In this document: positions 1 through 64,000 of the stretch, piece by piece
Layout: every line of letters starts with the position of its first letter
How positions within the stretch are numbered: the stretch's first letter is position 1
NCBI GenBank assembly: GCA_965220255.1
Contig: OZ244816.1
Coordinates: forward strand, 854,083 to 918,082
DNA from: Dehalococcoidia bacterium
GTDB lineage: Bacteria; Chloroflexota; Dehalococcoidia; Lucifugimonadales; VXLM01
Length of the DNA stretch: 64,000 nt
Reading direction: 5' to 3'
Notes under the pieces: model-generated
What the model was told of the DNA's origin: nothing
Database searches by the model: none
The model's input: only the letters and a program-made list of their open reading frames with translations
Position numbers and translations under genes: made by a program

Positions 1-47
1 AGATCAAGGACGGCGTGCGGAGCCTTCAGAAGCTGGTGAAGGTGTAA
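1..47 (+). CDS. 3' end of an upstream gene (…IKDGVRSLQKLVKV*), truncated by the window edge
   Basis: Frame 3 is open from the edge to TAA at 45-47 with GC3-rich codons; repeat hairpins follow, as after other gene ends here. Confidence 0.35.
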   Translation, partial: IKDGVRSLQKLVKV

Positions 48-54
48 GGGGGTA

Positions 55-90
55 CCCTCACCCCAGCCCTCTCCCGCGAACGGGAGAGGG
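55..90. repeat. CCCTCACCCC-AGCCCTCTCCC…GGGAGAGGG palindromic intergenic repeat (uninterrupted form)
   Basis: Hairpin ccctctcccg-cgaa-cgggagaggg; related copies at 7426-7510 and 57430-57490. Confidence 0.8.
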
Positions 91-94
91 GGGA

Positions 95-122
95 TGGATT
101 CCCGCTTTCGCGGGAATGACGG
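95..122 (-). repeat. CGTC-type REP / dRS3-like hairpin (CCGTCATTCCCGCGAAAGCGGGAATCCA)
   Basis: ATTCCC-N8-GGGAAT palindrome with CGTC tag; at least 12 copies in the window. Confidence 0.9.
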
Positions 123-138
123 GTGCGGGTCAGTCCCG

Positions 139-1554
139 CTATTCGTCGTCCTCGTCGAGGTCGGGCATGAGGACGAACTCCGGGTAGGACTCCATGCCGA
201 GTTCCCCGGCGTCCTGGCCCAGGCGCTCGACCTGGTGCGTCACGCGGGCGCTGACGGTCATGTCTATGAGCTTCCAGAGCACGAACGAGACCGCGAACAC
301 GAACACGCCTATCGCGAGGATGCCGATGAGCTGGACGTGGAACTGCGCTCCGCCCGCGAGGCCGATGGAGGCCGCCAGGGTGCCCCAGACGCCGGCGAAG
401 AGGTGGGCGGGGACGGCTCCGACGACGTCGTCGAGCTTGAGCTGCTCGAGGAGGCGGAGGCCGGCGGTACAGATGACGGCGCCGATCGCGCCGATGACGA
501 CCGCCCAGTAGTGGTCGGTGAAGTCGGGGGCGGCGGTGATGGAGACGAGGCCCGCTATCGCGCCGTTGAGACCCGCGAAGAGGTCGACGCGTCCGAGGAT
601 GGGACGTGAGACCGCCAGCGCGGTTATGACGCCCGCGGCGGCGGCGAGGTTGGTGTTGACGAGGACGATGCTCATGGAGATGGCGTCGGCGGCGCTGCCG
701 AGGGCGAGCTGCGATCCGCCGTTGAAGCCGAACCACCCCAGCCAGAGGATGAAGACGCCGAGCGTGACGATCAGGATGTTCGAGGGCGGCGTGGCGCGGA
801 CGGAGCCGTCCTTGCGGAACTTGCCGAATCTTGGGCCGACGACGATCATGCCCGCGAGGGCGGCCCAGCCGCCGGTGCTGTGGACGATGGTGGAGCCGGC
901 GAAGTCGACGAAGCCCATCTCTGCGAGCCAGCCGCCTCCCCAGGTCCATGCGCCGACGACGGGGTAGATGATGGCCGTCAGGACGAGGGTGAACAGGAAG
1001 AACGACCACATCTTGACGCGTTCGGCGAGGGCGCCGGAGACGATGGAGGCGGCGGTGGCGACGAAGACCATCTGGAAGAACCAGTCGGACATGACGGAGT
1101 AGCTGCCCTCTTCGAGGACCTTGGCGGTGGCGGCTGCGACGGCATCGTCACCGGCTTCGAGGAGCGCGACCTCGGCGGAGGACGGCAGGTACATGAACGC
1201 GGGGGTGCCGATGAAGCCCGCGATGATGTCGCCGTACATGAGGTTGTAGCCGATGAAGAAGTAGGCGAGGCCCGCGATGGAGTAGAGGCCGATGTTCTTG
1301 AGGCAGATCATCGCGGCGTTCTTGGTGCGGACGGAGCCCGACTCCAGCATGGTGAATCCGGCGCACATCCACATGACGAGCGCGCCCCAGATGAGGAACG
1401 AGAACGTGTTGAAGACGAACGCCGTCTCCTCCTCGACGCCCGCCGCGTAGGCGACGGACGGGCGCACAATGAAGAGGACGAGCGTGGCGAGCCCCGTTGC
1501 CGCAAGGATGGCGGCGGGGCGACGGTGGGTCAGGATGTTGGTGAGCGACGTCAA
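139..1554 (-). CDS. amtB: Ammonium transporter (Amt family)
   Basis: Motifs FFQMVF, DFAGSTIVH, WLGWFGFNGGS, DDVVGAVPAH; SD AAGGAGG before TTG start. Confidence 0.96.
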   Translation of the reverse strand: MTSLTNILTHRRPAAILAATGLATLVLFIVRPSVAYAAGVEEETAFVFNTFSFLIWGALVMWMCAGFTMLESGSVRTKNAAMICLKNIGLYSIAGLAYFFIGYNLMYGDIIAGFIGTPAFMYLPSSAEVALLEAGDDAVAAATAKVLEEGSYSVMSDWFFQMVFVATAASIVSGALAERVKMWSFFLFTLVLTAIIYPVVGAWTWGGGWLAEMGFVDFAGSTIVHSTGGWAALAGMIVVGPRFGKFRKDGSVRATPPSNILIVTLGVFILWLGWFGFNGGSQLALGSAADAISMSIVLVNTNLAAAAGVITALAVSRPILGRVDLFAGLNGAIAGLVSITAAPDFTDHYWAVVIGAIGAVICTAGLRLLEQLKLDDVVGAVPAHLFAGVWGTLAASIGLAGGAQFHVQLIGILAIGVFVFAVSFVLWKLIDMTVSARVTHQVERLGQDAGELGMESYPEFVLMPDLDEDDE

Positions 1555-1629
1555 CGGTGTACCTCCTTATATCTAAGGGTTCGCGACGATGCTACCACGT
1601 TGGAAGGGAGAGAGAAAGTAGGGGGGGAT

Positions 1630-1730
1630 TCACCGCAGAGGGCGCGGAGATCACAGAGGGGGAGGGGGAGGGGATTAGGGGGAAGTGTGGCATGGTGGGA
1701 CATTTTGGGACATTGGGGGACATTGGGGGG
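1630..1730. repeat. CAGAG-type 9-bp-period repeat, G-tracts and 3x GGGACATT (10-bp period)
   Basis: tcaccgcagagggcgcggagatcacagag at 1630-1658; gggacatt at 1697, 1707, 1717. Confidence 0.7.
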
Positions 1731-1826
1731 AAAAGAGGAGCGCCGCCGGGGTTGCCGGCGGCGCTTGGTTGTTGCTTGTCGTTCGTGAGGGCCGGGGTTG
1801 CCGACCCTCACGTTCCGTTTCGGTTG

Positions 1827-4800
1827 TTACGATCCGTCGTCCGCTGCACAGGCTGCCAGACCCGCGGCGTCTGCGTCCATGGCGGCGTCTATGATCGCTG
1901 CCGGTATGCAGGCGTCGGCGTCGAAGTCGTTGCCCGCGAGCAGCAGGTTCTGGAGGTCGGACAGGTTGCCCAACTCTGCCGGGATGCCTCCCGTGAGCAT
2001 GTTGTTGTGCAACTGCAGCCGCCTCAGTCCGCTGATGCTACCCAGCGATGCCGGGATGCTACCCGTCAGCATGTTGTCGGACAGGTACACCAGGGTCATG
2101 TTCGACGAGCCGCTCAGGTCCGGAATTTCGCCGTCCAGCATGTTGCCGCTGAGCATCAGGTACCGGAGCCTGGTTATGCTGCCGAACCCGGCCGGGATGC
2201 CGCCCGTCAGGTCGTTGTCCCTCACGTCGACCCGGCGCAAGGTCGTCACGCCGGCCAACTCCATCGGGATGTCGCCCGAGAGGTCGTTGTTCTTAAGGTA
2301 CAGGTAGTCGAGGCTGTCCATGTCACCGAGCGTCGCCGGCAGGCTGCCCGACAGGGAGTTATCCTGCAGGATCAGCCAAATCAGGTTGTCCAGGTCGCTC
2401 AGGTCGGGTATTTCACCCGTCAGGGCGTTGCTGTGCAACTGCAGCTTCGTGAGAGCATCCAGGCCGTTGAAGCCGGCCGGGATCGAGCCCGCGAGGCCGT
2501 GGCTCTTGAGGTACATGCTCGTCACGCGTCCGGTACCGCTCGACACGCCATCCCACTCATCCATCGGCGTCTCGGCGCTCCAGTTGAGTGCCGTGCCGTC
2601 GCCTACCAGCTCAGCCATGCCGTCCAGCAGGATCTGGCAGTCATTCGCCAGATTCTCGGTGGCGTCCTCGCCGACGGCTCCGCCCTCCACGCACGGATGC
2701 GTGGTCTCAACCGGGCCTCCGCCAGCTAGCACGATGATCGCGTCGTCCGGGCCGTCGGTGACGTTGATGATCACCGTCACGCTGTCAGACGCGCCCGACG
2801 GGTCCGTCGCCGTCAACACGATCGTGTGATACTTCGCGTCATCGGGCAAGCTCTCGTAGTCCAACTCCACAGCCGTCGTGATCTGTCCGTTATTGTCCGT
2901 CTTGAAGAGTGCCGCGTCAGATCCGCTCACCGTGTAAGCCATCAGGTCGCCGTTCGCGTCTGTCGCCGCGACCGGGTCACCGACCCTCGCACCCTTATCG
3001 TTCTCCGCAACCGACCGCACCGCGTCTGCCTGGTTCCCAGGCGTGCTCGGGTCCTGGTCGGCGGCGAAATTCGGAGCCGTGTTCGCAGGATCGCTCACCT
3101 GAACCTGACGGACCGTCGACCCTACGGCGCTGTCACCGTCATCCCCAGCGGTACCGTCCGTGTCCGTGACAAAGTCGTCCACGTAGGTCGCCACCGCATG
3201 CAGCCTGAAGGTCGCGTCATCGGCAACCGGCGTATAGAGGGGCGACCCTTCGGCGACTTCGCAAGCCGTAGTTGCCGTTGCAGGTGCTGCTTCAGTGCAT
3301 TCCGTCGGCGGCGTGGCAGCCGTCAGGGTTCCTTGCAGTGTCGTCAGCTCATCAGCGGTCATAGCTGTGTTGCCGCCTCTGTACCACTTCCAGTTCACGC
3401 TTCTCTGCCCGCCGTCCTGGTCCTCAAGCGTAGCAAACACCGAACGACCCACCTGTGGCTCAGGCTGCGAGATCTCCACCTCGCCGGCGTCTTCAGCGTT
3501 CTGCACCTTGACCGTAATAGCCAGCTTGGTGATTCGCTCGCGGTCCCCGCGGGAGGCAGCATCGGTTCCGCCCGATGTGACCACCAGGGTTATCGAGAGC
3601 TCTTTCTTGCCCTCGTAGTCGAATTCGGCACCGGAGGCGATCGTCACGTCACCAGTGGTCGGGGTGGCGATCGTGAACTCGTCCTCGTCAGCGCCCTCCA
3701 GCGAGAACGTGATGGCACCATCGCCGTCGTCAGTGTCCGCGTCAGTCGCCGTATAGGTAACCGGAGCGCCCGTGAGGGCAGCCGCCGTGAAGAGCCCGGT
3801 GGGGGCTATCTCGGCAACGTACAGGGTCTTCTGATCGCTGCCAGCAGTAAGCGTCGGCGCCTCGTTCGCGTCCGTTACCGTGATCACAACAGGAACAGTC
3901 TGGTACGCGCCCGACGGATCCGTCGCCCTCACAAGCACGACGTACTCATTGTTAGCCGCAGCGTTGTCCGGGGTTGCCCCAGCCGCCGTTGCGGTTGCAT
4001 CAGCCGCAGCTACCAGCACGTCCGCTGCAGCCTCGAAGTTCAGACCATCCTTCTTCACCGAGAGCTGGCCCGTTCTTTCGCTGATGCTGAATGTCGCAGC
4101 GGTACCGATATCACGGTCAAGGCCCGAATCAATGCTGTAGAGCAGCACGTCGTTGTCACCGTCCGTCGCCACTACCGGGTCGCCGAAGGCTCCATCCGCG
4201 TTCTCGGTCAAGCTCCGCGCCACCTGTGTCCCGGCCGTCGCATCATCCGAGTCGTCGAGACCGCCGAAGGATGGCCGAGAGTTCGCAGTCGTCCTCTCTT
4301 CCACAGCGTTCTCCGTCACGCCCGATACCGTCTTGTCGCCGAACTTGTCGGTGTAACTCGATGTCGCGCGCAACCACATCCCGTCGTCAGCCTCTTCCGG
4401 CTGACGGGAGGCACGCTTCGCGGCGCCACCTTCAATGTCCGTCCAAGGTCCGTCCGCAGTCGGACCGCGTGACCACTGCCACGTCGCCTCGCTCAAGTCA
4501 ATCCCGCCGTCAGGGTCAGATGCAGCGCCACCCGTCGCCATTAGGGGCCTGCCAATCTGCGGCTGAGGCTGCGTGAAGTTCACCTTCCCCGCCTCGTCTA
4601 CGTCCGTGACCGTTACCTGAACAGCCTGCTCGCCGCCAGAGGCCACCACGGTCACCTGGTACTTGTTGTCGCCCTTGCCCTGGTCACCGGCAACCTCATC
4701 ATCCGGTATTTCGTCGGCGTCATTGGCCGCCTCGAAGCTGGGAGAGTCCTTCCAAGTGAGCACGCCGCCTTCAATCTCGAAGAGGCCCGCGTCCACACCC

Positions 4801-7211
4801 TTCAAACTCCAAGCGATGTCGCCCGCGTCCGCGTCAGGGTCCGTCGCGCTAAACGTCGCAACCGGATCCTCGCCGTTCTCCGCATAATCGCACTCTATAG
4901 GATCTGCGCCGGAACACTGAACACCCACGGCGGCGCTGGTGATCGCCGCGTCGTCCGGGCCGTCGGTGACGTTGATGATCACCGTCACGTTGTCAGACGC
5001 GCCCGACGGGTCCGTCGCCGTCAACACGATCGTGTGATACTTCGCGTCATCGGGCAAGCTCTCGTAGTCCAACTCCACAGCCGTCGTGATCTGTCCGTTA
5101 TTGTCCGTCTTGAAGAGCGCCGCGTCAGGACCGCTCACCGTGTAAGCCATCAGGTCGCCGTCCGCGTCTGTCGCCGCGACCGGGTCACCGACCCTCGCAC
5201 CCTTATCGTTCTCCGCAACCGACCGCACCGCGTCTGCCTGGTTCCCAGGCGTGCTCGGGTCCTGGTCGGCGGCGAAATTCGGAGCCGTGTTCGCAGGATC
5301 GCTCACCTGAACCTGACGGACCGTCGACCCTACGGCGCTGTCACCGTCATCCCCAGCGGTACCGTCCGTGTCCGTGACAAAGTCGTCCACGTAGGTCGCC
5401 ACCGCATGCAGCCTGAAGGTCGCGTCATCGGCAACCGGCGTATAGAGGGGCGACCCTTCGGCGACTTCGCAAGCCGTAGTTGCCGTTGCAGGTGCTGCTT
5501 CAGTGCATTCCGTCGGCGGCGTGGCAGCCGTCAGGGTTCCTTGCAGTGTCGTCAGCTCATCAGCGGTCATAGCTGTGTTGCCGCCTCTGTACCACTTCCA
5601 GTTCACGCTTCTCTGCCCGCCGTCCTGGTCCTCAAGCGTAGCAAACACCGAACGACCCACCTGTGGCTCAGGCTGCGAGATCTCCACCTCGCCGGCGTCT
5701 TCAGCGTTCTGCACCTTGACCGTAATAGCCAGCTTGGTGATTCGCTCGCGGTCCCCGCGGGAGGCAGCATCGGTTCCGCCCGATGTGACCACCAGGGTTA
5801 TCGAGAGCTCTTTCTTGCCCTCGTAGTCGAATTCGGCACCGGAGGCGATCGTCACGTCACCAGTGGTCGGGGTGGCGATCGTGAACTCGTCCTCGTCAGC
5901 GCCCTCCAGCGAGAACGTGATGGCACCATCGCCGTCGTCAGTGTCCGCGTCAGTCGCCGTATAGGTAACCGGAGCGCCCGTGAGGGCAGCCGCCGTGAAG
6001 AGCCCGGTGGGGGCTATCTCGGCAACGTACAGGGTCTTCTGATCGCTGCCAGCAGTAAGCGTCGGCGCCTCGTTCGCGTCCGTTACCGTGATCACAACAG
6101 GAACAGTCTGGTACGCGCCCGACGGATCCGTCGCCCTCACAAGCACGACGTACTCATTGTTAGCCGCAGCGTTGTCCGGGGTTGCCCCAGCCGCCGTTGC
6201 GGTTGCATCAGCCGCAGCTACCAGCACGTCCGCTGCAGCCTCGAAGTTCAGACCATCCTTCTTCACCGAGAGCTGGCCCGTTCTTTCGCTGATGCTGAAT
6301 GTCGCAGCGGTACCGATATCACGGTCAAGGCCCGAATCAATGCTGTAGAGCAGCACGTCGTTGTCACCGTCCGTCGCCACTACCGGGTCGCCGAAGGCTC
6401 CATCCGCGTTCTCGGTCAAGCTCCGCGCCACCTGTGTCCCGGCCGTCGCATCATCCGAGTCGTCGAGACCGCCGAAGGATGGCCGAGAGTTCGCAGTCGT
6501 CCTCTCTTCCACAGCGTTCTCCGTCACGCCCGATACCGTCTTGTCGCCGAACTTGTCGGTGTAACTCGATGTCGCGCGCAACCACATCCCGTCGTCAGCC
6601 TCTTCCGGCTGACGGGAGGCACGCTTCGCGGCGCCACCTTCAATGTCCGTCCAAGGTCCGTCCGCAGTCGGACCGCGTGACCACTGCCACGTCGCCTCGC
6701 TCAAGTCAATCCCGCCGTCAGGGTCAGATGCAGCGCCACCCGTCGCCATTAGGGGCCTGCCAATCTGCGGCTGAGGCTGCGTGAAGTTCACCTTCCCCGC
6801 CTCGTCTACGTCCGTGACCGTTACCTGAACAGCCTGCTCGCCGCCAGAGGCCACCACGGTCACCTGGTACTTGTTGTCGCCCTTGCCCTGGTCACCGGCA
6901 ACCTCATCATCCGGTATTTCGTCGGCGTCATTGGCCGCCTCGAAGCTGGGAGAGTCCTTCCAAGTGAGCACGCCGCCTTCAATCTCGAAGAGGCCCGCGT
7001 CCACACCCTTCAAACTCCAAGCGATGTCGCCCGCGTCCGCGTCAGGGTCCGTCGCGCTAAACGTCGCAACCGGATCCTCACCGTTCTCCGCATAATCGAA
7101 CTCGAGCGGATCGGCGGCTGACACCGCCGGTGCTATGACCACCAAGGTCGCCAGCACGGCGGCAATGATGCCGAACCGGGTCAATACTGCGTAGGCTGAT
7201 GTATTCTTCAT
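1827..7211 (-). CDS. Secreted cadherin-like repeat protein with C-terminal plant-type LRR domain (~1794 aa)
   Basis: Signal peptide after MKNTSAY; cadherin motifs (AEN, ATDPD, LDYE, VTDxNE); LRRs LxxLxLxxNxLxGxIP with N-cap (NDC…LNW…WDGV). Start chosen at ATG 7211 (SD GAGAGGG). Confidence 0.88.
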   Translation of the reverse strand: MKNTSAYAVLTRFGIIAAVLATLVVIAPAVSAADPLEFDYAENGEDPVATFSATDPDADAGDIAWSLKGVDAGLFEIEGGVLTWKDSPSFEAANDADEIPDDEVAGDQGKGDNKYQVTVVASGGEQAVQVTVTDVDEAGKVNFTQPQPQIGRPLMATGGAASDPDGGIDLSEATWQWSRGPTADGPWTDIEGGAAKRASRQPEEADDGMWLRATSSYTDKFGDKTVSGVTENAVEERTTANSRPSFGGLDDSDDATAGTQVARSLTENADGAFGDPVVATDGDNDVLLYSIDSGLDRDIGTAATFSISERTGQLSVKKDGLNFEAAADVLVAAADATATAAGATPDNAAANNEYVVLVRATDPSGAYQTVPVVITVTDANEAPTLTAGSDQKTLYVAEIAPTGLFTAAALTGAPVTYTATDADTDDGDGAITFSLEGADEDEFTIATPTTGDVTIASGAEFDYEGKKELSITLVVTSGGTDAASRGDRERITKLAITVKVQNAEDAGEVEISQPEPQVGRSVFATLEDQDGGQRSVNWKWYRGGNTAMTADELTTLQGTLTAATPPTECTEAAPATATTACEVAEGSPLYTPVADDATFRLHAVATYVDDFVTDTDGTAGDDGDSAVGSTVRQVQVSDPANTAPNFAADQDPSTPGNQADAVRSVAENDKGARVGDPVAATDADGDLMAYTVSGPDAALFKTDNNGQITTAVELDYESLPDDAKYHTIVLTATDPSGASDNVTVIINVTDGPDDAAITSAAVGVQCSGADPIECDYAENGEDPVATFSATDPDADAGDIAWSLKGVDAGLFEIEGGVLTWKDSPSFEAANDADEIPDDEVAGDQGKGDNKYQVTVVASGGEQAVQVTVTDVDEAGKVNFTQPQPQIGRPLMATGGAASDPDGGIDLSEATWQWSRGPTADGPWTDIEGGAAKRASRQPEEADDGMWLRATSSYTDKFGDKTVSGVTENAVEERTTANSRPSFGGLDDSDDATAGTQVARSLTENADGAFGDPVVATDGDNDVLLYSIDSGLDRDIGTAATFSISERTGQLSVKKDGLNFEAAADVLVAAADATATAAGATPDNAAANNEYVVLVRATDPSGAYQTVPVVITVTDANEAPTLTAGSDQKTLYVAEIAPTGLFTAAALTGAPVTYTATDADTDDGDGAITFSLEGADEDEFTIATPTTGDVTIASGAEFDYEGKKELSITLVVTSGGTDAASRGDRERITKLAITVKVQNAEDAGEVEISQPEPQVGRSVFATLEDQDGGQRSVNWKWYRGGNTAMTADELTTLQGTLTAATPPTECTEAAPATATTACEVAEGSPLYTPVADDATFRLHAVATYVDDFVTDTDGTAGDDGDSAVGSTVRQVQVSDPANTAPNFAADQDPSTPGNQADAVRSVAENDKGARVGDPVAATDANGDLMAYTVSGSDAALFKTDNNGQITTAVELDYESLPDDAKYHTIVLTATDPSGASDSVTVIINVTDGPDDAIIVLAGGGPVETTHPCVEGGAVGEDATENLANDCQILLDGMAELVGDGTALNWSAETPMDEWDGVSSGTGRVTSMYLKSHGLAGSIPAGFNGLDALTKLQLHSNALTGEIPDLSDLDNLIWLILQDNSLSGSLPATLGDMDSLDYLYLKNNDLSGDIPMELAGVTTLRRVDVRDNDLTGGIPAGFGSITRLRYLMLSGNMLDGEIPDLSGSSNMTLVYLSDNMLTGSIPASLGSISGLRRLQLHNNMLTGGIPAELGNLSDLQNLLLAGNDFDADACIPAAIIDAAMDADAAGLAACAADDGS
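2739..7098. repeat. Intragenic tandem duplication: 2739-4890 and 4947-7098 (2152 bp each, 2208-bp period)
   Basis: Alternate-frame ORFs recur at +2208 with identical translations; the few mismatches seen lie near the unit ends. Confidence 0.95.
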
Positions 7212-7257
7212 GCGTGCCCTCTCTTTGCCTAGAACTTTGCTAAACATGGATGCCAGA

Positions 7258-7286
7258 ACAATACCATCGGGGAAAACCAGTGTCAA
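7258..7286 (-). promoter_or_regulatory. Sigma70-type promoter TTGACA-17-TATTGT with extended -10
   Basis: Minus strand ttgaca ctggttttccccgatgg tattgt, just upstream of the cadherin/LRR gene. Confidence 0.7.
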
Positions 7287-7425
7287 GTAGCTGGACTTGC
7301 TCGTTGGTTTCCATTCCCGAACGGGATTGCCGACAGGGAGTATAGCACAGCGATGCAGGGTTTGCGTAGGGTTTCGTGGTGTATTTTCAGGCTGTATTGG
7401 AGATGCGCGGTCCGGCGCAGGGGGA

Positions 7426-7510
7426 CCCTCACCCCCTGCCTACGCAGGGGCAGGCTCTAGCCCCCGTATGGGGGGTACGGGGCAAGCTCTCTCCCACGAC
7501 GGGAGAGGGG
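7426..7510. repeat. CCCTCACC…GGGAGAGGG repeat carrying two inserted mini-hairpin cassettes
   Basis: Relative to 55-90 it contains extra 7433-7458 (cccctgcctacgcaggggcaggctct) and 7462-7490 (ccccgtatggggggtacggggcaagctct). Confidence 0.75.
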
Positions 7511-7717
7511 ATATGACGGGGGCGTCTGCGCGTGGCGTCGGGGTTGACGGATGCGAACGGATGGTCTATGCTTGGGGGATGAACAGGCAATGTCGGAGTT
7601 GGCGTTGGCGCGGGGTGATCGTACAGGACGTGGGGAAGTGCTGTGCGATGTCGCGGCATGTGGCGGGGTTGTGGGTGTTGTGCCGGGTGGTGGGGGTGTG
7701 CGTGGGCGGGGGGTGAC

Positions 7718-7795
7718 TCACCACAGAGATCACGGAGATCACAGAGGGGGGAGGGGATTGGAGGGTTCACCGCAGAGGGCGCGGGGAGCGCAGAG
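7718..7795. repeat. Two CAGAG-type repeats, same orientation as 1630-1658
   Basis: tcaccacagagatcacggagatcacagag and tcaccgcagagggcgcggggagcgcagag. Confidence 0.7.
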
Positions 7796-7845
7796 GGGGG
7801 TTGGGTGTTAGGTGTTAAAGGAAAGGGGGATGGATTCCCGCTTTC

Positions 7846-7967
7846 GGAGACCATTGCATAACCTCCGTCATTCCCGCGAAGGCGGGAATCCAGAGATGTC
7901 TCCGAAGCTGGATGATGCCCTTTCAATGACATCCTCTCAGCGGGAGAACGGTTACGCAAAGGCCTCC
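7846..7967. mobile_element. 122-bp MITE with an internal REP, inserted in the loop of another REP (host 7831-7984)
   Basis: 18-bp TIRs ggagaccattgcataacc / ggttacgcaaaggcctcc (15/18); TTTC duplicated at 7842-7845 and 7968-7971; removal restores a canonical REP. Confidence 0.85.
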
Positions 7968-8056
7968 TTTCGCGGGAATGACGGGAGGGGGGGGAATGAC
8001 GGGTGGGGAATGTTACGAAATGTTACAGAATGTTACGTTTGGAGGGGGGGATGCCC

Positions 8057-8229
8057 TCACCATACCTCGTGATACAGGTCCTTCCAAGATGGATTGCCCT
8101 TCTCAATCAGTTCAATCTTCCAAGCGCGGTTCCACTTCTTAAGCATCTTCTCTCTTGCAATCGCGTTCTCCATGGACTCATGGGCTTCATACCAAACCAG
8201 TGTATGTACCCTATAGCGCTTCGTGAATG
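8057..8229 (-). pseudogene. C-terminal half of a small GIY-YIG nuclease
   Basis: Manual translation [56 protein letters not shown]; the N-terminal GIY/YIG half is missing. Confidence 0.85.
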
Positions 8230-11200
8230 AGGCCGTTCGAGTTGCTCATGCGTTGTCTCTCCTCAGCGGTCTTTCTTCGTCTCCGCAACGCCGCGATCAG
8301 CAAGACCAGCAACAAGAGCAGCCCCATCAGGCTGATGGGCACCAGCGCCCTGTCATCGATGCCCATCGACGCTATGAACTGGGGCAGCGCAGTCGGGAGG
8401 GCGATCGGCGTGGGCGACGAGCCCTTCGTCAGAGTCATGCCCGGCGCAGGGACAGGAGTAGGCGTAGGCGTTGGATTTACGCTCGCCACTGCGGGGACGC
8501 CTCCTGTGCCGGAACCGTCGTCCGATGATCCAGCCGGTACAGGGGTAGGAGTGGCTCTCGTGTCCTCATCATCGGTCGGCTGACCGGACGTGGGTGTGGG
8601 AGTCGCCGCCGTCTCTTCATCGTCCGGCTGGGCCGGTCCGGGGGTGGACAACGCGCTCAGGCGTACCGTTACGGTGAAGGTCTCCGTAACCTCGTACTCG
8701 CCATCGTCGGCCGTAATCGTCACCGTGTAGTCACCGACCTTCGCGTCGTCCTCGACCGCTCCGCCCGTCATGCTCTCGCCCGGATCGTAGGCCAGGCCGT
8801 TCGGCAGACCTTCCAGGGTCACAGTCGGCGATGGATCGTCGTCAAAGACGAGGATGCCGAAGGGGTGTACCGTCTGACCCTGGGAATAGCTCTTGTCACC
8901 CGGATTGATGATTATGGGCGGCGTGTTGATGTCTCCTCCGTGCCCGTAGCCGTCATCCTCCTGGGCCCCCACGTTCCCCTGGCGGTAACCCGGACCGGGT
9001 GTGGGCGTTGCGGATGTCGGCACAGGTGTCGGCACAGGTGTTGGTTCAGACCTCGGGCCGGGCGTCGGCTCAGGCGTCGGTACTGGCGTCGGCTCAGGAG
9101 TAGACCCAGACGTTGGCTCCGGTGTCGGCTCAGGCGTCGGCTCAGGTGTAGACCCAAGCGTAGGCTCCGGCGTGGGCACAGGCGTCGATTCGGGCGTCGA
9201 TGTGGGTGTGGGCACAGGCGTCGATGTGGGTGTGGGTGTCGGCGTGGATTCCGGCGTCGGCTCCGGTGTAGGCTGATGCGTGGATTCAGGCGTTGGCACC
9301 GATGTCGGCTCAGGTGTTGGTTCGGGTGTAGGCTCGGGTGTAGGCTCTGGCGTCGGAATGGGCGTCGGAATAGGCGTTGGGGTTGGCGTTGGGGTTGGCG
9401 TTGGTATGGGAGTCGGAGTGGGCGTGGGAGTCGGCGCAGTCTGCCCAGCGGTGGAGCCTTCCCCGTAGTCCGACCACGGGCTGACGCCCTCATCGTTCCG
9501 GGCTCTTACTATGACGTGGTACGTCGTGTCTGCGCGCAATCCCGTGATCGCGGCATGGGTCTGGAGGCCGGAGAGAGGGTTTGCCGTCCACTCGGTCTCG
9601 CCCACCTCTTTGTACGCCATGTCGTAGGATGTCACAGGCGGTCTGCCCGTCGTGTCCGGGGCCGTCCACGTCACGTCCAGCGCGGAAGCGGGGAAGTCTG
9701 ACGATCGGAGCACTGTCGGGGCGGCCGGTCTGGCCGGCGGCTCGTTCACGTCCGTCACGTTGACGGTGAGAGACAGGGTATCCGTGTGGCTGTGCCCGTC
9801 GTCCACCGTGACAGTGAGGGCGTCATAGGTCTGCCTAGCCTCGAAGTCCAGCGGGGCTTTGGTCCTCAACTGGCCGGTGTCACCGTCGATGGTGAACGCG
9901 CCGGCGTCGGCCCCGCTGAGAGTGTAGGTGAGCGGATCGTCTTCCGCATCGGTCGCCGTGATCGCCGCGCCGATTGCCGTGCCCGGCGGCGTGTTCTCGG
10001 CCACTGAGCGGGCGGCGTCATCGCCCTCGGTGAATTTCGGCAGCCCGTCGTCGTCCGCTATGGTCACCATCGCGGTCCGCCGGCCCATCGATACGCCATC
10101 GTCGGGCGATGAGACGGTCACCTTGATCAGCACAATTGAAAAGCTCTCCAGGTCCTCGTGTTCGTCGTCGTCGAGGATGTTTATCGTGATGGTTGCCGTC
10201 GTCTGTCCGGGCTGGAAGGTCACTGTGCCGGAACTGGGCTCGTGTTCGTGCGCCGGTGAATGGGACCTGCGGGAGGACCCCGACGCCCCGCCGGCCCCAT
10301 TTGCGCCCGATCCTCCCCCGGTTGACCACGACACCGTGACCGTAGCGTCCACAGGCGCGGAGAGACTGACCGGCAGGCCCACGCTGGATCCCTCACCCAC
10401 CGGGTTGCCCGGCGAGTGGATGGAGACCGAGGCGGCGGTGTTGCCAACTCCGGTATCCGACCAGGGGCTTTCACCCTCGTCGTTCCGCGCGAGCACCTGC
10501 ACCTCGTAGGCCGTGCTCCCCGTCAAGCCGGAGAGCGTGGTCTGGGTTCCCGTGCCCGAGAAGGCGTGGTCGGTCCACTCCGTCGCGCCCTGAGCCCGGT
10601 ACCGCACGTCGTAGCCGGTAATGGCGGGCTTCCCCGTCATGTCCGGCTCAGTCCATGCCACGTCCAGCGCGGACGAGGGGGAGCCTGACGATTGGCTCAC
10701 CGACGGCGCGTCGGGCTTGGGCGGCGCCTCGTCCACGTCGGTCACGGTAATCGTCACCGTAATCTCGGTACTGGCGGGCGGGGTTTCGGCATCAATAGCG
10801 TGGGGGTCGCGGTAGGCCGCTACGACGACGGTATAGATGTCCTGGGCCTCATGGTCCAAGGACGCGCCCTGGGCAACGGCTATCTGCCCGTTGCCCGCGT
10901 CCAGAGCGAAAATGGAGGATGGAGTCTTCAGTGCATAGACCAACGTTTGGCCATGGCTGTCTGTAGCCGTTACCATGTCGCCCACGGGGGTCCCGGCCGG
11001 TGAGTTTTCGGCCACCGCGCGGTGTGAGGCCTGCTTGGGGAATGCCACCCTGTGGCTTCGTGCACCGGTCTGGCCTTCACCCGGCGATGACCAAGGGCTG
11101 GCGATGTTGGAACTGTGCGCCCGGACCCGGACCTCGTAGGCCGTGTCCTTTGTCAGGCCGGTAAGCGTGGTGCTGGTCTGCGTGCCGGTGAAGGCGTGGT

Positions 11201-14200
11201 CAGTCCAGGCCGCGTCGCCCTTCTTCCGGTACTCTACGTCGTAGTCGGTTATGGAAAGGCCGCCGGTGGTGGCGGGCGCCGTCCATGCCGCGTCCAGCAT
11301 GGTCGTGGGATCGGTCGTCGACTGAGTCACTGCCGGCGCGTCGGGAGCGGACAGCGTCGGTGTGGGCGTCGATGGAGGCGTAGTCGACGGTGGAGGTGCT
11401 GGCGCATCCGTGACGTTGATCGTGAGATCGACGGCGGCGGCCTGACCCTGCACGGTCCACTTCACCTGTCCGGTGTAGGAATCCTTCGTCTGGTAGTTCA
11501 GATCCGCCCCCTGCTTCACCCTGATCTGGCCGGAGGCTTCGTCAATCACGAATGCCCCGTCCACCTCGCCCGTCAGCGTGTAGCTCGGCAGCTCAGTCCC
11601 ATGGGGCGCGCCTGTCACCGGACCGCCCACCGCCGTGCCCGCCGGGGAGTTCTCGACGATGCTCCGGGTCTCGCTCCTTTGCCCTGTGATCGTCACGGAG
11701 CGCGTGACGTATCCGCCGTACCCGTCGGAGGCCCCATAGGTGGCGGTTGTGGAAGCCGGGTTGACAACGGTTGTCGTCAACGTGTCTGAATCGCTGCCCG
11801 TTATCGCGGCCGTGAGCACGCCGGGGTGCTCCGAAGAGGCCGAGAAGGTCAGCGTGTCGCCGTCAGCGTCTTCGAACTCGTCGCTGATGTCATAGTCCGT
11901 GGCAACGCCGACGGCCACGGGGCCGGCAACGGTGAGTCCCTCACCTTTGGCGGTTGGCGGCGTGTTGGCCGTTCCTTCCCCTGCGTCCGACCAGGGTCCC
12001 GTGCTGTCGTCACTGTACACGACGCGCACCCGCGCCTCGTAGGTGGCCCCGCCTTCCAGGTTCAGGAGGGTTAGCGTGTGGCTGGTCGCGCCGACGGTTC
12101 CGCTGTAGTCCGTCCACTCGGCGGGATCCTCGCCCGCAGCGGCCTTCTTGCGGTACTGCGCCTCGTACCCGGTGATGGCTGCTTCGTTTTCCTCCGGGGC
12201 CGTCCACGTCACGTCCAGGGCCGGGGGCGACGGCTCGCTGAACGGGGTGCGGGTCAGCGTCGGCGCGTTGATTTCACCGGGCTCCACATCGGTCACGTTG
12301 ATGGTGAGATGTGCGGCGGCCGTTCTTCCCCAAGACACGGTCCACGTGACCGCTCCCACCCAGGACGTCGTGCCGCTCTCGTAATCCAGCGTCGCTCCCT
12401 CTTTCACCCTCACCTGGCCCGTGGCCGAGTCGATGACGAAGCTATCCGTGAAGTTTTCCGTTACGCCGTGCAGCGTGTGGGTCAGGGTCTCCCCGTTGCA
12501 GGAATTCCCCATAACCGGGTACCCCACCGCCGTGCCGGCGGGCGAGTTCTCGGGGATTTCGCGGACCTGCCTGGAGTTACCGTGATAGAAGGTCCATGTT
12601 TCATGGGATTCCCCGCCGTACTCGTCATACGACTTGGCAGAGACTCTTGTGCCGTTCCCGACGGGGTTGTTTATGTATACAAACAGCCTGGTGCCCTGCA
12701 TCCAAGTTCGTACTGCGCAGGGATCGATTGAATGGGCCGAGTAGGTGAGCGTATCGCCATCCGGGTCCTCAAAGTGCCCGGGGATTTCAGTGTAGATTGT
12801 GCTGTGGCCCCACTCAAGGGTAACACTGGGCCAGGGCGGCGTGTGCCTATCACCTTGCAGCGGTCCTCCCGGCGGCCGGTTGGCCCTGCCTTTCCCGGTT
12901 TTCGACCAGGGGCCTGCGCCCTCGGCGCCGCTCATCGCCCGCACCTGTGCTTCGTAGGTGGCGCCCGCCTCCAACCCAGCCAGATTCAGACTCCTCGCGT
13001 CCGCGCCCAGGGTCCCACTGTAGTCCGTCCAGCCGGTCTCGCCCTGCTTGCGGTACCGCGCCTCGTATCCCGTGATGGTGGTGCCGTAGGCAGCAGCAGC
13101 CTTCCAGGCGACATCCAGCGCCGGGGGCGTCGGATCGCTGAACTTCGTGCGGGTGAATGTGGGCGCGTCGGGCTTCCCGGGCACGGCGTTCGTCACGTTG
13201 ATGGTGACGCCGATCTTGCCCTTGCGCTCACCGCTGGTATAACTCACCTCCCCGGTGTAGGAGCTCTTGGTCTCGTGGTCCAGTTTCGCGTTCGGCCCCA
13301 CCCTGATCTGGCCGCTGGCGGAGTCGATCACGAATGCCCCGGAGGTCGACGCCTCGCCGCCCAGCTTGTGCGTCCCGCCGCTGTTGGACGCCCACGTCAC
13401 CGGGGCGCCCACCGCCGTGCCCGCGGGATAGTTCTCGCCGACGCTCCGGGTCACGTTCAGCGGCAGAACATTTATGGCGATGTCGGCGTAGGCTTCCAGG
13501 CCCTGCACCGTCCAGTTCACCCGCCCGGAGTAGTAGCTCTTGGTCGCGAAGTGGATCGTCGCGCCTTGCTTCACGCTGACCTGGCCCGTGGAGGAGTTGA
13601 CTGTGAAAGCGCTCGCCGCCTCGCCCGTCAAGGAGTAGCTCAGGGCCACGTTGTTATAGGGGGTTCCGGTAATCGGGTCGCCCACATTCGTGCCGGCGGC
13701 GCTTCCCTCGACTATGCCCCCGGTCCACGGACGCGCGATGCCGCTGACGGCGATGTCCTGGGAGACGTATCCGCCGTATCCGTCATGCGCGCCGTAGGTG
13801 ACCGTCGACGTGGCCGGGTTGAGGATATATATCCTCAACTGGTCGGCGTCGTCGCCTTCTATGCCTGCCGTGAGCGCTCCGGGATGCGCGGATGAGGCCG
13901 TGTACGTCAGCGTGTCGCCGTCGTCGTCCGAGAAGTCGCCGCTGATCGTCTGAACGGAGTCGTCTCCGCCCCACGTGAGATTGTAAGCGGGGTTGAGGGT
14001 GCCCAAGGCCGTGAGCTTGGGGGGGCGGTTGGCCTGCCCTGAGCTGGTGTCCGACCAGGGGCCGGTTTCCTCAATGCTGGTGAGTGCGCGCACCTGGACC
14101 TCATATGTCACACCGGCCTCAAGGTCCGGCAATCTGAGGCTGGTCGCAGTCGCGGCCAGGGTTCCGGTGTAAGCCGTCCAGTCGGCGGGATCCTCGCCCT

Positions 14201-17200
14201 CGGCGGCCTGCTTGCGGTACTGCGCCTCGTAGCCGGTGATGGTCAGTCCGTTGGCGTCTGCCGCCGTCCACGTCGCGTCGAGGGCCGGAGCCGTCCGCTC
14301 AGTGAACTTCGTGCGCGTGACCGTCGGTGTGCCGGGCTTCCCAGGATTAACGTCCGTCACGTTGATGCTGACGTAAGCGATGGCGGTCTTGCCCTGCACT
14401 TCCCACTCTACCTGCCCCGAGTAGTACTTCTTGGTCTCGTAGTCCAGGCTGTCGCTTTCCTTGACACTGATCTGGCCGGTGGACGAGTCGATCTCGAAGA
14501 CGCCGGAAGTGGCCGCCACGCCTGTCAGCGTGTAGCTCAGTGTCTCCGTCCCATGCGGCGTGCCTGTCACCGGATCGCCCACCGCCGTGCCGGCCGGAGA
14601 GTTTTCGGGAATGTCGAGATTGAGGTTCGCGCTGGGGTTGATAGTGAGCCAATCTTCAACATAGCCGCCGAACCCGTCACGCGCCCCAAAGGTAATCGTT
14701 GCCTTGACCGGGTTGAGGAAGTGGATACTGAGCTTGTTATCCTCGATGGTCGGTCTGATAATCCCTACATCCCCCGTTGTTCTAGCCTCAGCCACGAAGG
14801 TGAGCGTGTCACCGTCGGGGTCGATAAAGTAGCTATTGATCGGGTGAACATCGTCCGTCCCGCCCCACAGAGCATCGACTTGCTGGCCTTCGGTGGGGCC
14901 GGTTAGGGTACGAGTGGGCGCGCGGTTGGCCTGCCCGGACCCGGTGTCCGACCAGGGGCCGTCGACCGTACCCCTGACCGCTCGCACCTGTACCTCGTAG
15001 TTGGCGCCCGCTTCCACGCCCGTCAGGTTGAGGCTGGTGGTCGTCGCCGACAGGGCACCCGTGTAGGCCGTCCAGGCCGCGACGCCGGACTTACGGTACT
15101 GCGCCTTGTAGCCGGTGATGGCCTCCCCCGCGTTGGTCGGGGCCGTCCAAGTCACGTCGAGGGCCGGGTCCGCCTGCACAGTGGACTTTGTGCGCGTGAC
15201 CACCGGCGTGCCCGGCTTCTCAATGTTGTCTTCAATGGTGATGTCGGCGCCGGTGACGGTCGCCTCGCTGGCCTTTCCCGATATAGTGATGGTCTTGTTT
15301 TCGTCCACAGCGGCCGGTATGCCGGTAAAGGTCAGCTTCATGGTCGCGGTGGTAAGACCCGAACCGATCTGCAAGACGGGCAGGGTCGATGGCGACACGG
15401 TATAGTGGGTTCCTTGGGTGGCCGTGCCAGTCAGCGAAAAGTTAATGTTGCTTCGACCGACGTCGGTATTGCGATTCGCCGTAACGGTAATCCCGAAGGA
15501 AAGGGCGTTCTCGGGGAATGAACTCGGTTCCACGCTCAGGGTAATTTCAGTGGCGGTGGATAGGGCCGTCAGCGGGTCGGCCTCCACGGTGATGGTGAAG
15601 TCGAATGATGCCTCGTCGCCGTCCTCATCGGTAGCGGTATAGGTCATCTCGAACTCACCCGCCTCGGCAGGCGTGCCGGAAATGACGCGAGTCGCCGCGT
15701 CGAAGGACAGCCCTTCCGGCAGGTCCGGCGTCAGGCTGTAGGTCAGCTCGCCGTCGCCGCCATCGGCCTCGGGCAGCGCGGGCAACGCATCTTCAGCAAT
15801 CTCCTCGCCTTCCGTGAGCGAGAAGCCGCTTACCGCAAGGGAGAAGAACGGTGCCAGACCGGTAACTCGCTTGACCTCAAACCGCGTTGTGGCGGGTGCG
15901 CTGCGGCCTACGCTGTTGTACGCCTCCACCCGCACCAGCCATTCGCCATAGTCTGCCACGGTGATGTTGGCATTGGAGGACTGAACCTCCACACCCGTGT
16001 TCAGCTTGTTGCCCGGGGCGGCGACTCGCCAGCGCACCAGGTAATGGCTCGCTCCGTCGACGTCATCCCAATCCAGCGACACGCCCAGCGAGCCGTTTGT
16101 GGTGTCAGCCTGCAAGCCCGTGGGCTTCGCCGGTGCGCTGACTATCGGCTCAGGCGTGGGAGTGGCCGTCGGTTCGGGCGTCGGCCCAGACGCAGTGTCC
16201 GACTCGACCTCAAACCGCGCAGTGGCGGGCGATCCGCAGCCCGCGCTGTTGCAGGCTTCCACCCGCACCAACCATTCGCCATAGTCGGCGACGGTGATGT
16301 TCGCGTTGGAGGACTGCGCCTCCACACCCGCGTTCAGCTTGTTGCCCGGGGCGGCCACTCGCCAGCGGACCAGGTAGTAGCTCGCTCCGGCGACGTCATC
16401 CCAGTCAACCGACACGTCCAGCGAGCCGGTTGTGGTGTCGGCCTGCAAGCCCGTGGGCTTCGCCGGTACGCCGGCTATCGGCTCAGGCGTGGGAGTGGCC
16501 GTCGGTTCGGGCGCAGTGGCCGACTCGACCTCAAACCGCGATGTGACAGGCGATCCACAGCCGGCGCTGTTGCAGGCCTGCACCCGCGCCAACCATTCGC
16601 CATAGTCGTCGACGGTGATGTTGGCGTTGGAGGACTGCGCCTCCACACCCGCGTTCAGCTTGTTGCCCGGCCCGGCCACTCGCCAGCGGACCAGGTAATA
16701 GCTCGCTCCGGCGACGTCATCCCAGTCCACTGACACGTCCAGCGAGCCGGTTGTGGTGTCGGCCTGCAAGCCCGTGGGCTTTGCCGGCGCGCTGACTATC
16801 GGCGCAGGCGTGGTTCCGGGAGTAGGTTCGGGAGTAGGATCCGGTGTAGGCTCAGGCGTAGGTTCGGGGGTAGGCTCAGGTGTGGGTTCGGGAGTAGGTT
16901 CAGGGGTAGGCTCAGGAGTCGGCTCAGGCGTAGATTCCGGTGTCGGTTCGGACCACGTAACGGTGATCGACGCTGAGGCCGATTTCCCGGAGCCGTAAGT
17001 CACCGTGACCCGAAACGCTTGAGATTCGGCCCTGTTAGTGAGGTATCGGAAGGTGGAACCCGACCCAAAAGAGTTCCAGCTTCCGCCCAGGTTCAACTCC
17101 CAATTGTACGAAGGGCTCGAGCCGGAGGGAGCGTTCGAGACGTTCGCGCTCAGCGTCACCGCCTGTCCGACCAAAGGACTGGCTGGGCTCGCCGTGATGG

Positions 17201-17351
17201 AGACCTGCAACGGGGGAGGCGCCTCCTGCGCGGAAGCCGATGGCGAGGAGAACAGGACGGCAGCCAGTGCGGCCAGGACAAGTATCAGCGTGAGTGACGC
17301 CCCGCGCTTCAGTCCGGTCTTCGAACTATAGTTGCCTGCCGTCGTATTCAC
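8211..17351 (-). CDS. Giant membrane-anchored surface protein/adhesin (FN3, cadherin-like, putative Ig, Calx-beta, Pro/Thr/Glu linkers), 3046 aa
   Basis: Signal peptide; FN3 motifs (LDVTWTAP…YEVQVRA…GPWS); cadherin motifs ([14 protein letters not shown]); Calx-beta ([10 protein letters not shown]…DDDEHE); C-terminal TM helix + RRRRK. Confidence 0.9.
9001..9435 (-). repeat. Coding (PT)n/(PTPE)n low-complexity repeat
   Basis: 6/12-bp periodicity with synonymous variation; a second PTPE tract lies at ~16805-16950. Confidence 0.85.
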
Positions 17352-17649
17352 GTTATTTCCTCTTCTTCATGGAGTTGACACGCGCCGCAGAGTCGTAAGG
17401 ATTGCGCCAACGGCGCGAAACCTTACGCAGAACGCACCCAAGGTGGGTGCTAGGATCGAGAGACGACTCTTGGGGGAGCGGGTCCTAACGGCGGGACGAG
17501 CGGAGCGCTTCCGCAATCCCGCCCGAAGAGAGGAAATATCGGCGCCGGGCGTCTTGTGGGCCAGGTGCGCGGGGGGTAGTATGTGGGAGCGGTGGTTCCT
17601 GGTGCGTTTTCGATGTGAGAGTCGGGCGCAGGGGAACAGTTTCCGTAAG

Positions 17650-17678
17650 AGGCTCGGCTCCTGACCAGAGCCGAGCCT
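17650..17678 (-). terminator. 11-bp hairpin downstream of the first MarR gene
   Basis: aggctcggctc-N7-gagccgagcct; U-tract is weak. Confidence 0.4.
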
Positions 17679-17693
17679 TCATCATTCGTTGGT

Positions 17694-18209
17694 TCAGCCA
17701 TCTCCTATCCTTTCATCTATGACTCCACCGCCTGCTAAGCGCATGGCGGGCAGCGGTTTCGTCCCCCGCGAGAGGAGGAAAGCCGTATCTTCCAAGTTCG
17801 CCAGTACCTTGTGAGCGGCAGCGTAGAATGTGGCCCACTCATCGCCATTAATTCCCCTCACAAGCAGGTCGTTACTCTCCCTCAGTTCCTCGGCAAGGGT
17901 CCGCAACAGTGCCTGTCCGTCCTTCGTCAAGCTGAGTCGAACCGGTCGCCGGTCGCTCGACAGGCGCTGCCTGTGGATGAGCTTCCTATCCACAAGCTTG
18001 CTCACCAGACGGCTCATGACCGAAGCATGCACGTGGAAGACCCGCGACAGTTCCGTCACAGTATTCGCCTTCTCTCTGTGACAATAGTCGAGGATCCCAT
18101 ATTCCAGCGGCGAGAGCATGTATGGCGCGAGGCTCAAATCCGCCGCCCTGGCCGCTGCTATATTCAGACTGGTTATCAAATGCCCGATATCTTCATGTTC
18201 GTCTGCCAT
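17694..18209 (-). CDS. MarR-family transcriptional regulator
   Basis: wHTH (TVTELSR…SRLVSKLVDRKLI) and DRR wing motif; start set at MADEHE. Confidence 0.88.
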   Translation of the reverse strand: MADEHEDIGHLITSLNIAAARAADLSLAPYMLSPLEYGILDYCHREKANTVTELSRVFHVHASVMSRLVSKLVDRKLIHRQRLSSDRRPVRLSLTKDGQALLRTLAEELRESNDLLVRGINGDEWATFYAAAHKVLANLEDTAFLLSRGTKPLPAMRLAGGGVIDERIGDG

Positions 18210-18350
18210 CAGGCCACTCCGCCGCTCCGTCGCGCCTTTCGTCGCACTGTCAATTCGTTCTGTATACACGCTCGAATCCGTCACTGGTGTGATTTCGGTT
18301 TCAGGCACATCTGCCTTCAACAACGATTGCTTTTGAACTTATTGTGGGAT

Positions 18351-18393
18351 ACAATACATGTATACAAAAAGATTGTCAAGAGCATCTTTTGTA
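18351..18393 (-). promoter_or_regulatory. TTGACA-17-TATTGT promoter overlapped by palindromes (candidate MarR operator)
   Basis: -35 at 18374-18379, -10 at 18351-18356; palindrome ATACATGTAT at 18354-18363; inverted repeat aaaagat/atctttt around the -35. Confidence 0.6.
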
Positions 18394-18818
18394 CGTGGAT
18401 ATGTTGACGGTCGCAAGTACATCGTCCATGAGCAGGCGCGCCGCGTCCTCTGTGCCTTTCTACTCGGATGGCACGGTCGCCTTGCACGGATTGAAGAAAC
18501 CGACTGGGCGGTGGAGCAGCGAGCCGGGACGCATCCTCACCGGGCGTAGGTGTGGGCCTTGTGGTGCTCATTGGTCGCTCCTGTCCGCCGTTTGCGGACA
18601 ATGGCACGGACCAATAGTTGCCGCCTCATTACGCACCTTACAGAACCATGAACGTGTGTTACAAAACTGTGAACGCTTCCCACGCGGGATACAGAGAGTC
18701 GGCTAGGAGCGCCAACGCGCGTCATCCATTCAAATTGAGAATAATTGGTTGGAGTTCCCCATCCGGTCGATGGGCTCGATACCTATACCGCCCCCACTCC
18801 GTCCCCTTACGTGAGAAA

Positions 18819-19283
18819 ATGGCAAACCCAGAACAGCAAAAGCAACACAGTCGCAGCCACCCCGCAGATATGGGAAGAGGCATGGAAGGGCTGGTGAACG
18901 TTCTCAACAAGGGAGTGGCGGACGAGGTGAGGCCCTACGACCTCACCCCTGTGGAGTTCAACCTCTTGAGAACTTGCATGGAAGTGAACGAGTGCACCGC
19001 TACCGATCTGGCAAAGGTGCTGCCTGTCGACGCATCCCGCATAAGTCGCATAGTGACCAAGCTGGTTGACATGGACCTGCTTATCAGACGCCGTCTGCGC
19101 AGTGACAGGCGCACCGTGATGTTGCGACTGTCCGACAATGGCAAGGAAATGACTTCGATGCTCTCCGGCCGCATACAGGAATACGAAGCCAAGCTCTTGG
19201 AGGGCATTAGCGAGGAAGAGAAGAGCCTAATGGCCTCCATCACTTTCAAGATTCTTGCCAACCACGCCGCCATGGAGCAGTAG
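18819..19283 (+). CDS. MarR-family transcriptional regulator
   Basis: LTPVEFNLL…TATDLAKVLPVDASRISRIVTKLVDMDLL…DRR; paralogous to 17694-18209. Confidence 0.9.
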   Translation: MANPEQQKQHSRSHPADMGRGMEGLVNVLNKGVADEVRPYDLTPVEFNLLRTCMEVNECTATDLAKVLPVDASRISRIVTKLVDMDLLIRRRLRSDRRTVMLRLSDNGKEMTSMLSGRIQEYEAKLLEGISEEEKSLMASITFKILANHAAMEQ

Positions 19284-19524
19284 CTCGAATCTCAAGGGGT
19301 CCACGTCCGACCCCGGAGATAGCTCACGCCTCCGGGCTTGATGAGCCGGGCGCGCTATATCGGTCAGGAGTGCGGCTTGTTGGCTACCGCTTCGCCAAAA
19401 GCGACTCCGCATAACGCACCGGGATGATCCTTCTCAAATGTCGGCGCTTCGTATGTCCAACTTGGTATCCTGAATCAAGGTATCTAAGCGAGAGTTTGTT
19501 GACCGAGGGGAGTGTTTGTTGTGG

Positions 19525-20382
19525 TCAAGGTACCTCTGCCCACGTCTTCCCGTCCGGGGGTGAGGCTTGACCGAACCAGTCCTGGCCCCAGCAAACAACC
19601 TTACCGTCAACTCGTAGCCCGCATGCGTGCGTAGGAGACGCACTGATGGATGTGAAACGTTCCCCTTCGGGCGGGGACGCGAGTCCAGAATCAACGTATT
19701 TGGTCCAGCATACCGGGGTGCCGTCCATTCGGAGCCCACAGTGTGGGCTGTCGGTACTCAGTGATGCAAAACGTTCACCTTCAGGTGGCGATTGTGGAGT
19801 AGGGTCCGGGCTCCCCTCATATTGGCAACTATAGAACTGGCCTGGAGTAACCACACATGTCTCGTTGCCCCCGTCACCCCAGCACACGACCATGCCGTCT
19901 TCTCGCAATCCGCAAGAGTGCTCTTCGCCGGAGCTAACGGCGACAAAAAGCTCTTCTCTCGGCGCCGCGGTCATTTGGTTTCCGCCATGGCCCCAGCACA
20001 ATGTTGTGCCGTCCAAACGGATAGCGCAGGCATGGAGGCTCCCATTGCCGATGGCTGTGAACTTTTCGCCGGGTGGAGGAGAAGCTTGCCCCTGCTCGTT
20101 GCCGCCCCAACATGTTGGAGTGCCATCTTCGTGTAGTGCACAAGTGAAATTCCAGCCTACGCTAATTTCCTTGAACCTTTGGTTTGCCGGAGGCGTCTGG
20201 TCGTAGTACCCAGCAATTACTGAAATACTGCGACTGGCGGTAGTGCCTCCGTCTCGGTCACTCGTCGTCGCCGATGGAATTCCCTGGCCATCGAGCCTGC
20301 AGTATATGCCGCCGTTTTCGCTTTCCCTGCAAGTATGTTCGCCTTCTTCTGCGAAGTCCCAACATCGCCATACCTCACTCAC
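19525..20382 (-). CDS. RCC1/BLIP-II-like repeat protein, probably 5'-truncated
   Basis: About five repeats of F-x-x-I-S-x-G-x-x-H-x-C-G-L-R-x-D-G-x-x-x-C-W-G; no signal peptide; in-frame stops just upstream. Confidence 0.7.
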   Translation of the reverse strand: MSEVWRCWDFAEEGEHTCRESENGGIYCRLDGQGIPSATTSDRDGGTTASRSISVIAGYYDQTPPANQRFKEISVGWNFTCALHEDGTPTCWGGNEQGQASPPPGEKFTAIGNGSLHACAIRLDGTTLCWGHGGNQMTAAPREELFVAVSSGEEHSCGLREDGMVVCWGDGGNETCVVTPGQFYSCQYEGSPDPTPQSPPEGERFASLSTDSPHCGLRMDGTPVCWTKYVDSGLASPPEGERFTSISASPTHACGLRVDGKVVCWGQDWFGQASPPDGKTWAEVP

Positions 20383-20647
20383 GAGTTCCGGCTACAGATT
20401 GGAGTCGATTCCCGGCGCCTCGACCTTATAGACGCGGGGTTCGGTCGTCAAGTGCGGAGCATGGGCGGGGCTCATGGGGTGCTTGAGGAAGTATTCAGGT
20501 CACCACTTTGGACAATACAAAGAGCTTCACGTTGAGGATTGTTCTCCGTTTATAATTTGGCTTATATCTCGTTTGGGGTGACGCTCTATCGATACAAATC
20601 AACCTAGTACACCTCCATGAATGCCTCATTTGACGTTTGATGGGTTA

Positions 20648-21562
20648 CTAGATACTCGGTGATTCGTTTGTGACAGCGTGGATAAGTGTGAGACGAGCAG
20701 CCGTATAAAGGACGATTGCAGCATCGTGCTTGGGATACGGTTCCGCGAGTCCGTGCAGATGAGTGTTTCTTAGATTTAGGCCGAGAGGATCTGTCAGGAC
20801 TGCTCCCAATTCCAATCGAAACGACTTAGGCAAGTGTGGATCGAGCATCGATACGAGTCGCCCTAGGGTCGACTCGTGACCATCTCGCCCCTGCTTTGGT
20901 TCAATATACGAGTTGCCATGGACCGTCTGAACAATCGAGCGAATCACTGATTCAATGCTTGGGAGCGCTACCCTCGCAGCGTCGTCGTAGAAACCTTCCC
21001 AGTAGTAGTGAAGAGCCCTAGCAAAAATGGCCGCGTCGCGTACTGAGATGAATTGAGTACGAAAGAAGCATGACAAGACATCCAAATCGACTTGGTATTT
21101 CGAGCCAATCCGTTCGAGTATGACATCTAGGAGAACAGCAAGAAATTGAGCACGGAGGTTACCTTGTCTAGTTCTCTCCCACTCTAGCTCCTGTTCGTGT
21201 CGCTTGAGATCCCTGATCGGTTGCCCCTTCGCGTCGTTCACTGTCATACGAATTGGCTGTTCAGGAGTTCCAAGGGTGAGAAAATCGTTGTCCGGTCTAC
21301 CCGAGATTCGTTGGTCTGTCGCCAAATCTCCCATTTCCAACAGACGTGCTAAGGCAGTAGCTGGGTCGTCCTCTCCAACAATTCGATTGATCTCCTCTTT
21401 GAAGATCGGATGATCAGGCTCGATCTCAAGATCAATCTCGGACGTGAACGTTACGAACAACGATTCAAGCTTGTGTCCGTCAGTCTTGTAAGGCATCTGA
21501 ATTGTGACGCTGAATTCAGTGTTCATCGACGCGGCTAGTTGATTTTCCTTGCCTCGTGTCAT
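20648..21562 (-). CDS. DUF4209-like protein (HEPN-like Rx4H motif)
   Basis: C-terminal LTDPLGLNLRNTHLHG; AT-richer than flanking genes. Confidence 0.65.
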   Translation of the reverse strand: MTRGKENQLAASMNTEFSVTIQMPYKTDGHKLESLFVTFTSEIDLEIEPDHPIFKEEINRIVGEDDPATALARLLEMGDLATDQRISGRPDNDFLTLGTPEQPIRMTVNDAKGQPIRDLKRHEQELEWERTRQGNLRAQFLAVLLDVILERIGSKYQVDLDVLSCFFRTQFISVRDAAIFARALHYYWEGFYDDAARVALPSIESVIRSIVQTVHGNSYIEPKQGRDGHESTLGRLVSMLDPHLPKSFRLELGAVLTDPLGLNLRNTHLHGLAEPYPKHDAAIVLYTAARLTLIHAVTNESPSI

Positions 21563-21682
21563 GCTATAGTCAGTACATCCTTTCTATACATACTTCGATT
21601 CAATGAGGACTAATCCAACAACTTACCCATACCCGAACGGCGGCGGGAAATCAGCGACGACGGCCACAATCCAAGGGTTGAA

Positions 21683-23434
21683 TCAGGGGCTGGCCTCGAC
21701 CTGCACCGTGACGATATCCACGCCGTGGAACTTCTGGTGGCGCACGGCGGAGGAGTGGTATCGCAACAGCCGGAGCGAGAGATCATCTGCCGTTGGCACG
21801 GAGGCTTCGTCGGTCAGGTAGGCAAGCAGGTCCTCGACGTTCTCCTGTCGCGTCGTTGCGACGAACTCCAGTTCCACAGTCGTCCCCTGCGGCCTTGCGT
21901 TGATGATCAGGCGCGGATGCTCCGGGCCGTCAGATTCGTCCTCCCACGCCTGAAGGCTGGCGAGGGTTTCTTCGCCGGCGGCCCGCAGTCGCAACGAGGA
22001 GGCCTCGTTCCATGCCAGTCTTGTTGCCAGTCGAGTCAGGAATTCATCGATCGCGGGGAACGAGTCCATGTCCAGCGTTACCTCGAGGCGCGAGCGGCGT
22101 GTGCTGATCGCCTCGAGGAGCAGCGTCATTCCGATGGCAACGACAGCGCCGATCGTGACCCCATTGCCAAGCAGCGCGCCCAATTCATCGCCAAACACGT
22201 CCCCGACGATGGGATGATTATGGAGTCCCAAGCCCAACGCGCTGGCGAGCGCGACCACCAGCACGCGTCTGGGGTCGAGCCCGTCGCGCAGGATCGTCTG
22301 CCAGCCGCTGACGAAGAGCATTCCCATGGCGAACATCAGATATGCGCCCAACACGGGTCCTGGAATCGTCAGCAGGAGGGCGGCAAGTTTTGAGAAGAAG
22401 GCAAGTGCTACTGTGACGATCGCCACGCCGATGCCGACCCGGCGGGCTGCGACGCCCGTGAGGTTGATCAGCGAGAGACTGAATGAGGAATAGGACATCG
22501 GAGGCAGCGTGCCTGAGATGCCAGCGAACAACATGCCAATGCCGTTGACGCTCACCATGCCCTGGATCTTGCGGAAATCGATCGCCCGCAGCCTTCTCCT
22601 GGAACCCTGCTGGATCGCAACGCCGTCGCTGATAGTCTTGATCCCGATCACCAGGGTTAGGATCGCGAACGAGGGCAGCAGTGCCCAGAACTCCCTGCCG
22701 GGAGTGAGATCGAAGCTCAGATCCGGCAGTTCAGGGATGCCGAACCAGCCTGCGCTAGCGATTCTGTCCGCGTCGATCACACCGAACAAAGCGGCAACTG
22801 CGCATCCGGCCAAGATGCTGATGAACGGCCCGACAAGACGCCAGCGTCCCTTGGCGAACAGTGTAACGATTACCGAGACCAGCAGCGTTGTTCCGGCGAT
22901 CACCGGACCGGAGACCGGCGGCGCGCCGTCGGGCAGGTCCTGAACGCTGTCGAACGCGATTGGCAGGACGCTGACCGCGATCAGCATGGTCACCGTCCCG
23001 GTGACGACCGGAGTAAAGATGCGGCGCAGGGTCGGCAGCCACCAGGCGAGGGCGACCTGGACCACGCAGCAGACGACCAGCAAGCTCATGAACGTAGATG
23101 GGCCGGCCGCGGAGATCGTTGCCACCATGATCCCGATGAATAGCGCCGCAGGACAGGTGAGCACAATATGACCTGCGCCGAACCGCCATAGTTGGAACGC
23201 TTGCAGCGCCGTGATCGCCGCGCTGATCAGCAGTGCGGCGAAGACGCTCCAGGTCAGATAGGTATCATCGAGCCCGGAAGAGCGAATCGCGACCGCCACG
23301 TTCAGCACCGTCGGCGCGAGCACGAGCGCGGCCCCCTGAAACCCGACCAGCAAGGTGGTCGACGGAGAACAGGCCTCCTCAGGCTCGAATCGGATCGGTT
23401 GGTCGGCGCTACCAGCAGTCAATTGGTAAGACAA
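21683..23434 (-). CDS. NCS2 (xanthine/uracil permease) transporter with an extra C-terminal soluble domain
   Basis: GFQ…, RRIFTPVVTG, LTGVAARRVG, IPGPVLG motifs; ~140-aa cytoplasmic tail. Confidence 0.8.
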   Translation of the reverse strand: MSYQLTAGSADQPIRFEPEEACSPSTTLLVGFQGAALVLAPTVLNVAVAIRSSGLDDTYLTWSVFAALLISAAITALQAFQLWRFGAGHIVLTCPAALFIGIMVATISAAGPSTFMSLLVVCCVVQVALAWWLPTLRRIFTPVVTGTVTMLIAVSVLPIAFDSVQDLPDGAPPVSGPVIAGTTLLVSVIVTLFAKGRWRLVGPFISILAGCAVAALFGVIDADRIASAGWFGIPELPDLSFDLTPGREFWALLPSFAILTLVIGIKTISDGVAIQQGSRRRLRAIDFRKIQGMVSVNGIGMLFAGISGTLPPMSYSSFSLSLINLTGVAARRVGIGVAIVTVALAFFSKLAALLLTIPGPVLGAYLMFAMGMLFVSGWQTILRDGLDPRRVLVVALASALGLGLHNHPIVGDVFGDELGALLGNGVTIGAVVAIGMTLLLEAISTRRSRLEVTLDMDSFPAIDEFLTRLATRLAWNEASSLRLRAAGEETLASLQAWEDESDGPEHPRLIINARPQGTTVELEFVATTRQENVEDLLAYLTDEASVPTADDLSLRLLRYHSSAVRHQKFHGVDIVTVQVEASP

Positions 23435-23514
23435 CCTCCCAATTCTTCGAGCTGACGCTCCGATGACCTTACCACACGAATTACGTGACCGTTACTCCGG
23501 TAACAAGAGTCTTC

Positions 23515-24876
23515 CTATACATACCCGAATAGCGGCGGGAAGACAACGACGACAACCGCCGCCCACACGGCGTAGACGGGCAGGTAGTTGACCTGCCAGC
23601 GCACGAGGGCCGAAGACTCGCCACGCCCTCTCATAAATCGTAAGTAGAGCCAAGCCGACCATGCGAGGTTGCCGAGCAGGACAAGGTTTCCGCCGAGCGC
23701 CGCCGTCCTGTTTGGTGAAAAGCCGAACTCAGTGATGCGCCCCGTGATCGCGGCGAGCGCCATGAGGTCGGCAAGGATGGCGGCCACCACCAAGAGCATC
23801 TGCAGTGCGTCAAAGAGGCCGGGGCGGTCCGGTGAGTCGCTCGCGGAAACGGAGAAGAGCAACAGTCCCAACACGAGGGCCAGCATCACATCAAAGGCGA
23901 TGAGTATTTCCCGGTCGAGGTCGCTCCACTCGCCGGTCACAAGCATGGCGACGAGGAAGATGGACAGCATCACTGCGAACAGGGGCGTGAACACGCGGGA
24001 GAGCATCGGCGCTATGTTCTGCACCACGCCTCGCCTGCTTTCCACCAGCCAAGCGCCCACAAGAACAGCCCCCATGGCGCCGCATGGAAGCAGCCATTCG
24101 ACTACGAGGTCGCCGACCTCAACACTGATTATTTCAAACATGCCCCACGTCAGGAGGGAGAATACGCCGCCACCGAGCGCGATGAGCACGTAGTAGATGA
24201 ACAGCTCGCCGGTGAAGCGCACGAAGTCCGTTCGCCGCTCGACGGAACGCCACTGGCCCCCGACGTAGGCAAAGCCGACGACCAGCCACAGGGCGAAGGG
24301 CAGGTGGAGCGCCGCCAGCAGTTCGGTGTGACCATTCGACCCGAAGGGGTAGGCGTTGGCGAAGACCGCCGCCGCGACGAAAGGCAGGACGAGCCAAGGG
24401 GTTGTTGATCTGCTCAAGCCGCGTTTCCAGGCAAAGTAGCCTGTCAGCATCGGCAGCACGAAGAGACTGAGGTTCCGGCCGTAGAAGCCACCATCGTCGC
24501 CTTCGAGCGCGTAGCCGAACGCCTCGGGCGCCTTTATCGCCAGGCCCGCCGCGATAGCGAGACCAATGACGATGACAAATTCAGTACGCTCGGACCGAAC
24601 GTCGTCGTCAACACCTTCAGGCGCTACCTCGGGCCGTTCCCACAGCCGCTCGAAGCGCTCCCGCGCAAACTCGCGCGATGCCGAATCGCTCTCACCAATA
24701 CGCCTTAGGGCGATCAGGAAGACCTCATCGTCCGCAAGGGCCGCATCCTCAAGGGCGGCCACATGATCGCGGAGGAGGTCCTCACGTTCTCCTACGTCAG
24801 GGGCCTCGTGACGGCGCAGGTGCGCTCGCCACTGGGCGATCAGGCTTTCCATCCCGTCTTCGTTGGTGCCAGGCAT
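23515..24876 (-). CDS. Multi-pass membrane protein with permease-prefix-like N-terminus (DUF4153-like)
   Basis: N-terminal LRDHVAAL…DEVFLIALRRIG; ~12 TM helices; GFSPNR motif. Start is 24876 or 24852. Confidence 0.7.
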   Translation of the reverse strand: MPGTNEDGMESLIAQWRAHLRRHEAPDVGEREDLLRDHVAALEDAALADDEVFLIALRRIGESDSASREFARERFERLWERPEVAPEGVDDDVRSERTEFVIVIGLAIAAGLAIKAPEAFGYALEGDDGGFYGRNLSLFVLPMLTGYFAWKRGLSRSTTPWLVLPFVAAAVFANAYPFGSNGHTELLAALHLPFALWLVVGFAYVGGQWRSVERRTDFVRFTGELFIYYVLIALGGGVFSLLTWGMFEIISVEVGDLVVEWLLPCGAMGAVLVGAWLVESRRGVVQNIAPMLSRVFTPLFAVMLSIFLVAMLVTGEWSDLDREILIAFDVMLALVLGLLLFSVSASDSPDRPGLFDALQMLLVVAAILADLMALAAITGRITEFGFSPNRTAALGGNLVLLGNLAWSAWLYLRFMRGRGESSALVRWQVNYLPVYAVWAAVVVVVFPPLFGYV

Positions 24877-25027
24877 TCGTCGTGTACGACAGTCTTTGCG
24901 CTCCACGGTGACAATCCCTCGGTCAAAGACCAGTATACGACACCGAAACATCGCTGGATTAATTTCGAAAGCCCGTCGTCCGGGTGTGGTAATCTAATCG
25001 GCGCATTATCGTAAGCAGGGGCAGGGT

Positions 25028-25828
25028 ATGGCATTCGTTACCGAGCCGACGGTGAGACTGGTCTCCAGGACCGAGGTGAACTGGGAGGCCGTGTCGGCCT
25101 TCCTCGACGAAGAGGGCGTACCGCCGGTGCCGGAGAGCATCCGCGCGGGTGACGACGAGTCGGCTGCCGTGGTCGAGATATCGGCCAGGATCTGCTACAT
25201 GAGCTACGGCAAGGGCCGTCGCGACATCGAGGAGTTCATAACCAATCTCCTGTCGAAGGGAGACGGCAGCGTCTTCGAGCACGTGAACTACGGCTTCATG
25301 ATGACGGGGGTGTCACGGGCTTTCACTCACGAACTCGTGAGGCACCGGGCCGGTTTCGCATACAGCCAGCGTTCCCAAAGGTTCGTCAACGAGAGCGACG
25401 CCGACTTCGTCATCCCTCCCGCTCTGGCGGAGGACCGGCCCGGCACTGAGAATGCCCGCAACATCCTGGAAGACGCAATTGAGGACGCCCAGCAAACGTA
25501 CCGGAAGCTGGTCTCGGAGCTCTACAAGGCGTTGCCTGAGGACGAGTTCGAGGCGCAGACGGACAGGCGCAAAGCCGTCCGTCAGGCGGCGCGGGCCGTG
25601 CTGCCCAACGCGACCGAGACGAAGATCTTCGTCACGGCCAACGTCCGCGCGTGGCGTCACTTCATCGAGATGCGTGGCGCGGCCTTCGCCGACTGGGAGA
25701 TCCGCAAGGTGGCGCTCATGGTCCTCGATATCCTCAAAGACGAGGCCCCGCTGCTCTTTGCCGACTTCACGACCGAAGACCTGCCCGACGGCACGAAGAT
25801 AGCAAAGCCGAAATACTCGAAGGTGTGA
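25028..25828 (+). CDS. thyX: FAD-dependent thymidylate synthase
   Basis: SVFEH, HELVRHR-x7-SQRF, ARAVLPNATETK, WRHFIEMR. Confidence 0.96.
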   Translation: MAFVTEPTVRLVSRTEVNWEAVSAFLDEEGVPPVPESIRAGDDESAAVVEISARICYMSYGKGRRDIEEFITNLLSKGDGSVFEHVNYGFMMTGVSRAFTHELVRHRAGFAYSQRSQRFVNESDADFVIPPALAEDRPGTENARNILEDAIEDAQQTYRKLVSELYKALPEDEFEAQTDRRKAVRQAARAVLPNATETKIFVTANVRAWRHFIEMRGAAFADWEIRKVALMVLDILKDEAPLLFADFTTEDLPDGTKIAKPKYSKV

Positions 25829-25846
25829 GGTTGCGGCTCTGAAATC

Positions 25847-25940
25847 CGTTCGTGGTGAGTCTGTCGAACCATGAACCGCCCTTCGACGGGGCATCACCCT
25901 CACCCCCGTATCGGAGTACAAGGCAGACTCAGGCCGAACG
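25847..25940. repeat. TTCGACAG(G/A)CTCAG-type inverted repeat with a 37-bp insert in its right arm
   Basis: Left arm cgttcgtggtgagtctgtcgaa; right arm ttcgac[25888-25924]agactcaggccgaacg. Confidence 0.7.
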
Positions 25941-26125
25941 TGCTTCCTCGTGGCCACACGGCAGTAACTGACACCCCGGCATGGCTCCAACCCGGGGCGT
26001 AACGCTGCCCAGGTCGAACGGGTGATAATCAGCTTTGCACGACGTACCCTCTGAACACTTTGAAAACACCCTCTTAGCCTTGCTCTCTCACGCCTTGCAG
26101 TTGGAGCGCGCGGGTCGGCGAGGCG

Positions 26126-26689
26126 TTACTTGGTGGAGGAGGGGGGCTTTTCCTGGCGTCCGAGGTCGTCGAGATTCAGGGTCTCGATGAAGTCGGTGAA
26201 TGCTGAGAGGCTCCGAAGTTCCTCTTCCCGCAGGGGTCGCGGCTCGTCGGTCTTGGGACCCGAAGGCAGGATGGCCTTGCCGGTCTCTTCGTCCATCTCG
26301 ACTCCCGCTTTGTGGACCACCTCATCCACGGCGTAGATCGGCGCTTCGGCCCGGACGGCGAGGGCGATCGCGTCGCTGGGACGCGAGTCGATTTCCATGG
26401 TGCCGCCGTTCACCTGAAGGATGATCTTGGCGTAGAACGTGTCGTTGGAGAGATCGGACACGATGATGTGGTCGACGGTTGCCCCGAGGGTGGCGATGAC
26501 GGAGTTCAACAGGTCGTGGGTCATTGGACGAGCCGAGCTGTATTCCTGGAGCCGCATGGCAATGGCGTCGGCCTCGGAGGGACCGATCCAGATCGGCAGA
26601 TAGCGGTTGGACTCCTTGACGCGCAGGATCACCACGCGCTGGTAGTTGAGGAGACTCACCCGGATGCTCTCAATATTCATTTCCAGCAT
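26126..26689 (-). CDS. Bifunctional nuclease family protein (DUF151)
   Basis: LPIWIGPSEA, RPMTHDL, DSRPSDAIALA. Confidence 0.92.
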   Translation of the reverse strand: MLEMNIESIRVSLLNYQRVVILRVKESNRYLPIWIGPSEADAIAMRLQEYSSARPMTHDLLNSVIATLGATVDHIIVSDLSNDTFYAKIILQVNGGTMEIDSRPSDAIALAVRAEAPIYAVDEVVHKAGVEMDEETGKAILPSGPKTDEPRPLREEELRSLSAFTDFIETLNLDDLGRQEKPPSSTK

Positions 26690-27004
26690 TGCGCGCCTCC
26701 CTACCCAACTTGGCCCCATTGTAAAGCCCCGTTATTTCCAGTGTCAACGAAGGGTCTGCACCGCTTTCCCCTCGTTCAGACGCCACCTGCAAGGCGATCC
26801 AAAAGGTCTAGCGGCCTCGCCGCTCCGTTCGTGGATGACGGGTGGAATCATACGGGCAGAAAGGGGGCCTTCAGGCTCGTTGCGAGGGTATTGCGCGGTT
26901 GATAAGATTGGGAAGAGACGTAACCGTGACCCGCCAGGGAACGTTGTAACGGGTGACTCCGCTCCCGTTGACTTTCTACCGCTTGGCCACCTGAAAGGCA
27001 GCTT

Positions 27005-27685
27005 ATGGCTTCGGACGAACGAAAACCGCTAGGCGACTCTCCTACGTATAGTACTTTGAAGGGGAGCTCAAAGGACTCGTCAGTCCCAGCTTCAAGTGGC
27101 GGAGCCGTAGAAGAGTTGGACGACCAGAAGTTGCTCCACCTCATCGCGAACGGAGATCGTAGCGCACTGGAGGTGCTGTACGACCGTTACGGCGGCGGAA
27201 TTTACTCGCTCGCGCATAGCATGTTGAAAGAGCATGGCGCCGCCGAAGAGGTCACTCAAGACACGTTCTTCAATATATGGCTCAGGGCATCGAGCTATAG
27301 GCCGAAGAGAGGCAAAGTGTCGGCCTGGCTCTTCTCGATTGGGCACCATCGAATCATCGACGAGCTGCGGAAGCGCAGGCGACAGGAGTCGATGATCTAC
27401 GTGCCGGACGTAGAGGCAGTCCACCGGCAGGAGGACGAATCGGCCGACCCGAACGACTACGCCGACCGGCGGATGAAAGGAAGCCGGCTCAAGAAGGCGC
27501 TGGATACCCTGAGACCGGAATTGAAGTCGGTGCTCGTACTGGCATATTACGGCGGACTCACCCAATCGGAGATAGCGAGAAAGCTAAATCAACCATTGGG
27601 AACCGTAAAGACACGGACGAGATTGGCGCTCAAGGCACTGCGGGAGAACCTGGGACCGCAGGCTCGCAAGTGGTTGGATGGCTGA
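27005..27685 (+). CDS. ECF sigma factor (SigK-like)
   Basis: Region 2 AEEVTQDTF…WL; region 4 YYGGLTQSEIA…PLGTVKTR. Confidence 0.92.
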   Translation: MASDERKPLGDSPTYSTLKGSSKDSSVPASSGGAVEELDDQKLLHLIANGDRSALEVLYDRYGGGIYSLAHSMLKEHGAAEEVTQDTFFNIWLRASSYRPKRGKVSAWLFSIGHHRIIDELRKRRRQESMIYVPDVEAVHRQEDESADPNDYADRRMKGSRLKKALDTLRPELKSVLVLAYYGGLTQSEIARKLNQPLGTVKTRTRLALKALRENLGPQARKWLDG

Positions 27686-28530
27686 TGATTGACTGCAGCA
27701 AAATAGAGCAGATGCTCCCCGCCTACACGCTGGGATCGCTTGCAGAGTCGGAGACATCCGTCTTCACCGCTCATATAGACGCTTGCGCGTCATGCGCGGC
27801 CAAGGTGCGTGAATCCGGCGACACGCTGGTCGACCTGGCCAGATTCGTACCGCAGAAGCGACCGCCGGAGCGCATAAAGGAGCGCCTCTTCGCGCGCATC
27901 GACCGGGCAAACCGGCAGAAGGCCGAACCCTACCGACCATGGATTGAGTTGGCGCGTTCCCTGGGGCGTCACGTGACCCTCTCTCCGGGCACGTCTCTGG
28001 CAGTCGTATTCCTCGTAGCCGCCGTAGTCGTCGGATACTGGTCCAGCCGGAACCTTCAAGACCTTCAGATTCTTCGCAGCGACATCGAAGACCGGATGGA
28101 GAGCGTGGCTCAGCAGGAGACCGAACTCCGGGAGGGCCTTGAACAGCAGCACAAGCTGTTTGAGACGATCGCGGCCGATCCCAACGTGACGGTCAAGCGA
28201 CTCTCCGCCAACATACCGACGGTGCCCATACCCGGGGAAGACCCCCCCAGCGCCGTGATTGTCCTTTCGGCGAAGGAGAACACGGCTACCATTGCCGCCA
28301 TGCACCTGCCCCAACTGCCCCCTGACCAGGCATACCACGTCTGGCTCATCAAGGAGGGAGGTTTGGAGATCAGGTCGGCCACTCTAGCTGTCGACTCTGC
28401 GGGCGCAGCACATGCCGAAATTGCCCTTGACGCGCCTCTGGAAGAGTTCCGGGCAATTCTCATCACGATCGATGATGCGAACGCAGGCCCCGGCAGCCTC
28501 GGAGACAGCGCTCTGCAGGGAGATTTGTAG
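27685..28530 (+). CDS. Anti-sigma factor (zf-HC2 + TM + RskA-like domain)
   Basis: HIDACASC, one TM helix, LPPDQAYHVWL; TGATG overlap with the sigma gene. Confidence 0.88.
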   Translation: MIDCSKIEQMLPAYTLGSLAESETSVFTAHIDACASCAAKVRESGDTLVDLARFVPQKRPPERIKERLFARIDRANRQKAEPYRPWIELARSLGRHVTLSPGTSLAVVFLVAAVVVGYWSSRNLQDLQILRSDIEDRMESVAQQETELREGLEQQHKLFETIAADPNVTVKRLSANIPTVPIPGEDPPSAVIVLSAKENTATIAAMHLPQLPPDQAYHVWLIKEGGLEIRSATLAVDSAGAAHAEIALDAPLEEFRAILITIDDANAGPGSLGDSALQGDL

Positions 28531-28659
28531 AGTTCCCAAACCTGTCGTAGAATACGCTGATAGAGTCTACCCTTACGCCTTCGCTTGTGGTAGGCTATTC
28601 GCCGTGGGAGCAAACGCTTCCTCTGAGCGACTCTGTTCATCACAGGAGGAATAGACGAT

Positions 28660-29790
28660 ATGAAGTCTAGGATAATCGCCTTACTTGCCCTGTTTTCGCT
28701 CCTTCTAGCGCTTCCGGTCGGCACTGGGTTGGCCCAGAGCGAGTTTGAAGGCATGGCGGTGATATCGGATGATGCAGCGCTGAGTGACGCGATCACATAC
28801 AGCATGATAAATGTTCCCGCACCTTCCAGCGGCACCGAGTTGGTGGGCTGGCTCATCTCCGATGATAAGGAGACCAAGCTGAGCACCGGCCCGATGGAGT
28901 GGTCCGCCGGTTCAGTCTCGCATACATTCGACAGCGATTCACCGCGTTACACGGGCGAAAACCTCATCCAAGCCTACAGCCTTCTTGTAATTACCGAAGA
29001 GACTGCGGGAGCAGATCCCGACGAGCCGGCCGGCCCCCCGGTCTACCATCAGGTGCTGCCCGCCGCAGCGTTGGCCCAAATCAGGAACCTTGTCGGAGAC
29101 TTCCAGGGAAGCGGGAGCGGAATACTGACCTCCCTCAAAGAGCAGTTGGAAATTGCCCGCAACGAGGCAACCACCGGCGTTCTGGAAGCCACGGCAGATG
29201 GAGCCAAGACACGAGCGCAGCGAGTGCTGGACATCCTAGAGGGTGCACAGTCCAACCTCGACGACACTCAGCAGATCACGTTCGCCAGACAGGCCGCGCC
29301 GGACTATGAACCGGTCAACGACCAAGGCGCACTGGCGGAAATCACCGCCGCAAACACCATTGGCTTCGTGGAGCTCGCTCGCGAAAGGATCGCCTCGCTC
29401 GTTCTTCCCGCGGCAAATCAGGGCGACGCCACCAGGCACATGGCCAACATCGCGGGCCTGATGCTCAATGCTCTTAGCGGTCTCGATGCCAACGGAAACG
29501 GCGTGATGGAGTCCGTCGAGGGTGAGGCCGGACTGGATGCGACGTACCGGCACGTGCAGCAGATGGCCACCTACCAGATACTCGTTGGTGGGCCGCCTAC
29601 GCCTACGCCGACACCTACGCCCACGCCGACACCTACGCCGATACCGCCTACGCCCACGCCTGAGCCGCCGCCCACGGGTGACATGAGCGTTCCCGCACTG
29701 ACCCAGTTGGCGCTGCTGCTCGGTGGTGTGCTTCTCATAGGCGGAGCCTTCATCTTCGTTGCGACCCGCAAGGAAGAGGGTCAAGCCTAG
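28660..29790 (+). CDS. Secreted protein with (PT)n linker and PPPTG + TM + basic tail
   Basis: Signal peptide; SD GGAGG; C-terminal PPPTGD-hydrophobic helix-RK. Confidence 0.8.
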   Translation: MKSRIIALLALFSLLLALPVGTGLAQSEFEGMAVISDDAALSDAITYSMINVPAPSSGTELVGWLISDDKETKLSTGPMEWSAGSVSHTFDSDSPRYTGENLIQAYSLLVITEETAGADPDEPAGPPVYHQVLPAAALAQIRNLVGDFQGSGSGILTSLKEQLEIARNEATTGVLEATADGAKTRAQRVLDILEGAQSNLDDTQQITFARQAAPDYEPVNDQGALAEITAANTIGFVELARERIASLVLPAANQGDATRHMANIAGLMLNALSGLDANGNGVMESVEGEAGLDATYRHVQQMATYQILVGGPPTPTPTPTPTPTPTPIPPTPTPEPPPTGDMSVPALTQLALLLGGVLLIGGAFIFVATRKEEGQA

Positions 29791-29819
29791 CATTAGCCAA
29801 CCGTAGAACCAGCTAGCAA

Positions 29820-29852
29820 AAGGCCCCGTCGCTCACGCAGTGACGGGGCCTT
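29820..29852. terminator. Intrinsic terminator-like hairpin
   Basis: aaggccccgtcgct-cacgc-agtgacggggcctt. Confidence 0.65.
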
Positions 29853-29937
29853 GATGTATAACCGGATACGCAAGACTTCGTTCCAATGAGAGATTCGGGG
29901 AATGAAAAGGAATAACGCTCCCATAGGCCTGAACGTC

Positions 29938-30054
29938 ATGACGGACCCTAAAGAGGCGGTTGTGTGCGACATCTGCGGCGCGAGCATGATCGGAGTCCAC
30001 TGCAAGCTGCGCTGCCCCTCGTGCGGATTCACCAGGGACTGCTCCGATCCGTAG
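29938..30054 (+). CDS. 38-aa six-cysteine zinc-finger microprotein (not in the ORF track)
   Basis: MTDPKEAVVCDICGASMIGVHCKLRCPSCGFTRDCSDP*; ends 4 bp before the lipoprotein start; alternative in-frame ATG at 29902. Confidence 0.75.
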   Translation: MTDPKEAVVCDICGASMIGVHCKLRCPSCGFTRDCSDP

Positions 30055-30058
30055 CCCC

Positions 30059-30787
30059 ATGCTCATCGTCCGATCTCAACTCACGCTGCTGGCGGCGGTC
30101 GCGTTCATTCTTGTGGCCTGCGGCACAGGTCCGGCCGAACCCACCCCTGCCCCTACGCCGACGCCGCTTCCCCCCGACCCTAAGGATGTCCTCGAACGCG
30201 CAGGACGCACGATGGGGGCGCTCAAAACGTTCAACTTTCGCTTGTACCACGATGTCGGCAGCCTCGAAATCCTCCAAGGGCTGCTGATCGACCGGGTCAG
30301 CGGCAAGGTCGTGAACCCCGACAGACTGTCGATGGAGTTCGTCGGCAGCTTCGGTGGAGGGTATTCCATCAAGTCGGAGGTCATCACCGTGGGCGACCAG
30401 ACCTATATGACGAACCCGCTCACCGGCAATTGGGAGGCTTCCGACGCGAGCATCAGTCCCGTGGGCTTCTTCAGTCCCACCCAGGGTATCGGGGAGATGT
30501 TGTCCCTAACGCAGGACGCTTCGTTCATTGATGCCGATTCCGAGGAGGGGACGTACCATATTCGTGGAGACCTGCCTACCGCTGCCCTGTCGCCGCTAGT
30601 CGGGACGACCTTGACCGACAGAACCGTGGACATCGAGCTTAAGATCGACTCGGGGACCGACTACCTGCTCGAAGTGCGTTTCAAGGGCGCCGTAACGCCG
30701 TCGGACGTCGAGGATGCCGAAAGAGTAATCATCCTCTCCTTCTTCAACGAAGACGTTGTCATCGAACCACCGGATGAGTCCTCGTGA
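30059..30787 (+). CDS. LppX/LprAFG-family lipoprotein
   Basis: Lipobox LVAC, Pro-rich tether, VGDQTYMTNPLTGNW, C-terminal FNEDVVIEPP. Confidence 0.8.
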   Translation: MLIVRSQLTLLAAVAFILVACGTGPAEPTPAPTPTPLPPDPKDVLERAGRTMGALKTFNFRLYHDVGSLEILQGLLIDRVSGKVVNPDRLSMEFVGSFGGGYSIKSEVITVGDQTYMTNPLTGNWEASDASISPVGFFSPTQGIGEMLSLTQDASFIDADSEEGTYHIRGDLPTAALSPLVGTTLTDRTVDIELKIDSGTDYLLEVRFKGAVTPSDVEDAERVIILSFFNEDVVIEPPDESS

Positions 30788-30839
30788 CGAGGGGACGCTC
30801 CTCATCCGATTCTCTTCGCTCTCGGACGAGCCTGCCCTC

Positions 30840-32372
30840 GTGAATATCCTGGACCGCATCAGTGAACGTGTCCCGCCATATGTTGCGCTGATACCCGTTT
30901 GCTTCGGGGTGTTCGTCGCCGCCGACGACCAGACGGTCATCGTGACCGTGCTGCCGCAGATAATGCTGGACATGGACGTGCCGGTAACCGAGCTCGACCA
31001 CGCCTCGTGGGCGATCACGGGTTACCTGCTCGGCTACCTGGTAGGAATGCCGCTCATAGGACGTGTATCCGACGTATGGGGGCATCGCCGCCTCTACGTC
31101 CTGTCGGTCGTGGCGTTCACCATCGGGTCGGTGGCCGTCGCCCTGTCGCAGAGCCTCAACTGGATGATCGCTGCAAGGGTGTTCCAGGCATTCGGCGCAG
31201 GCGCGCTGGTGCCCATCTCCATCGCAATCGTGGGTGACCTCTTCCCCCGGGGGAAGCGCGCCCTCCCACTGGGCATCGTCGGAGCCTCAGCCGAGGCGGG
31301 CGGCGTGATAGGCCCACTGTGGGGCGGCCTGATAATCCGGTACCTCGATTGGCGCTGGGTATTTTGGATCAACATCCCCCTGGCCATCCTGACGGTGGCG
31401 CTCATATTCCTGCTGCTCCGGCCCAGCCCGCGCTTCCCCGCGTCCATCGACGTGATTGGGGGAGCGCTGGTGGCTGCGACGTTGACGTGCACCACCCTCG
31501 CTCTATCGCGAATCGGCTCGTTCGACTGGCTGGGCGTCGCCTACGTGGCGGGGGGAGTCCTCACCCTAACACTCTTTGTCCTGCGACAGCGAAGCGTCAC
31601 CGACCCACTTCTGCCGCCGGCAATGTTCCGCGTGTTGGCCTTCGTTACGGCCAACATCACGCACCTGCTCGTCGGCGCTGCGCTGATCATCGGCATGGTC
31701 ACCGTGCCGCTCATGGCCAACACCGTGATGGGCAGGACCCCCTTGGAGGGTGGACTCTGGCTCATGCGCATGACCGCAGGCATCCCCTTCGGCGCAATGC
31801 TGGGGGGTCTGCTCGCCCAGCGTTTCGACCTGCGAATTCCGGCCGTGGTCGGACTCCTATTCGCATGTGCCGGCTTCTGGCTGGTCAGCGGGTGGGACCT
31901 CGCTATCGGAGAGCCGGAACTAACGATTCACCTGCTGACCGTGGGGTTTGGGTTCGGCCTCCTGATCGTACCGATCGCGCTCGCGGGCACCGAGACGGTG
32001 GGCGAGGACATCCGGGCGACTGCCGCGTCCATGGTGACGGCCTTGCGCATCGTGGGAATGACCTTCGGCCTTGCGGCTCTCACGGCTTGGGGCGTCGCTC
32101 GATTCGGTGTTCTCGCCGCCGACATACGTCTCCCTCTCGGCGAGGCAGGCCAGACCACCGCCGAAGCACAGGCGCAGCTTGACAGTTTCACCGAACGCAT
32201 CAACGACGCAGGCCTGGCACTGTTTCAGGAGTTCTTCTTCATCGCTGCGGTGGTATGTCTTATCGCGGTCATTCCAGCCGTCCTGATGATCATTAACAAG
32301 ACGGCATCAGGTCAATCGCTAACCTCGACAGGAGACGCAGATGTTCTACGAGATAGGCAACGGGACGCCTGA
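30840..32372 (+). CDS. 14-TM MFS transporter (DHA2; P55/Rv1410c-like)
   Basis: DQTVIVTVLPQIM…W.ITGYLLGYLVGMPLIGRVSDVWG, GPLWGG…WRWVFWINIP. Start uncertain (30774 or 30840). Confidence 0.85.
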   Translation: MNILDRISERVPPYVALIPVCFGVFVAADDQTVIVTVLPQIMLDMDVPVTELDHASWAITGYLLGYLVGMPLIGRVSDVWGHRRLYVLSVVAFTIGSVAVALSQSLNWMIAARVFQAFGAGALVPISIAIVGDLFPRGKRALPLGIVGASAEAGGVIGPLWGGLIIRYLDWRWVFWINIPLAILTVALIFLLLRPSPRFPASIDVIGGALVAATLTCTTLALSRIGSFDWLGVAYVAGGVLTLTLFVLRQRSVTDPLLPPAMFRVLAFVTANITHLLVGAALIIGMVTVPLMANTVMGRTPLEGGLWLMRMTAGIPFGAMLGGLLAQRFDLRIPAVVGLLFACAGFWLVSGWDLAIGEPELTIHLLTVGFGFGLLIVPIALAGTETVGEDIRATAASMVTALRIVGMTFGLAALTAWGVARFGVLAADIRLPLGEAGQTTAEAQAQLDSFTERINDAGLALFQEFFFIAAVVCLIAVIPAVLMIINKTASGQSLTSTGDADVLRDRQRDA

Positions 32373-32958
32373 CCCCTACAGCACGCTGAACGCCATCGTG
32401 GTACCACGGCCCATCGGCTGGATATCCACCCTCAGCGCGGAGGGTGTACCCAACCTGGCCCCTTACTCGTTCTTCAACGCGGTCGCCTACAGCCCGCCAC
32501 AGGTGATGTTCTCGGCGACGAGCAATCATAGGTCCGGCGGGCTCAAGGACGCCGTGCTCGACGCGCAGACGACAGGAGAGTTCGTGGTGAACGTGGCAAC
32601 GTGGGAGCTGAGGGAGCAGATGAACGCCTCCGCAGTGCCCGCTCCCAGGGAGATCGACGAATTCGAGTACGCAGGGCTCACGAAGGCCGAATGCAGGCTG
32701 GTGGAGTGTCCGCGCGTCGCTGAGAGTCCCGTACACCTGGAATGCCGCTACTCCCGATCCGTCGAGGTGCTTTCAAACGATTCAGATGACCCGAACACGG
32801 TCGTATTCGGCGAGGTCGTAGGCGTACACATAGACGATCGCGTGCTCGTTGACGGACGGATTGATTTCCTGAAGCTCCGGCCCGTGGGCAGGCTCGGATA
32901 CCAGGATTTCGTAGAGGTCGACAGTATGTTCAGCATGGAGCGGCCTACCTGGCACTGA
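32341..32958 (+). CDS. Flavin reductase family protein
   Basis: VVPRPIGWIST, NLAPYSFFN, PRVAESPVHLEC, VGRLG. Confidence 0.92.
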   Translation: MFYEIGNGTPDPYSTLNAIVVPRPIGWISTLSAEGVPNLAPYSFFNAVAYSPPQVMFSATSNHRSGGLKDAVLDAQTTGEFVVNVATWELREQMNASAVPAPREIDEFEYAGLTKAECRLVECPRVAESPVHLECRYSRSVEVLSNDSDDPNTVVFGEVVGVHIDDRVLVDGRIDFLKLRPVGRLGYQDFVEVDSMFSMERPTWH

Positions 32959-33039
32959 AGGCATGTTGACCGGCAGATCTGTAGTCGGAGCTGGTGAGTT
33001 CCCCTTGCAGAAGGCCTTCTCAAGCGAGCGATGTGACAG

Positions 33040-33150
33040 TGACTGTTCAGACTTCGTAGGAGCGCTCAACGCACGCAGCCACCGTCATACCCGCTTTCGC
33101 GGGTATCCATAGGGGTGGGGGATGTTCACACCATAAATTTTGAACACTCA
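33040..33150. mobile_element. ~110-bp MITE-like element (ACTGTTCAGA ends) with an internal REP
   Basis: tgactgttcagactt…ttttgaacactca; near-identical to 55617-55726. Confidence 0.75.
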
Positions 33151-33202
33151 CAATGTGGCAAAAGTCATTGTCTTTTCCCGAAAACCGTTTAGCATAGTTT
33201 CT

Positions 33203-33586
33203 ATGTATGTAGTCAAGAAGTCGCGCCTCCGGTCACGGGGATCCCGCAAATCCGACCTCAACGCTCCGTTGCGGAAGTTCCTGACGCGACGCCTGCCGCC
33301 ATCGCACAGCAGCGTCAAGCTCGTGCATCGTGAGACGACAATCTGCTATGCGTACATGTGCCAATACGCCTACGCGTGTACCGAAAAGGCGTCGCGTCCG
33401 GCGAAGGTGCTCGAACGCCGGTGCATGAGGTACCAGCCTGAGGCGATGCGTGTGGAGCCTCGCATGTCCGACTTTGCGCTGGATATGCTCGCGCGAAGGC
33501 GGGATGCAGGGGAAAGCTTGGGGGCGGCCACCGTCGCGATCCTGGAAGAGCTCAGACCGAATGGGCCTATCCGGAGATCGGCCTGA
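33203..33586 (+). CDS. Hypothetical basic, Cys-containing protein
   Basis: Open frame filling the gap before a convergent gene; no recognisable motif. Confidence 0.35.
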   Translation: MYVVKKSRLRSRGSRKSDLNAPLRKFLTRRLPPSHSSVKLVHRETTICYAYMCQYAYACTEKASRPAKVLERRCMRYQPEAMRVEPRMSDFALDMLARRRDAGESLGAATVAILEELRPNGPIRRSA

Positions 33587-33601
33587 CCGCCAAAGGCAGG
33601 A

Positions 33602-34606
33602 TCACCAAGTGGGTTCGGTGTCCTGGAACGAATTGTTGGTCAGGCGCAATTGGTCCTGCCCATCGGACTCCATGACGAATATATCCGCGTCGCCGTCCAG
33701 ATACGAAACGAACGCGATTCTCCTGCCGTTCGGAGACCATGTCGGCTGATCGTCACGCACCTCGTTGTGGGTCAGGCGCGTGAGATTATCCGCCATACCC
33801 CTGTCCTTGATCTCAACGACGTATATCTCGGCGTTGCCGTCCCGTTCGGTGACGAACAGCAGTCTCTTGCCGTTGGGAGACCAGGACAGGTCGTACTCTG
33901 GCGCGTCCGAATCGGTGATGCGGACTTCATCGCCCTCTTCGGGATCCACAACGTAGATTTCCGGGTTGCCGTCCCGCGTAGAGAGGAAGGCGATGTACCG
34001 CGAGTCGGGCGACCACACGGCGCCGTAGTCTGTGGACTGCGTGCGTCTGAACTCATTCACACCGTCGGGGTTGCGGATGTAGAGACCCTGCTCGGCTCCG
34101 TCTCGAACGGAGAAGACGACGAAGTTGCCCTCGGGCGACCATCCCCCGACCTCGTCCGCGGCCACTTTGCTCAGCAGGAGGGACTCCGTTCCATCAGATT
34201 CACTTACGTATACCGAGTTGCCGGACTCCTGCGCAAGAGCAAAGGCCACGCGTTCGCTGTCGGGGCCCCACTTAGGCTGCGTGAAACTGCCCGCGCCGGC
34301 GAATACCTGCGTTCTCTCCTCTCCGGCAATCTCCAACACCTCGAGCTTCATGTCTTCGCTGCCGCCGGACAGGAAGGCAACGTACCTTCCATTCGGTGAG
34401 AGCGAGGGGGAGAACTCATCACGCGGGCTCCGGCTGAGGTTCTCTTCTGCGCTCCGCCCATCGGCCCGAACGGAATAGATCTCCAGGTTGCCATCTCGGT
34501 CGGACGTGAATACGATTGGTGGCGTACCCGACCGGCAGGCCAATGCGAAGAGGAGAACCGGAAGCAAGGTGATTAAGCTGAGAGTACGGAGAAAGGGCCG
34601 TTGCAT
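33602..34606 (-). CDS. TolB-like PD40 beta-propeller lipoprotein
   Basis: Lipobox ALAC; repeated WSPDG/FxSxRDGNxEIY. Confidence 0.9.
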   Translation of the reverse strand: MQRPFLRTLSLITLLPVLLFALACRSGTPPIVFTSDRDGNLEIYSVRADGRSAEENLSRSPRDEFSPSLSPNGRYVAFLSGGSEDMKLEVLEIAGEERTQVFAGAGSFTQPKWGPDSERVAFALAQESGNSVYVSESDGTESLLLSKVAADEVGGWSPEGNFVVFSVRDGAEQGLYIRNPDGVNEFRRTQSTDYGAVWSPDSRYIAFLSTRDGNPEIYVVDPEEGDEVRITDSDAPEYDLSWSPNGKRLLFVTERDGNAEIYVVEIKDRGMADNLTRLTHNEVRDDQPTWSPNGRRIAFVSYLDGDADIFVMESDGQDQLRLTNNSFQDTEPTW

Positions 34607-34675
34607 GGCTGGTGGTACCTTCGCTAGTTCGGAGAAGTATTGAACAACGTCGTATTTCTGCACCAAGTATTTGAC

Positions 34676-35089
34676 ATGGGAAATTGTTCGACCGCAAGGC
34701 GTCGCAAGGTCAGTTTCCCAGTAACAGACGATTCCTCATCCCTCGAAACGGCGGCCAGAGACGAGTCGGGCTACAGCTTGGTGGAGGTCGTCATTGCCAT
34801 GGCCATCATCAGCATCGCGGTGGTCGGTCTCGTCGGCGGGCTCTCGCTCGTCATACGTATCTCAGACAGGTTGGAGGAACAGGCCGTGACGGAGACCCTC
34901 GCCGCGCGGCACGTGGAAGAGCACCTGAACGGACGCTGTCTGGCGGAAGACCCCTTCGCGGGTACCTACAGTGTCGAAGGTCGCACCACCGACGGAAAGT
35001 ACGTCGTGGAGGTGTCATCCGAGGATGAGCCGCTATTCTCGCTAAGCACTCTGGCTGCGGTAGAGTGCGCGGAGACGCCGGACCCATGA
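34676..35089 (+). CDS. Type IV pilin/pseudopilin-like protein
   Basis: Prepilin motif ESG|YSLVE followed by a hydrophobic helix; start uncertain. Confidence 0.8.
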   Translation: MGNCSTARRRKVSFPVTDDSSSLETAARDESGYSLVEVVIAMAIISIAVVGLVGGLSLVIRISDRLEEQAVTETLAARHVEEHLNGRCLAEDPFAGTYSVEGRTTDGKYVVEVSSEDEPLFSLSTLAAVECAETPDP

Positions 35090-35637
35090 CTGCGACACGT
35101 CGAGCGCATACGGGTGCGTGGAGCGGCCTGACCCTGCTGGAGACTGCGGCAGTGATGCTCATCGTGGCGGTCCTCGCCGTGCCGATGGTTGCGGTGGCGG
35201 CCAGGCTCATCGTCCTGCCCGTGGAATGGCAGAATAACCTCGGCGACGTGCGGGACGCGCGCGAAGCTTTGCACTGGGTCGCGTCCGACGCCCGACAGGC
35301 CGCCTGTTACACGGAATCCCAGCTCGAGGGCTACATCGGCACGTTCGAATGGACCGACTACACGGAGACGCCGGCAAGAGAATTCAGCGTCCGGTACTCC
35401 CTGGGCGCCCCCGACTCAGACGGCAGGCAGGAGTTGATGCGGGCGGAGACCGTCGACGCCTTACAACCTAAGACGATCACTATCGGCTACGTCGAGGGTT
35501 TCAACATACGGCAGAATGGGCGGCTAATCCATGTGGAAGTGCGTGTCCCATCCAGGTCCACCGGAGACTCGGACGTCCCTCCACTTGAGATTGCCGCGTT
35601 GATGCGGCCAAGCGGGCAGGCCATCGCAGACTGCTAG
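35086..35637 (+). CDS. Type IV pilin/pseudopilin-like protein
   Basis: SG|LTLLE followed by a hydrophobic helix; ATGA overlap with the preceding pilin. Confidence 0.8.
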   Translation: MTATRRAHTGAWSGLTLLETAAVMLIVAVLAVPMVAVAARLIVLPVEWQNNLGDVRDAREALHWVASDARQAACYTESQLEGYIGTFEWTDYTETPAREFSVRYSLGAPDSDGRQELMRAETVDALQPKTITIGYVEGFNIRQNGRLIHVEVRVPSRSTGDSDVPPLEIAALMRPSGQAIADC

Positions 35638-36470
35638 AAGTCCTCGTCGGATGAGTTGATGATGCGATGGATTGACGGCGAGAATGCCTCGTCGTCACCC
35701 GGTTCCGTATCGTCATCCGACCAGTCCTTCGCCGCGTTGATGCGCTTGGCCTCTGCGGCCTGCTCGTCTTCCGCCGAATCGTAACCGGGGGACGCATTTG
35801 GGACGTATGATCTGGCGGGCGACTTTGACGGGAATGACACGATTCTCGCCTGCGAAGGGTGCTTGTAGACCTCGCGGATGATAATCGTCACTTCCCGGTC
35901 GTCGACGCTATTTACCGTTGCCTGATAGCGGTTCCCCCCGCTCATTAAACGCTTCAGCCGCGAGGCCGTCTTGGACTCGACCTGGCCCAGCTCCTCTCCG
36001 GAGACCTCGTCCTTGACGTTCAACCTCCGCCCCGACAGTTCCAAGCTCACGTCGTCGCCCGGCGTGAGTCTGGCGAGCGTCTTGGGCGGCGCGATGTTCA
36101 ACAGGGACGTGACCAGCGTCTTGCCCGACTCGCCGATGAAGGCACGTGTTGCCCTGCGGTGTACGGTCTGTTGGCGGGGCAGGTCGTCGCCCAACTGCTC
36201 CAGCCTGTCCAGATTCTTTCTTGCTATCGTGTTATGAGGAGAAACTTCCAGCACGCGCCGAAACGCGTCCCGGGCCTCTTCGATCCGTCCAACCTCGGTG
36301 AGTGCCCTGCCCAAGCGATTGTAGGACTCGAGGTCGCCGGGAAAGTCATCGATGAGGGTCTGATTGACGGAAATGGCTTCGGGCCAGCGATTCTGCATCG
36401 CCAGCGTTATCGCGGCCTTCGTACGTTCCTGTTTTGTCTTCACTTTGTCGTCGGTCTGTTGGAATGCCAT
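35634..36470 (-). CDS. TPR-repeat protein
   Basis: SYNRLGRAL…EARDAFRRVLEVSPHNTIA; acidic tail. Confidence 0.8.
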   Translation of the reverse strand: MAFQQTDDKVKTKQERTKAAITLAMQNRWPEAISVNQTLIDDFPGDLESYNRLGRALTEVGRIEEARDAFRRVLEVSPHNTIARKNLDRLEQLGDDLPRQQTVHRRATRAFIGESGKTLVTSLLNIAPPKTLARLTPGDDVSLELSGRRLNVKDEVSGEELGQVESKTASRLKRLMSGGNRYQATVNSVDDREVTIIIREVYKHPSQARIVSFPSKSPARSYVPNASPGYDSAEDEQAAEAKRINAAKDWSDDDTEPGDDEAFSPSIHRIINSSDEDF

Positions 36471-36573
36471 GCCTGCGACTCCACAATCGCACGGTACAAA
36501 TGTTTGTCGTTGAACTAATACAAGATTCGTACCGTTGCCGCAAGCATATTTTGACCCCTCTGTCGGGGAATTT

Positions 36574-37296
36574 TTAGCGCGCAGCCTTCCATCGGAGAAG
36601 GAGCAGCTTCCACATTGCTTCGATCATGATGCCCAGCGACATCTTTGACTTCCCCATCGTTCGATCCATGAAGATTATCGGGTGTTCGACGACCGTATAG
36701 CCCAAGTGCTCGCAGGTGTAGTTGACCTCCGCCTGAAAGCCGAATCCCGCGCATCGTATCTGGGTGAAGTCAATCGAACGCAGAACGCCTTCGCGGAAGG
36801 CCTTGAAACCTCCGGTGGCGTCCTTGATCTTCACTCCCGTAACGGTCCGTATTCCCCAGTTGCCGCCGGAACTGATGAACCTCCTCAAGATGCCCCAATG
36901 TTCGTCCACACCACCATCTTCCACGTAGCGTGAACCGACAACCACGTCGGCGTCCTCGAGGGCGGCAATGAATTGAGGGACGTACTCAGGCTGATGCGAA
37001 AGGTCGGCGTCCATCTGCACGATAAAGTCAGCCCCGGCATCAAGCGCGTGGGAGAACCCGGCGATGTATGCCGGGCCCAGTCCCTCCTTCTTGTGTCGCT
37101 GGACCAGTTCGACCCGTCCGTCGTACCCCTCGGCAAGTCGCTGGGCGACCTCGCCTGTGCCGTCGGGGGACCCGTCGTCCACGACGATGACGATAAGGCC
37201 CGGGAGATTGAGCGCGAACAGTCTCTCCGCCAACACAGGAAGGTTCTCGGCCTCGTTGTACGTCGGCACCACGACGGCAATTCTGACGTTGTCCAA
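36574..37296 (-). CDS. Polyprenol monophosphomannose synthase-like GT2
   Basis: PTYNEAENL, VDDGSPDGTG, MDADLSH, DATGGFK, FMDRTMGKSKM. Confidence 0.9.
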   Translation of the reverse strand: MDNVRIAVVVPTYNEAENLPVLAERLFALNLPGLIVIVVDDGSPDGTGEVAQRLAEGYDGRVELVQRHKKEGLGPAYIAGFSHALDAGADFIVQMDADLSHQPEYVPQFIAALEDADVVVGSRYVEDGGVDEHWGILRRFISSGGNWGIRTVTGVKIKDATGGFKAFREGVLRSIDFTQIRCAGFGFQAEVNYTCEHLGYTVVEHPIIFMDRTMGKSKMSLGIMIEAMWKLLLLRWKAAR

Positions 37297-37328
37297 TTCA
37301 GTAACTCCTGTACCCGAAGATCGCTTTT

Positions 37329-38051
37329 CTAGCGATAGGCCCCGGTAACACCGCGCCAGCGGGTCAAAACTGCGTCCTTCACCATCCGCACCGAATCGAG
37401 AACGGGGCTGATCTTGCTGGAAGGCTCGTGATGCCAGTCTATGGCCATTTCAAGTATGGACGCCCCCCGCAGCTTGGCGATAAACAGCACCTCGACGTCG
37501 AACCCGAATCCGGTTGCCCGCTGCCGCTTGAAGACCTCGTCGGCCACTACGCCGCGAAACATCTTGAAGCCGCACTGTGTGTCCTGGAATCCCCCGACGG
37601 CAACAAGACGAACGACCCAGTTGAAGACCCTTCCCATCAGGTGCCGCATAAGCGGTTCGCCGAACCTCCTCGCGCCCTCCGTCTGGCGGGAACCGATGAC
37701 GATGTCGTAACCCTCGGCCATGCGCCTAATGAAATCGTCGAGGTGTCCCACGGGCATGGACATGTCTGCGTCGCACATGAAGCGGAGTTCTCCCGTCGCT
37801 TGGAGCATCCCATGACGGACGGCCAGGCCCTTTCCGGCCGCCGGCAGCACTTCCAGGCGAACCTGCGGGACCTCCGACGACAAGGATTCGACGACGGCTG
37901 AGGTCGCGTCGTCGCTGCCGTTGTCCACGACGAGTATCTCCCATTCGAACCGGCGCGATGAGAGGTAGCCTACGAGCTTCTCCAACGTTGGCCCGATGCG
38001 CCGTTCTTCGTTGTACGCCGGAACGATAACCGATAGGAACGGCTTCGCCAA
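37329..38051 (-). CDS. Dolichyl/polyprenyl-phosphate glucosyltransferase-like GT2
   Basis: PAYNEERRI, GKGLAVRHG, CDAD, DTQCGFK, GFDVE. Confidence 0.88.
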   Translation of the reverse strand: MAKPFLSVIVPAYNEERRIGPTLEKLVGYLSSRRFEWEILVVDNGSDDATSAVVESLSSEVPQVRLEVLPAAGKGLAVRHGMLQATGELRFMCDADMSMPVGHLDDFIRRMAEGYDIVIGSRQTEGARRFGEPLMRHLMGRVFNWVVRLVAVGGFQDTQCGFKMFRGVVADEVFKRQRATGFGFDVEVLFIAKLRGASILEMAIDWHHEPSSKISPVLDSVRMVKDAVLTRWRGVTGAYR

Positions 38052-38200
38052 CGAGTGTCCCTCCTGTGGTGTCGTGAACCTTTAGCACGTTTGGCGTGTG
38101 GAATGCAATGTCGGCTGACGTAGATGACCCGGACAGAGGAGCTCACTACTCAGGTCGCAGAGATCGCGGGGAATCGAATATCTCAATCGCTGGGAAATAC

Positions 38201-38989
38201 CTACCGGCCCTGGAATCGAGGCGGACGGCGTTCGAGGAAGGCGCGACGCCCCTCGATGAAGTCGGCGCTGTCGAAGTTCGCGAAGGGGAGGTCCCGCTGC
38301 TCCGGAGTGAGGTCTTCAAGCCCGGGATTGTCGAGGGCGATCTGCATGATCTCCTTGTGGCGGCGCTGGGACAGAGGCGCGAGGGGCACCATCTCCTGCG
38401 CCAAGCCATTGACGTAGTCGGTGATCTCGTCATCGGGGAGCACGTGGTCCACCATGCCGAAGCGCAGCGCCTCCTGCGCGTCGATCTGCCTGCCGGACAT
38501 CAGGATGTAGTTCGCGCGCCCCGGCCCGACGAGCCGGACGAGCCGCCGCATCTCCTTGTACCCGATGAGGATGTTCAGCTTCGCAACGGGTATCGCGAAA
38601 CGGCTGTCTGTGCTTGCGATGCGTATGTCCGTAGCCATGCTCAACTCGCAGCCACCGCCGATGCAGTAACCTCGAATGAAGGATATCGTCGGCTTGGGGA
38701 TGCTCTCGACCGCGTCCAGCGCCCCGTCAAACGCCTCGGCGTACACCTTGGCGCTCTCGGCGTCGTGGCGGTAGCGGTCGAAGTCGGCAATGTCGGCGCC
38801 GGCCGAGAAGGCCAGCTCGCCGGATCCGGTGAGGACGACCACCCGGACGCCATCATCGGCAGTAATCTCTTCGGCGATCCCGCGAAGCTGCTTCCAGCCA
38901 TCATAGGTGATCGCGTTTCGCCTGTCGGGCCGGTTGAAAGTGACGGTCGCAACGCCGTCCTGCTGGTTGAAGAGAATGTCGGATGTCAC
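38201..38989 (-). CDS. Enoyl-CoA hydratase/isomerase family protein
   Basis: FNRPDRRNA, FSAGADI, GYCIGGG, DFIEGRRAFLERRPP; GTG start at 38989. Confidence 0.93.
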   Translation of the reverse strand: MTSDILFNQQDGVATVTFNRPDRRNAITYDGWKQLRGIAEEITADDGVRVVVLTGSGELAFSAGADIADFDRYRHDAESAKVYAEAFDGALDAVESIPKPTISFIRGYCIGGGCELSMATDIRIASTDSRFAIPVAKLNILIGYKEMRRLVRLVGPGRANYILMSGRQIDAQEALRFGMVDHVLPDDEITDYVNGLAQEMVPLAPLSQRRHKEIMQIALDNPGLEDLTPEQRDLPFANFDSADFIEGRRAFLERRPPRFQGR

Positions 38990-39071
38990 GATTTTCCTGC
39001 TTGGCGGGGTTGGTCTGTGGGTACGTTCAATGGTAGCACGGCGAGGGTGGCGAAGTCGGTTAGCAAGAGCA

Positions 39072-39500
39072 TTAGGGTAGAACGACAGGTGTGAGGCCGC
39101 CCTTTCGCGAGACCCGGTAAATGAACGGTCTGGGAGTCCTATCCGCCGCATCAAGAATCTTCTCATAGGCTCGCAGGAAGCAGAGCATCTTTTCCCATCT
39201 CATGGCCTCTGCTCCCCACAAGTAGAAGCACCCTATCTCGTACTGCTTGATGGCAGAAAGCTCGGCTTCTTCCAAGTGGTGACGGCTGTCGTGGCCTATC
39301 AGGGTCCAACCATGGTTTCCAATCACGGGCATCCAAGCGTCGTCTCTTGAATCAACCGGGAAATGCCTTTGATGATGCTCGAATTCGGTAGGCAACTTTA
39401 GGATTTCGAGTGCCCTCGGTAGGGCCGTACCAACATCTCTATCGAAAAAGAGTACGGTTGGGGCGCTCGGCGATCGTCCGTGCCCAAAGTCGTCGTTCAT
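39072..39500 (-). CDS. PIN-like toxin (VapC45-type)
   Basis: LFFDRDVG, DDAW…GW.LI.HD; directly downstream of the DUF433 gene. Confidence 0.75.
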   Translation of the reverse strand: MNDDFGHGRSPSAPTVLFFDRDVGTALPRALEILKLPTEFEHHQRHFPVDSRDDAWMPVIGNHGWTLIGHDSRHHLEEAELSAIKQYEIGCFYLWGAEAMRWEKMLCFLRAYEKILDAADRTPRPFIYRVSRKGGLTPVVLP

Positions 39501-40190
39501 TTAGGCGGCCAGCCGAATGCCTTCGAAATCGAGCGCGTGGCCGATCTCTTCTTCCGTAAGCCCAAGGTCGTCTTGTATATCGGAGATACTCTCCCCGGCG
39601 TGCCAACGTCCTCTCAACACCCACGTAGGTACGCCACCCACCGTTGGGGCACCGAAAGATCTCCTCGGGTCAATAGTCACGGGGTTGTTCCTTCCTCGGA
39701 CATGCCATACCAGTGCTAGCTCTTGTTCATAGTCGAATTGAGCGAAGCGCTCGCCAACGATCTCCTCCCAAGTGATCTGTCCGCTGGAGTCCCCGACTAC
39801 AAGGCTGTCAATCGTGGAATCGTCCTCCAGTTCACGTAAATCAAGCATCACATGATGGCCTTCAGTAAGCCATTTGTACTCGGCAAACGGATACTCGGAA
39901 TTCAACACTTGAGCGGCATAGGCCCTAGCCTTGCGAATTCGCTGCAACGGGACTCCCAGTCCACGAAAGGTGGCCACGAACGCAACCTCTATCAGGTCGA
40001 GGTATGAGAGGGGTTGTCGTTTTACACGCCCTGGCAGCGCAGGACCCAAGTCCCCACCCCTATAACGCCAATAGCTCACGGTCTGAGGGGCGGTCCCTGA
40101 ATATCTTGCTGCGTCGCCAACCTGATATGCCGGGAGGTATAGACGCCGACGCCAGGGTTCTACATTTCGCTCAGCGATCAAAGACGTCAC
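39501..40190 (-). CDS. DUF433-containing antitoxin with N-terminal HTH (VapB45-type)
   Basis: LSYLDLIE, IDPRRSFGAPTVGGV, AGESISDIQDDLGL. Confidence 0.82.
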   Translation of the reverse strand: MTSLIAERNVEPWRRRLYLPAYQVGDAARYSGTAPQTVSYWRYRGGDLGPALPGRVKRQPLSYLDLIEVAFVATFRGLGVPLQRIRKARAYAAQVLNSEYPFAEYKWLTEGHHVMLDLRELEDDSTIDSLVVGDSSGQITWEEIVGERFAQFDYEQELALVWHVRGRNNPVTIDPRRSFGAPTVGGVPTWVLRGRWHAGESISDIQDDLGLTEEEIGHALDFEGIRLAA

Positions 40191-40339
40191 CGAGGCCTCC
40201 TCCGTCCCAACAGGAACCCTTGAATCGTAAATCGATTGTAACCGGCAACTCAGTCGGTTTCAACGCCTTGTGGAGCTGAGGAACCGAAGTCCCGGGCTTC
40301 GTTACTGCCTCTTTGCGGCAAACACCGCCGAGGGTCTGA

Positions 40340-40966
40340 CTACTTCTTCAGCGAATCGAGGAAGATGAGGTCGCGCGCGTCGACTTGGGGGCGCACTGCC
40401 TCCAGGAACGGTTCGAGTATTCCTTCGGGCTTCAGGTTGGTGGTGTCGAATTCGACCTTCTGCCGGAAGTAGGAGTTGTTGTACTCGTAGAGGAACTCCT
40501 CCATGATCTCCTCGATCTCGTGGGACTTGACCAGCTCGTAGGGGTGGGGGTCGTCAACCATGCGTTGCCGGATCACGTCGGGGTCGCACGTCATGTGGAC
40601 GAGGATGGAGTTATCGGGCATCTTGTGTTCGAGCCACCGGTGGTAGGACACCTCGCTGCCGGGATGATAGTAGCGGGGCCCGAATATCTTCTCCTCGATG
40701 TGGAAACCGCCGAAGATGCAGTCGTTGTAGCGCTCCAGAATCTCCAGGTGGTAGTAGATCACCATGCGCTGGAACCGCTCCTTGAGCACCGGCGACATGT
40801 TCCACATCGTCTGCTGGTCTTCCTCGTTGAGGTGGTGGTAGTCGGGAATCGTGAAGTCGCCGTCGTCCATGTGGAACTTCTTGCCGACCTTCAGCCCCCA
40901 TTCCTGCAGGGCGTTGGCCAGCGTGGTCTTGCCCACGTATTCGGTACCGATCAAGATGAGTCGCAC
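40340..40966 (-). CDS. P-loop nucleoside monophosphate kinase-like protein
   Basis: LILIGTEYVGKTT, LVHMTCDPDVIRQR; GTG start with SD GGGAGG; extended -10 TGtTAGAAT near 41010. Confidence 0.75.
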   Translation of the reverse strand: MRLILIGTEYVGKTTLANALQEWGLKVGKKFHMDDGDFTIPDYHHLNEEDQQTMWNMSPVLKERFQRMVIYYHLEILERYNDCIFGGFHIEEKIFGPRYYHPGSEVSYHRWLEHKMPDNSILVHMTCDPDVIRQRMVDDPHPYELVKSHEIEEIMEEFLYEYNNSYFRQKVEFDTTNLKPEGILEPFLEAVRPQVDARDLIFLDSLKK

Positions 40967-41029
40967 GGGTAGCCTCCCAGGGAGTTCGTTGTGTTGCACG
41001 GTCGCCCAGATTCTAACACCGTTCGCCGG

Positions 41030-41105
41030 AAAACACGTGAGGCCGCCTTTCGGCGGCCCCACGCTGGAGGGGAGAGGAGGAGGTATCCTGTTCGTAATTG
41101 TGTAA
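41030..41105 (-). ncRNA. Candidate ~75-nt small RNA with an anti-SD tract
   Basis: TTGACT(41134-41139)-17-TACCAT(41111-41116); CCUCCUCCUCUCCCCUCC tract; 12-bp GAAA-loop hairpin + UGUUUU. Confidence 0.6.
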
Positions 41106-41272
41106 GACAAATGGTAGTTGATTCCAGCACTAGAGTCAAGTTTGAGAAAAAGGCGAAAACTAACCTCCAGAGGTGGGATTACGCCCTCTCGCCGAGCGTG
41201 TCCGTTCCTTGCCGTAGCCGCAGAATGGAGGCCGACCATATCTGCCGCAGTTCCAGTGCGGCGGCGTATCGA

Positions 41273-41298
41273 CCCTTCGACAGGCTCAGGGAAAACGG
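41273..41298. repeat. Solitary CCCTTCGACAGGCTCAGG repeat arm
   Basis: Uninterrupted version of the split arm at 25879-25940. Confidence 0.65.
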
Positions 41299-41318
41299 GC
41301 AGCTTGCCTGCGACCCGT

Positions 41319-42110
41319 CTACGCCAACGCCCTCAGGCTGTCGTCGTCGGTCGGTTGGAGCGGGGTGAAGTCGCGGTTGTTCTGGTACCAGGGACGCTCG
41401 GTGCCGGTGCAGGCGTTGCCGACGGCGTTGTAGTTCAGGTACATGATGGCCCGCCGCCACGGCGAGACGTTGTTGGCCGAGCCATGCACGACGTTGCAGT
41501 GGACGAAGGCGACGGAGCCGGCCATCCCGATGAGCGGCTCGATCCCGCTCTCACCGGCGAGACGTTCGAGGACTCCGCTGTCGATGTTGTGCAGTGCGTA
41601 TCCCCTGCCCCTGGCGTCCTCGTGGAGCTTGGAGTCAAGCAGGCCGTGTCGCTGCGAGCCGGGCACAACCAGGAGCGGGGAGGTCACGGCTGTGCAGTCG
41701 TCGACGTAGACGGAGGCCATGATGCAATTCGCCTCCGGCATACCGTCGATCATGTGCCAGGGCGGGTAGTCCTGGTGCCAGTCCCATCCGCCGCCCTTAC
41801 CGAACCCAGGCTTGGGATTGAGCCTGCTCTGGTGCAGGTAGGCATCATCACGCAAAAGCTGTTTGACGGGTTCGAGCATTCGCGGCAGGGTCAGCAGACG
41901 TTTGAACGGCTCGGAGTATACGTGCGCCCCGAAGGCGAGACGGGCCGTGGATGCGTCGTCACGCTCGCGGACGACCTCGGGTCCCTCGCGACTAAGAATT
42001 TCCGGCACCGCCCGTTGAAGCACGGCGACCTCATCGGCGTCAAGCAGGTTGGGGAAGAAGAGGTATCCGCGGGTATCGAACTCTTCGATCTGCGATGCGT
42101 CAAGCTTCAT
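41319..42110 (-). CDS. Fe(II)/2-oxoglutarate dioxygenase, PhyH family (EctD-like)
   Basis: YLHQSRLNPK, WHQD, VVPGS, HGSANN.SP..R. Confidence 0.88.
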   Translation of the reverse strand: MKLDASQIEEFDTRGYLFFPNLLDADEVAVLQRAVPEILSREGPEVVRERDDASTARLAFGAHVYSEPFKRLLTLPRMLEPVKQLLRDDAYLHQSRLNPKPGFGKGGGWDWHQDYPPWHMIDGMPEANCIMASVYVDDCTAVTSPLLVVPGSQRHGLLDSKLHEDARGRGYALHNIDSGVLERLAGESGIEPLIGMAGSVAFVHCNVVHGSANNVSPWRRAIMYLNYNAVGNACTGTERPWYQNNRDFTPLQPTDDDSLRALA

Positions 42111-42231
42111 GGCGTGCCTTTTCGAGGTAGGGTCGTTGGTGCGCTATTGTAGAGCGTTTCGTAAATGGGTGGCAAACGACCGCATTCGACGGGAAGGGCA
42201 GGCAACCGGCAAACTAAGACTTGTGCCCAGG

Positions 42232-42260
42232 TTGTCTAAGCCCAGGTGGGTTGGTAGAAT
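42232..42260 (+). promoter_or_regulatory. tRNA promoter TTGTCT-17-TAGAAT with extended -10
   Basis: Ends 10 bp upstream of the tRNA. Confidence 0.65.
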
Positions 42261-42270
42261 CGGAATGCGG

Positions 42271-42345
42271 GCGGGCGTAACTCAGTGGCAGAGTGTCTGC
42301 TTCCCAAGCAGAAAGTCGGGGGTTCGAATCCCCTCGCCCGCTCCA
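42271..42345 (+). tRNA. tRNA-Gly(CCC)
   Basis: Acceptor stem gcgggcg/cgcccgc; anticodon arm tctgc-ttCCCaa-gcaga; GGTTCGAATC; encoded CCA. Confidence 0.97.
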
Positions 42346-42532
42346 AGGAAGCAGTTCAGAGAAAGACAGCGCGCAGAGGCGCGATCTGATTGCCCGGCTC
42401 ACGAGTAGTGAAAAGTGGGAGGCATGGGACCGTCGGCGCTTGGAAGACGAAAGGCGAGCGCATGATGAGCCGCCGCAAGGCGCTGACTCGCAGGATTGTT
42501 GAGGGGTCACCTGTGCAGGCGCGGAGGACAAT

Positions 42533-42781
42533 ATGACGACCAAAGACAGTCTCAAAGACTTGATCGATCAACTCCCCGATGAAGAACTGCACACGGCCAA
42601 GCGCTTCATGGAGTACCTGCGAGACGCTAGCTCTCCCCTGCTCGATGCTCTGCTTGAAGCGCCGGAAGAGGCTGATGAGTTGACAGAAGAGGCCGCAGCC
42701 GCACTGCGAGAGGCGGAACTGGAAGTCAAGGCCGGAGATATTGTGACTCACGCGGAGTTGAAGCGTGAGTTGAGCCTTTGA
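42533..42781 (+). CDS. Antitoxin (acidic, 82 aa)
   Basis: LKDLIDQLPDEEL; SD GGAGG; overlaps the RelE-like gene. Confidence 0.75.
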   Translation: MTTKDSLKDLIDQLPDEELHTAKRFMEYLRDASSPLLDALLEAPEEADELTEEAAAALREAELEVKAGDIVTHAELKRELSL

Positions 42782-43035
42782 CTTGGAAGCTCGTCTACTC
42801 GAAGCGGGCCCGAAGGAGTATCCGCCGTTTTGACTCGACGACCTCCAGACGCATCGTTACCGGGTTGGAACGCCTGACAGCTACCGGACAGGGAGATGTA
42901 GCTCGGGTTCGGGGTGACTCCGCAAAGTGGAGGCTGCGAATCGGCAGTTGGCGAGTGTTCTTTATTTACGATGCCGTGGAACGCACTATATTTGTGCTTG
43001 ACGTTCAACATCGTCGAGAGGCGTATAGAAGTTAG
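42778..43035 (+). CDS. RelE/ParE-family toxin
   Basis: WRLRIGSWRVFF…VQHRREAY. Confidence 0.88.
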   Translation: MTWKLVYSKRARRSIRRFDSTTSRRIVTGLERLTATGQGDVARVRGDSAKWRLRIGSWRVFFIYDAVERTIFVLDVQHRREAYRS

Positions 43036-43074
43036 AATGACGGCAGACGCAGGACGAGGGCCTGCCCCCACAAG

Positions 43075-43146
43075 TAACTGTTCAGACTTCATGAGACCGC
43101 TCTACACACACAGCCCACCGTCATTCCTGCGAAGGCAGGAATCCAG
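43075..43146. repeat. Left arm + REP of the ACTGTTCAGA MITE-like family
   Basis: taactgttcagacttc…ccgtcattcctgcgaaggcaggaatcca; no matching right end. Confidence 0.75.
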
Positions 43147-43192
43147 AAAGCCCGGTCAGTCGAGAATACGGCCTCATCACACCCAATTGGTC

Positions 43193-44500
43193 TTATAAGC
43201 CGTTCTCCGGCGGCTGTTGGCGGATGGCGGCGAGGGACTCGTCTGAACCGCGCTCTACTCGTTCCCCGGCGAGGAAGACGTTGACCACGTTCCACAGGTT
43301 GTTGATGTCCTCCGTCGGGTCGCCGTCGAGGATGAGAAGGTCGGCCTCCTTGCCGGGTTCGAGGATCCCAACCTTGTCGTGCATGTCGAGGGAGCGGGCG
43401 GCGTCGCCGGTCACCGAGTAGACGCCCTGCTCGTTGGAATAGCCGGACATGACGAGGCACTCGGTCTCATAGGCCGTGTTGCCGAGCATGTAGTTGCCCC
43501 ACGACGAGTCGGAGCCGGTTATGACCTTCGCGCCCATCTCGATGAGCCTGCGGCAGTCGTCGAGTCGCACGTCGAACTCCCGCAGTTCATCGTCGAGCTC
43601 GGCCTGCTGCTGAGCGGTCAGCCCTTCCCGCTCCTTGAGGTGCTGGAGCGTCCATATCCGTGCGCGGAACACGTGGAGGGTGGGGTTGACGTATGCCCCC
43701 TGCCGGACGATGCGCTCGGCTACTGACTCGTCAAAGAAATTCGTGCCGTCCGATCGCTTGAAGACGCAGTGGATGATCATGTCCACCTCGGCTTCGAGGG
43801 AGTTGGAGATGCCCTGGGCGGACAGGCAGTGCGCGGCGGTGGGCTTGCCGAACTTGTGGGCCTCGTCGGTGATGGCGAGAAGCTCGTCGACGTTGAAGGA
43901 CGGTCGCATCGTGAACGATGTGGCTGTGCTGCCGCCGGTCGCGGTGATCTTGATGTAGTCCGCGCCCTCCTTGATGAGTTGCCGCGTCATGGCGCGGGCC
44001 TCGTTCGGTCCGGTCACCTCGGAGCCGAAATAGCCCATGTGACCGCCGATTATGGATACCGGACGGCCGCAAAGGTGCATTCTAGGGCCGACTGTAAGAC
44101 CGCCGTTCACGGCGTCGCGAAGGCGAAACATGGTCATGTTCTTCGGGCCGTTCTCGCGGATGGTCGTAACGCCGGAGAAGAGGGCCTTGCGGGCATTGCT
44201 GGCAGCCTGAACGGTCAGGATTTCGTCGGGATAGGTGGCTACCTCGTCGCCGACGCGCCCGTCGCCAAAGCCCACGTGGTGGGTGTGGGTATCAACCATG
44301 CCGGGCATGAGGGTTTTGTCGGAGTAGTCGAGGATCTCGACCGGCGCGCCTTCGGGCGCCGTCACCTCGCCCTGCCTGCCGACGGTAACGATCTTCGATC
44401 CCTCTACCAGGACCGCACCGTAAGGTGTGGAGGGGCCTCCTCGTCCGTCGATTAGTGTCCCGGCGTGTAGGAGTTTGAATGCTGCTGTGGGTGATGACAC
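43193..44500 (-). CDS. Metal-dependent amidohydrolase
   Basis: PGMVDTHTH, IKITATGG, AAH, GSD, GKEADLL. Confidence 0.9.
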   Translation of the reverse strand: MSSPTAAFKLLHAGTLIDGRGGPSTPYGAVLVEGSKIVTVGRQGEVTAPEGAPVEILDYSDKTLMPGMVDTHTHHVGFGDGRVGDEVATYPDEILTVQAASNARKALFSGVTTIRENGPKNMTMFRLRDAVNGGLTVGPRMHLCGRPVSIIGGHMGYFGSEVTGPNEARAMTRQLIKEGADYIKITATGGSTATSFTMRPSFNVDELLAITDEAHKFGKPTAAHCLSAQGISNSLEAEVDMIIHCVFKRSDGTNFFDESVAERIVRQGAYVNPTLHVFRARIWTLQHLKEREGLTAQQQAELDDELREFDVRLDDCRRLIEMGAKVITGSDSSWGNYMLGNTAYETECLVMSGYSNEQGVYSVTGDAARSLDMHDKVGILEPGKEADLLILDGDPTEDINNLWNVVNVFLAGERVERGSDESLAAIRQQPPENGL

Positions 44501-44604
44501 GTTGAGCTCCCTCGGTCTAGACGGTGATTAGCCGGTCGATACGAAGGCTAATGGAGGAGAATTGATGCCAATCGGAAGTGGCGAGAGAATTGACCGTACG
44601 CCCT

Positions 44605-45129
44605 TCACTTGCTTTCGTTGTCGAGCTCACCGTCATCATCGGTCGGGACTTCGGTAGCGTCGTCTCCTCCGATGCGCTTTTGAAAGTAGTCGACGATGTC
44701 CATCTGAGTGGGAACGTACAGAAGGGTGGCGATCGCGCCGTTCTCGAGCATGATGTCGACGTGCTGGAACCCAAAAGCTCTGCCGAACATGCCAAACCTG
44801 GCGCGGGTCTCCTTCAATCGGCTGAAGGGAATCAGGTAGCGGGGAGTCTGCAGGATGCCGCCCCTTTGGTATATGAGCGCGTCTTCGGTGAGGTAGTACC
44901 TCGTGCGTCGCCACTGCCAGTACTTCGGAATGAGGACGATGAACATCAGTACCGCCGGCGTGAACGGGTCGGGGAAAATACCAACCACAAAAATTATGAG
45001 GATAATGGCGAGCAGCCACCACGACGACCACAGCCAGGCATATTGGACCTGGGCGACCTCGATGGCGTCGTCGGGCACTTCCGGTTCCTGCGGCCGTTGG
45101 GGCTGCTGAGGCTGTTCTTCGCTGCTCAT
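44605..45129 (-). CDS. Membrane-flanked bacterial PH-domain protein
   Basis: Two TM helices, then TRYYLTEDALIYQRGG…FGRAFG. Confidence 0.7.
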   Translation of the reverse strand: MSSEEQPQQPQRPQEPEVPDDAIEVAQVQYAWLWSSWWLLAIILIIFVVGIFPDPFTPAVLMFIVLIPKYWQWRRTRYYLTEDALIYQRGGILQTPRYLIPFSRLKETRARFGMFGRAFGFQHVDIMLENGAIATLLYVPTQMDIVDYFQKRIGGDDATEVPTDDDGELDNESK

Positions 45130-45205
45130 CCGTACCTCCGTTTCGGACAAAGGGTAACTTGTTTCGAGGGGTCAGGTAAAGTACGCGAGAAGAGACGGAG
45201 AATGC

Positions 45206-45340
45206 AACTGTTCAGACTTCACGCGAGCGCTCTACACACAGCCCACCGTCATTCCGGCGAAGGAACGTCACCCCGTACCACGATACGGGGCCGGAATCCA
45301 AAAGGGCGGGGAGGTTTCTCTCACCAAGTCTGAAACAGTT
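45206..45340. mobile_element. ACTGTTCAGA MITE-like element whose REP carries a 27-bp insert
   Basis: TIRs aactgttcagactt / aagtctgaaacagtt; insert at 45264-45290. Confidence 0.8.
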
Positions 45341-45422
45341 CCGCAGAACCACCTTGCTTCCAAATGACGAGTGGGCTGTTCTATAATGGTTGCGGAGCTT
45401 ACGCACGGAGCGAAAGATAGGT

Positions 45423-45623
45423 ATGGCCAAGCAAACCGAAATGTCTGGAGGAGTAACCAGAAGAGGATTTCTGAAGGGAGTCCTTGCAGGCTTGGGAAGC
45501 GGCGCGGTCGTATTGACCATCTTTGGCGGCAAGAGAATACTCGCGCGCAGGCGCAGCGTAACGGCGGATTTCCCGGAAGACTCGATCTTCGCTCCCGCCA
45601 AGAACCGTAGCGACCGCGCGTAA
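45423..45623 (+). CDS. 66-aa twin-arginine signal-like small protein
   Basis: TRRGFLK + hydrophobic helix; TATAAT at 45382-45387. Confidence 0.65.
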   Translation: MAKQTEMSGGVTRRGFLKGVLAGLGSGAVVLTIFGGKRILARRRSVTADFPEDSIFAPAKNRSDRA

Positions 45624-45852
45624 TCCGCCTCACCAACCACTCGATCAACTTCCTTCCTAGACTCCCCCGCAGCAACTGCTTGCTGAATCACCTCTAGCCC
45701 AGCCCTTGGCGTCTCCCGACACCTTGGCAGTTGTAAGGCTAGGGGTCTTTTGGTATAAGTTAGCTTGACACAGGCAGGCCCCACGACTCAGGAATGCCGA
45801 CTCGGCACGCGACGTCCGGTTGGAGAGGACCGCGGAGTCAAGGCTCTCGATT

Positions 45853-47637
45853 ATGGAACTGGGAAGGTTTGGGCAACAGGTACGAACTCTGCTCACCCGT
45901 CCGACGACGGACACTGAACGGAGTAATGGCCTATGGAACGAACGAGTCCGAGCCGCGGCCCAGCTTGCCCTCGGCAGCGCAGGGGGAGCCCGGAAAAATC
46001 CCGGCCTCTTGGCGCGACAAGCCGTTTTCGGCGCATTTCGCGCCCTGACGGAAATCGGAGTCGAGGCGAAGGGCATTGCGAGGGACGCCGTCGTGGGCGT
46101 GCTTCAAGGGGCCTCAGGTTCTTCGAGTCCCGCAACCCCGCTCATCCGCGAGACCGTGGAGGGGGCGATTCGAGGTTCCTCCGAAATGGGCATGGACGTC
46201 CAGGCCGCGGGCGTCGACGCGGTGGAGGGCGCGATCGAGGGTGCCGTCTTCGTAGGAGTGGAGACCGAAGAAGCGGTCTCGGAGGCGGCTGACAGCGCGT
46301 TCGAAGCCATTACCGAGATTGGTGGCGACGTGGGCGTGGCGGCGAAGGCAGCCATTGTCGGTGTCATCACCGGCGTATCCGCAACGGGCGGTGACGTTCC
46401 CCAATCGGCACGCGATACTTCCAAGCTCGTAATGGACAACGTGACGGGCGACGCCGCCAATATGTCATACGTGGCCCAAAGCCTGGTCGAGGGCGCACTG
46501 GAAGTGCAGAATGTTGATCACGCATTCACCGTGAGGTATGTCGGAAAGACGGCCGAGGGAGCGGTTGACGGGGCGTACGAGGTGAGTGACGAAGTCGGGG
46601 AAGAGGTGCGCCTGGCCGTCGCCGCGATGTTGGAGAACCCGCGAGTGCACGTGGGCCCGACTACCGCTCCATTGCTGCAAGACCTCGCTGAGCGGGTGGC
46701 CGTGTATCACCCCCTGGGGCCAATGGCGTGGAGGGCACAGGCCCTCTGGCATGCTGGATGGGGCCTCGTCAGAATAGGCGGCATTGACTTGGCGGCGTCG
46801 CTTGCATTCTTTACGCTGCTTTCTTTCTTCCCGCTTGTGGCCCTGATCATTCTGGTCTTCTCCGCCTTTGCCGATCCCACTACCATCAAGGAAGAGCTAT
46901 CTCAGGTCTTCCTGTATTTCTTCCCTGCGTCCGGGCAATTCTTCGACAACTCCGTCGACTACCTGTTCAGCTCCCGCTTCGCTGCAGGCGTGGTGGCCAT
47001 AGTGGGCATTGCGATCGGGGCGAACGGCCTGTTCATGGCGACGAACCGAGCCGTCAATCGAATCTTCGGCTCGGAGCCCCGAAGGATGGTGAGTGCGACG
47101 TTGCTGCAGATCCTGCTGACGTTTGGCATCATGATGCTGTTTCTCACATCGATAGGCCTGACGATTGTATTCCAGTTGGCCTTAAGCATCAGTGACGCGC
47201 TGCCACTCATCGGATGGCCGGTGAACCGCGCGGTGATAATAGTCACCGAGTTGATCTCGGGGATATTGCCGATATTCATGACTACGATCGCGTTCGGCAG
47301 CGTCTACCAGGCGCTGCCGAATACACACGTCCAATGGCGGGACGCTACGTTCGGGGCAATTGTCGCTGTTATCCTCTTCGAACTGGGCAAGCACATATTC
47401 TTCTGGTTTGGGAACATCAGCGGTCAGCAGAACCTCATCTATCTGCCCTTCTCGTCCGTCGTGATACTGTTGATCTGGGCATTCATCGGCGGCATGATCT
47501 TCCTCTTCGGGGCAAGCATTGCCAACGAAGCGGCGAGCACCAGACCCAAGGGAGTCTACGGAAACCGTGAGACAATCACGTCTGAAATTGCTGAAAATGA
47601 GCGATCTGAGACGGTCAGCGGCGGCAGATTCCGTTGA
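45853..47637 (+). CDS. YihY/BrkB-family membrane protein with an N-terminal 22-aa repeat domain
   Basis: C-terminal AASLAFFTLLSFFP…YQALP…GA…FELGK; N-terminal helical repeats. Start is 45820 or 45853. Confidence 0.85.
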   Translation: MELGRFGQQVRTLLTRPTTDTERSNGLWNERVRAAAQLALGSAGGARKNPGLLARQAVFGAFRALTEIGVEAKGIARDAVVGVLQGASGSSSPATPLIRETVEGAIRGSSEMGMDVQAAGVDAVEGAIEGAVFVGVETEEAVSEAADSAFEAITEIGGDVGVAAKAAIVGVITGVSATGGDVPQSARDTSKLVMDNVTGDAANMSYVAQSLVEGALEVQNVDHAFTVRYVGKTAEGAVDGAYEVSDEVGEEVRLAVAAMLENPRVHVGPTTAPLLQDLAERVAVYHPLGPMAWRAQALWHAGWGLVRIGGIDLAASLAFFTLLSFFPLVALIILVFSAFADPTTIKEELSQVFLYFFPASGQFFDNSVDYLFSSRFAAGVVAIVGIAIGANGLFMATNRAVNRIFGSEPRRMVSATLLQILLTFGIMMLFLTSIGLTIVFQLALSISDALPLIGWPVNRAVIIVTELISGILPIFMTTIAFGSVYQALPNTHVQWRDATFGAIVAVILFELGKHIFFWFGNISGQQNLIYLPFSSVVILLIWAFIGGMIFLFGASIANEAASTRPKGVYGNRETITSEIAENERSETVSGGRFR

Positions 47638-47750
47638 CACTGACGCGAACGTTCATGTAGAATTTCGCATGAAATCGGTATGACTTCCAGGACTTCATCC
47701 TGTACGTAAGACCCACGCCCCGCGGCACAGACCGATGCGCGGGGTTTTTT
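47634..47750 (+). promoter_or_regulatory. Promoter + uORFs + intrinsic terminator (candidate attenuator) upstream of korA
   Basis: TTGACA-18-TAGAAT; uORFs 47669-47683 and 47680-47709; hairpin 47718-47744 + T6. Confidence 0.6.
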
Positions 47751-47814
47751 CTGGTTTCGCCTAATTCGCAAGCAGTATCCACACGGATGGGCGTTGTCTT
47801 AGAGGGGGCATGAG

Positions 47815-49545
47815 TTGCAGACGACAGACTTTAGAATACGAATCGCCGGCGAAGGTGGACAGGGTCTCCTGTCGGTGGCAGAGGGCTTCGCATCAGCGAA
47901 TGTTCAGGCGGGATATCACGCCCAGACCTTTGCGACCTTCCCTTCCCAGATCACAGGCGGCCCAACATGGTTCCAGGTGCGCATTTCGACCGAGCCGATC
48001 CTGAGCCGCGGCGACCAACTCGACGTGCTGGTCGCGTTCAACGAGCACGCGTATGAGGCGCACAAAGACGAGGTCCGAGAGGGCGGAGTCGTCGTCTACG
48101 ACTCGAAGGCCTTCCAGATGGAAGACACCGGATCGAGCCTCGGCGTTCCCTTCGATCAACTGGGCCGGTCCACCGGCAATCCAAGGGCGGCGAATATGGT
48201 CGTCATGGGAATGCTCGCGGGCCTGATGAATATGCCCCAGTCGATCCTGGAGGAATTCGTCAAGCAGCGCTGGGGCAACGTGCAGCGCTACGGTGAGAAA
48301 ACAGTGCCTCAGAACATCCACGGCCTCACGCTGGGACGAGAAGAGGCGGTGAAGAGCGGATTCAACCTGGGAGAGCTTGCTCCTCCAATCAAGCCGGATT
48401 ACGACCAGATATTCCTCAACGGAAACGAGGCCGTATGCCTGGGAGCCGTCCACGCCGGACTGGACTTCTACGTGGGATACCCGATCTCTCCGGCCACGAC
48501 GATCCTCGTGTGGATGGAGCGTTGGCTTGCCGGCGAAGATAAGACGGCGTATCAGGTCTCCTCCGAGATCGAGGCGATCAACGCGATCGTCGGCGCGGGG
48601 TACTCGGGCAAAAAGGCGATGACAGCAACGGCAGGGCCGGGCTTCTCGCTGATGAGCGAGGGGCTGGGGTTCGCTTGGATGGCGGAGATACCGCTCGTGG
48701 TCTGCGACGTGCAACGCGGCGGGCCCGCCACCGGACTCCCGACGAAGACCGAGCAGTCGGACTTCTTCGCGGCGATGCACCCCGCCCACGGCGATGTGAG
48801 CCTTCCGGTAATCGCCCCGGGATCCATAGAGGAGTGCTTCTACGCGGCCGTCGAGGCAATCAACTGGGCCGAGCGGTACCAGGGGCCCGTGGTATTGCTG
48901 AGCGAGCACTCGCTCTCCGAGCGCAAGCAGAACGTTCGCAAACCCGATCTCGACGCGATTCCCGTGGAGAACCGCGAGGTGTATCACGGGGCAAACGGCA
49001 CCAACGGCTACCATAGGTATGAGCCGAGAGAGCTGTCGCCCATGCCGCTGCCAGGCGGTCCCGGCAACTACGTGGCCAACGCGAGCGAGCATGACGGAAT
49101 GGGCGACACCACGCACCTGCCGGAACGCCACGTACAGATGACGGAGCGCCGGTTCAGCAAGCTGAAGCTGCTGGAGACCGGCACCTATGAGTCGGACAAC
49201 ACGAGCGCATCCATCGCCTTGATGACGTGGGGCGGCTCGAAAGGGCCCACACGCGAAGTCTGGCAGCGCATGTCCGAGTCGGGAACGGCGGACAATCTCG
49301 CGTGGTACTACACCATGTACCTGAACCCGCTTCCTCCCGCTCTGCTGGAGGAGCTGCGGGAAAAAGACCTTGTCATCGTTCCTGAATTGAACTACCAGGG
49401 CCAGTTCTCGTCGTACCTGCGTTCCCTCGGCGTAAAGGCTGAGTCGTTAACGCAATACACGGGACTCCCGTTCGGAATCAGGGATCTGACGCAACGAATC
49501 GAGGAGCGAATCGGCGTTCGCCAAAAGGAGGAGGTCGCAGTATGA
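47815..49545 (+). CDS. korA: 2-oxoacid:ferredoxin oxidoreductase alpha subunit
   Basis: AGEGGQG, GNEA, GYPISPAT, QRGGPATGLPTKTEQSD, PELNYQGQ. Confidence 0.92.
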   Translation: MQTTDFRIRIAGEGGQGLLSVAEGFASANVQAGYHAQTFATFPSQITGGPTWFQVRISTEPILSRGDQLDVLVAFNEHAYEAHKDEVREGGVVVYDSKAFQMEDTGSSLGVPFDQLGRSTGNPRAANMVVMGMLAGLMNMPQSILEEFVKQRWGNVQRYGEKTVPQNIHGLTLGREEAVKSGFNLGELAPPIKPDYDQIFLNGNEAVCLGAVHAGLDFYVGYPISPATTILVWMERWLAGEDKTAYQVSSEIEAINAIVGAGYSGKKAMTATAGPGFSLMSEGLGFAWMAEIPLVVCDVQRGGPATGLPTKTEQSDFFAAMHPAHGDVSLPVIAPGSIEECFYAAVEAINWAERYQGPVVLLSEHSLSERKQNVRKPDLDAIPVENREVYHGANGTNGYHRYEPRELSPMPLPGGPGNYVANASEHDGMGDTTHLPERHVQMTERRFSKLKLLETGTYESDNTSASIALMTWGGSKGPTREVWQRMSESGTADNLAWYYTMYLNPLPPALLEELREKDLVIVPELNYQGQFSSYLRSLGVKAESLTQYTGLPFGIRDLTQRIEERIGVRQKEEVAV

Positions 49546-50408
49546 GCGACAAGAATCCCGAATATGACTTCAAGTGGTGCCCCGGGTGCGGCGATTTCGG
49601 TGTTCGCCGCGCGCTGGAGCAGGCGGTCGCTCGACGGCTCGTAGAAGCCGAAGAGCCAATCGAGCAGACGGTGGTAGTCGCCGGCATTGGGTGTTCGGGC
49701 AACCTCGTTCACCTGCTCGAGGGCGATCAGCCCTTCGGCATTCACGGCCTGCATGGACGGACTCTGCCCGTAGCATTCGGCGTGAAGTCCGGCAGACCTG
49801 AGCTGAACGTCGTGGTTGTCGCCGGAGACGGCGACTTCCTGAGCATAGGCATGGAGCACATCGCGCCACAGGCCCAGCGAAACCTCAATGTCTGCGCGGT
49901 CGTCATGGACAACGGCGTCTACGGCCTGACGAAGGGCCAGAGTTCCCCCACGAGCGAACTTGGGATGATCACGAGCTCGACGCCGTTCGGCAAGGCGGAA
50001 GAGGGACTCAATCCCCTTCGGCTGTACCTCACGATCGGCGTATCGCACATCGCCTCGGCCCTGTCGAGCAAGATCAAGGACATGGCGAACATGATCTACG
50101 ACGCCATGGAGTACCCCGGCTTCTCGGTCGTACACGTCCAGTCGCCCTGCACCGAGTACAACGACACCTACAAGGTGCTCAAGGGTGAGCCCCGCAAGGG
50201 AATCCCCGGCAGGGCTTGGGACATCCCCGACGATCACGACCCGGCAAGCATCGACGCGGCAGCGAGCCTCCTCGAGCGTGACGGCATACCCCTGGGCCTC
50301 CTGTACCAGGCCGAGCACCAGCCCACCCTGGAGCAGCGCCTCGTAGACCTCAAGACAAAGGCGAGGGTGTTGACCACGGAGCAGATGGTAGCCTCCTACG
50401 GCGTGTAA
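49542..50408 (+). CDS. korB: 2-oxoacid:ferredoxin oxidoreductase beta subunit
   Basis: WCPGCGD, GIGCS, LHGR, GDGD, NGVYGLTKGQ. Confidence 0.92.
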   Translation: MSDKNPEYDFKWCPGCGDFGVRRALEQAVARRLVEAEEPIEQTVVVAGIGCSGNLVHLLEGDQPFGIHGLHGRTLPVAFGVKSGRPELNVVVVAGDGDFLSIGMEHIAPQAQRNLNVCAVVMDNGVYGLTKGQSSPTSELGMITSSTPFGKAEEGLNPLRLYLTIGVSHIASALSSKIKDMANMIYDAMEYPGFSVVHVQSPCTEYNDTYKVLKGEPRKGIPGRAWDIPDDHDPASIDAAASLLERDGIPLGLLYQAEHQPTLEQRLVDLKTKARVLTTEQMVASYGV

Positions 50409-50434
50409 CCTCTCTGCTGAAAGAAGCCTGCAAG

Positions 50435-50469
50435 AATGCCCCGGTTGGGACTACCCACCGGGGTATTTT
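50435..50469 (+). terminator. korAB terminator
   Basis: aatgccccggttggg-acta-cccaccggggtatttt. Confidence 0.7.
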
Positions 50470-50486
50470 CGTATAGGAGAGGCGTC

Positions 50487-50635
50487 ACTGTTCAGACTCC
50501 GTGAGAGCGCTTGACACACACAGCCCACCGTCATTCCCGCGAAAGCGGGAATCCAGAGTCGGGTACACATATACTCTCTATGAGGAATAGATTCCCGCTT
50601 TCGCGGGAATGACGGGAAATGTCAACACAACCTAG
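50487..50635. repeat. Composite element: ACTGTTCAGA left arm + inverted REP doublet + GAAATGTCAACACAACCTAG tail
   Basis: REP arms 50528-50553 and 50590-50615 with a 36-bp spacer. Confidence 0.85.
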
Positions 50636-50644
50636 CCGATTTCG

Positions 50645-51869
50645 CAGGGCAATCGCATCTTATTGGGCAAGGACCTTGAGTAGATAGTCATTGTCCCAGG
50701 CGGCGTCTTTTCGTTTGCCGGCGATGCTGCGCTTGGTGGACTTTTCGGCCTTGAGCAGATTCAGGGCCATGCGACGTAGCACAGAGAAGTTCTCTGCCCC
50801 ATTCCCGTTACGCACCCGGCATCCATCCTCATTGAACGTCACGTCCAGTGACCAGTGCAATTGGTTCTCTATGCTCCAGTGGCTGCGCACCGCGTTGAGC
50901 AAGACGCTCGCATCGTTTGGCAAGCTCGATATGTAGTAGCGCGACTCCACCCTCGTCTTGCCACCGACGAGTCGCTCGCCTTCCACCATCACCAACGTAG
51001 TCAACCCCGGCCACTGCCCGCCATCATCTACGTATCTGATGTGGTCGAGGTCGGACACGGCCCAGCATCGACGAGTCTCGACTCGTCCGTGACCCGCATT
51101 TGTCGTCTCGTAGTAGTCGTGGTCGAGACTGTCGAAGCCGGACTTGCGGGCAAGATCGAAGATGTCATGCATATCCTCGTGCAGGCGCCCCTGGTTCTTC
51201 TTGACCGCCAGCACGTAGTCGGCTTTCTCCTGCAGGATCTTCGATGCGACCTCCTTCTGGCAGCCCATGGCGTCGATAGTCACGATGCACCCTTCGACCT
51301 GGAGCATTTCGAGCAGTCGGGGTATTGCCGTGATCTCATTGGAGCGCCCGTCCACTCTGGTCTGTCCGAGTGCTACGCCGCTCGCAGAGGCCCAAGCGCT
51401 GACCATGTGGATCGCATCCTTCCCTATATACCGGTCGTGTGAACGACGCACTCTCTTGCCGTCTATGGCTAAGACGTCACCTTGCAGAACCTCTCGCACA
51501 GCCAACACCCACTCGGTGAAGCAGCGCTCGAACTGCTGAGCATCCAGCCTGGCAAAGACCCTGCCAAAGGTGTCGTGGGATGGAATACCGTTAGGCAGGT
51601 CCAGCATCCTGCGCAGCCAGTCCGCCTTGCGCCTGCCGAACGCCTCCACGTCCACCCAACTGTCCGCACCTGCTATGACACCGCAGAGCGCAATGGTGAG
51701 GATGTCCATTAGAGGGTGGCGTTTGGTGCGGTCAATACGCGGATCGACCAAGCTGCCAAAGTGTTCGGTCAGGGACGCTGTGTCTCTACTCGCCATGGGG
51801 CACTCTCCACATGAGATTGACCCCAATTCTATAACTTGTCTAAGACTTCATTTAGATGCGATTGCCCTG
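50645..51869 (-). mobile_element. Complete ISAs1-family insertion sequence (1225 bp)
   Basis: Perfect 16-bp TIRs CAGGGCAATCGCATCT; 10-bp TSD GCCGATTTCG at 50635-50644 and 51870-51879. Confidence 0.96.
50660..51796 (-). CDS. ISAs1 DDE transposase
   Basis: DPR, GIPSHDTF, AIDGK, SNEITAIP, DAMGCQ, HWSIENQLHW.LDV.F.ED. Confidence 0.96.
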   Translation of the reverse strand: MASRDTASLTEHFGSLVDPRIDRTKRHPLMDILTIALCGVIAGADSWVDVEAFGRRKADWLRRMLDLPNGIPSHDTFGRVFARLDAQQFERCFTEWVLAVREVLQGDVLAIDGKRVRRSHDRYIGKDAIHMVSAWASASGVALGQTRVDGRSNEITAIPRLLEMLQVEGCIVTIDAMGCQKEVASKILQEKADYVLAVKKNQGRLHEDMHDIFDLARKSGFDSLDHDYYETTNAGHGRVETRRCWAVSDLDHIRYVDDGGQWPGLTTLVMVEGERLVGGKTRVESRYYISSLPNDASVLLNAVRSHWSIENQLHWSLDVTFNEDGCRVRNGNGAENFSVLRRMALNLLKAEKSTKRSIAGKRKDAAWDNDYLLKVLAQ

Positions 51870-51931
51870 GCCGATTTCGCCTTCCGGTGGTATATTTTGT
51901 GATTACGATCCGCTAGGTACCGGAGAAGCAG

Positions 51932-53002
51932 ATGGACATCGCGATCACGAAATCACCTACTGCGGGAACACGCCCGAAACCGGCCGACGCCGATCTCGGC
52001 TTCGGCCAGATCCTCACGGACCACATGTTCCTGATGGACTACTCGACCGAGCGCGGCTGGCACAGCCCCCGCATCGAGCCATACCACGACCTGACTCTCG
52101 ATCCCGTAGCGATCGTCCTTCACTACAACCAGCAGGTGTTCGAGGGCCTGAAGGCCTACCACCTGCCGGACGGCGGCATCGGACTCTTCCGACCGGACAA
52201 GAATGTCGAGCGGATGAATAGCTCGACCGAGCGAATGGTGATGCCTTCGTTCGACGCCGAGACCTTCCTGGCCGCAGTGAAGGAACTCGTCCTCCTTGAC
52301 CGGTACTGGCTGCCGACCTCGGAGGGCACTGCTATCTACATCAGGCCGACGATGATCGCAACCGAGGCGGCCCTAGGGGTGCAACCGTCGGAGACCTACC
52401 TATTCTTCATCGTGCTAAGCCCCGTCGGCCCCTACTACAAGGAGGGGTTCAACCCGACGCGAATCTTCGTCTCCGATGAGTACATCCGCGCCGCGCGGGG
52501 GGGCGTAGGCAACGCCAAGACATCCGGCAACTACGGCCCGACCCTGTACGTGTCCGAGGAGGCCAAGGAGCGGGGCTACACGCAGGTCCTCTGGCTCGAC
52601 GCCGTGGAACGAAAGTACGTCGAAGAAGTCGGCACCAGCAACATCTTCTTCGTGATCGACGACGAGCTGGTGACGCCGAGCCTGTCCGGCTCGATTCTCT
52701 CCGGCGTGACGCGCGACTCCGTGATGCAGGTCGCCCAAAGCTGGGACATCGAGGTAACGGAACGTCGCGTCTCGATGGAGGAGGTCGCCGAGGGCTGCCG
52801 GAGCGGCAAGATCACCGAGGCGTTCGCCACCGGAACCGCCGCGGTTGTGTCGCCCATCGGGGAGATCGGCTACATGGGCGAGGACATCCCCGTCGGCGAG
52901 GGCGAGACCGGCCCCCTGGCCCGGCGTCTGTACGACGAGATCGTCGGCATCCAGTACGGCTACAAGGACGACCCCTTCGGCTGGCGGGTGAAGATAGCGT
53001 AG
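51932..53002 (+). CDS. ilvE: Branched-chain amino acid aminotransferase
   Basis: FEGLKAY, YIRP, AKTSGNY, EEVGTSN, GTAAVVSP. Confidence 0.95.
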   Translation: MDIAITKSPTAGTRPKPADADLGFGQILTDHMFLMDYSTERGWHSPRIEPYHDLTLDPVAIVLHYNQQVFEGLKAYHLPDGGIGLFRPDKNVERMNSSTERMVMPSFDAETFLAAVKELVLLDRYWLPTSEGTAIYIRPTMIATEAALGVQPSETYLFFIVLSPVGPYYKEGFNPTRIFVSDEYIRAARGGVGNAKTSGNYGPTLYVSEEAKERGYTQVLWLDAVERKYVEEVGTSNIFFVIDDELVTPSLSGSILSGVTRDSVMQVAQSWDIEVTERRVSMEEVAEGCRSGKITEAFATGTAAVVSPIGEIGYMGEDIPVGEGETGPLARRLYDEIVGIQYGYKDDPFGWRVKIA

Positions 53003-53028
53003 GAAAGGGCCAAGGCCCCTTCCTCTAG

Positions 53029-53592
53029 CTACTCCCTCGGCGTCCTGACGTATTCCTCGAGATACCTCCGCACGATCATGCGAGCGCGGTGCAGACGCGA
53101 CTTCAATGCCGACACGGTGATGTTCAACACCTCCGCCGCCTCCGCGTTTGAAAGGCCCTGAACGTCCCGCAGGACGAGGGCGGCGCGCAGGTCGGGTTCG
53201 AGCAGGCCGATGCCCTCGCGGAGCTTGTCTCCCAGCTCGGAGTCGAGCGCGTCCTTGTGCGGGTTCTTCGTCCAGTCGACGACCTCGACCTCGTCGACGC
53301 CGGTGTGGGTGAGGGTACGGTCCTTCTTGGTCTTCCGCAGGCGCATCAGGGCCGCGTTCGTCGTAATCCGGTAAAGCCAGGTGGTCACGTGGGACTGTCC
53401 CCGGAAGCGGTCGAACGCCCGGTATGCCGACAGGAACGCGTCCTGCGCCACGTCCTCCGCCTCTTGGGTGTTGCCCATGACGCGGTACGCCACGTTGTAG
53501 ACGAAGTCTGCGTGCTGCTCGACGATTGCGTCGAAGTCTTCGGCAACGGTTGCGGGCGTACTCTGTTCCTGGGCGGGTGGAGTCAATGTCAA
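53029..53592 (-). CDS. ECF sigma factor
   Basis: AEDVAQDAF, TWLYRI, LRDVQGLS…KSRLHRAR; start uncertain (up to 53664). Confidence 0.9.
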   Translation of the reverse strand: MTLTPPAQEQSTPATVAEDFDAIVEQHADFVYNVAYRVMGNTQEAEDVAQDAFLSAYRAFDRFRGQSHVTTWLYRITTNAALMRLRKTKKDRTLTHTGVDEVEVVDWTKNPHKDALDSELGDKLREGIGLLEPDLRAALVLRDVQGLSNAEAAEVLNITVSALKSRLHRARMIVRRYLEEYVRTPRE

Positions 53593-53734
53593 TTCCCGAT
53601 TGCCGGTATGCCGATCCGGGCGTCTCGCAACACATCGAACCCAAAGAGGGTCCCTTGCATCCAATTGTATGGGAACCTGCCTCTAAAGCGAAAGCGGGGC
53701 CTCTCCCGAACTGCGGGGTAATACGAGGACGTTC

Positions 53735-54025
53735 ATGTCGTTAACGGGGCTGATAGGACGGCTAACGGCGCTTCTCAAGCGGATGCCGGAGTGCGGCGAG
53801 ATCCGCATGAATGCGTCGGACTACATCGACGGCGATCTGCGGGAGACGCAGGTCGAGTGGATGCGCGTTCACCTTGGCGGGTGCGAGGCCTGCCGGGCGT
53901 TCGTAGATACGCTCGTCGAGACGATTCGGCTTCTGAGAACGATGAAGCGCGAGGAACCCGCCCCTGCAAGCCTAAAGGATGCCATTCGCGGCAGAATCGC
54001 CGAGGAGAGGCGACTGCACGCCTGA
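53735..54025 (+). CDS. Soluble zf-HC2 anti-sigma factor
   Basis: C…DYIDGDL…HLGGCEAC…APASL; no TM helix. Confidence 0.85.
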   Translation: MSLTGLIGRLTALLKRMPECGEIRMNASDYIDGDLRETQVEWMRVHLGGCEACRAFVDTLVETIRLLRTMKREEPAPASLKDAIRGRIAEERRLHA

Positions 54026-54034
54026 TCGGAGACG

Positions 54035-54508
54035 CTATCCGGCGGCGACGTACTTCGATGGACACTTGACGATGACGCTCTGGCTGTAGAACACGCCGTC
54101 GTCGCCGTATGTGCCTTCGAGAATGATCTCGGAGTGCTGATTGAAGAACAGGTCGGGCACCACCCCGTCATGCACTGCCGACAGGGTCTCCGGCCCTTCC
54201 GCGTCCACTAACGTGAACCGGGCAATGGTGGACGATTCCTCGCGGACGAATGAGTCCTGCACGAGCTTGCCGTTCACCCGCACGAGCCGTCCGTCTTCGG
54301 TCGGGCCGATCTCCTTGATCTCGCTGACGGTGTAGAAGTAGACGCTGGCGCTCTGGAATGCCGTGTAGGCGAGGAAGGCAAGAGCGCCTATGATCACTGC
54401 CAGACCAACCGTCACCTTGATGCGATGGGCCGTTCGGCTGGGCTCGGGCGCGGTGAAGGGCACATCCCCCGAAGGCTCTTGGTTTGCGATTGTCTCGTGT
54501 GTCGCCAT
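54035..54508 (-). CDS. ccmE: Cytochrome c maturation protein CcmE (CxxxY type)
   Basis: YFYTVSE, VRVNG, GVVPDLF, KCPSKY. Confidence 0.9.
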   Translation of the reverse strand: MATHETIANQEPSGDVPFTAPEPSRTAHRIKVTVGLAVIIGALAFLAYTAFQSASVYFYTVSEIKEIGPTEDGRLVRVNGKLVQDSFVREESSTIARFTLVDAEGPETLSAVHDGVVPDLFFNQHSEIILEGTYGDDGVFYSQSVIVKCPSKYVAAG

Positions 54509-54530
54509 CCTGTACCGGTCCCCTGTATTT

Positions 54531-54875
54531 CTACGAACTCGTGCCGTCCCCGTCTTCGCGCTCCCGAAGCGCCTGTCTCAATGCCTCGATGTCGCGCCGC
54601 ATGTCGCGCTGGCGCCGGGACATATAGAAAGCATACCCGAAGAATCCGGCCCACGTAAGTATATAGACTGCAAAGAGGAATGGAAGGTTCGCCTCGGGAT
54701 CGGAGCCGGACGCCTGTGCAAACGATGAAGACGAGGCCATGTGATCGACGATGCCGCTTCCGGCGTAGACGGGGCCGGTGAGGACGGTCGCGATGACCAG
54801 TCCCAACAGGGCTATCGGAGCGGCCTTGGCGAGGGATGGCGTCCTACGCAGCATACTGAAAAATCTCGTCGACAT
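54531..54875 (-). CDS. ccmD: CcmD-like protein with an N-terminal signal-peptide-like extension
   Basis: Lies between ccmC and ccmE; FLFAVYILTWAGFFGY + charged coil. Confidence 0.7.
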   Translation of the reverse strand: MSTRFFSMLRRTPSLAKAAPIALLGLVIATVLTGPVYAGSGIVDHMASSSSFAQASGSDPEANLPFLFAVYILTWAGFFGYAFYMSRRQRDMRRDIEALRQALREREDGDGTSS

Positions 54876-55575
54876 CGGTCTCCGCTCTCCTCAGGCTGTA
54901 ACGTTCGATAATCAGGTAGACGAATAGAAGTATAAAGGCTGCGAGCGAGACGAGCACGGCGACGAGCATTCTCGGATCGAGGGCGTCGCTATCGGCAGCG
55001 GGGCCGATGACGAGGTTGGGATGCGTCGAGCGCCACAGCTCGGCGGCGTAGTAGATGATTGGTGCGTCAATCGCTCCAATCAGGGCGAGCACCGCCCCGT
55101 ATCGAGCGCCCTGAGAACCCTTCGGCCCGAACGCCCGCAGCATCAGGTAGCTGGCATAGATGAACCAGAGAACCAGTGTCAGCGTCAATTTCGGGTCCCA
55201 CGTCCACCAGACTCCCCAAACAGGCTTGGCCCAGATGGCGCCGGTGACGATGGCAATGGTGCAGAAGACGAGGCCCACCTCAGCCGATGCGTAGGCGAGA
55301 GCGTCGGACTTCCGGCCCTTGCCGAAGAGATGGACGCCGCTGGCCACTGCGACGACGACCACCGACAAGAGAGCAAGTATGGCGATCGGAACGTGGAAGT
55401 AGAAGATGCGCTGCGACACGCCAAGATTGGCGTCGGTAGGCACATAGAAGAATACGAGGTACAGAGTGACCGCCATCAATATGGCGCCGGCGACGATGAG
55501 TACGTCTCGGAAGAGGTCGCCCATGCTGCGCGGATTCACAGGATGTCCGACCGGCGTGAGCGTCTCCTGAGGCAT
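54844..55575 (-). CDS. ccmC: Heme exporter protein CcmC
   Basis: RIFYFHVP, TGAIWAKPVWGVWWTWDPKLT, W..HP. Confidence 0.93.
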   Translation of the reverse strand: MPQETLTPVGHPVNPRSMGDLFRDVLIVAGAILMAVTLYLVFFYVPTDANLGVSQRIFYFHVPIAILALLSVVVVAVASGVHLFGKGRKSDALAYASAEVGLVFCTIAIVTGAIWAKPVWGVWWTWDPKLTLTLVLWFIYASYLMLRAFGPKGSQGARYGAVLALIGAIDAPIIYYAAELWRSTHPNLVIGPAADSDALDPRMLVAVLVSLAAFILLFVYLIIERYSLRRAETDVDEIFQYAA

Positions 55576-55616
55576 GGTGAAAATATACCACAGCGGCAAT
55601 TGCGTAGGAAGTATTG

Positions 55617-55726
55617 TAACTGTTCAGACTTCGTGAGGGCGCTCAACGCACACAGCCACCGTCATACCCGCAAAAGCGGGTATCCATAGGGGTGGGGGAT
55701 GTTCACCCATGAACTCTGAACAATTA
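55617..55726. mobile_element. 110-bp MITE-like element (ACTGTTCAGA ends) with an internal REP
   Basis: taactgttcagactt / aactctgaacaatta (13/15 inverted match). Confidence 0.8.
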
Positions 55727-55782
55727 CCACCACTGGTACGTAAGATCGAAGACACACCTGCCAACTCTGATAGAATTGCCGC

Positions 55783-56145
55783 ATGGAGCGGCAGACGTTC
55801 GAGCGGCTGGTGCGGGTGGCGCTGGGCACGATACCGGAGGACTTCCGGCGACGCCTTGAGAATGTCGACATCATCGTCGAGGACTGGCCTTCACCCGATC
55901 AGCTTGCCGGTCACCTCGTGGACGACTCGCACCTGCTCCTCGGCCTCTATGAGGGAGTGCCCCTCACGGAGCGGGCCGACTACCTGGCCATCCTTCCCGA
56001 CCGGATCACTATCTTCCAGAGGTCGATCGAGTCCATATGCGAGTCGAACGAGGAGATCGTCGAGGAGATACGCATGACGGTCATCCACGAGGTCGCTCAC
56101 CACTTCGGGATCGACGACGAACGGCTGCATGAATTGGGGGTGTAG
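55783..56145 (+). CDS. Minimal zincin metallopeptidase (DUF1025-like)
   Basis: LLGLYEGVPL, PDRITIFQ, HEVAHHFG. Confidence 0.9.
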   Translation: MERQTFERLVRVALGTIPEDFRRRLENVDIIVEDWPSPDQLAGHLVDDSHLLLGLYEGVPLTERADYLAILPDRITIFQRSIESICESNEEIVEEIRMTVIHEVAHHFGIDDERLHELGV

Positions 56146-56148
56146 GAG

Positions 56149-57354
56149 CTAAGTACCGGCTGACGGGGACTTGGGTGCGGCATATCTCATGACCGCGACC
56201 ACTGGGACGGCCGCCAGCACGACGGCGGCGGCTACGAGGAACGGGAGTCCGACGAGATCGTTGCTGAGGCTTGCGAGTCTCCCGCTGCCTGATGCTCCCA
56301 CTACTACCCCCAGCGAGTAGACGGCGTAAAAGACTCCGAAGGCCATTCCTCGCCTGTTGGCGCCGGTTGCTCCCGCCACGAGCGCCGTGGCAGCCGGGAA
56401 GACCAGCCCGTACCCCAGTCCAAAGACGGCCATGCCCACGACAACACCCCCGTAGCCTTCGAGGACGCCCAGAAGCGCCAGTCCGGCGGCAATAACTGTC
56501 AGGCCGAGCACCAGGGGGCCGAATCGACCGTACCTGTCGCTCGCGCGGCTGATCGGACTCGCCATGACGAGCATTGCCACGAGCGCGTAGATCCCGAAGC
56601 TGTAGCCTGAACGGGCCGCGCTCTGCCCCTGCTCTTCCAGCATCAACGGCAGGTAGGTGACAAGCGCACCTATGCCGACCGTGATGGCAAATGCAGCGGC
56701 GTAGGCCGGCCAGAGGGCGGTCTGTCTCTGCGTGGATTCTCTTGGGCCGTCCGAATTGTGCGTCTCGACCTCCCGGGAATCGTCACGGGCGATGACCAAG
56801 AACGCTATCAGCGTGATGAGAATGAACGCCATATCGACATAGAAGACGATGTCCGCGCCCCATCTATCGCGAATGATTCCGGCGGCGGGTGGGCCGATCA
56901 GGGCTGCGACGGCTATCAGCGCCCCCGTTATGCCCATCGCGCGACCCCAGCGGTCGGAGGGCGTCCTATCGCCGATGATGGAGAACGCGCCCGGAGCGAG
57001 CACTGCCGCCCCTATGCCGTGCATGGCCCTCGCCACCATCATCTGCTCCGGCGTCTGGACGAGCGAGTAGCTGAACACGGCGATGACGGTTATCGCCATA
57101 CCGAGAAGCATGGGAGTGCGGCGTCCCCACCTATCGAGAATGTACCCGGCGCCGAGGTTCCCGAACAGGTTGGTGAATGAGTAGGCCGCCACGATCAGGC
57201 CGACGAGCGCTGCCGACGCTCCAAGGCTTTCAGCGTAAGGCGCGATGGTGGGGAACTGGACGAACAGGTCGAAGAATGCGGCGAACACCACGAGCCGCGC
57301 GGCCCAGATGGTGTAACGTGCGATGCCTGCCGAGTGAAGTGTGCTTGAAGCCAT
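56149..57354 (-). CDS. MFS transporter
   Basis: GYILDRWGRR motif A; about 12 TM helices. Confidence 0.9.
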   Translation of the reverse strand: MASSTLHSAGIARYTIWAARLVVFAAFFDLFVQFPTIAPYAESLGASAALVGLIVAAYSFTNLFGNLGAGYILDRWGRRTPMLLGMAITVIAVFSYSLVQTPEQMMVARAMHGIGAAVLAPGAFSIIGDRTPSDRWGRAMGITGALIAVAALIGPPAAGIIRDRWGADIVFYVDMAFILITLIAFLVIARDDSREVETHNSDGPRESTQRQTALWPAYAAAFAITVGIGALVTYLPLMLEEQGQSAARSGYSFGIYALVAMLVMASPISRASDRYGRFGPLVLGLTVIAAGLALLGVLEGYGGVVVGMAVFGLGYGLVFPAATALVAGATGANRRGMAFGVFYAVYSLGVVVGASGSGRLASLSNDLVGLPFLVAAAVVLAAVPVVAVMRYAAPKSPSAGT

Positions 57355-57429
57355 ACGTGCCGGTTCGCCTACTGTGAACCAGTGTATAGGATGCCGTCGC
57401 CGTGGGCTAGGAATAGGGGGCGGAGAACA

Positions 57430-57490
57430 CCCTCATCCCCGTATCGAGTACGGGGCAGGCTCTAGCCCTATCCCGCGAACGGGAGAGGGG
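57430..57490. repeat. CCCTCA…GGGAGAGGG repeat with one inserted mini-hairpin cassette (57437-57463)
   Basis: ccctcat[ccccgtatcgagtacggggcaggctct]agccctatcccgcgaacgggagagggg. Confidence 0.8.
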
Positions 57491-57555
57491 ATGTCCGCGC
57501 GTTGGCATGGCTGTTATGTCGGAAAGGAACCGGCGCTCGTCAGGGCGAAATGGGA

Positions 57556-59403
57556 CTACCTCAATACCCTGCCATCCCCCTCGCGACGGGTCACTCGCTC
57601 GCGGTCGAGCTGTTCAAGCAGGGCGAGAGCGTACTTGCGGCTGGTGCCGAACATGTCGCGCACGTCGCCGACTGTGATGGGGCCAGCCGTCCTGATGTGC
57701 TGTGCAACCGCGTCCGCCATCCTCTCGTAAGCCGACGCGGCGAACACGACCGAATCACCCGCGCGCACCACACGCCCCTCATCCACCAGCAATGAAAGAA
57801 TCTCCGTGTCCGGCACCGGTTCAGTTGGAGGAGAGTAGGGCTGCGCCTCGAGCATTGCGAGGTAGTCCTGCACCGTCCGCTCCTGGCTTGGCGTCAGCTT
57901 CCGCGTGTGACCGGCAAGATAGACCACCGGCCCATCCTCAACAACCGTCCCTTTCTCCTGCAGGACACGGAGCGCATCGGGAAAGTCAGCGGGTGTGGAC
58001 CTTGTGCGACTGCGGAGCTCCTCCTTGGGCGCGCCCTTTCTCAGCGGGTAGGACTCGTGGTAGGCGGAAAGGAACTCCAGCGCCCTCTTCTCCAGCGCCT
58101 GCCAACCACTCTTGGAATAGACCGATTTTCCCGAACGGAGCAGCACGATGTCCCCATTTCTCGCCATTCCCTCAAGCTCCGAAGTCACGGTCTCGGCTTC
58201 CATGTTGGCGCGGCTGGGAAGATCGTCCACATCTGCCGGCTCTGTGCGTTCGATTGTGTTGAGGAGGATGTCCTGCGCCGTGCCCTCCTCCATCATGGCA
58301 AGTCGTTCGAGGGTCGGTTGGTGATTGCGGCGATGCCGCTGTGCGTGCGTGTCCACGACGCTGCCGCCGCCCAGCGTGGCGCGGTTGGACCTGACCACGA
58401 AGAAATCGTCCTTGACTATCGCGATGGGCGTCTCGAACTTCAGCTGCGCCCACACTGACTCCCCCGGCTCCGCGCGCTGCCGTTCCAGAAGCCGCAGCCG
58501 TGCGATGGCCTCGCTGCTTCCCGTATGGACCGTCAGCCGCATGTTGTGACGGAGCGGACGGGGGACATCCTCGATGACCCTCAGGTGGACGTCCACAGCG
58601 TCCGTTGGGTTCAGCCAGCCCGGGACGGTCAGCACGTCTCCGCGTTGGAGGTCGTCCTGGGACAGGCCCACGATGTTGGCTGCCACCCGCGAGCCCGGCG
58701 GCGCCGCTTCCAGCTTCCTCTTGTGGCTCTGCAGGCCGCGAATCCTCGATTCGAGCCCCTTAGGGAGCACCTCGACCTCCTGGCCGACGCTCAGGATACC
58801 GTCGACCAGCGTGCCGGTTACTACGGTGCCGAAGCCGGACATCGTGAACGCGCGGTCGAGCGCGAGGCGCGGGCGTCCGAGGTCCTTGCGTGAGTGAGTA
58901 TCCTGGAGAAGAGCCTCGACCGTCTCCCTCAGATCCGGCAGACCCTCTCCCGTGGTGGCCGAAACCGGAATGACCGGTACGCCAGCGAGCGTCGTGCCTT
59001 CAAGGACCTCTTGGACTTCCGCCGTCACGAGCTCAAGCCACTCGTCGTCCACGAGGTCGCGCTTGGTGACGGCCACGAGGCCGCGACTGACGTTCAACAG
59101 ATCGAGGATGGCGAGGTGCTCTCGCGTCTGCGGCATCACCGACTCGTCGGCGGCGACCACGAGCAGCGCCAGGTCGATGCCGCCCACTCCCGCGAGCATG
59201 TTGTTGACGAACCGCTCGTGCCCCGGCACGTCCACGATGCTGACCTCGCTGCCGTCGGAGAGAGGCATCCACGCGAAGCCAAGGTCGATGGTCAGGCCGC
59301 GGTCCTTCTCCTCTTGGAGACGGTCGGGGTCTATGCCGGTGAGGGCATGTACGAGCGTCGACTTGCCGTGGTCGACGTGTCCGGCCGTACCGATTACGTG
59401 CAA
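57556..59403 (-). CDS. selB: Selenocysteine-specific elongation factor
   Basis: GTAGHVDHGKS, RGLTIDLGF, DVPGHE, C-terminal GTSRKYALALLE.LD. Confidence 0.96.
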   Translation of the reverse strand: MHVIGTAGHVDHGKSTLVHALTGIDPDRLQEEKDRGLTIDLGFAWMPLSDGSEVSIVDVPGHERFVNNMLAGVGGIDLALLVVAADESVMPQTREHLAILDLLNVSRGLVAVTKRDLVDDEWLELVTAEVQEVLEGTTLAGVPVIPVSATTGEGLPDLRETVEALLQDTHSRKDLGRPRLALDRAFTMSGFGTVVTGTLVDGILSVGQEVEVLPKGLESRIRGLQSHKRKLEAAPPGSRVAANIVGLSQDDLQRGDVLTVPGWLNPTDAVDVHLRVIEDVPRPLRHNMRLTVHTGSSEAIARLRLLERQRAEPGESVWAQLKFETPIAIVKDDFFVVRSNRATLGGGSVVDTHAQRHRRNHQPTLERLAMMEEGTAQDILLNTIERTEPADVDDLPSRANMEAETVTSELEGMARNGDIVLLRSGKSVYSKSGWQALEKRALEFLSAYHESYPLRKGAPKEELRSRTRSTPADFPDALRVLQEKGTVVEDGPVVYLAGHTRKLTPSQERTVQDYLAMLEAQPYSPPTEPVPDTEILSLLVDEGRVVRAGDSVVFAASAYERMADAVAQHIRTAGPITVGDVRDMFGTSRKYALALLEQLDRERVTRREGDGRVLR

Positions 59404-59506
59404 CGCTCACGCCCCCTCTCTGTATCTCTCCCCCGCCAGCGGGGGAAAGATTATGGAATCCCTACGAGAGCATAGCAAACCCGGATGCCGCGCGGTACGC
59501 GGCACG

Positions 59507-60703
59507 TCAGTCGAAGAAGCGGACGAATACCTCGTTGCTCAGGAACCTGCCCTTGTCGGTCAGGCGTATGCTCCCTTTGGCCACCTCTACGAGTCCGGTG
59601 GGTTGAAGCTCGCCCAACTCCTCTCGATAGACCTCCAACGGGGATTCTCCAAAGCGGGTCTCGAATTCCGTGATGGATACTCCGGTATCAAGTCGCAGTC
59701 CGAGCATCATCGTCTCGGCCATTTCGAGTGATCCATCAATGTACTCGACGGTGTCTACCACGGGTACCTGCCTGATGGCGGCTTGGGCCTCGTCACGGGA
59801 CCCGCTTATAGGGATCGGAGAGCCGGAATGTTCTTGCAGCCTCCTGACGTACTCGCGCGGGGGCTTGAGGTTCGAGAATCGGTGGTTGGCGAGAGAGGAG
59901 TGCGCCCCAGGCCCCACGCCCAAGTACGGCTCATTGCGCCAATAGACGATGTTGTGCAGGCCCAGCTTGCCGTCCGCCGCCCAGTTGGATATCTCGTAGT
60001 GACGGTAGCCAAAGTCTCCAAGCTGCTGCTCGGCCGCCGCGTACATGTCCGCGGCGAGGTCGGGATCGGGCATGGGCAGCGTCCCCTGTGAAACGGAATG
60101 CTCCATCGGCGTGCCGCCTTCGAGCGTCAAAGCGTAGAGGGACACGTGCGGCGGTTTGAGGTCAGCCGTTCTCGCAAGCGTCTCCCGCCAGTGATCAATG
60201 GTCTGGTGAGGCAGGCCGTACATCAGGTCGATGCTGACGTTGTCGAACCCGGCATCTAGCGCCATGCGATACGCCTCGACGGCGTCCGCCGCAGTGTGGC
60301 GTCGACCCAGCAGCGTGAGCAGGCCATCGTCGAAACTCTGAACTCCGATGCTGAGCCTGTTGATACCGGATTCGAGGAAATTACTCAGCTTGTCAGGGGT
60401 AAAGTCTCCCGGATTGGCCTCTAGGGTGACCTCCGCGTCCTCCGTGAAGGGAAACGACTCGGAGATAGTCGCCATCAGCGCCGAGATGTCACCGGTCGGC
60501 AAGTAGGAGGGCGTGCCGCCGCCGAAGAAGACGGTGCGAACGGGGGGATTGCCGAGCATACCGCCCCACAGCTCGATCTCAGTCCTCAGCGCGGACACGT
60601 AGTCGGGTATGAGCGACTCGATCTTGGCGTACGTGTTGAAGTCGCAGTACGGGCACTTCGTATCGCAGAAGGGAATGTGGACGTAGAGGGCTATGGGCTG
60701 CAT
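59507..60703 (-). CDS. hemW: Radical SAM heme chaperone HemW
   Basis: LYVHIPFCDTKCPYCDFN, GGGTPS, YEISN, HNIVYW; alternative start at 60742. Confidence 0.92.
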   Translation of the reverse strand: MQPIALYVHIPFCDTKCPYCDFNTYAKIESLIPDYVSALRTEIELWGGMLGNPPVRTVFFGGGTPSYLPTGDISALMATISESFPFTEDAEVTLEANPGDFTPDKLSNFLESGINRLSIGVQSFDDGLLTLLGRRHTAADAVEAYRMALDAGFDNVSIDLMYGLPHQTIDHWRETLARTADLKPPHVSLYALTLEGGTPMEHSVSQGTLPMPDPDLAADMYAAAEQQLGDFGYRHYEISNWAADGKLGLHNIVYWRNEPYLGVGPGAHSSLANHRFSNLKPPREYVRRLQEHSGSPIPISGSRDEAQAAIRQVPVVDTVEYIDGSLEMAETMMLGLRLDTGVSITEFETRFGESPLEVYREELGELQPTGLVEVAKGSIRLTDKGRFLSNEVFVRFFD

Positions 60704-60772
60704 GAGGTCGCGGTCATTTGGTGTTCCGTTTCGCAAGTTCATCGAATAAGTGCGACAACAATCGACGCCCAT

Positions 60773-60880
60773 CCGTCATTCCCGCGAAAGCGGGAATCTA
60801 TTCCCCGTAGAAAGTATATGTGTCCCCAACTCTGGATTCCCGCTTTCGCGGGAATGACGGGAAATGTCAACACAGCCTAG
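60773..60880. repeat. Inverted REP doublet + GAAATGTCAACACAGCCTAG tail
   Basis: Perfect 26-bp arms 60773-60798 and 60835-60860 with a 36-bp spacer. Confidence 0.9.
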
Positions 60881-61275
60881 AACAATTTGGGCTGGTAGTA
60901 CTTCCCGTCGTTCGTAGTGTTGTGCTTCGGGTTCCTCCCAAGTTGGCGACGATGAGAACCGAGTTTAGCAGCCTCGACGCGTTCAGCGGACTTCCGGGGT
61001 ATAGCCTTCGTCTGGACTACCAGCTTGTCTCCGCGTCCGAGCTTTCCCGTCTTCTTGTGCTCGGCCGCTCGCCGTGACGGATTATTCGTGGTGCCAATAT
61101 ACTTCGTGGTGCCCTTGCGGCTCTTGATCGCATACTGGACCGTCTTCCCGGATTTGATCTGCCCCTTAGGCCGAGTGCTACTACGCCTGCTTGAACTTCG
61201 CCGCGCGCTACTTCTGCTTCCAGAGATCCGTCGAGACCCGCCTCTGTAGCCTCCTCTCCCAAAGCTTCTAGCCAT
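60877..61275 (-). CDS. GIY-YIG nuclease-like protein with an Arg/Ser/Gly-rich N-terminus
   Basis: VQYAI…KYIGTTNNPSRRAAEH…AERVE…PKHN; SD AAAGGAG. Confidence 0.75.
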   Translation of the reverse strand: MARSFGRGGYRGGSRRISGSRSSARRSSSRRSSTRPKGQIKSGKTVQYAIKSRKGTTKYIGTTNNPSRRAAEHKKTGKLGRGDKLVVQTKAIPRKSAERVEAAKLGSHRRQLGRNPKHNTTNDGKYYQPKLF

Positions 61276-61395
61276 GGTCAAACTCCTTTCGGCCCATATC
61301 TGCGTGAACATCTCGATATCAAGTTCGGGTCATTATAGGGTCAACGAAAACGCAGTAAAACCCGACGGAAAACGGCCTGCCGTCTCAATCGTCCA

Positions 61396-62487
61396 TCACA
61401 GATTAAACAGCACGTGCATAATCTCGCCGTCCTGCACGACGTAGTCCTTCCCCTCCTGGCGGAGGATGCCGCGTTTCCGTGCCTCGGCGAAGCCGCCGCA
61501 CTCGACCAAGTCATCGAACGGCACGACCTCCGCGCGGATGAAGCCCTGCTCGAAGTCGGTGTGTATCTTCCCTGCCGCCCTCGATGCCGTCGTGCCCTCC
61601 CGGATCTCCCACGCGCGCACCTCGTCGTCTCCGATGGTCAGGAAGGTGATCAGTCCAGCGACGTCGTACGAGAGCCGGATGATCCTGTTCATCCCCGACT
61701 CTCCCGCGCCAACCGCCTCCCTGAACTCGGCTTCGTCCGCCGCGTCCATCTGCGCGAGGTCCATCTCCAGTTTGCCGCATAGGGCAGCGGCTCGGACGGA
61801 CGGTCCTTGAACCGTCTCGTCAAGCCGTTCTTCGAGCTCGACTGCCTCATCGAGATCGCTCTCGTCGATGTTGAGCAGGACGATGAGAGGCTTCGCCGTA
61901 AGGAACTGGAACCCGCGAAGGCGCTGGGCCTCCTCGGTCGTGAACTGCTGGTCGCGGATGGGCGTCTCTGCTTCGAGATGCCCCTTGATGCTCCCTAGCA
62001 GATCGCGCTCCTTCTGTATGGCGTCGCGCTCGGATGCCTTCGCGCCCTTGGAGCTGTCGTCCAGTCGCTGAAGACGGCGCTCAAGGATTTCGAGGTCCGA
62101 GAAGAGAAGTTCCAGCATCATGTTTTCGACATCTCGGAAGGGATCGACCGAGCCGTCAACGTGGAGCACGGCCTCGTCCTTGAAGGCCCGTGCAACGATG
62201 AGCAGCGCGTCGACCCGCTGCAGGTCGTTCAGGTACTGGCCCGATATCCCTCGTATCCTGCCGGAAGGGCTTGCCGGAGGTGGTATGTCGACGTAGCTCA
62301 CCGTCGCAGGCACCCGTTTGCGGGGTTCGTACAGGTCAGCGAGGCGGTCCAGGCGTGCGTCCGGCACGGCAGCGACGCCGACATTCGGCGCTCCACCATA
62401 CGACGCCACATCCGCCCGCCCGCCCGTCAAAGCGTTGAACACGGTGGTCTTCCCGCTCCCGGGCAGACCTATGATGCCGATTTCCAT
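61396..62487 (-). CDS. ychF: Redox-regulated ATPase YchF
   Basis: GIIGLPGSGKTT, LTAKP, AAGKIHTDFEQGFIRAEV, EGKDYVVQDG. Confidence 0.95.
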   Translation of the reverse strand: MEIGIIGLPGSGKTTVFNALTGGRADVASYGGAPNVGVAAVPDARLDRLADLYEPRKRVPATVSYVDIPPPASPSGRIRGISGQYLNDLQRVDALLIVARAFKDEAVLHVDGSVDPFRDVENMMLELLFSDLEILERRLQRLDDSSKGAKASERDAIQKERDLLGSIKGHLEAETPIRDQQFTTEEAQRLRGFQFLTAKPLIVLLNIDESDLDEAVELEERLDETVQGPSVRAAALCGKLEMDLAQMDAADEAEFREAVGAGESGMNRIIRLSYDVAGLITFLTIGDDEVRAWEIREGTTASRAAGKIHTDFEQGFIRAEVVPFDDLVECGGFAEARKRGILRQEGKDYVVQDGEIMHVLFNL

Positions 62488-62538
62488 GGGTGTGTTTCTC
62501 TGTGGAGAATGGCAGGAGGCGCCGGTGACTCGGAAGAA

Positions 62539-62916
62539 CTATCTCTGGGAATCGCCCTTCGGAGCGTCCTCGTCCTCGACGTGGCGATACTGGCCTTCGA
62601 TGACCTTCTCCCGTGGTTGGCCGGCGCCGGCTTCCGTGGGAGAGTCGGCGGGACGTCCGGTGAGATATTCATTCAGGACGCTGCGGGGGGTCATCAGCAG
62701 GAATGAGGCTAGAGCAACGAGGATGACGATGAGGTCGTCGGTATGCCCCAGGATCGGGAAGAGGTCGGGCAGAAGGTCGATGGGCAGGACAAGGTAGATG
62801 ACGGCGACCGGTATGATCAGCTTCAGGCGAAGGGGCACTCGCCGGTCGAGCATCAGCCTGAAGACCAGACCGGGAATCCTGGTAAGCATCAACACGCGTA
62901 GAATCGGCATTGCCAT
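62539..62916 (-). CDS. YkvA/DUF1232 membrane protein
   Basis: YLVLPIDLLPDLFPILGHTDD. Confidence 0.85.
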   Translation of the reverse strand: MAMPILRVLMLTRIPGLVFRLMLDRRVPLRLKLIIPVAVIYLVLPIDLLPDLFPILGHTDDLIVILVALASFLLMTPRSVLNEYLTGRPADSPTEAGAGQPREKVIEGQYRHVEDEDAPKGDSQR

Positions 62917-63260
62917 GAGTCCGCGCTCCTTACCGTTACGATACCATAACACTGGCCGTGGAGGCCTCATGCCGTGTCATAGACTCCCACCCAATTTGAC
63001 CACCAAGAACGCTTGGCCTACGATGACCATGTCGCACGAGCGGACGCCGGAAAACGCGATCGGACCCACGAATCCGTATGAGACAATCTGCGAACTACTG
63101 CAAGAGATTCGGCCCCAGAGGAATTCTTCTCAAACCGTCTCATCCGCCCGTCGTCTGTCGGATGCGTTTGCCCGAAACAGCTTCAACACGGCCCTCCGGC
63201 ACGAGCGAAAAGGAGCGAGACATATTGAGAACAAGAGAAACTAGCGGGGAAATAACGGCG

Positions 63261-63350
63261 TCTCAGACCATCTCATTTTCTCAAATGATCTCATCGCCTC
63301 AGACCATCCCACTTTCTCAAACGCTCTCATCGTCTCAAACCGTCTCACGC
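63261..63350. repeat. Five tandem 18-bp units (TCTCAnnnnnTCTCAnnn)
   Basis: Units start at 63261, 63279, 63297, 63315, 63333; a lone copy lies at 63128-63145. Confidence 0.8.
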
Positions 63351-63377
63351 CTGAAGGAGGCTTCGCGCCAACACTCT

Positions 63378-63432
63378 CCGTCATTCCCGCGAAAGAAATT
63401 CGGCCCGTACCGGGATCCAAGACGGGAATCCA
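63378..63432 (+). repeat. REP with a 27-bp insert (63396-63422)
   Basis: ccgtcattcccgcgaaag[aaattcggcccgtaccgggatccaaga]cgggaatcca. Confidence 0.8.
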
Positions 63433-63493
63433 CTTGGTTCACGTGGCGAGAGAACGTCGGCATCACAATACATCAGCCATCGACGAGGCCTGA

Positions 63494-64000
63494 ATGATCT
63501 ATTCGCTGTCGGGCGACGACGATTTCACGATCCGCGAGACCCTCGCCGGACTCAAGGAAGGCGTCGGCACACCGGACGTGCGCGACGTGAATATCGTCAT
63601 GCTCGACGCGAACGTGTCCCTTGACGAGTTCACCGCAAACGCCTCCACGGTGCCCTTCCTGGCCGACAAGCGGCTCGTGATGGTCGAAGGGCTGCTGGGC
63701 AAGTTCGAGCGAGGCGCAGGTCGACGTTCCGGCTCCGGCGCCAACGGCAGGAAGGAGCTTTCGGAGTGGGAGCGCCTTCCCATTGTCCTGGCGAACGTGC
63801 CCGAGACGACGGACGTGGTATTTGTCGACGGGCGCCTGGGCGCCTCGAACCCGCTGCTCAAGCTGATTCAGGAACGGGTCACGACAAAGACCTTCAATCC
63901 TCCCGGTCCACGGGAGCTTCAGATGTGGATCGCCGACCGCGCGCGGAGCGAGGGAGCCGAGATCGACGGTCGGGCCGTGCAGCTGCTGGCTGAGACCATC
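63494..64000 (+). CDS. holA: DNA polymerase III delta subunit (runs off the window)
   Basis: MIYSLSGDDDF…TVPFLADKRLVMVEG…WI…IDGRAVQLLAETI. Confidence 0.88.
   Translation, partial: MIYSLSGDDDFTIRETLAGLKEGVGTPDVRDVNIVMLDANVSLDEFTANASTVPFLADKRLVMVEGLLGKFERGAGRRSGSGANGRKELSEWERLPIVLANVPETTDVVFVDGRLGASNPLLKLIQERVTTKTFNPPGPRELQMWIADRARSEGAEIDGRAVQLLAETI

Follow-up and report, generated by a model that had tools for sequence, protein, structure and literature searches.

The window analysed here, a stretch of 64,000 nucleotides from an uncultured Dehalococcoidia bacterium, carries many copies of an oriented hairpin repeat, CGTC-ATTCCCGC-N4-GCGGGAAT-CCA, together with two GIY-YIG coding sequences, one of them broken, a MITE and an insertion sequence. 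The hairpins are listed below under the name NTS, to which we assign them on sequence further on:

66-89: hairpin of a second type, CCCTCTCCC..GGGAGAGGG, adjoining the NTS at 95-121
95-121, minus strand: intact NTS with loop GAAA, between convergent gene ends
7831-7983, minus strand: outer NTS, its 4-nt loop split by a 122-bp MITE (left half 7972-7983, right half 7831-7841)
7846-7967, no strand assigned: MITE of IS5-family type, 122 bp, with terminal inverted repeats (TIRs) and target duplication, containing the inner NTS
7866-7892, plus strand: inner intact NTS with loop GAAG, carried within the MITE
7990-8001, minus strand: left-half NTS remnant (CGTCATTCCCCC), from the half-site search
8060-8236, minus strand: ssnA pseudogene remnant corresponding to residues 38-93 of an Ssn-type GIY-YIG nuclease of 94 aa
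33083-33109, plus strand: NTS variant, stem ATACCCGC/GCGGGTAT, in a ACTGTTCAGA-type unit from 33041 to about 33150
43119-43145, plus strand: NTS variant, stem ATTCCTGC/GCAGGAAT; left arm of ACTGTTCAGA type running from 43076
45206-45340, plus strand: MITE-like unit bounded by the inverted ends ACTGTTCAGACTT / AAGTCTGAAACAGT, holding an NTS variant (45247-45300; stem ATTCCGGC/GCCGGAAT, 31-nt loop folding into its own small hairpin)
50486-50635, plus strand: composite unit of ACTGTTCAGA left arm, inverted NTS pair (50529-50555, plus; 50588-50614, minus; 32-nt spacer, 26-bp potential hairpin) and right arm GGAAATGTCAACACAACCTAG
50645-51869, minus strand: insertion sequence of the ISAs1 family, its inverted ends 21 nt long, with a target duplication of 10 bp, GCCGATTTCG, at 50635-44 and 51870-79
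55618-55727, plus strand: ACTGTTCAGA-type unit, ~110 nt long and bounded by inverted ends, with an NTS variant inside (55660-55686, stem ATACCCGC/GCGGGTAT)
60774-60880, plus strand: inverted NTS pair (60774-60800, plus; 60833-60859, minus) and right arm GGAAATGTCAACACAGCCTAG
60877-61311, minus strand: GIY-YIG protein of a separate family confined to Chloroflexota, likely start M13 at 61275, with an RGG-rich N-terminal tail
63379-63432, plus strand: NTS with a 31-nt loop, right arm with one mismatch (ACGGGAAT)

Searching the whole window for CGTCATTCCCGCNNNNGCGGGAATCCA, up to 3 mismatches allowed, retrieved 9 intact copies against 0.00 expected from 100 shuffles, and half-site searches recovered 3 with interrupted or enlarged loops (45247-45300 and 63379-63432, both plus, and the outer minus-strand copy 7831-7983 that encloses the one at 7866-7892). 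The total of 12 in 64 kb agrees with the at least 12 copies counted in a preliminary description of this DNA, and the stem covariation reported there holds as well: pairing is kept in each of four stem versions (ATTCCCGC/GCGGGAAT, ATACCCGC/GCGGGTAT in 2 copies, ATTCCTGC/GCAGGAAT and ATTCCGGC/GCCGGAAT), and the variants are compensatory. Folding energies of the hairpins as ssDNA range from -7.7 to -9 kcal/mol (z -2.7 to -5.1). All 12 copies retain the GTC upstream of the palindrome and the C that follows it, and no copy overlaps a Pfam-supported ORF.

Stable hairpins outside such ORFs, several of them at gene ends, could be mainly host RNA or DNA structural signals, that is, stabilisers of transcript 3' ends or terminators with a secondary link to any nuclease, and some genomes indeed have the repeats without a small GIY-YIG gene. 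We consider this reading quite unlikely, since orientation relative to genes is inconsistent (convergent, divergent and tandem gaps are all occupied), no T-run follows the stem, and conservation across phyla reaches beyond pairing to the sequence itself, including the unpaired flanks, which fits protein recognition of a sequence.

By sequence, the hairpins are the already published NTS/SRM repeats of Chenal et al. (Nat Commun 2025, PMC11893778). The published NTS definition is matched by 6 of the 9 intact copies at up to 1 mismatch and the degenerate SRM expression by 7 of 9 (reversed sequence, 0), while the exact 27-mer recurs in over 130 stretches belonging to many phyla. According to the account in PMC11893778, SsnA (GIY-YIG, cd10448; 94 aa) binds the single-stranded NTS hairpin and cleaves the DNA a few nucleotides upstream, GTC upstream and C downstream of the palindrome are decisive for both cutting and binding, and NTS repeats typically flank ssn genes. 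The window shares with this system a 27-28-nt oriented hairpin of the same sequence, its multiple intergenic copies and frequent inverted pairs, and an ssnA homologue beside a cluster of copies. It differs in its uncultured Chloroflexota host, a phylum unmentioned in the paper's main text and represented in its Supplementary Data 4 by cultured members (Dehalococcoides, Anaerolinea, Chloroflexus) with 0 NTS; in the local ssnA, a truncated pseudogene; and in several copies with compensatory stems or long loops. Three of the four stem versions depart from the canonical NTS, and because a stem change that preserves pairing abolishes the activity of Neisseria SsnA (PMC11893778), these variants may in part not be SsnA substrates.

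Hairpins do lie beside both GIY-YIG genes, as had been noted, at 56 nt (from the NTS remnant 7990-8001) and at 17 nt (from the NTS end at 60859 to the stop codon at 60877), but the first "gene" is a C-terminal fragment. Homology places this fragment, 8060-8236, in the SsnA (GIY-YIG) family: it shares 63% identity (E 4e-26) with residues 38-93 of a Neisseria-genus protein of 94 aa that has Y6, Y17 and E64 (the paper's numbering) and many NTS on its flanks, 66% with a Povalibacter homologue, itself NTS-flanked, and 54-60% with NTS-flanked homologues from Dehalococcoidia-class genomes. The glutamate of the REK motif is retained and the N-terminal half with both catalytic tyrosines (GIY and YIG) is absent; a stop codon precedes the remnant, and the end of a 3046-aa ORF (8211-17351) overlaps it. 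The missing half was not found by tblastn of the whole window, nor does the 64-kb window hold an intact ssnA. Truncated and without the GIY and YIG tyrosines, the remnant therefore cannot be an active enzyme here. The earlier idea that a GIY-YIG protein acts on the hairpin was thus right in kind, as published in 2025 (PMC11893778), and its nuclease link is right for one gene, 8060-8236; the local copy is truncated and the second gene belongs to a different family.

Across 251 Dehalococcoidia-class genomes, an Ssn-like gene was present in 41 of 63 NTS-bearing and 62 of 188 NTS-free genomes (odds ratio 3.8, p 1.3e-5, uncorrected for relatedness), and ssn genes between inverted NTS were seen in this class as in Neisseria-genus genomes. 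An Ssn-like match was missing from 5 of the 18 NTS-rich genomes, three of which have only a UvrC-sized GIY-YIG protein, so that either the repeats can survive in the absence of the nuclease or the MAGs have gaps. The SRM expression matched within 1.5 kb at only 4 of the best 30 Ssn-like class loci, and the homologue in genome G003 has no NTS nearby; loci without an SRM match appear to constitute a subgroup flanked by repeats of other kinds.

The protein encoded at 60877-61311 was rejected as an Ssn homologue: it represents a different family, and its similarity to SsnA, 28 residues long (E 7e-5), does not extend beyond the motif region. It might still be a second, unrecognised nuclease acting on the hairpins, given its distance of 17 nt from an NTS pair and its conserved catalytic-type residues (across 14 aligned sequences, Y60, Y71, H85, E113 and N127 do not vary and R81 hardly does). 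Among class genomes, its family is also present in 3 of the 18 that are NTS-rich versus 3 of the 233 others (p 0.005), two of the former three lacking an Ssn-like match, although these counts are tiny and the genomes mutually related. Against such a role, three genomes carrying the family are devoid of NTS, only 1 of 31 related loci has one within 1.5-2 kb (up to 3 mismatches allowed), and the SRM expression matched at 0 of 9; we regard it as very unlikely. With 1 of 31 loci, the proposed enrichment of the repeats near this family failed to appear, and the adjacency in the window therefore looks coincidental.

The arrangement of the copies bears on how they moved. The 122-bp MITE has TIRs of 18 bp (GGAGACCATTGCATAACC / GGTTACGCAAAGGCCTCC, 15 of 18 positions matching) and is bracketed by a 4-bp target duplication, TTTC, which is the outer NTS loop; its nesting therefore points to DDE transposition rather than to GIY-YIG activity. 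Its ends occur in 27 of the 251 class genomes, in up to 185 copies, of 9 distinct full copies 4 have flanks that make up an 8/8 palindrome and 2 a 7/8 one, and several kinds of GC-rich hairpin besides NTS serve as targets. A full-length element with the same ends in genome G114 has a gene for a transposase of the IS5 family (NF033581, E 2e-93) and itself sits within a hairpin loop with a TTGA duplication, and loop insertions with loop-region duplications occur in the unrelated genomes L063 and L117 too. Transposons within extragenic palindromes have precedents in IS1397, ISKpn1 and IS621, which target REP hairpins, with IS3 and IS110 named among five families in the account of Tobes and Pareja (2006, PMC1525189). 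The case described here shares the insertion into a palindrome, at the loop itself and duplicating 3-4 bp, and differs in that an IS5-family transposon and its MITE derivative are involved and that the MITE copy in the window itself bears an NTS. The IS5 explanation is demonstrated for this one nested element only: loop insertion, as previously claimed, stands for the MITE, whereas the two copies with 31-nt loops (45247-45300, 63379-63432) show no clear duplication and, since similar ones occur in other genomes, may be long-loop variants.

The three end types of the preliminary description were all recovered, namely the left arm ACTGTTCAGA (5 copies), the right arm GGAAATGTCAACACARCCTAG (2 copies) and the GGAGACC-type end (1 element, the MITE), and so was the swapping of flanks: unit 50486-50635 joins a ACTGTTCAGA-type left arm to a GGAAATGTCAACACARCCTAG-type right arm, and 60774-60859 has its interior in the opposite orientation to 50529-50614, with the right arm unchanged in position. 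A parent element for the ACTGTTCAGA arm was found in 0 of the 251 class genomes. The ISAs1 element is an independent insertion beside an NTS unit, outside the system.

It has been proposed that a small GIY-YIG nuclease both cuts the hairpin and mobilises the repeats, driving spread, inversion and shuffling in a RAYT-like role. Near-identical 27-mers across many phyla would suit this, as would the remnant's 63-66% identity to proteobacterial proteins versus 37-55% for YchF within the candidate phylum, which fits horizontal movement of the pair. We know of no strand-transfer or rejoining activity in the Ssn family, which is known to cut; the single insertion in the window open to dissection shows the marks of an IS5-family DDE transposon, the repeats are dense although the local gene copy is dead, and three NTS-rich genomes have no small GIY-YIG. 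For PMC11893778, ssn genes with inverted NTS flanks resemble a small insertion sequence, yet its Discussion raises mobility of ssn/NTS units as a hypothesis only and the activity it presents is cutting alone. Nuclease-driven mobilisation stays unshown, and we judge it unlikely.

REP/REPIN-RAYT systems pair short extragenic palindromes, flanked by GTAG, with an HUH Y1 transposase that recognises ssDNA. The window resembles them in its inverted doublets, able to form long hairpins, and in an ssDNA-recognising enzyme, here a GIY-YIG nuclease, with a conserved CGTC rather than GTAG flank. Closer in sequence are Neisseria's intergenic mosaic elements (Bentley et al. 2007, PMC1797815), described as dRS3 repeats flanking RS elements, with dRS3 an integration site of a phage-encoded recombinase: the ATTCCC-N8-GGGAAT core recurs in 6 of the 9 intact copies, and the flanking modules are likewise interchangeable. 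The window, however, has pairs rather than long arrays, lineage-specific modules (ACTGTTCAGA arm in 0 of 251 class genomes) and no gene for a dRS3-targeting recombinase. Two REPIN-like doublets and the dRS3 precedent might suggest classical REP/REPINs served by a RAYT, or targets of an IS110/Piv-type recombinase, encoded outside the window. This we hold to be extremely unlikely: RAYT (Y1_Tnp) and IS110 domains are absent from the 168 window ORFs scanned, and none of 4 NTS-rich Dehalococcoidia genomes gave a match to RAYT (PF01797), whereas control genomes did. The reported lack of a RAYT is thereby borne out for the window, with the correction that one transposase, the ISAs1-family DDE enzyme, is present.

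Very probably, then, the window holds NTS/SRM repeats of Ssn nucleases and one wrecked NTS-ssnA unit, made mosaic by ordinary mobile DNA. By homology, single-domain GIY-YIG nucleases of the Ssn family would recognise the oriented hairpins on ssDNA; as shown elsewhere for SsnA, the folded hairpin would be read by the sequence of its stem together with the GTC immediately upstream and the C immediately downstream of it, and the bound enzyme would cleave the single-stranded DNA a few nucleotides upstream. The fragment at 8060-8236 and the nearby NTS nest would be the wreck, any active Ssn enzyme being encoded elsewhere in the genome or lost. NTS copies travel inside MITE-like units, at least one of which (the IS5-family MITE) entered another NTS's loop with a 4-bp duplication; segments between inverted NTS pairs may flip, and the gene at 60877-61311 and the ISAs1 element would be bystanders. 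The published NTS repeats are thus met here in an uncultured Chloroflexota genome, beside a broken copy of the nuclease gene.

The link between a small GIY-YIG nuclease and an oriented hairpin, which the preliminary description of this DNA had reached independently, coincides with a system that was demonstrated experimentally in 2025. Chenal et al. (Nat Commun 2025; PMC11893778) define the Neisseria Transformation Sequence (NTS) as CGTCATTCCCGCGMAVGCGGGAATCYRG and describe SsnA as a 94-aa single-domain GIY-YIG protein (cd10448) that binds the NTS only as single-stranded DNA and cuts it a few nucleotides upstream, with Y6, Y17, and E64 required for cutting and with the GTC upstream and the C that follows the palindrome as the most important positions for cutting and binding. 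According to the same paper, repeats of this kind flank ssn genes across bacteria, and SsnA lowers transformation of N. meningitidis by NTS-bearing DNA (PMC11893778). The feature in the window is therefore real and had been rightly sensed; the NTS-Ssn system itself is already published, so that the link is no new discovery, and it is the host lineage that is new.

The window contains 9 intact copies (≤3 mismatches) of the hairpin CGTC-ATTCCCGC-N4-GCGGGAAT-CCA, none of which arise in shuffled sequence, and half-site searches added 3 copies with an interrupted or enlarged loop as well as 1 left-half remnant, at a density of about 1 NTS locus per 5 kb. The 12 copies counted in the preliminary description were thus recovered (9 intact plus the 3 with altered loops), the covariation of the stems was confirmed by perfect pairing in each of 4 stem versions, and direct reading of the sequences bore out the 3 end types and the swapping of flanks between them. 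The features of the window discussed here are as follows:

66-89: hairpin of a second family, CCCTCTCCC..GGGAGAGGG
95-121: NTS copy adjoining this second hairpin
1827-7286 (-): giant repetitive ORF of 1819 aa with cadherin and leucine-rich repeats
7831-8001: NTS cluster
7846-7967: GGAGACC element of 122 bp
8060-8236 (-): first GIY-YIG ORF
8211-17351 (-): giant repetitive ORF of 3046 aa with internal repeats of 12 nt and ~900 nt
42271-42342 (+): tRNA gene, the sole Rfam match in the window
45247 and 63379: NTS copies with 31-nt loops
50529-50614: inverted NTS pair, able to form a 26-bp hairpin
50645-51869: ISAs1 element
60774: NTS unit inverted relative to the unit at 50529
60877-61311 (-): second GIY-YIG ORF

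The 2 giant ORFs flank the region of the NTS cluster and the first GIY-YIG ORF. The second hairpin family recurs at positions 280-300 and 1503-1520 of L285, a locus from another genome, and in other genomes it is also a target of the IS5-family element described below.

Single NTS copies have fold energies of -7.7 to -9 kcal/mol as single-stranded DNA, and none of the copies overlaps a window ORF with a Pfam match. The published NTS definition (≤1 mismatch) is matched by 6/9 intact copies with 0 expected, the other 3 being stem or loop variants, and the degenerate SRM expression HGTCWY N0-2 YYVSBRH N0-5 WNVSBRG N0-2 RNCYNB by 7/9, with no match in reversed sequence. All 12 copies retain the GTC upstream of the palindrome and the C that immediately follows it, and the cluster at 7831-8001 lies beside an ssn gene, with 56 nt between its start and the stop codon of the ssnA remnant described below. 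Judged by their sequence, the window hairpins are the NTS/SRM repeats of Chenal et al., and their binding and cutting here would follow by homology. Six copies also match the dRS3 pattern ATTCCC-N8-GGGAAT and the flanking modules are interchangeable, which may be a resemblance to neisserial dRS3/NIME; long arrays are absent from the window. More than 130 stretches in the species-representative genome collection contain the exact 27-mer; their record titles point to Proteobacteria, Chloroflexota, Planctomycetota, Nitrospirota, Bacteroidota, and others.

The closeness of hairpins to both GIY-YIG ORFs, pointed out from the start, is borne out. The first ORF, at 8060-8236 (-), encodes 59 residues that constitute a C-terminal piece only, with a PF01541 match at profile positions 39-77 of 78 and no match in an NCBIfam search. 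The remnant is closed off upstream by a stop codon and overlaps the terminal part of the 3046-aa ORF, no continuation was found in another frame, and the N-terminal half is absent from any frame of the window; tblastn of the window with three Ssn homologues gave only weak motif matches beyond the remnant. For reference proteins, 61 Neisseria-genus genomes were queried with an NTS-flanked Povalibacter homologue and 20 matched. The 94-96-aa matches bear Tyr6, Tyr17, and Glu64 in the paper's numbering, NTS copies surround 9/12 of the fetched loci, and from length, residue numbering, and flanks we infer that the 94-aa reference protein used below is N. meningitidis SsnA itself. The N. lactamica genome behind locus L043 was rejected as a source of an Ssn reference, since its only candidate was a YhbQ-like 91-aa GIY-YIG protein without NTS flanks.

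The remnant aligns to residues 38-93 of the 94-aa NTS-flanked Neisseria-genus protein at 63% identity (E 4e-26; the Ssn homology threshold of Chenal et al. is E < 1e-10, PMC11893778), to the Povalibacter protein at 66%, and to four Dehalococcoidia-class homologues with NTS on both sides at 54-60%. It is thus homologous to the Ssn family and retains the REK glutamate, but both catalytic tyrosines are missing and the complete domain of ~94-100 aa with Y6 and Y17 is not there. Because the gene is partial, preceded by a stop codon, and devoid of its N-terminal half, its sequence identifies it as a dead ssnA, a pseudogene remnant of the family rather than a working member. Of the original reading of this gene, the assignment to an NTS-linked family therefore stands, but the gene is not intact.

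For the second ORF, 60877-61311 (-), 72 relatives were found, with identities of 53-90%, and those with names are from Dehalococcoidia or Chloroflexota MAGs. The alignment of this family places the start at M13, after which comes an RGG-rich tail; Y60, Y71, H85, E113, and N127 are invariant and R81 is nearly so. Likeness to SsnA does not extend past the shared GIY-YIG motifs: against a Neisseria-genus Ssn homologue only the motif region aligns (28 residues, E 7e-5), the match to the Ssn homologue of the compared genome G003 covers 26 residues (E 2e-6), and searches of 3 genomes having Ssn-like or YhbQ-like genes gave no match. The family is present in 6/251 Dehalococcoidia-class genomes. Among related loci from genomes and metagenomes, an NTS (≤3 mismatches) was found within 1.5-2 kb of 1/31, and the SRM expression matched at 0/9. 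An NTS beside this gene is unremarkable because NTS loci are so dense throughout the window. On the strength of the single nearby NTS among the 31 related loci, we rejected the earlier proposal that this second gene is part of the NTS system. In the closest relative, from the compared genome G004 (L141/L142, about 2.0716-2.0732 Mb), the gene is interrupted by ~1.16 kb of inserted DNA bounded by short inverted termini (TACCATTTC / GAAATGGTA), presumably an unrelated IS.

Membership of the hairpins among REP/REPIN elements would call for a RAYT gene, as a rule one with the repeats on its flanks. Neither a Y1 (RAYT, PF01797) nor an IS110 domain was detected among the 168 window ORFs, in agreement with the absence of RAYT originally reported for the window, and PF01797 was likewise found in 0/4 NTS-rich Dehalococcoidia genomes, while control genomes and Povalibacter do match. 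The ISAs1 element at 50645-51869 was considered as NTS mobiliser and rejected on account of its own 21-nt ends and 10-bp duplication. Both lie outside the TCAACACAGCCTAG arm, the right arm of NTS units, which was therefore rejected as an ISAs1 end. We regard this element as an insertion unrelated to NTS.

Compared with the YchF proteins of ten candidate genomes, that of the window reaches at most 55% identity, the highest value coming from a Dehalococcoidia MAG, and the host is therefore an uncultured Chloroflexota lineage without close representative among the compared genomes. NTS (≤1 mismatch; 0-1 in the reversed-pattern control) are present in 63/251 Dehalococcoidia-class genomes and an Ssn-like gene in 103/251. 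Ssn-like genes occur in 41/63 genomes with NTS versus 62/188 without (odds ratio 3.8, p 1.3e-5, uncorrected for relatedness); these tallies include the unpublished genome G256, which has an Ssn-like gene and no NTS, and the latter fraction is 61/187 without it. Five of the 18 class genomes with at least 20 NTS have no Ssn-like match, three of them showing only UvrC-sized GIY-YIG proteins, which speaks against a strict dependence of NTS on Ssn. Among the Ssn-like loci of the class, the SRM expression matched within 1.5 kb at 4 of the best 30. No NTS lies near the Ssn-like gene of G003 (L134), and spurious ORFs on either side of it share the peptide …VTLSGAKGL…, which suggests another flanking repeat for this protein subgroup.

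Two observations concern NTS arrangement in other genomes. In G003 (the genome behind L025), the + strand carries every perfect NTS copy from 1.83 to 2.86 Mb (37/37), while strands are mixed outside this stretch (6+/14- before 1.55 Mb and 12+/12- after 3.03 Mb). Because dnaA (2.255 Mb) falls inside this stretch, the bias does not follow a simple replichore rule; GC skew, taken from 20 samples of 20 kb each, gave no information on a link to replication. Five perfect NTS stand in tandem with ~142-nt spacing at the start of contig 1 of G096, another compared genome (68-659), and resemble neisserial arrays.

The window bears on the question of what spreads NTS repeats, Ssn nucleases or ordinary transposases. 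The GGAGACC element at 7846-7967 has 18-bp inverted ends (15/18 positions matching), carries an NTS of its own, and interrupts a minus-strand NTS precisely at its loop, flanked on each side by TTTC. Its ends are repeated in 27/251 class genomes, up to 185 times. Of 9 distinct full copies, 4 have outside flanks that form an 8/8 palindrome and 2 have flanks that form a 7/8 palindrome; the loop duplications measure 3-4 nt. A full-length element of 1.2 kb in the compared genome G114 has ends matching those of the window element, encodes an IS5-family transposase (NF033581, E 2e-93, 312.7 bits with a cut-off of 140), and lies in the loop of a CCCTCTCCC hairpin with TTGA duplicated. With inverted repeats, a short duplication, and a full-length transposase-coding relative, the element at 7846-7967 qualifies as an IS5-family MITE.

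Comparable insertions occur in two unrelated MAGs, where TIR-bounded inserts of 160-180 nt are found at NTS loops (loci L063 and L117), with the 4-nt loop GCAA duplicated in the former and ~10 bp, spanning the loop and some of the stem, in the latter. The ends of these inserts (CAGGCTGTGTAAAAAC, GGCTGTCGCAAAAGG) are similar to one another and to a portion of the TCAACACAGCCTAG arm of the window. Such NTS-loop insertions agree with PMC1525189, according to which REP palindromes are a target of certain insertion sequences. The ACTGTTCAGA arm, the left arm of several NTS units, looks together with its inverted partner like another NTS-carrying MITE; no parent element was found in the 251 class genomes. 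Of the loop insertions first proposed, the MITE with its TTTC duplication holds up, but no clear duplication was seen at the 31-nt loops (45247 and 63379), which may be variants rather than insertions because similar long-loop forms occur in other genomes. The units at 50529 and 60774 are inverted relative to each other, as would result from recombination between inverted NTS or from insertion in either orientation.

These duplications and inverted ends are evidence that part at least of the mosaic and nesting would be the work of a DDE transposon. We put forward, tentatively and as rather doubtful, the broader reading that in this lineage the NTS loop is a landing site for loop-targeting IS5-family transposons, that NTS-bearing MITEs of this family make the repeat self-nesting, and that DDE transposition in trans, not Ssn, enlarges the mosaic arrays. 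What the window adds is an NTS-dense genome of an uncultured Chloroflexota lineage, in a phylum that the main text of PMC11893778 does not name and whose cultured representatives in its Supplementary Data 4 (Dehalococcoides, Anaerolinea, Chloroflexus) have 0 NTS, together with a clear example of a decayed NTS-ssnA unit and a checkable route to nested, mosaic repeats by insertion of an IS5-family MITE in the hairpin loop. If general, loop landing by IS5-family elements would explain both the build-up of NTS/NIME-like mosaics and the persistence of NTS where ssnA is dead or absent.

Follow-up and report, generated by a model that had tools for sequence, protein, structure and literature searches.

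A mobile hairpin cassette of 23-27 nucleotides that lodges in other bacterial repeats

Introduction

The means by which repeats of fewer than 30 bases move have been an open question since the small dispersed repeats (SDRs) of Nostoc. An earlier note on the 64,000-nucleotide stretch of Dehalococcoidia DNA analysed here (the window) had picked out a hairpin unit of about 27 bp inside three different repeat families, and had read it as either a very small, site-preferring insertion unit or a repair scar. This locus raises the question of whether so short a piece is an element in its own right and, if so, what moves it. The kind of element, an SDR-sized repeat, is not itself new; a search of the open literature, with the original SDR paper and subscription journals outside its scope, found no published account of the cassette itself.

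Results

Six inserts in the window

The window contains six cassette inserts, all located as claimed, together with the claimed empty host forms at 55-90 and 41273 (Table 1). Exact CCCCGTA-N5-7-TACGGGG occurs three times (7462, 45271 and 57437), against none in 100 resamples drawn from an order-2 Markov model of the window. What does not hold is a single ~27-bp unit, as three of the inserts are 23, 26 and 24 nt long (7434-7456, 7463-7488 and 57438-57461). The copies placed at 45264-45290 and 63396-63422 are identical at exactly the 17 of 27 ungapped positions reported; those coordinates are a valid parse shifted by one base from ours (45263-45289 and 63395-63421), and both copies lie on the minus strand and carry the other tail, GTGACGTTC. 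The cassette reported at 25888-25924 is indeed an insert in a TTCGAC repeat when compared with the empty G045 orthologue, but amounts to ~37 nt including donor flank: a 25-nt cassette in decay (25905-25929) together with 13 nt from the flank of a CCCTCACC repeat, with ends that can be shifted by a few bases. On the plus strand, 45263-45289 reads GAA-CGTC-A-hairpin, that is, a truncated SRM (the Ssn-nuclease repeat discussed below). The variant present at 7434-7456 also occupies that host site in G045, and the copy at 57438-57461 has no stop in any of six frames.

Contigs of run X2, which is perhaps the window's own sample and hence not independent, cover 57440-60794 and 61916-64000 with zero letter differences from the window, so the copies there are not an artefact of one assembly step. 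No filled/empty polymorphism was seen among the matches listed for contigs of four runs. Rfam returned only tRNA over the window, and the 42 window ORFs scanned (of 89 of at least 150 aa) included no Y1 transposase, nuclease or IS110.

Table 1. Cassettes and their filled and empty host repeats in the window
Feature	Position	Strand	Remarks
Empty CCCTCACC-type REP	55-90	+	Site 1 is C|CC, a disfavoured target
CCCTCACC-type REP host	7426-7509	+	Two inserts (site 1, leader; site 2, stem); empty form at 55-90
23-nt cassette	7434-7456	+	Alternative hairpin CCCTGC-CTAC-GCAGGG, tail GCAGGCT, at C|CT (site 1)
26-nt cassette	7463-7488	+	CCCGTA hairpin and GCAAGCT tail, at C|CT (site 2)
Empty CGTC-tagged REP	7866-7893	+	Matches published NTS consensus
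~37 nt inserted in TTCGAC-type repeat	25892-25929	+	Aligned with empty G045 orthologue
Empty TTCGAC-type repeat	41273-41296	+	G017 orthologue holds 24-nt cassette, minus strand, at 41289|41290
CGTC-tagged REP (NTS/SRM type) host	45247-45299	+	Loop-filled
27-nt cassette	45263-45289	-	Hairpin and GTGACGTTC tail, C|CT adjoining host loop; G017 also filled
CCCTCACC-type REP host	57430-57489	+	Filled at site 1
Canonical 24-nt cassette	57438-57461	+	Hairpin and GCAGGCT; G017 orthologue empty
Decayed 27-nt cassette	63395-63421	-	Within CGTC-tagged REP 63379-63431; other tail GTGACGTTC; strong decay
Further empty CGTC-tagged REPs	94-121 (-), 43119, 50529, 50587 (-), 55660, 60774, 60832 (-)		

Anatomy and target rule

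Genome-wide counts come from relatives, namely G026 (1.68 of 4.42 Mb), G011 (0.48 of 4.23 Mb) and, over short stretches only, some others, and the main set comprises 150 copies in 2.16 Mb from two relatives. The cassette is built of a 6-7 bp hairpin and a 7- or 9-nt tail, 23-27 nt in all, and is of two subtypes: hairpin plus GCAGGCT (23-26 nt; the 24-nt subtype, 118 copies) and hairpin plus GTGACGTTC (26-27 nt; the 27-nt subtype, 32 copies). Three unrelated hairpins share a common tail and target, and 121 of 122 exact hairpins carry the cassette tail, so that the hairpin is not free-standing. Stems are compensated in 7 of 150 copies (three haplotypes), a pattern that could also come from hairpin correction via template switching. 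Cassettes nested in themselves were found at four loci (L034, L049, L070 and L227) and tandem copies at two (L105 and L507); a GTGACGTT-tailed pattern occurs in 8 of 36 genomes and in no metagenome stretch.

The base to the left of the insertion is C in 147 of 150 copies, and, among unique metagenome sites for which the search pattern left that base free, in 103 of 106; the full target C|CT is found in 127 of 150 copies and at 26 of 30 Xanthomonadaceae-family sites. In the CCCTCACC host, site 1 holds a cassette in 21 of the 71 copies that read C|CT there, against 1 of the 35 that read C|CC (p=0.0008). The ends of the cassette are fixed, and alignments of filled and empty sites show neither target-site duplication nor terminal inverted repeats, in agreement with the view that this is no classical MITE. 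The repair scar suggested earlier describes a minority of junctions (window 25888 and GGATCAAGTCC-type hosts) and not most of them. At GGATCAAGTCC-type hosts, a matching empty form of which was not found in G496/G497, just 1 of 31 junctions is exact and 1-3 host bases are replaced at tail junctions.

Presence and absence at homologous sites

The cassette is real and mobile, being present in one genome and absent from another at homologous sites. We found 12 such filled/empty pairs, three of them involving the window (3, 1 and 8 by comparison, three of the 8 being maybe paralogous repeats), plus the 37-nt case at 25888. A further 7 homologous pairs are filled in both genomes, which indicates that many copies are old. 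These figures come from 169 queries, most without an alignable counterpart, and leave out a coding look-alike at G011 130333. With REP-like hosts holding 132 of 150 copies, insertions are neither mostly free-standing nor randomly placed, and the site-preferring insertion unit of the earlier note is upheld.

Copies are not confined to repeats, however: of the other 18, 13 interrupt transposase genes, 3 lie on an ICE-like island and 2 are in a conserved gene that two genomes share. The unrelated sites reached include four IS families, the ICE-like island and a BNR-repeat gene. IS and ICE DNA holds 16 insertions against none in equally neutral intergenic DNA, on rough denominators. Gene insertions are 24 nt in 16 of 18 cases, compared with 60 of 100 in repeats (p=0.018). 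Some cassettes add eight residues in frame to proteins, others frameshift transposases, and some mark deletion and chimera junctions; thus, the cassette edits the mobile part of these genomes.

Cassette variants are tied to host families, as 25-nt forms occupy 22 of 24 CGTC loops and 13 of 62 CCCTCACC sites (p=1.6e-9). Spacers in the hosts are discrete, with 100 CGTC hosts at 0 nt and others clustering at 24-28 nt. In G496, by our own count, 62 of 68 hosts of one family are filled, with a single junction.

Distribution across genomes

Relatives carry 31-196 copies each (196 in G045), against 0-3 for a reversed control. The 24-nt subtype is the commoner and the sole one to cross phyla, its 24-mer being identical letter for letter in Chloroflexota, Desulfobacterota and Gammaproteobacteria (cultured Pseudoxanthomonas); Pseudoxanthomonas sacheonensis DSM 19373 has 41 copies. 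Plasmids gave no full cassette match, and viral contigs gave 7 matches, 2 of them probably chance or decayed.

A possible link to Ssn nucleases

CGTC-tagged REPs (Di Nocera 2013, PMC3733652) and the NTS/SRM repeats that go with Ssn nucleases (Chenal 2025, PMC11893778) are one and the same family, and the CGTC repeats of the window match its consensus. In 131 of 150 copies the stem of the cassette agrees with the SRM core; SRM tag and stem occur together in 30 of 32 copies of the 27-nt subtype and in none of the 118 of the 24-nt subtype. The full published degenerate SRM pattern is found in 1 of 32 and 0 of 118 copies, respectively, the cassette being without the SRM 3' end. Our best lead to a mover is that the 27-nt subtype is a shortened Ssn-nuclease motif with its 5' end within one base of the SsnA cut site. 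According to the sections of PMC11893778 consulted, SsnA cuts only the CGTC-first single strand, releasing a 20-nt piece from oligo NTS75, and the cut position varies by one base among Ssn homologues. From NTS75 our arithmetic puts the cut 4 nt ahead of CGTC and 8 nt ahead of the stem; the 27-nt cassette starts 3 nt ahead of CGTC (2 nt in an alternative parse) and 8 nt ahead of its own stem.

The closest relatives carry a 95-aa single-domain GIY-YIG gene (L110, a putative Ssn, the Ssn type being ~94 aa) with SRMs on both sides; its protein gave no NCBIfam or PDB match, and no match in phages. Of 35 genomes with the cassette, 32 have an Ssn-like gene and 29 a DUF559 gene, and all 35 carry one or the other; of 15 genomes without it, 5 and 7 have them, respectively. 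This correlation is confounded, as these genes travel with the host repeats that the cassette targets, and the counts take no account of kinship. On either side of the nuclease genes stand ordinary REPs, some of them filled, and no such gene is bounded by the cassette itself.

Discussion

The closest known system is the set of small dispersed repeats, SDR1-8, known from Nostoc and its relatives (Elhai et al. 2008, Genome Res 18:1484, PMC2527708), to which we liken the cassette by description. SDRs have a conserved fold, are nested in other repeats and in themselves, and have no known transposase; an RNA intermediate with reverse transcription was reportedly proposed for them. The cassette likewise has a fold conserved by compensatory changes, is nested in repeats and in itself, and has no known transposase. 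It further resembles SDRs in length (23-27 nt against about 20-27 nt), dispersal, high copy number, precise insertion at a short target and the existence of filled and empty sites. The literature consulted in part treats SDRs as possibly mobile, describes SDR5 as a 21-nt unit whose insertion point in HIP1 lies between bases 3 and 4 (PMC4390886, PMC13756078, PMC5861425, PMC2884548), reports SDRs only from Nostocaceae, and in 2026 still called the function of SDR5 unknown (PMC13756078). Unlike SDRs, the cassette is not confined to Nostocaceae, occurring in Chloroflexota, Desulfobacterota and Gammaproteobacteria (cyanobacteria were outside the search), has a target of 2-3 bases, and resides in nuclease-associated REPs and IS genes.

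Other small repeats are less similar. One host family is exactly the CGTC-tagged REP/SRM; the cassette differs from it in never being free-standing and in sitting within SRMs and other repeats, and such inserts are not described in the parts examined of PMC3733652 and PMC11893778. With REPs and REPINs moved by RAYT the cassette shares a small hairpin, no target duplication and CT at the junction (PMC8266576, PMC3116915 and PMC6006769, each in part); it lacks their GTAG tag, is a single hairpin rather than a REPIN doublet, and does not flank RAYT genes. MITEs are likewise non-autonomous but have the terminal inverted repeats and duplication that the cassette lacks, and at 70-300 bp (PMC3733652, in part) are at least four times its length. 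In-frame gene insertion is also a trait of Rickettsia palindromic elements (RPE).

That the cassette is mobile and spreads in two tiers we regard as very probable. In the first tier, a defined single-stranded piece would rarely invade a new site; in the second, homology-driven copying from filled to empty repeats, or amplification of a filled repeat, would spread it frequently within a family. We tentatively favour, at rather less than an even chance, a non-autonomous SDR-like micro-element that parasitises other repeats, spreads in these two tiers and is released by a nuclease; the nuclease step, judged as one mechanism within the mobile two-tier family, comes slightly nearer to an even chance. 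Release and reinsertion are the least certain part. The mobile piece would be the tail-first strand, freed from single-stranded DNA; wobble pairs favour that strand by 23 to 8 counted by copies, and only 9 to 6 by haplotypes. The trans-acting enzyme would be a REP-associated structure-specific nuclease, of the Ssn GIY-YIG type where the 27-nt subtype is concerned and possibly a DUF559 enzyme or Ssn variant in the case of the 24-nt subtype. The other end of the piece would be set by the foot of the hairpin, and host repair may then patch the piece into a nick or gap at AG|G. No DNA-rejoining activity is known for GIY-YIG enzymes. The nuclease step is further opposed by the 24-nt subtype, whose shorter tail and lack of a CGTC tag (0/118) mean that the SsnA coincidence does not extend to it, and clean insertion by the imprecise GGATCAAGTCC-type junctions, the donor flank at window 25888 and the 23-nt gains at L034 and L070. 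We also considered a filled repeat that resists its own nuclease and drives like a homing intron; this loses weight at the CGTC loop, since SsnA tolerates both extensions and the removal of the loop (PMC11893778, in part), but may still apply to stem insertions.

Less probable, though the foremost alternative, is template switching with short-patch gene conversion and no dedicated enzyme: a fork stalled at a hairpin would switch to a filled site via the flanking C and CT microhomologies, and since these flank every filled copy the C|CT rule would perpetuate itself. The donor flank at window 25888, with its return at a microhomology, looks like such an event, and the replaced tail-junction bases, host-bound variants, family-wide sweep in G496, cassettes at deletion and chimera junctions, and targets that are nearly all repeated or mobile DNA would follow readily. 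However, ends are exact at unrelated sites without right-hand microhomology or flanking homology (for example C|AT in IS630; also two non-REP GTGACGTTC-type sites in G046) and are the same in three phyla. Moreover, 30 of the 33 filled CGTC hosts keep an intact stem across subtypes that covary, cassette variant and host arm are unlinked (p=0.18), and none of the 150 copies lies inside a GTAG REP, although 28 such REPs are present and offer C|CT.

RAYT, IS110 and reverse transcriptase fit poorly as movers. It is improbable that a HUH tyrosine transposase (RAYT/TnpA-REP or IS200-like) moves the cassette as a single-stranded unit, even though TnpA-REP cleaves at C|T (PMC8266576, in part), C|CT can be read as CC|T, duplication is absent, and the 3' half of the cassette resembles the start of local GTAG REPs. 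A cut at CCT by some TnpA-REP enzymes was not borne out, having no occurrence in the part of the PMC8266576 text consulted. RAYT-like genes were found by profile search in 10 of 18 genomes, including G017, G020 and G026, and not in the other 8 carriers, among them G045 with its 196 copies (several of these assemblies are incomplete). PF01797 was found in none of five close relatives, yet the profile search detected divergent RAYTs in G017 and G026 and a fragment in G011; PF04986 was not found in any of five genomes, where the control was also silent. The gene is broken in G011 and stop-interrupted in G017, RAYT genes are flanked by their own GTAG REPs and never by the cassette, those REPs are not invaded, and C|TT and C|AT targets rule out the CC|T parse.

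Movement as a small RNA with reverse transcription is a shade more improbable still. A conserved fold with free sequence, fixed ends that suit a processed RNA and wobble pairs leaning to one strand would fit this route; against it, PF00078 was found in only 9 of the 22 genomes rich in cassettes, with G026, G017 and G045 among those where it was not, and the orientation of host and cassette tracks intergenic GC skew rather than gene direction. We give almost no credence to the cassette being left over from, or carried along by, IS110-family bridge recombinases. These, too, have a CT core as their target in REPs (copies in G026/G011 and G008/G009 sit at CT inside or next to a REP) and are present in 16 of 22 carriers, but comparison of ends largely refutes this parentage: IS110 ends have nothing in common with the cassette, the insertion sites are different, CT is kept at both junctions where the cassette has CC at the left, the cassette targets share only 2-3 bases, and IS110 was not found in 6 of 22 carriers, including the single-chromosome assemblies G006 and G010.

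A bolder form of the favoured nuclease-release model, which we think rather unlikely, would make the cassette a hyperparasite of REP-nuclease systems: a tail-plus-hairpin oligonucleotide of 24-27 nt, released when Ssn-type (and DUF559-type) nucleases cut single-stranded hairpin DNA, would itself be the unit that replicates, patched into nicks at AG|G in any DNA that is single-stranded for a time (REPs, IS elements, ICEs) and borne between phyla by ICEs. If true, a mover would be named for SDR-sized elements, Ssn nucleases would create mobile DNA, and an oligonucleotide would transpose without a transposase. The cassette is in any case among the smallest mobile DNA pieces known, and its family offers a 24-mer that is fixed across three phyla, a target rule that is simple, pairs of filled and empty sites, carriers in culture and a candidate enzyme for which an assay has been published.

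A replication-strand bias of the cassette, suspected from clustering in G026, is a property of the hosts: empty hosts are biased alike (77/88 and 121/163), and the non-REP copies divide 9 to 9.

Insertion units and mobility

The cassette, a hairpin with a tail, is a real, mobile, cross-phylum micro-element. All six sites described in the earlier note are present in the window, and the exact hairpin occurs three times in 64 kb, compared with zero in 100 Markov resamples. With unit boundaries set by alignment to empty hosts, the proposed length of about 27 bp holds, at 27 nt, for two minus-strand copies, the other units measuring 23, 26 and 24 nt; the 17/27 match between the two CGTC-REP cassettes is exact. 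At 25888, the window gained about 37 nt relative to the orthologue in G045, a close relative, which is an empty TTCGAC repeat; the added DNA consists of a decayed cassette and 13 nt from the flank of a CCCTCACC repeat.

Cassettes delimited within the window
Feature	Position	Strand	Length	Remark
Cassette	7434-7456		23 nt	different hairpin, same tail
Cassette	7463-7488		26 nt	
Cassette	57438-57461		24 nt	
Cassette	45263-45289	-	27 nt	tail GTGACGTTC
Cassette	63395-63421	-	27 nt	tail GTGACGTTC

Aligning filled with empty hosts, a check proposed in the earlier note, revealed homologous sites that differ between genomes, filled on one side and empty on the other (locus pairs L106/L110, L124/L122 and L111/L114, and position 1095754 of relative G026 versus G011). 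Among a further eight pairs, three of which may be paralogous repeats, window 57438 is filled and its counterpart in relative G017 empty, with one extra C, and window 41273 is empty and its G017 counterpart filled. Both genomes are filled in seven pairs, including window 45263. Additionally, stems covary (seven copies, three haplotypes), a common tail and target go with three unrelated hairpins, and cassettes are nested in, and lie side by side with, one another.

The doubly filled REP at 7426 sits between genes for very large surface proteins (1827-7286 and 8211-17351) that contain internal duplications alongside cadherin, fibronectin III and leucine-rich repeats; a tRNA gene (42271-42342) is the sole Rfam match in the window. 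Cassettes also occur at deletion, chimera and inversion junctions (L072; G026 2008655, 2100123, 1837227 and 2311744), as expected for recombination between two copies.

Spread across genomes

The exact 24-mer was found at no fewer than 104 genome loci, by their record labels 85 in Chloroflexota/Dehalococcoidia, 13 in Desulfobacterota or 'Deltaproteobacteria' and 6 in Gammaproteobacteria, the last including three cultured Pseudoxanthomonas among the matches listed. The genomes nearest to the window are the Dehalococcoidia G017 and G045 (YchF 93%, DNA 86-95%), followed by G020, G011 and G026; hairpin counts in these relatives are 31-196, against 0-3 in the reversed control. Distribution of the tailed pattern is patchy, with carriers making up 24 of 251 genomes in the class of G011 and 15 of 201 in the family of G043; the pattern reaches up to 324 copies, in genome G002. 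The GTGACGTTC-tail subtype is present in 8 of 36 genomes, namely the window's clade and G046. Some IMG/VR contigs (L453-L455, L457) carry cassettes within apparent coding DNA and are a possible vehicle between hosts.

We infer two tiers of spread, entry to unrelated sites followed by descent within a host kind. On entering a new, unrelated site the cassette has exact ends. Each variant, however, tends to keep to its own host family (25 nt in 22/24 CGTC loops versus 13/62 CCCTCACC sites), a second sample placed 48 of its 51 long-tail copies in CGTC loop context, and 62 of the 68 hosts of genome G496 are filled with a single junction. Thus, most copies appear to derive from predecessors within the same host kind; such within-host spread could proceed by conversion, or by amplification of a filled repeat. 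As the cassette crosses covarying host subtypes of the CGTC family with stems intact in 30/33, spread there is not from one founder repeat only.

Placement and target rule

Our catalogue for G026 and G011, covering 2.16 Mb, lists 150 copies (118 short-tail, 32 long-tail), with host class assigned by reading the flanks. The share inside host repeats, which the earlier note had proposed to measure, was 132/150, counting REP-like hosts and remnants; 13 copies fell within transposase genes, which represent four families (DDE_3, DDE_Tnp_1_4, DDE_5 and DDE_Tnp_1), 3 in an island that carries a PRTRC-like ThiF and DUF2958 gene, and 2 in-frame in the same BNR-repeat gene, one in each genome. The tail is present on 121/122 exact hairpins, and therefore the cassette is never free-standing, contrary to the first alternative raised in the earlier note, that most copies are. 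The second, random insertion points, fails likewise, as the base 5' of the insert is C in 147/150 copies and the site is C|CT (bar marking the insertion point) in 127/150. C also precedes the insert at 103/106 unique metagenome sites, and C|CT was found at 26/30 sites in a Xanthomonadaceae-family set. At one host position, 21 of 71 copies with C|CT are filled, versus 1 of 35 with C|CC.

Plain unique intergenic DNA held no cassettes, G026 offering ~296 kb and ~10,000 CCT sites (rough denominators from crude gene calls), and neither did 28 GTAG REPs in which C|CT is also on offer. Roughly one-fifth to one-third of recognisable CGTC, CCCTCACC and TTCGAC hosts are filled; the TTCGAC repeat is used on both strands and the CCCTCACC repeat at three positions. 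C|TT and C|AT sites fix how the 24-nt unit is parsed and demonstrate the absence of target duplication. This length occurs in 16/18 gene insertions versus 60/100 repeat insertions, and the 24-mer is stop-free in every frame. The GGATCAAGTCC-type hosts (empty site C|G) count against a clean-insertion picture: host bases are kept in just 1/31 filled copies, with 1-3 replaced, and G496 and G497 hold no empty form matching these filled hosts.

Cassette orientation tracks the GC skew of intergenic DNA, a bias inherited from the hosts. Across G026 1.02-2.70 Mb, empty-REP orientation goes with local intergenic GC skew and not with gene direction (77/88; 121/163), and the CGTC-first strand, which is the strand cut by SsnA, is mostly the C-rich strand; cassette density peaks at 1.76-2.27 Mb, and polarity switches at ~1.9 Mb. 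Several window CGTC REPs (33040-33165, 43075-43150, 45205-45300, 50490-50560, 55620-55710) form the tail portion of a longer repeat beginning ACTGTTCAGAC. The copy near 33040 (~123 nt) is missing from the G017 orthologue, and thus hosts themselves ride larger mobile units. Two inverted REP dimers (50529-50614 and 60774-60859) have a related 38-nt spacer, the first adjoining an ISAs1 transposase (50660-51826) whose copies in G011 and G026 are 94-96% identical. At G026 2,008,400-2,011,900 (L347), at least five cassettes sit in a row of three decayed IS copies, and none in younger copies of the same IS. More small hairpin-plus-tail inserts with other REP cores occupy the same hosts (L049, L060, L070, L075, L086, L192), which suggests a wider family with a common CAGGCT-like tail.

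Nucleases, known elements and candidate movers

Both main host families flank small nuclease genes: CGTC repeats surround a 95-aa GIY-YIG gene and CCCTCACC repeats surround DUF559. The former pair matches the Ssn/NTS system of Chenal et al. 2025 (PMC11893778), and the window's CGTC repeats fit the NTS consensus. In that study, SsnA cuts the CGTC-first single strand only; by our own arithmetic from the 20-nt product and oligo table there, the cut falls 4 nt upstream of the tag, and 8 nt upstream of the stem. Read along the same strand, the 27-nt cassette is GAA-CGTC-A-hairpin: its start precedes the tag by 3 nt and the stem by 8 nt, and it ends at the hairpin foot. The SRM tag and stem are present in 30/32 27-nt cassettes and the SRM 3' end is missing in 31/32. 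The 27-nt cassette thus looks, in sequence, as a cut-and-trimmed single-stranded piece might; that its start and the SsnA cut coincide to within one base does not demonstrate such an origin. A CGTC tag is absent from the 24-nt subtype, the commoner of the two. Ssn-like genes occur in 32/35 cassette-positive versus 5/15 negative genomes, and DUF559 genes in 29/35 versus 7/15, both comparisons being confounded by target supply and kinship. CCCTCACC-type repeats bracket DUF559 genes in both Chloroflexota and Gammaproteobacteria (L121-L126, L468, L472, L478), and our literature search turned up no publication that describes the combination.

The cassette belongs, as a variant, to a known but unexplained kind of element. 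Judging from citing papers, it seems to behave as Nostoc small dispersed repeats do, with a different host range. Literature searches returned no description of the cassette element. Membership tests exclude REP and REPIN identities, an IS110 remnant (the ends are unrelated) and a MITE, upholding the earlier note's 'not a classical MITE'.

Among candidate movers, the RAYT profile PF01797 was found in 18/47 carriers, and a broader profile in 10/18; the carriers' RAYTs have their own GTAG-type REPs. Divergent RAYT genes not caught by the Pfam search (L464:1195-1995, minus strand; L459, L460, L462) contain GTAG REPs in-frame. At L464 and L319, the 3' half of the cassette is similar to the opening dozen bases of local GTAG REPs, apart from one additional base, a likeness that may reflect either origin or chance. 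Reverse transcriptase was found in 9/22 genomes and IS110, whose ends are unrelated to the cassette, in 16/22. IS110 elements use a CT core as their insertion site, within or immediately 5' of two REP families (L399, L402-L421).

Follow-up and report, generated by a model that had tools for sequence, protein, structure and literature searches.

Occasional inversion of the spacer between paired REPs in a putative IS5-type MITE of Dehalococcoidia

The analysed window, a 64-kb stretch of DNA from a Dehalococcoidia bacterium, contains two REP doublets of the same organization. Copy A consists of a CCA-tailed REP arm (50528..50553, plus strand), a 36-nt spacer (50554..50589, plus strand), a second arm in inverted orientation (50590..50615, minus strand) and a short end (50616..50635, plus strand), which is a terminal inverted repeat of IS5 type closing with a CTAG target at 50632-50635. 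In copy B the arms lie at 60773..60798 (plus strand) and 60835..60860 (minus strand, CCA-tailed), the 36-nt spacer at 60799..60834 (minus strand) and the short end at 60861..60880 (plus strand), with CTAG at 60877-60880 overlapping the stop codon of a GIY-YIG gene. As a preliminary description had it, both copies possess identical inverted arms (26/26 complementary and 36 nt apart in each copy) and a common right-hand tail, located on the plus strand in both and differing at one position. The same description matched spacer A to the reverse complement of spacer B; they agree at 31/36 positions in this way and at only 10/36 when compared directly. Binomial chance of at least 31/36 matches at base make-up of the spacers is 5e-14. 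The window holds only two copies of the tail and only two of the spacer, along with 10 REP arm matches. Rfam scan of the window returned one tRNA and nothing else, and spacer A has no structure on its own (z 0.07).

The arms display the features of CGTC-1 REPs or NTS (SRM), i.e. CGTC tag, 8-bp stem, 4-nt loop and short CCA-type tail. The last 25 nt of the copy A arm at 50528..50553 plus the next 3 nt agree by eye with the published NTS consensus (PMC11893778) at 28/28 positions, the other arm, with tail CTA, at 27/28. REP copies are numerous and extragenic, and often form inverted dimers; one related genome (G001) contains 56 matches to one arm pattern.

Both doublets are embedded among other repeats. 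Copy A is preceded by the left half of an F1 element (50487..50527, plus strand), F1 being a second MITE family that bears REPs. The 40-nt end of F1 has four more copies in the window (at 33043, 43078, 45208 and 55620), with a REP next to every one of them on its far side, and the G001 site orthologous to copy A carries an F1 element beside the same CTAG. On the other side copy A adjoins an ISAs1-family insertion sequence (50645..51869, minus strand; NF033564, E 5e-128). Different ends and its own 10-bp target duplication (50635-50644 and 51870-51879) rule out this element as mobiliser of copy A. Ahead of copy B lies one end of F3, the third repeated element, which runs into the REP (60728..60772, plus strand). 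F3 is multi-copy in relatives, with further matches in G001, G010 and G016, and the G001 site orthologous to copy B has the same F3 flank and one REP. The left arm of copy B (60773..60798) is probably the resident REP of this F3 element. On the right-hand side lies a small GIY-YIG gene (60877..61311, minus strand; PF01541, E 8e-5), which has ychF and hemN as its neighbours, 72 homologues and no NCBIfam match. It was rejected as a part of the element and predates the insertion, being found in the same position in 6/15 family genomes without the MITE.

In related genomes 60 doublets were found, and full-length copies of about 150 bp have the order terminal repeat, REP, 36-nt spacer, inverted REP, linker of about 33 nt, terminal repeat. 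The two ends are thus unequal: the short end abuts one REP, while the long end includes the linker. Copies A and B are truncated members of this non-autonomous MITE of Dehalococcoidia; each retains the short end and has lost the long one, whose place is occupied by F1 in copy A and by F3 in copy B. The element is non-coding, falls within 70-300 bp and is dispersed, with near-identical recent copies at unrelated sites. Among orthologous sites examined for the two loci, 14/14 and 15/15 lack the element. Empty sites of copy A have a single CTAG, and CTAG is likewise present at empty sites of copy B in five genomes (G008, G011, G015, G016 and G017); for seven reverse-oriented B loci, the empty-site reading comes from alignment coordinates only. 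Pattern scans of metagenome contigs gave 0 matches.

Terminal repeats of the MITE are common to an 813-bp IS5-family element, whose right end (in L277) is the same as the short end of copy A. Its two ORFs match NF033580 in two halves, with 113 and 107 bits at a cut-off of 110. There are 14 near-full-length copies of this element in G019, the query included; G001 has only end-sized matches with no full copy, and the window has none. The terminal repeat is followed by CTA at 44 of 48 readable ends, and by CTAG at 35; a target duplication may comprise TA, 3 or 4 nt. Judging from the shared ends, an IS5 transposase would mobilise the MITE. The same MITE ends enclose two or more different interiors. 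The second interior occurs in 24 copies in one orientation, which is the only one that the search pattern detects, so it provides no control.

Orientation of the spacer relative to the short end was tabulated over copies in related genomes. The orientation of copy B is referred to as C and that of copy A as T. Fifty of the 60 doublets could be oriented, the other 10 being left out of every count, and comprise 32 C and 18 T. A strict set, from which 22 more doublets without one complete end were dropped, leaves 28 copies whose two ends are both complete; 21 of these are C and 7 are T. Inversion between the REP arms, as proposed in the preliminary description, is thus borne out by full-length relatives carrying both orientations. 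The two also occur together within one genome, with C/T counts in the strict set of 7/2 in G001, 3/1 in G010 and 5/4 in G019.

The same counts bear on a symmetric element with a tail at both ends, each window copy having simply lost a different end, in which case no inversion would be needed. Full-length copies indeed have the terminal repeat at both ends. However, the linker distinguishes the ends, both window copies show the same linker-less short end, none of 29 two-ended copies is short/short or long/long, and flipped spacers with both ends intact are found, as in L115 and L130. This explanation was therefore rejected and can hardly be entertained. An assembly or library artefact at the 88-bp hairpin is only slightly easier to believe. 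Logan contigs of the window-holding runs (X21 and X22, from the same sample with a share of 0.99, X1 and X2) break at every REP, so that neither doublet is bridged, and joints listed for them stem from other REP copies. On the other hand, both orientations are present in three other assemblies, including G019 with a 3.3-Mb contig, and the contig name of one such assembly carries k113, longer than the doublet. Moreover, the orientations go with sequence subfamilies.

Phylogenetic trees were constructed from 86 columns. In the 28-row tree a single clade of T copies is rejected (p-AU 4e-6). The tree requires four orientation changes (4-5 in bootstrap), two of them forced by a starred branch, compared with a mean of 6.2-6.3 after shuffling; clustering is modest, 9-10 of 500 shuffles being equally low. 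The 37-row tree gives five changes, three of them forced, and p-AU of 6e-5 for a single T clade; the value is 0.004 for a linker-only alignment. These trees have few starred branches (1/23 in the 28-row tree), and recombination between copies violates the tree model. Taken together, comparison of these sequences tells us that flips happened more than once.

Orientation is otherwise stable. All nine copies of a young, near-identical subfamily are C, and four of four orthologous pairs with shared flanks agree (flank matches between L147 and L209 and two neighbours in L196 were excluded as not orthologous). Because of this agreement, flips appear to be rare and inherited.

This is where we part from the preliminary description, which suggested a miniature segment that might still switch. 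A live phase-variation switch would invert the spacer frequently and alter expression of a neighbour, e.g. hemN. Perfect arms do persist (of 40 orientable doublets whose arms are of the standard type, 26 are without any mismatch), copy B separates hemN from the GIY-YIG gene on the same strand, and Correia elements are reported to invert (review PMC10969869). However, orientation is not randomised among copies or strains but inherited and clustered on the tree, no sigma-70-like promoter was seen at either locus, and no invertase, integrase, resolvase or IS110 match was obtained with Pfam among 64 of 169 listed window ORFs. Absence from orthologous sites speaks against a conserved control element, and the 26-bp hairpin forms with the spacer in either orientation. 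A switch of this kind is therefore very improbable. As invertible elements go, a working switch here would be of the smallest type, but a neutral, slow event is what the evidence favours; the flip looks like a rare accident between identical mirror repeats rather than a working on/off switch.

Another conceivable origin of the flips is exchange between copies. Cassettes might be swapped between dispersed elements whose symmetric arms accept a donor spacer either way, with flips as a by-product; the start might be nicks made by a single-strand nuclease of Ssn type with these REPs as its recognition sites. Other cassettes do occur in the same frame: in L117 the arms are the same but enclose another interior, and L116 has no spacer. 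Hybrids of short end, doublet and F1 half are found in both orientations (L118, L137 and copy A), and G001, G010 and G019 have small GIY-YIG genes with a REP no further than about 300 nt away. SsnA cuts single-stranded NTS (PMC11893778). On the contrary, no symmetric single-crossover product is found among the 29 two-ended copies. In both spacer and linker, the closest T copies have stayed in one subfamily with their C neighbours, at 6-7 differences, as expected for a flip within the element. Nothing here indicates that Ssn promotes recombination, and the GIY-YIG genes are only candidate Ssn (cd10448). We consider such exchange an unlikely source of the flips.

The reading that we prefer, with a probability of about 0.75, is an IS5-type MITE with passive spacer flips at its arms. 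IS5 transposase would move the MITE into CTAG/TA sites. Since the two REP arms mirror each other perfectly over 26 bp, a passive host process could turn the spacer round now and then, by inter-strand polymerase template switching or by recombination or gene conversion at the arms. Passive template switching or conversion is the likely mechanism, one already known in general. Each new orientation would then be multiplied by transposition, giving rise to two co-existing subfamilies, with copy A descended from the minority and copy B from the majority orientation. Each copy presumably landed beside an older REP-bearing element, after which the long end would have been deleted between two directly repeated REPs. 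It is most likely that copies A and B inherited their orientations from two pre-existing subfamilies. Since relatives of either kind, one T-type and three C-type, have a spacer identical to that of copy A (0 differences), this spacer may also have flipped in place at its locus.

With its many natural copies, the element records inversions of a 36-nt spacer between perfect arms of 26 bp, and the rate of these inversions could be estimated from it. It also provides clear cases in which MITE families have fused at a REP common to both. Movement of CGTC/NTS REPs as cargo of an IS5-family MITE would be a concrete route, which bears on a question raised in PMC3733652. A wider scheme can be imagined, which we regard as doubtful: IS5-type MITEs would be the vehicle for CGTC/NTS REPs (said to be without transposase), Ssn-type nicks at the arms would drive flips, swaps and MITE fusions, and spacers would still be turning at a measurable rate. 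If true, Dehalococcoidia would possess a modular shuffling system with REP arms as active exchange points.

In the literature searched, i.e. articles outside subscription and without supplements, neither this element nor flipped spacers of REP dimers were found to be described. CGTC-1 REP dimers (Di Nocera et al. 2013, PMC3733652) have the same CGTC tag, 8-bp stem starting with AT, 4-nt loop and CCA tail, the same inverted homodimer and a conserved spacer whose length falls within 20-100 bp. Some of their families lie within larger palindromes, as in the element described here, but in our case a MITE with IS5-type ends carries the dimer as cargo. Neisseria dRS3/NTS and NIMEs likewise have two inverted arms around a low-GC spacer, arranged as dRS3-RS-dRS3 (PMC1797815). 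These and the Ssn-related motifs also share the mosaics arising at repeats (PMC1797815, PMC11893778), and Ssn-related motifs the small REP-flanked GIY-YIG genes, here found in relatives (PMC11893778). In contrast to long dRS3/NTS arrays, we observe dispersed single doublets in a transposable frame. The words "inversion" and "MITE" are absent from the main text of the Ssn paper (PMC11893778). IS5-family MITEs (NF033580) agree in terminal repeats, CTA(G) junctions and in being a non-coding derivative of about 150 bp; they differ in that here the interior shows no relation to the IS and is built of REP modules. The Correia element of Neisseria gonorrhoeae (PMID 27902415, as cited in PMC10969869 and PMC5874624) is likewise reported to invert within MITE inverted repeats. 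It carries promoters and has a proposed role in phase variation, whereas here only the inner spacer flips. Inversion of spacers by template switching between perfect arms is on record (PMC8604942), with loop inversions also described in bacterial rRNA (PMC8794818): arms stay perfect and unchanged, the spacer is turned, and the event is recurrent and reversible. Those cases involve few bases in single-copy genes or rRNA (for yeast genes, 2-5 substituted bases as stated in the paper and 3-5-nt spacers in its table, far shorter than 36 nt). Here the 36-nt spacer resides in a mobile element, so that each flip would found a subfamily.

Two REP doublets of the window, copy A (50528-50615) and copy B (60773-60860), each consist of perfect 26-bp inverted arms separated by 36 nt, and both carry the same tail on the right-hand side, as stated in the preliminary description. 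The spacer of copy A matches the reverse complement of the copy B spacer at 31 of 36 positions (10/36 in direct comparison), an agreement with a chance probability of 5e-14. On folding, each copy forms a single long hairpin (z about -7.8); the spacer by itself is unstructured. The arm is a CGTC-1 REP according to PMC3733652, and by-eye comparison with the Neisseria NTS consensus of PMC11893778 gives 28/28 and 27/28 matches. No further spacer or tail copies were found within the 64-kb window.

Closest hemN relatives of the window belong to Dehalococcoidia/Chloroflexota genomes, with top identity of 77% (L001, genome G001), and G001 is syntenic with window positions 51867-64000. The element was compared across 15 genomes of the family to which G001 belongs. 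In G001, the complete element is about 150 bp long and consists of terminal repeat, REP, spacer, inverted REP, linker of about 33 nt and terminal repeat. The tail is thus a terminal inverted repeat, found at both ends of the full element, and these can be told apart: the short end abuts a REP and the long end carries the linker. Of 48 readable ends, 44 have CTA after the terminal repeat. In G019, the same termini bound a two-ORF element of 813 bp, whose two halves each match IS5 transposase NF033580. It has 14 near-full-length copies in G019 (query included); G010 contains its ends alone, at contig edges, and G001 end-sized matches only. Judged by anatomy, our element is an IS5-family MITE, and we infer that it has been mobilised. 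A second MITE interior with the same IS5 ends and a different, imperfect REP pair occurs in G015, G016 and G019 (L242-L285). Its 24 copies have distinct flanks, and an identical 25-nt interior stretch common to 17 of them marks a recent burst.

Copies were designated type C when the short end lies at the CAG side of the spacer (copy B) and type T when it lies at the opposite side (copy A). The matches listed, besides which two match lists had 142 and 20 more, include at least 60 doublets of this spacer family, window copies among them; at least 50 are orientable (32 C, 18 T). Among these listed matches, 29 copies are two-ended (21 C, 8 T) and 28 have a complete long end (21 C, 7 T). Both types occur inside each of G001, G010 and G019. 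A symmetric element that lost a different end in each copy is rejected: none of the 29 two-ended copies listed is symmetric, and copies A and B both retain the short end. The spacer is therefore truly inverted relative to the element frame, and tabulation of its orientation against the ends supports the inversion between REP arms originally proposed.

Trees were constructed from spacer plus linker (86 columns) in sets of 28 and 37 rows. A single clade of T copies was rejected in both (p-AU 4e-6 and 6e-5, respectively) and on linker alone (p-AU 0.004). Since, moreover, one G001 T copy shows 6 differences from the nearest C copy versus 24 from the nearest G019 T copy, flips are recurrent. They are also rare. 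The two sets need 4 and 5 orientation changes (starred branches force 2 and 3), compared with 6.2-6.3 and 9 in shuffles, of which 9-10 and 0 out of 500 were as low. All nine copies, two of them orthologous, of a young subfamily found in G015, G016 and G019 are of type C, and orientation agrees in 4/4 between-genome pairs with shared flanks (three C/C, one T/T). Given short trees with weak support, and a tree model that is strained by recombination, the safe reading is that the spacer has flipped more than once and is far from randomised.

As described in PMC8604942 and PMC8794818, when a polymerase switches template between strands at perfect arms, the spacer is turned round and both arms stay as they were. 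Such switching between perfect REP arms might have turned our spacer and fits the flips, but the cases described there concern spacers of few bases, whereas ours has 36 nt. The flips agree equally with recombination or conversion at the arms, and the MITE family does show cassette exchange, as seen from a copy with another interior (L117), one with no spacer (L116) and hybrids, in both orientations, with F1, our label for a second REP-bearing MITE family. A nick-driven route via an Ssn-like GIY-YIG nuclease would be conceivable too, given that relatives possess small Ssn-like GIY-YIG genes with REPs close by (L370, L371, L372, L375 and L381 in G001, G010 and G019). In G019, these genes seem to be truncated or altered at the C-terminus. 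Evidence counts against the spacer being a regulated switch: no recombinase was found among the 64 of 169 window ORFs scanned, no sigma-70-like promoter was found at either locus, the insertion is not conserved and orientation is inherited. Contigs of sequencing runs, the read-derived data examined, break at REPs, and none bridges a doublet in either orientation.

The element is absent from all 14 and 15 orthologous sites examined for the two loci, and a contig of run X2 spans locus A without the element and without ISAs1. Empty sites contain a single CTAG exactly at the present stop of each short end; at locus B it is the stop codon of an older GIY-YIG gene. Copy A is preceded on its left by half of an F1 element, and in G001 an F1 element adjoins the same CTAG. 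Left of copy B lie the end of a third repeat (labelled F3 here) and a REP; the same place in G001 holds an F3 end with a single REP. On the simplest path, the MITE would at both loci have inserted beside a resident REP element, with the long end presumably removed by deletion between two directly repeated REPs. Copy A would descend from a T-type donor and copy B from a C-type donor. Alternatively, the spacer may have flipped in place at locus A, since that of copy A is identical to those of one T and three C relatives.

An intact ISAs1-family element (50645-51869) has a 10-bp target duplication overlapping the last base of CTAG at locus A, where it arrived either afterwards or independently. 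Its contig depth in runs X21 and X22 is about 3-4 times that of the flanks, so it is probably multi-copy. The gap past the terminator downstream of an oxidoreductase beta-subunit gene (50460-50640; orthologues L346-L359) is a hot spot, with different REP modules in the window, G001, G006 and G015. The small GIY-YIG gene (60877-61311, minus strand), situated between hemN and ychF, is gained or lost across the family; G001 has a single REP in its place, as if by deletion at REP. Its product has an Arg/Gly/Ser-rich N-terminus and 72 homologues, mostly unnamed.

F1 copies are found at 33042-33145, 43077-43150, 45207-45337 and 55619-55727. They have their own terminal repeat, interiors varying between copies and, in some REPs, an extra loop hairpin. 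The window further contains two very long ORFs on the minus strand (1827-7286, 1819 aa; 8211-17351, 3046 aa) that are rich in repeats, with duplicated blocks and 12-bp tandem repeats of Pro/Thr type, and probably encode surface proteins, a pair of neighbouring family-2 glycosyltransferase genes, each of 240 aa (36574-38051, minus strand), and two MarR genes in opposite directions (17694-19283).

In the literature covered, subscription papers and supplements excepted, we found no description of this MITE or of flipped REP-dimer spacers. What merits follow-up is the MITE as a vehicle in which CGTC REPs are carried and mixed. All its parts are of known kinds: an IS5-derived MITE, a CGTC/NTS dimer, mosaics resembling those of NIMEs (PMC1797815), spacer inversion, and Correia inversion as cited in PMC10969869.
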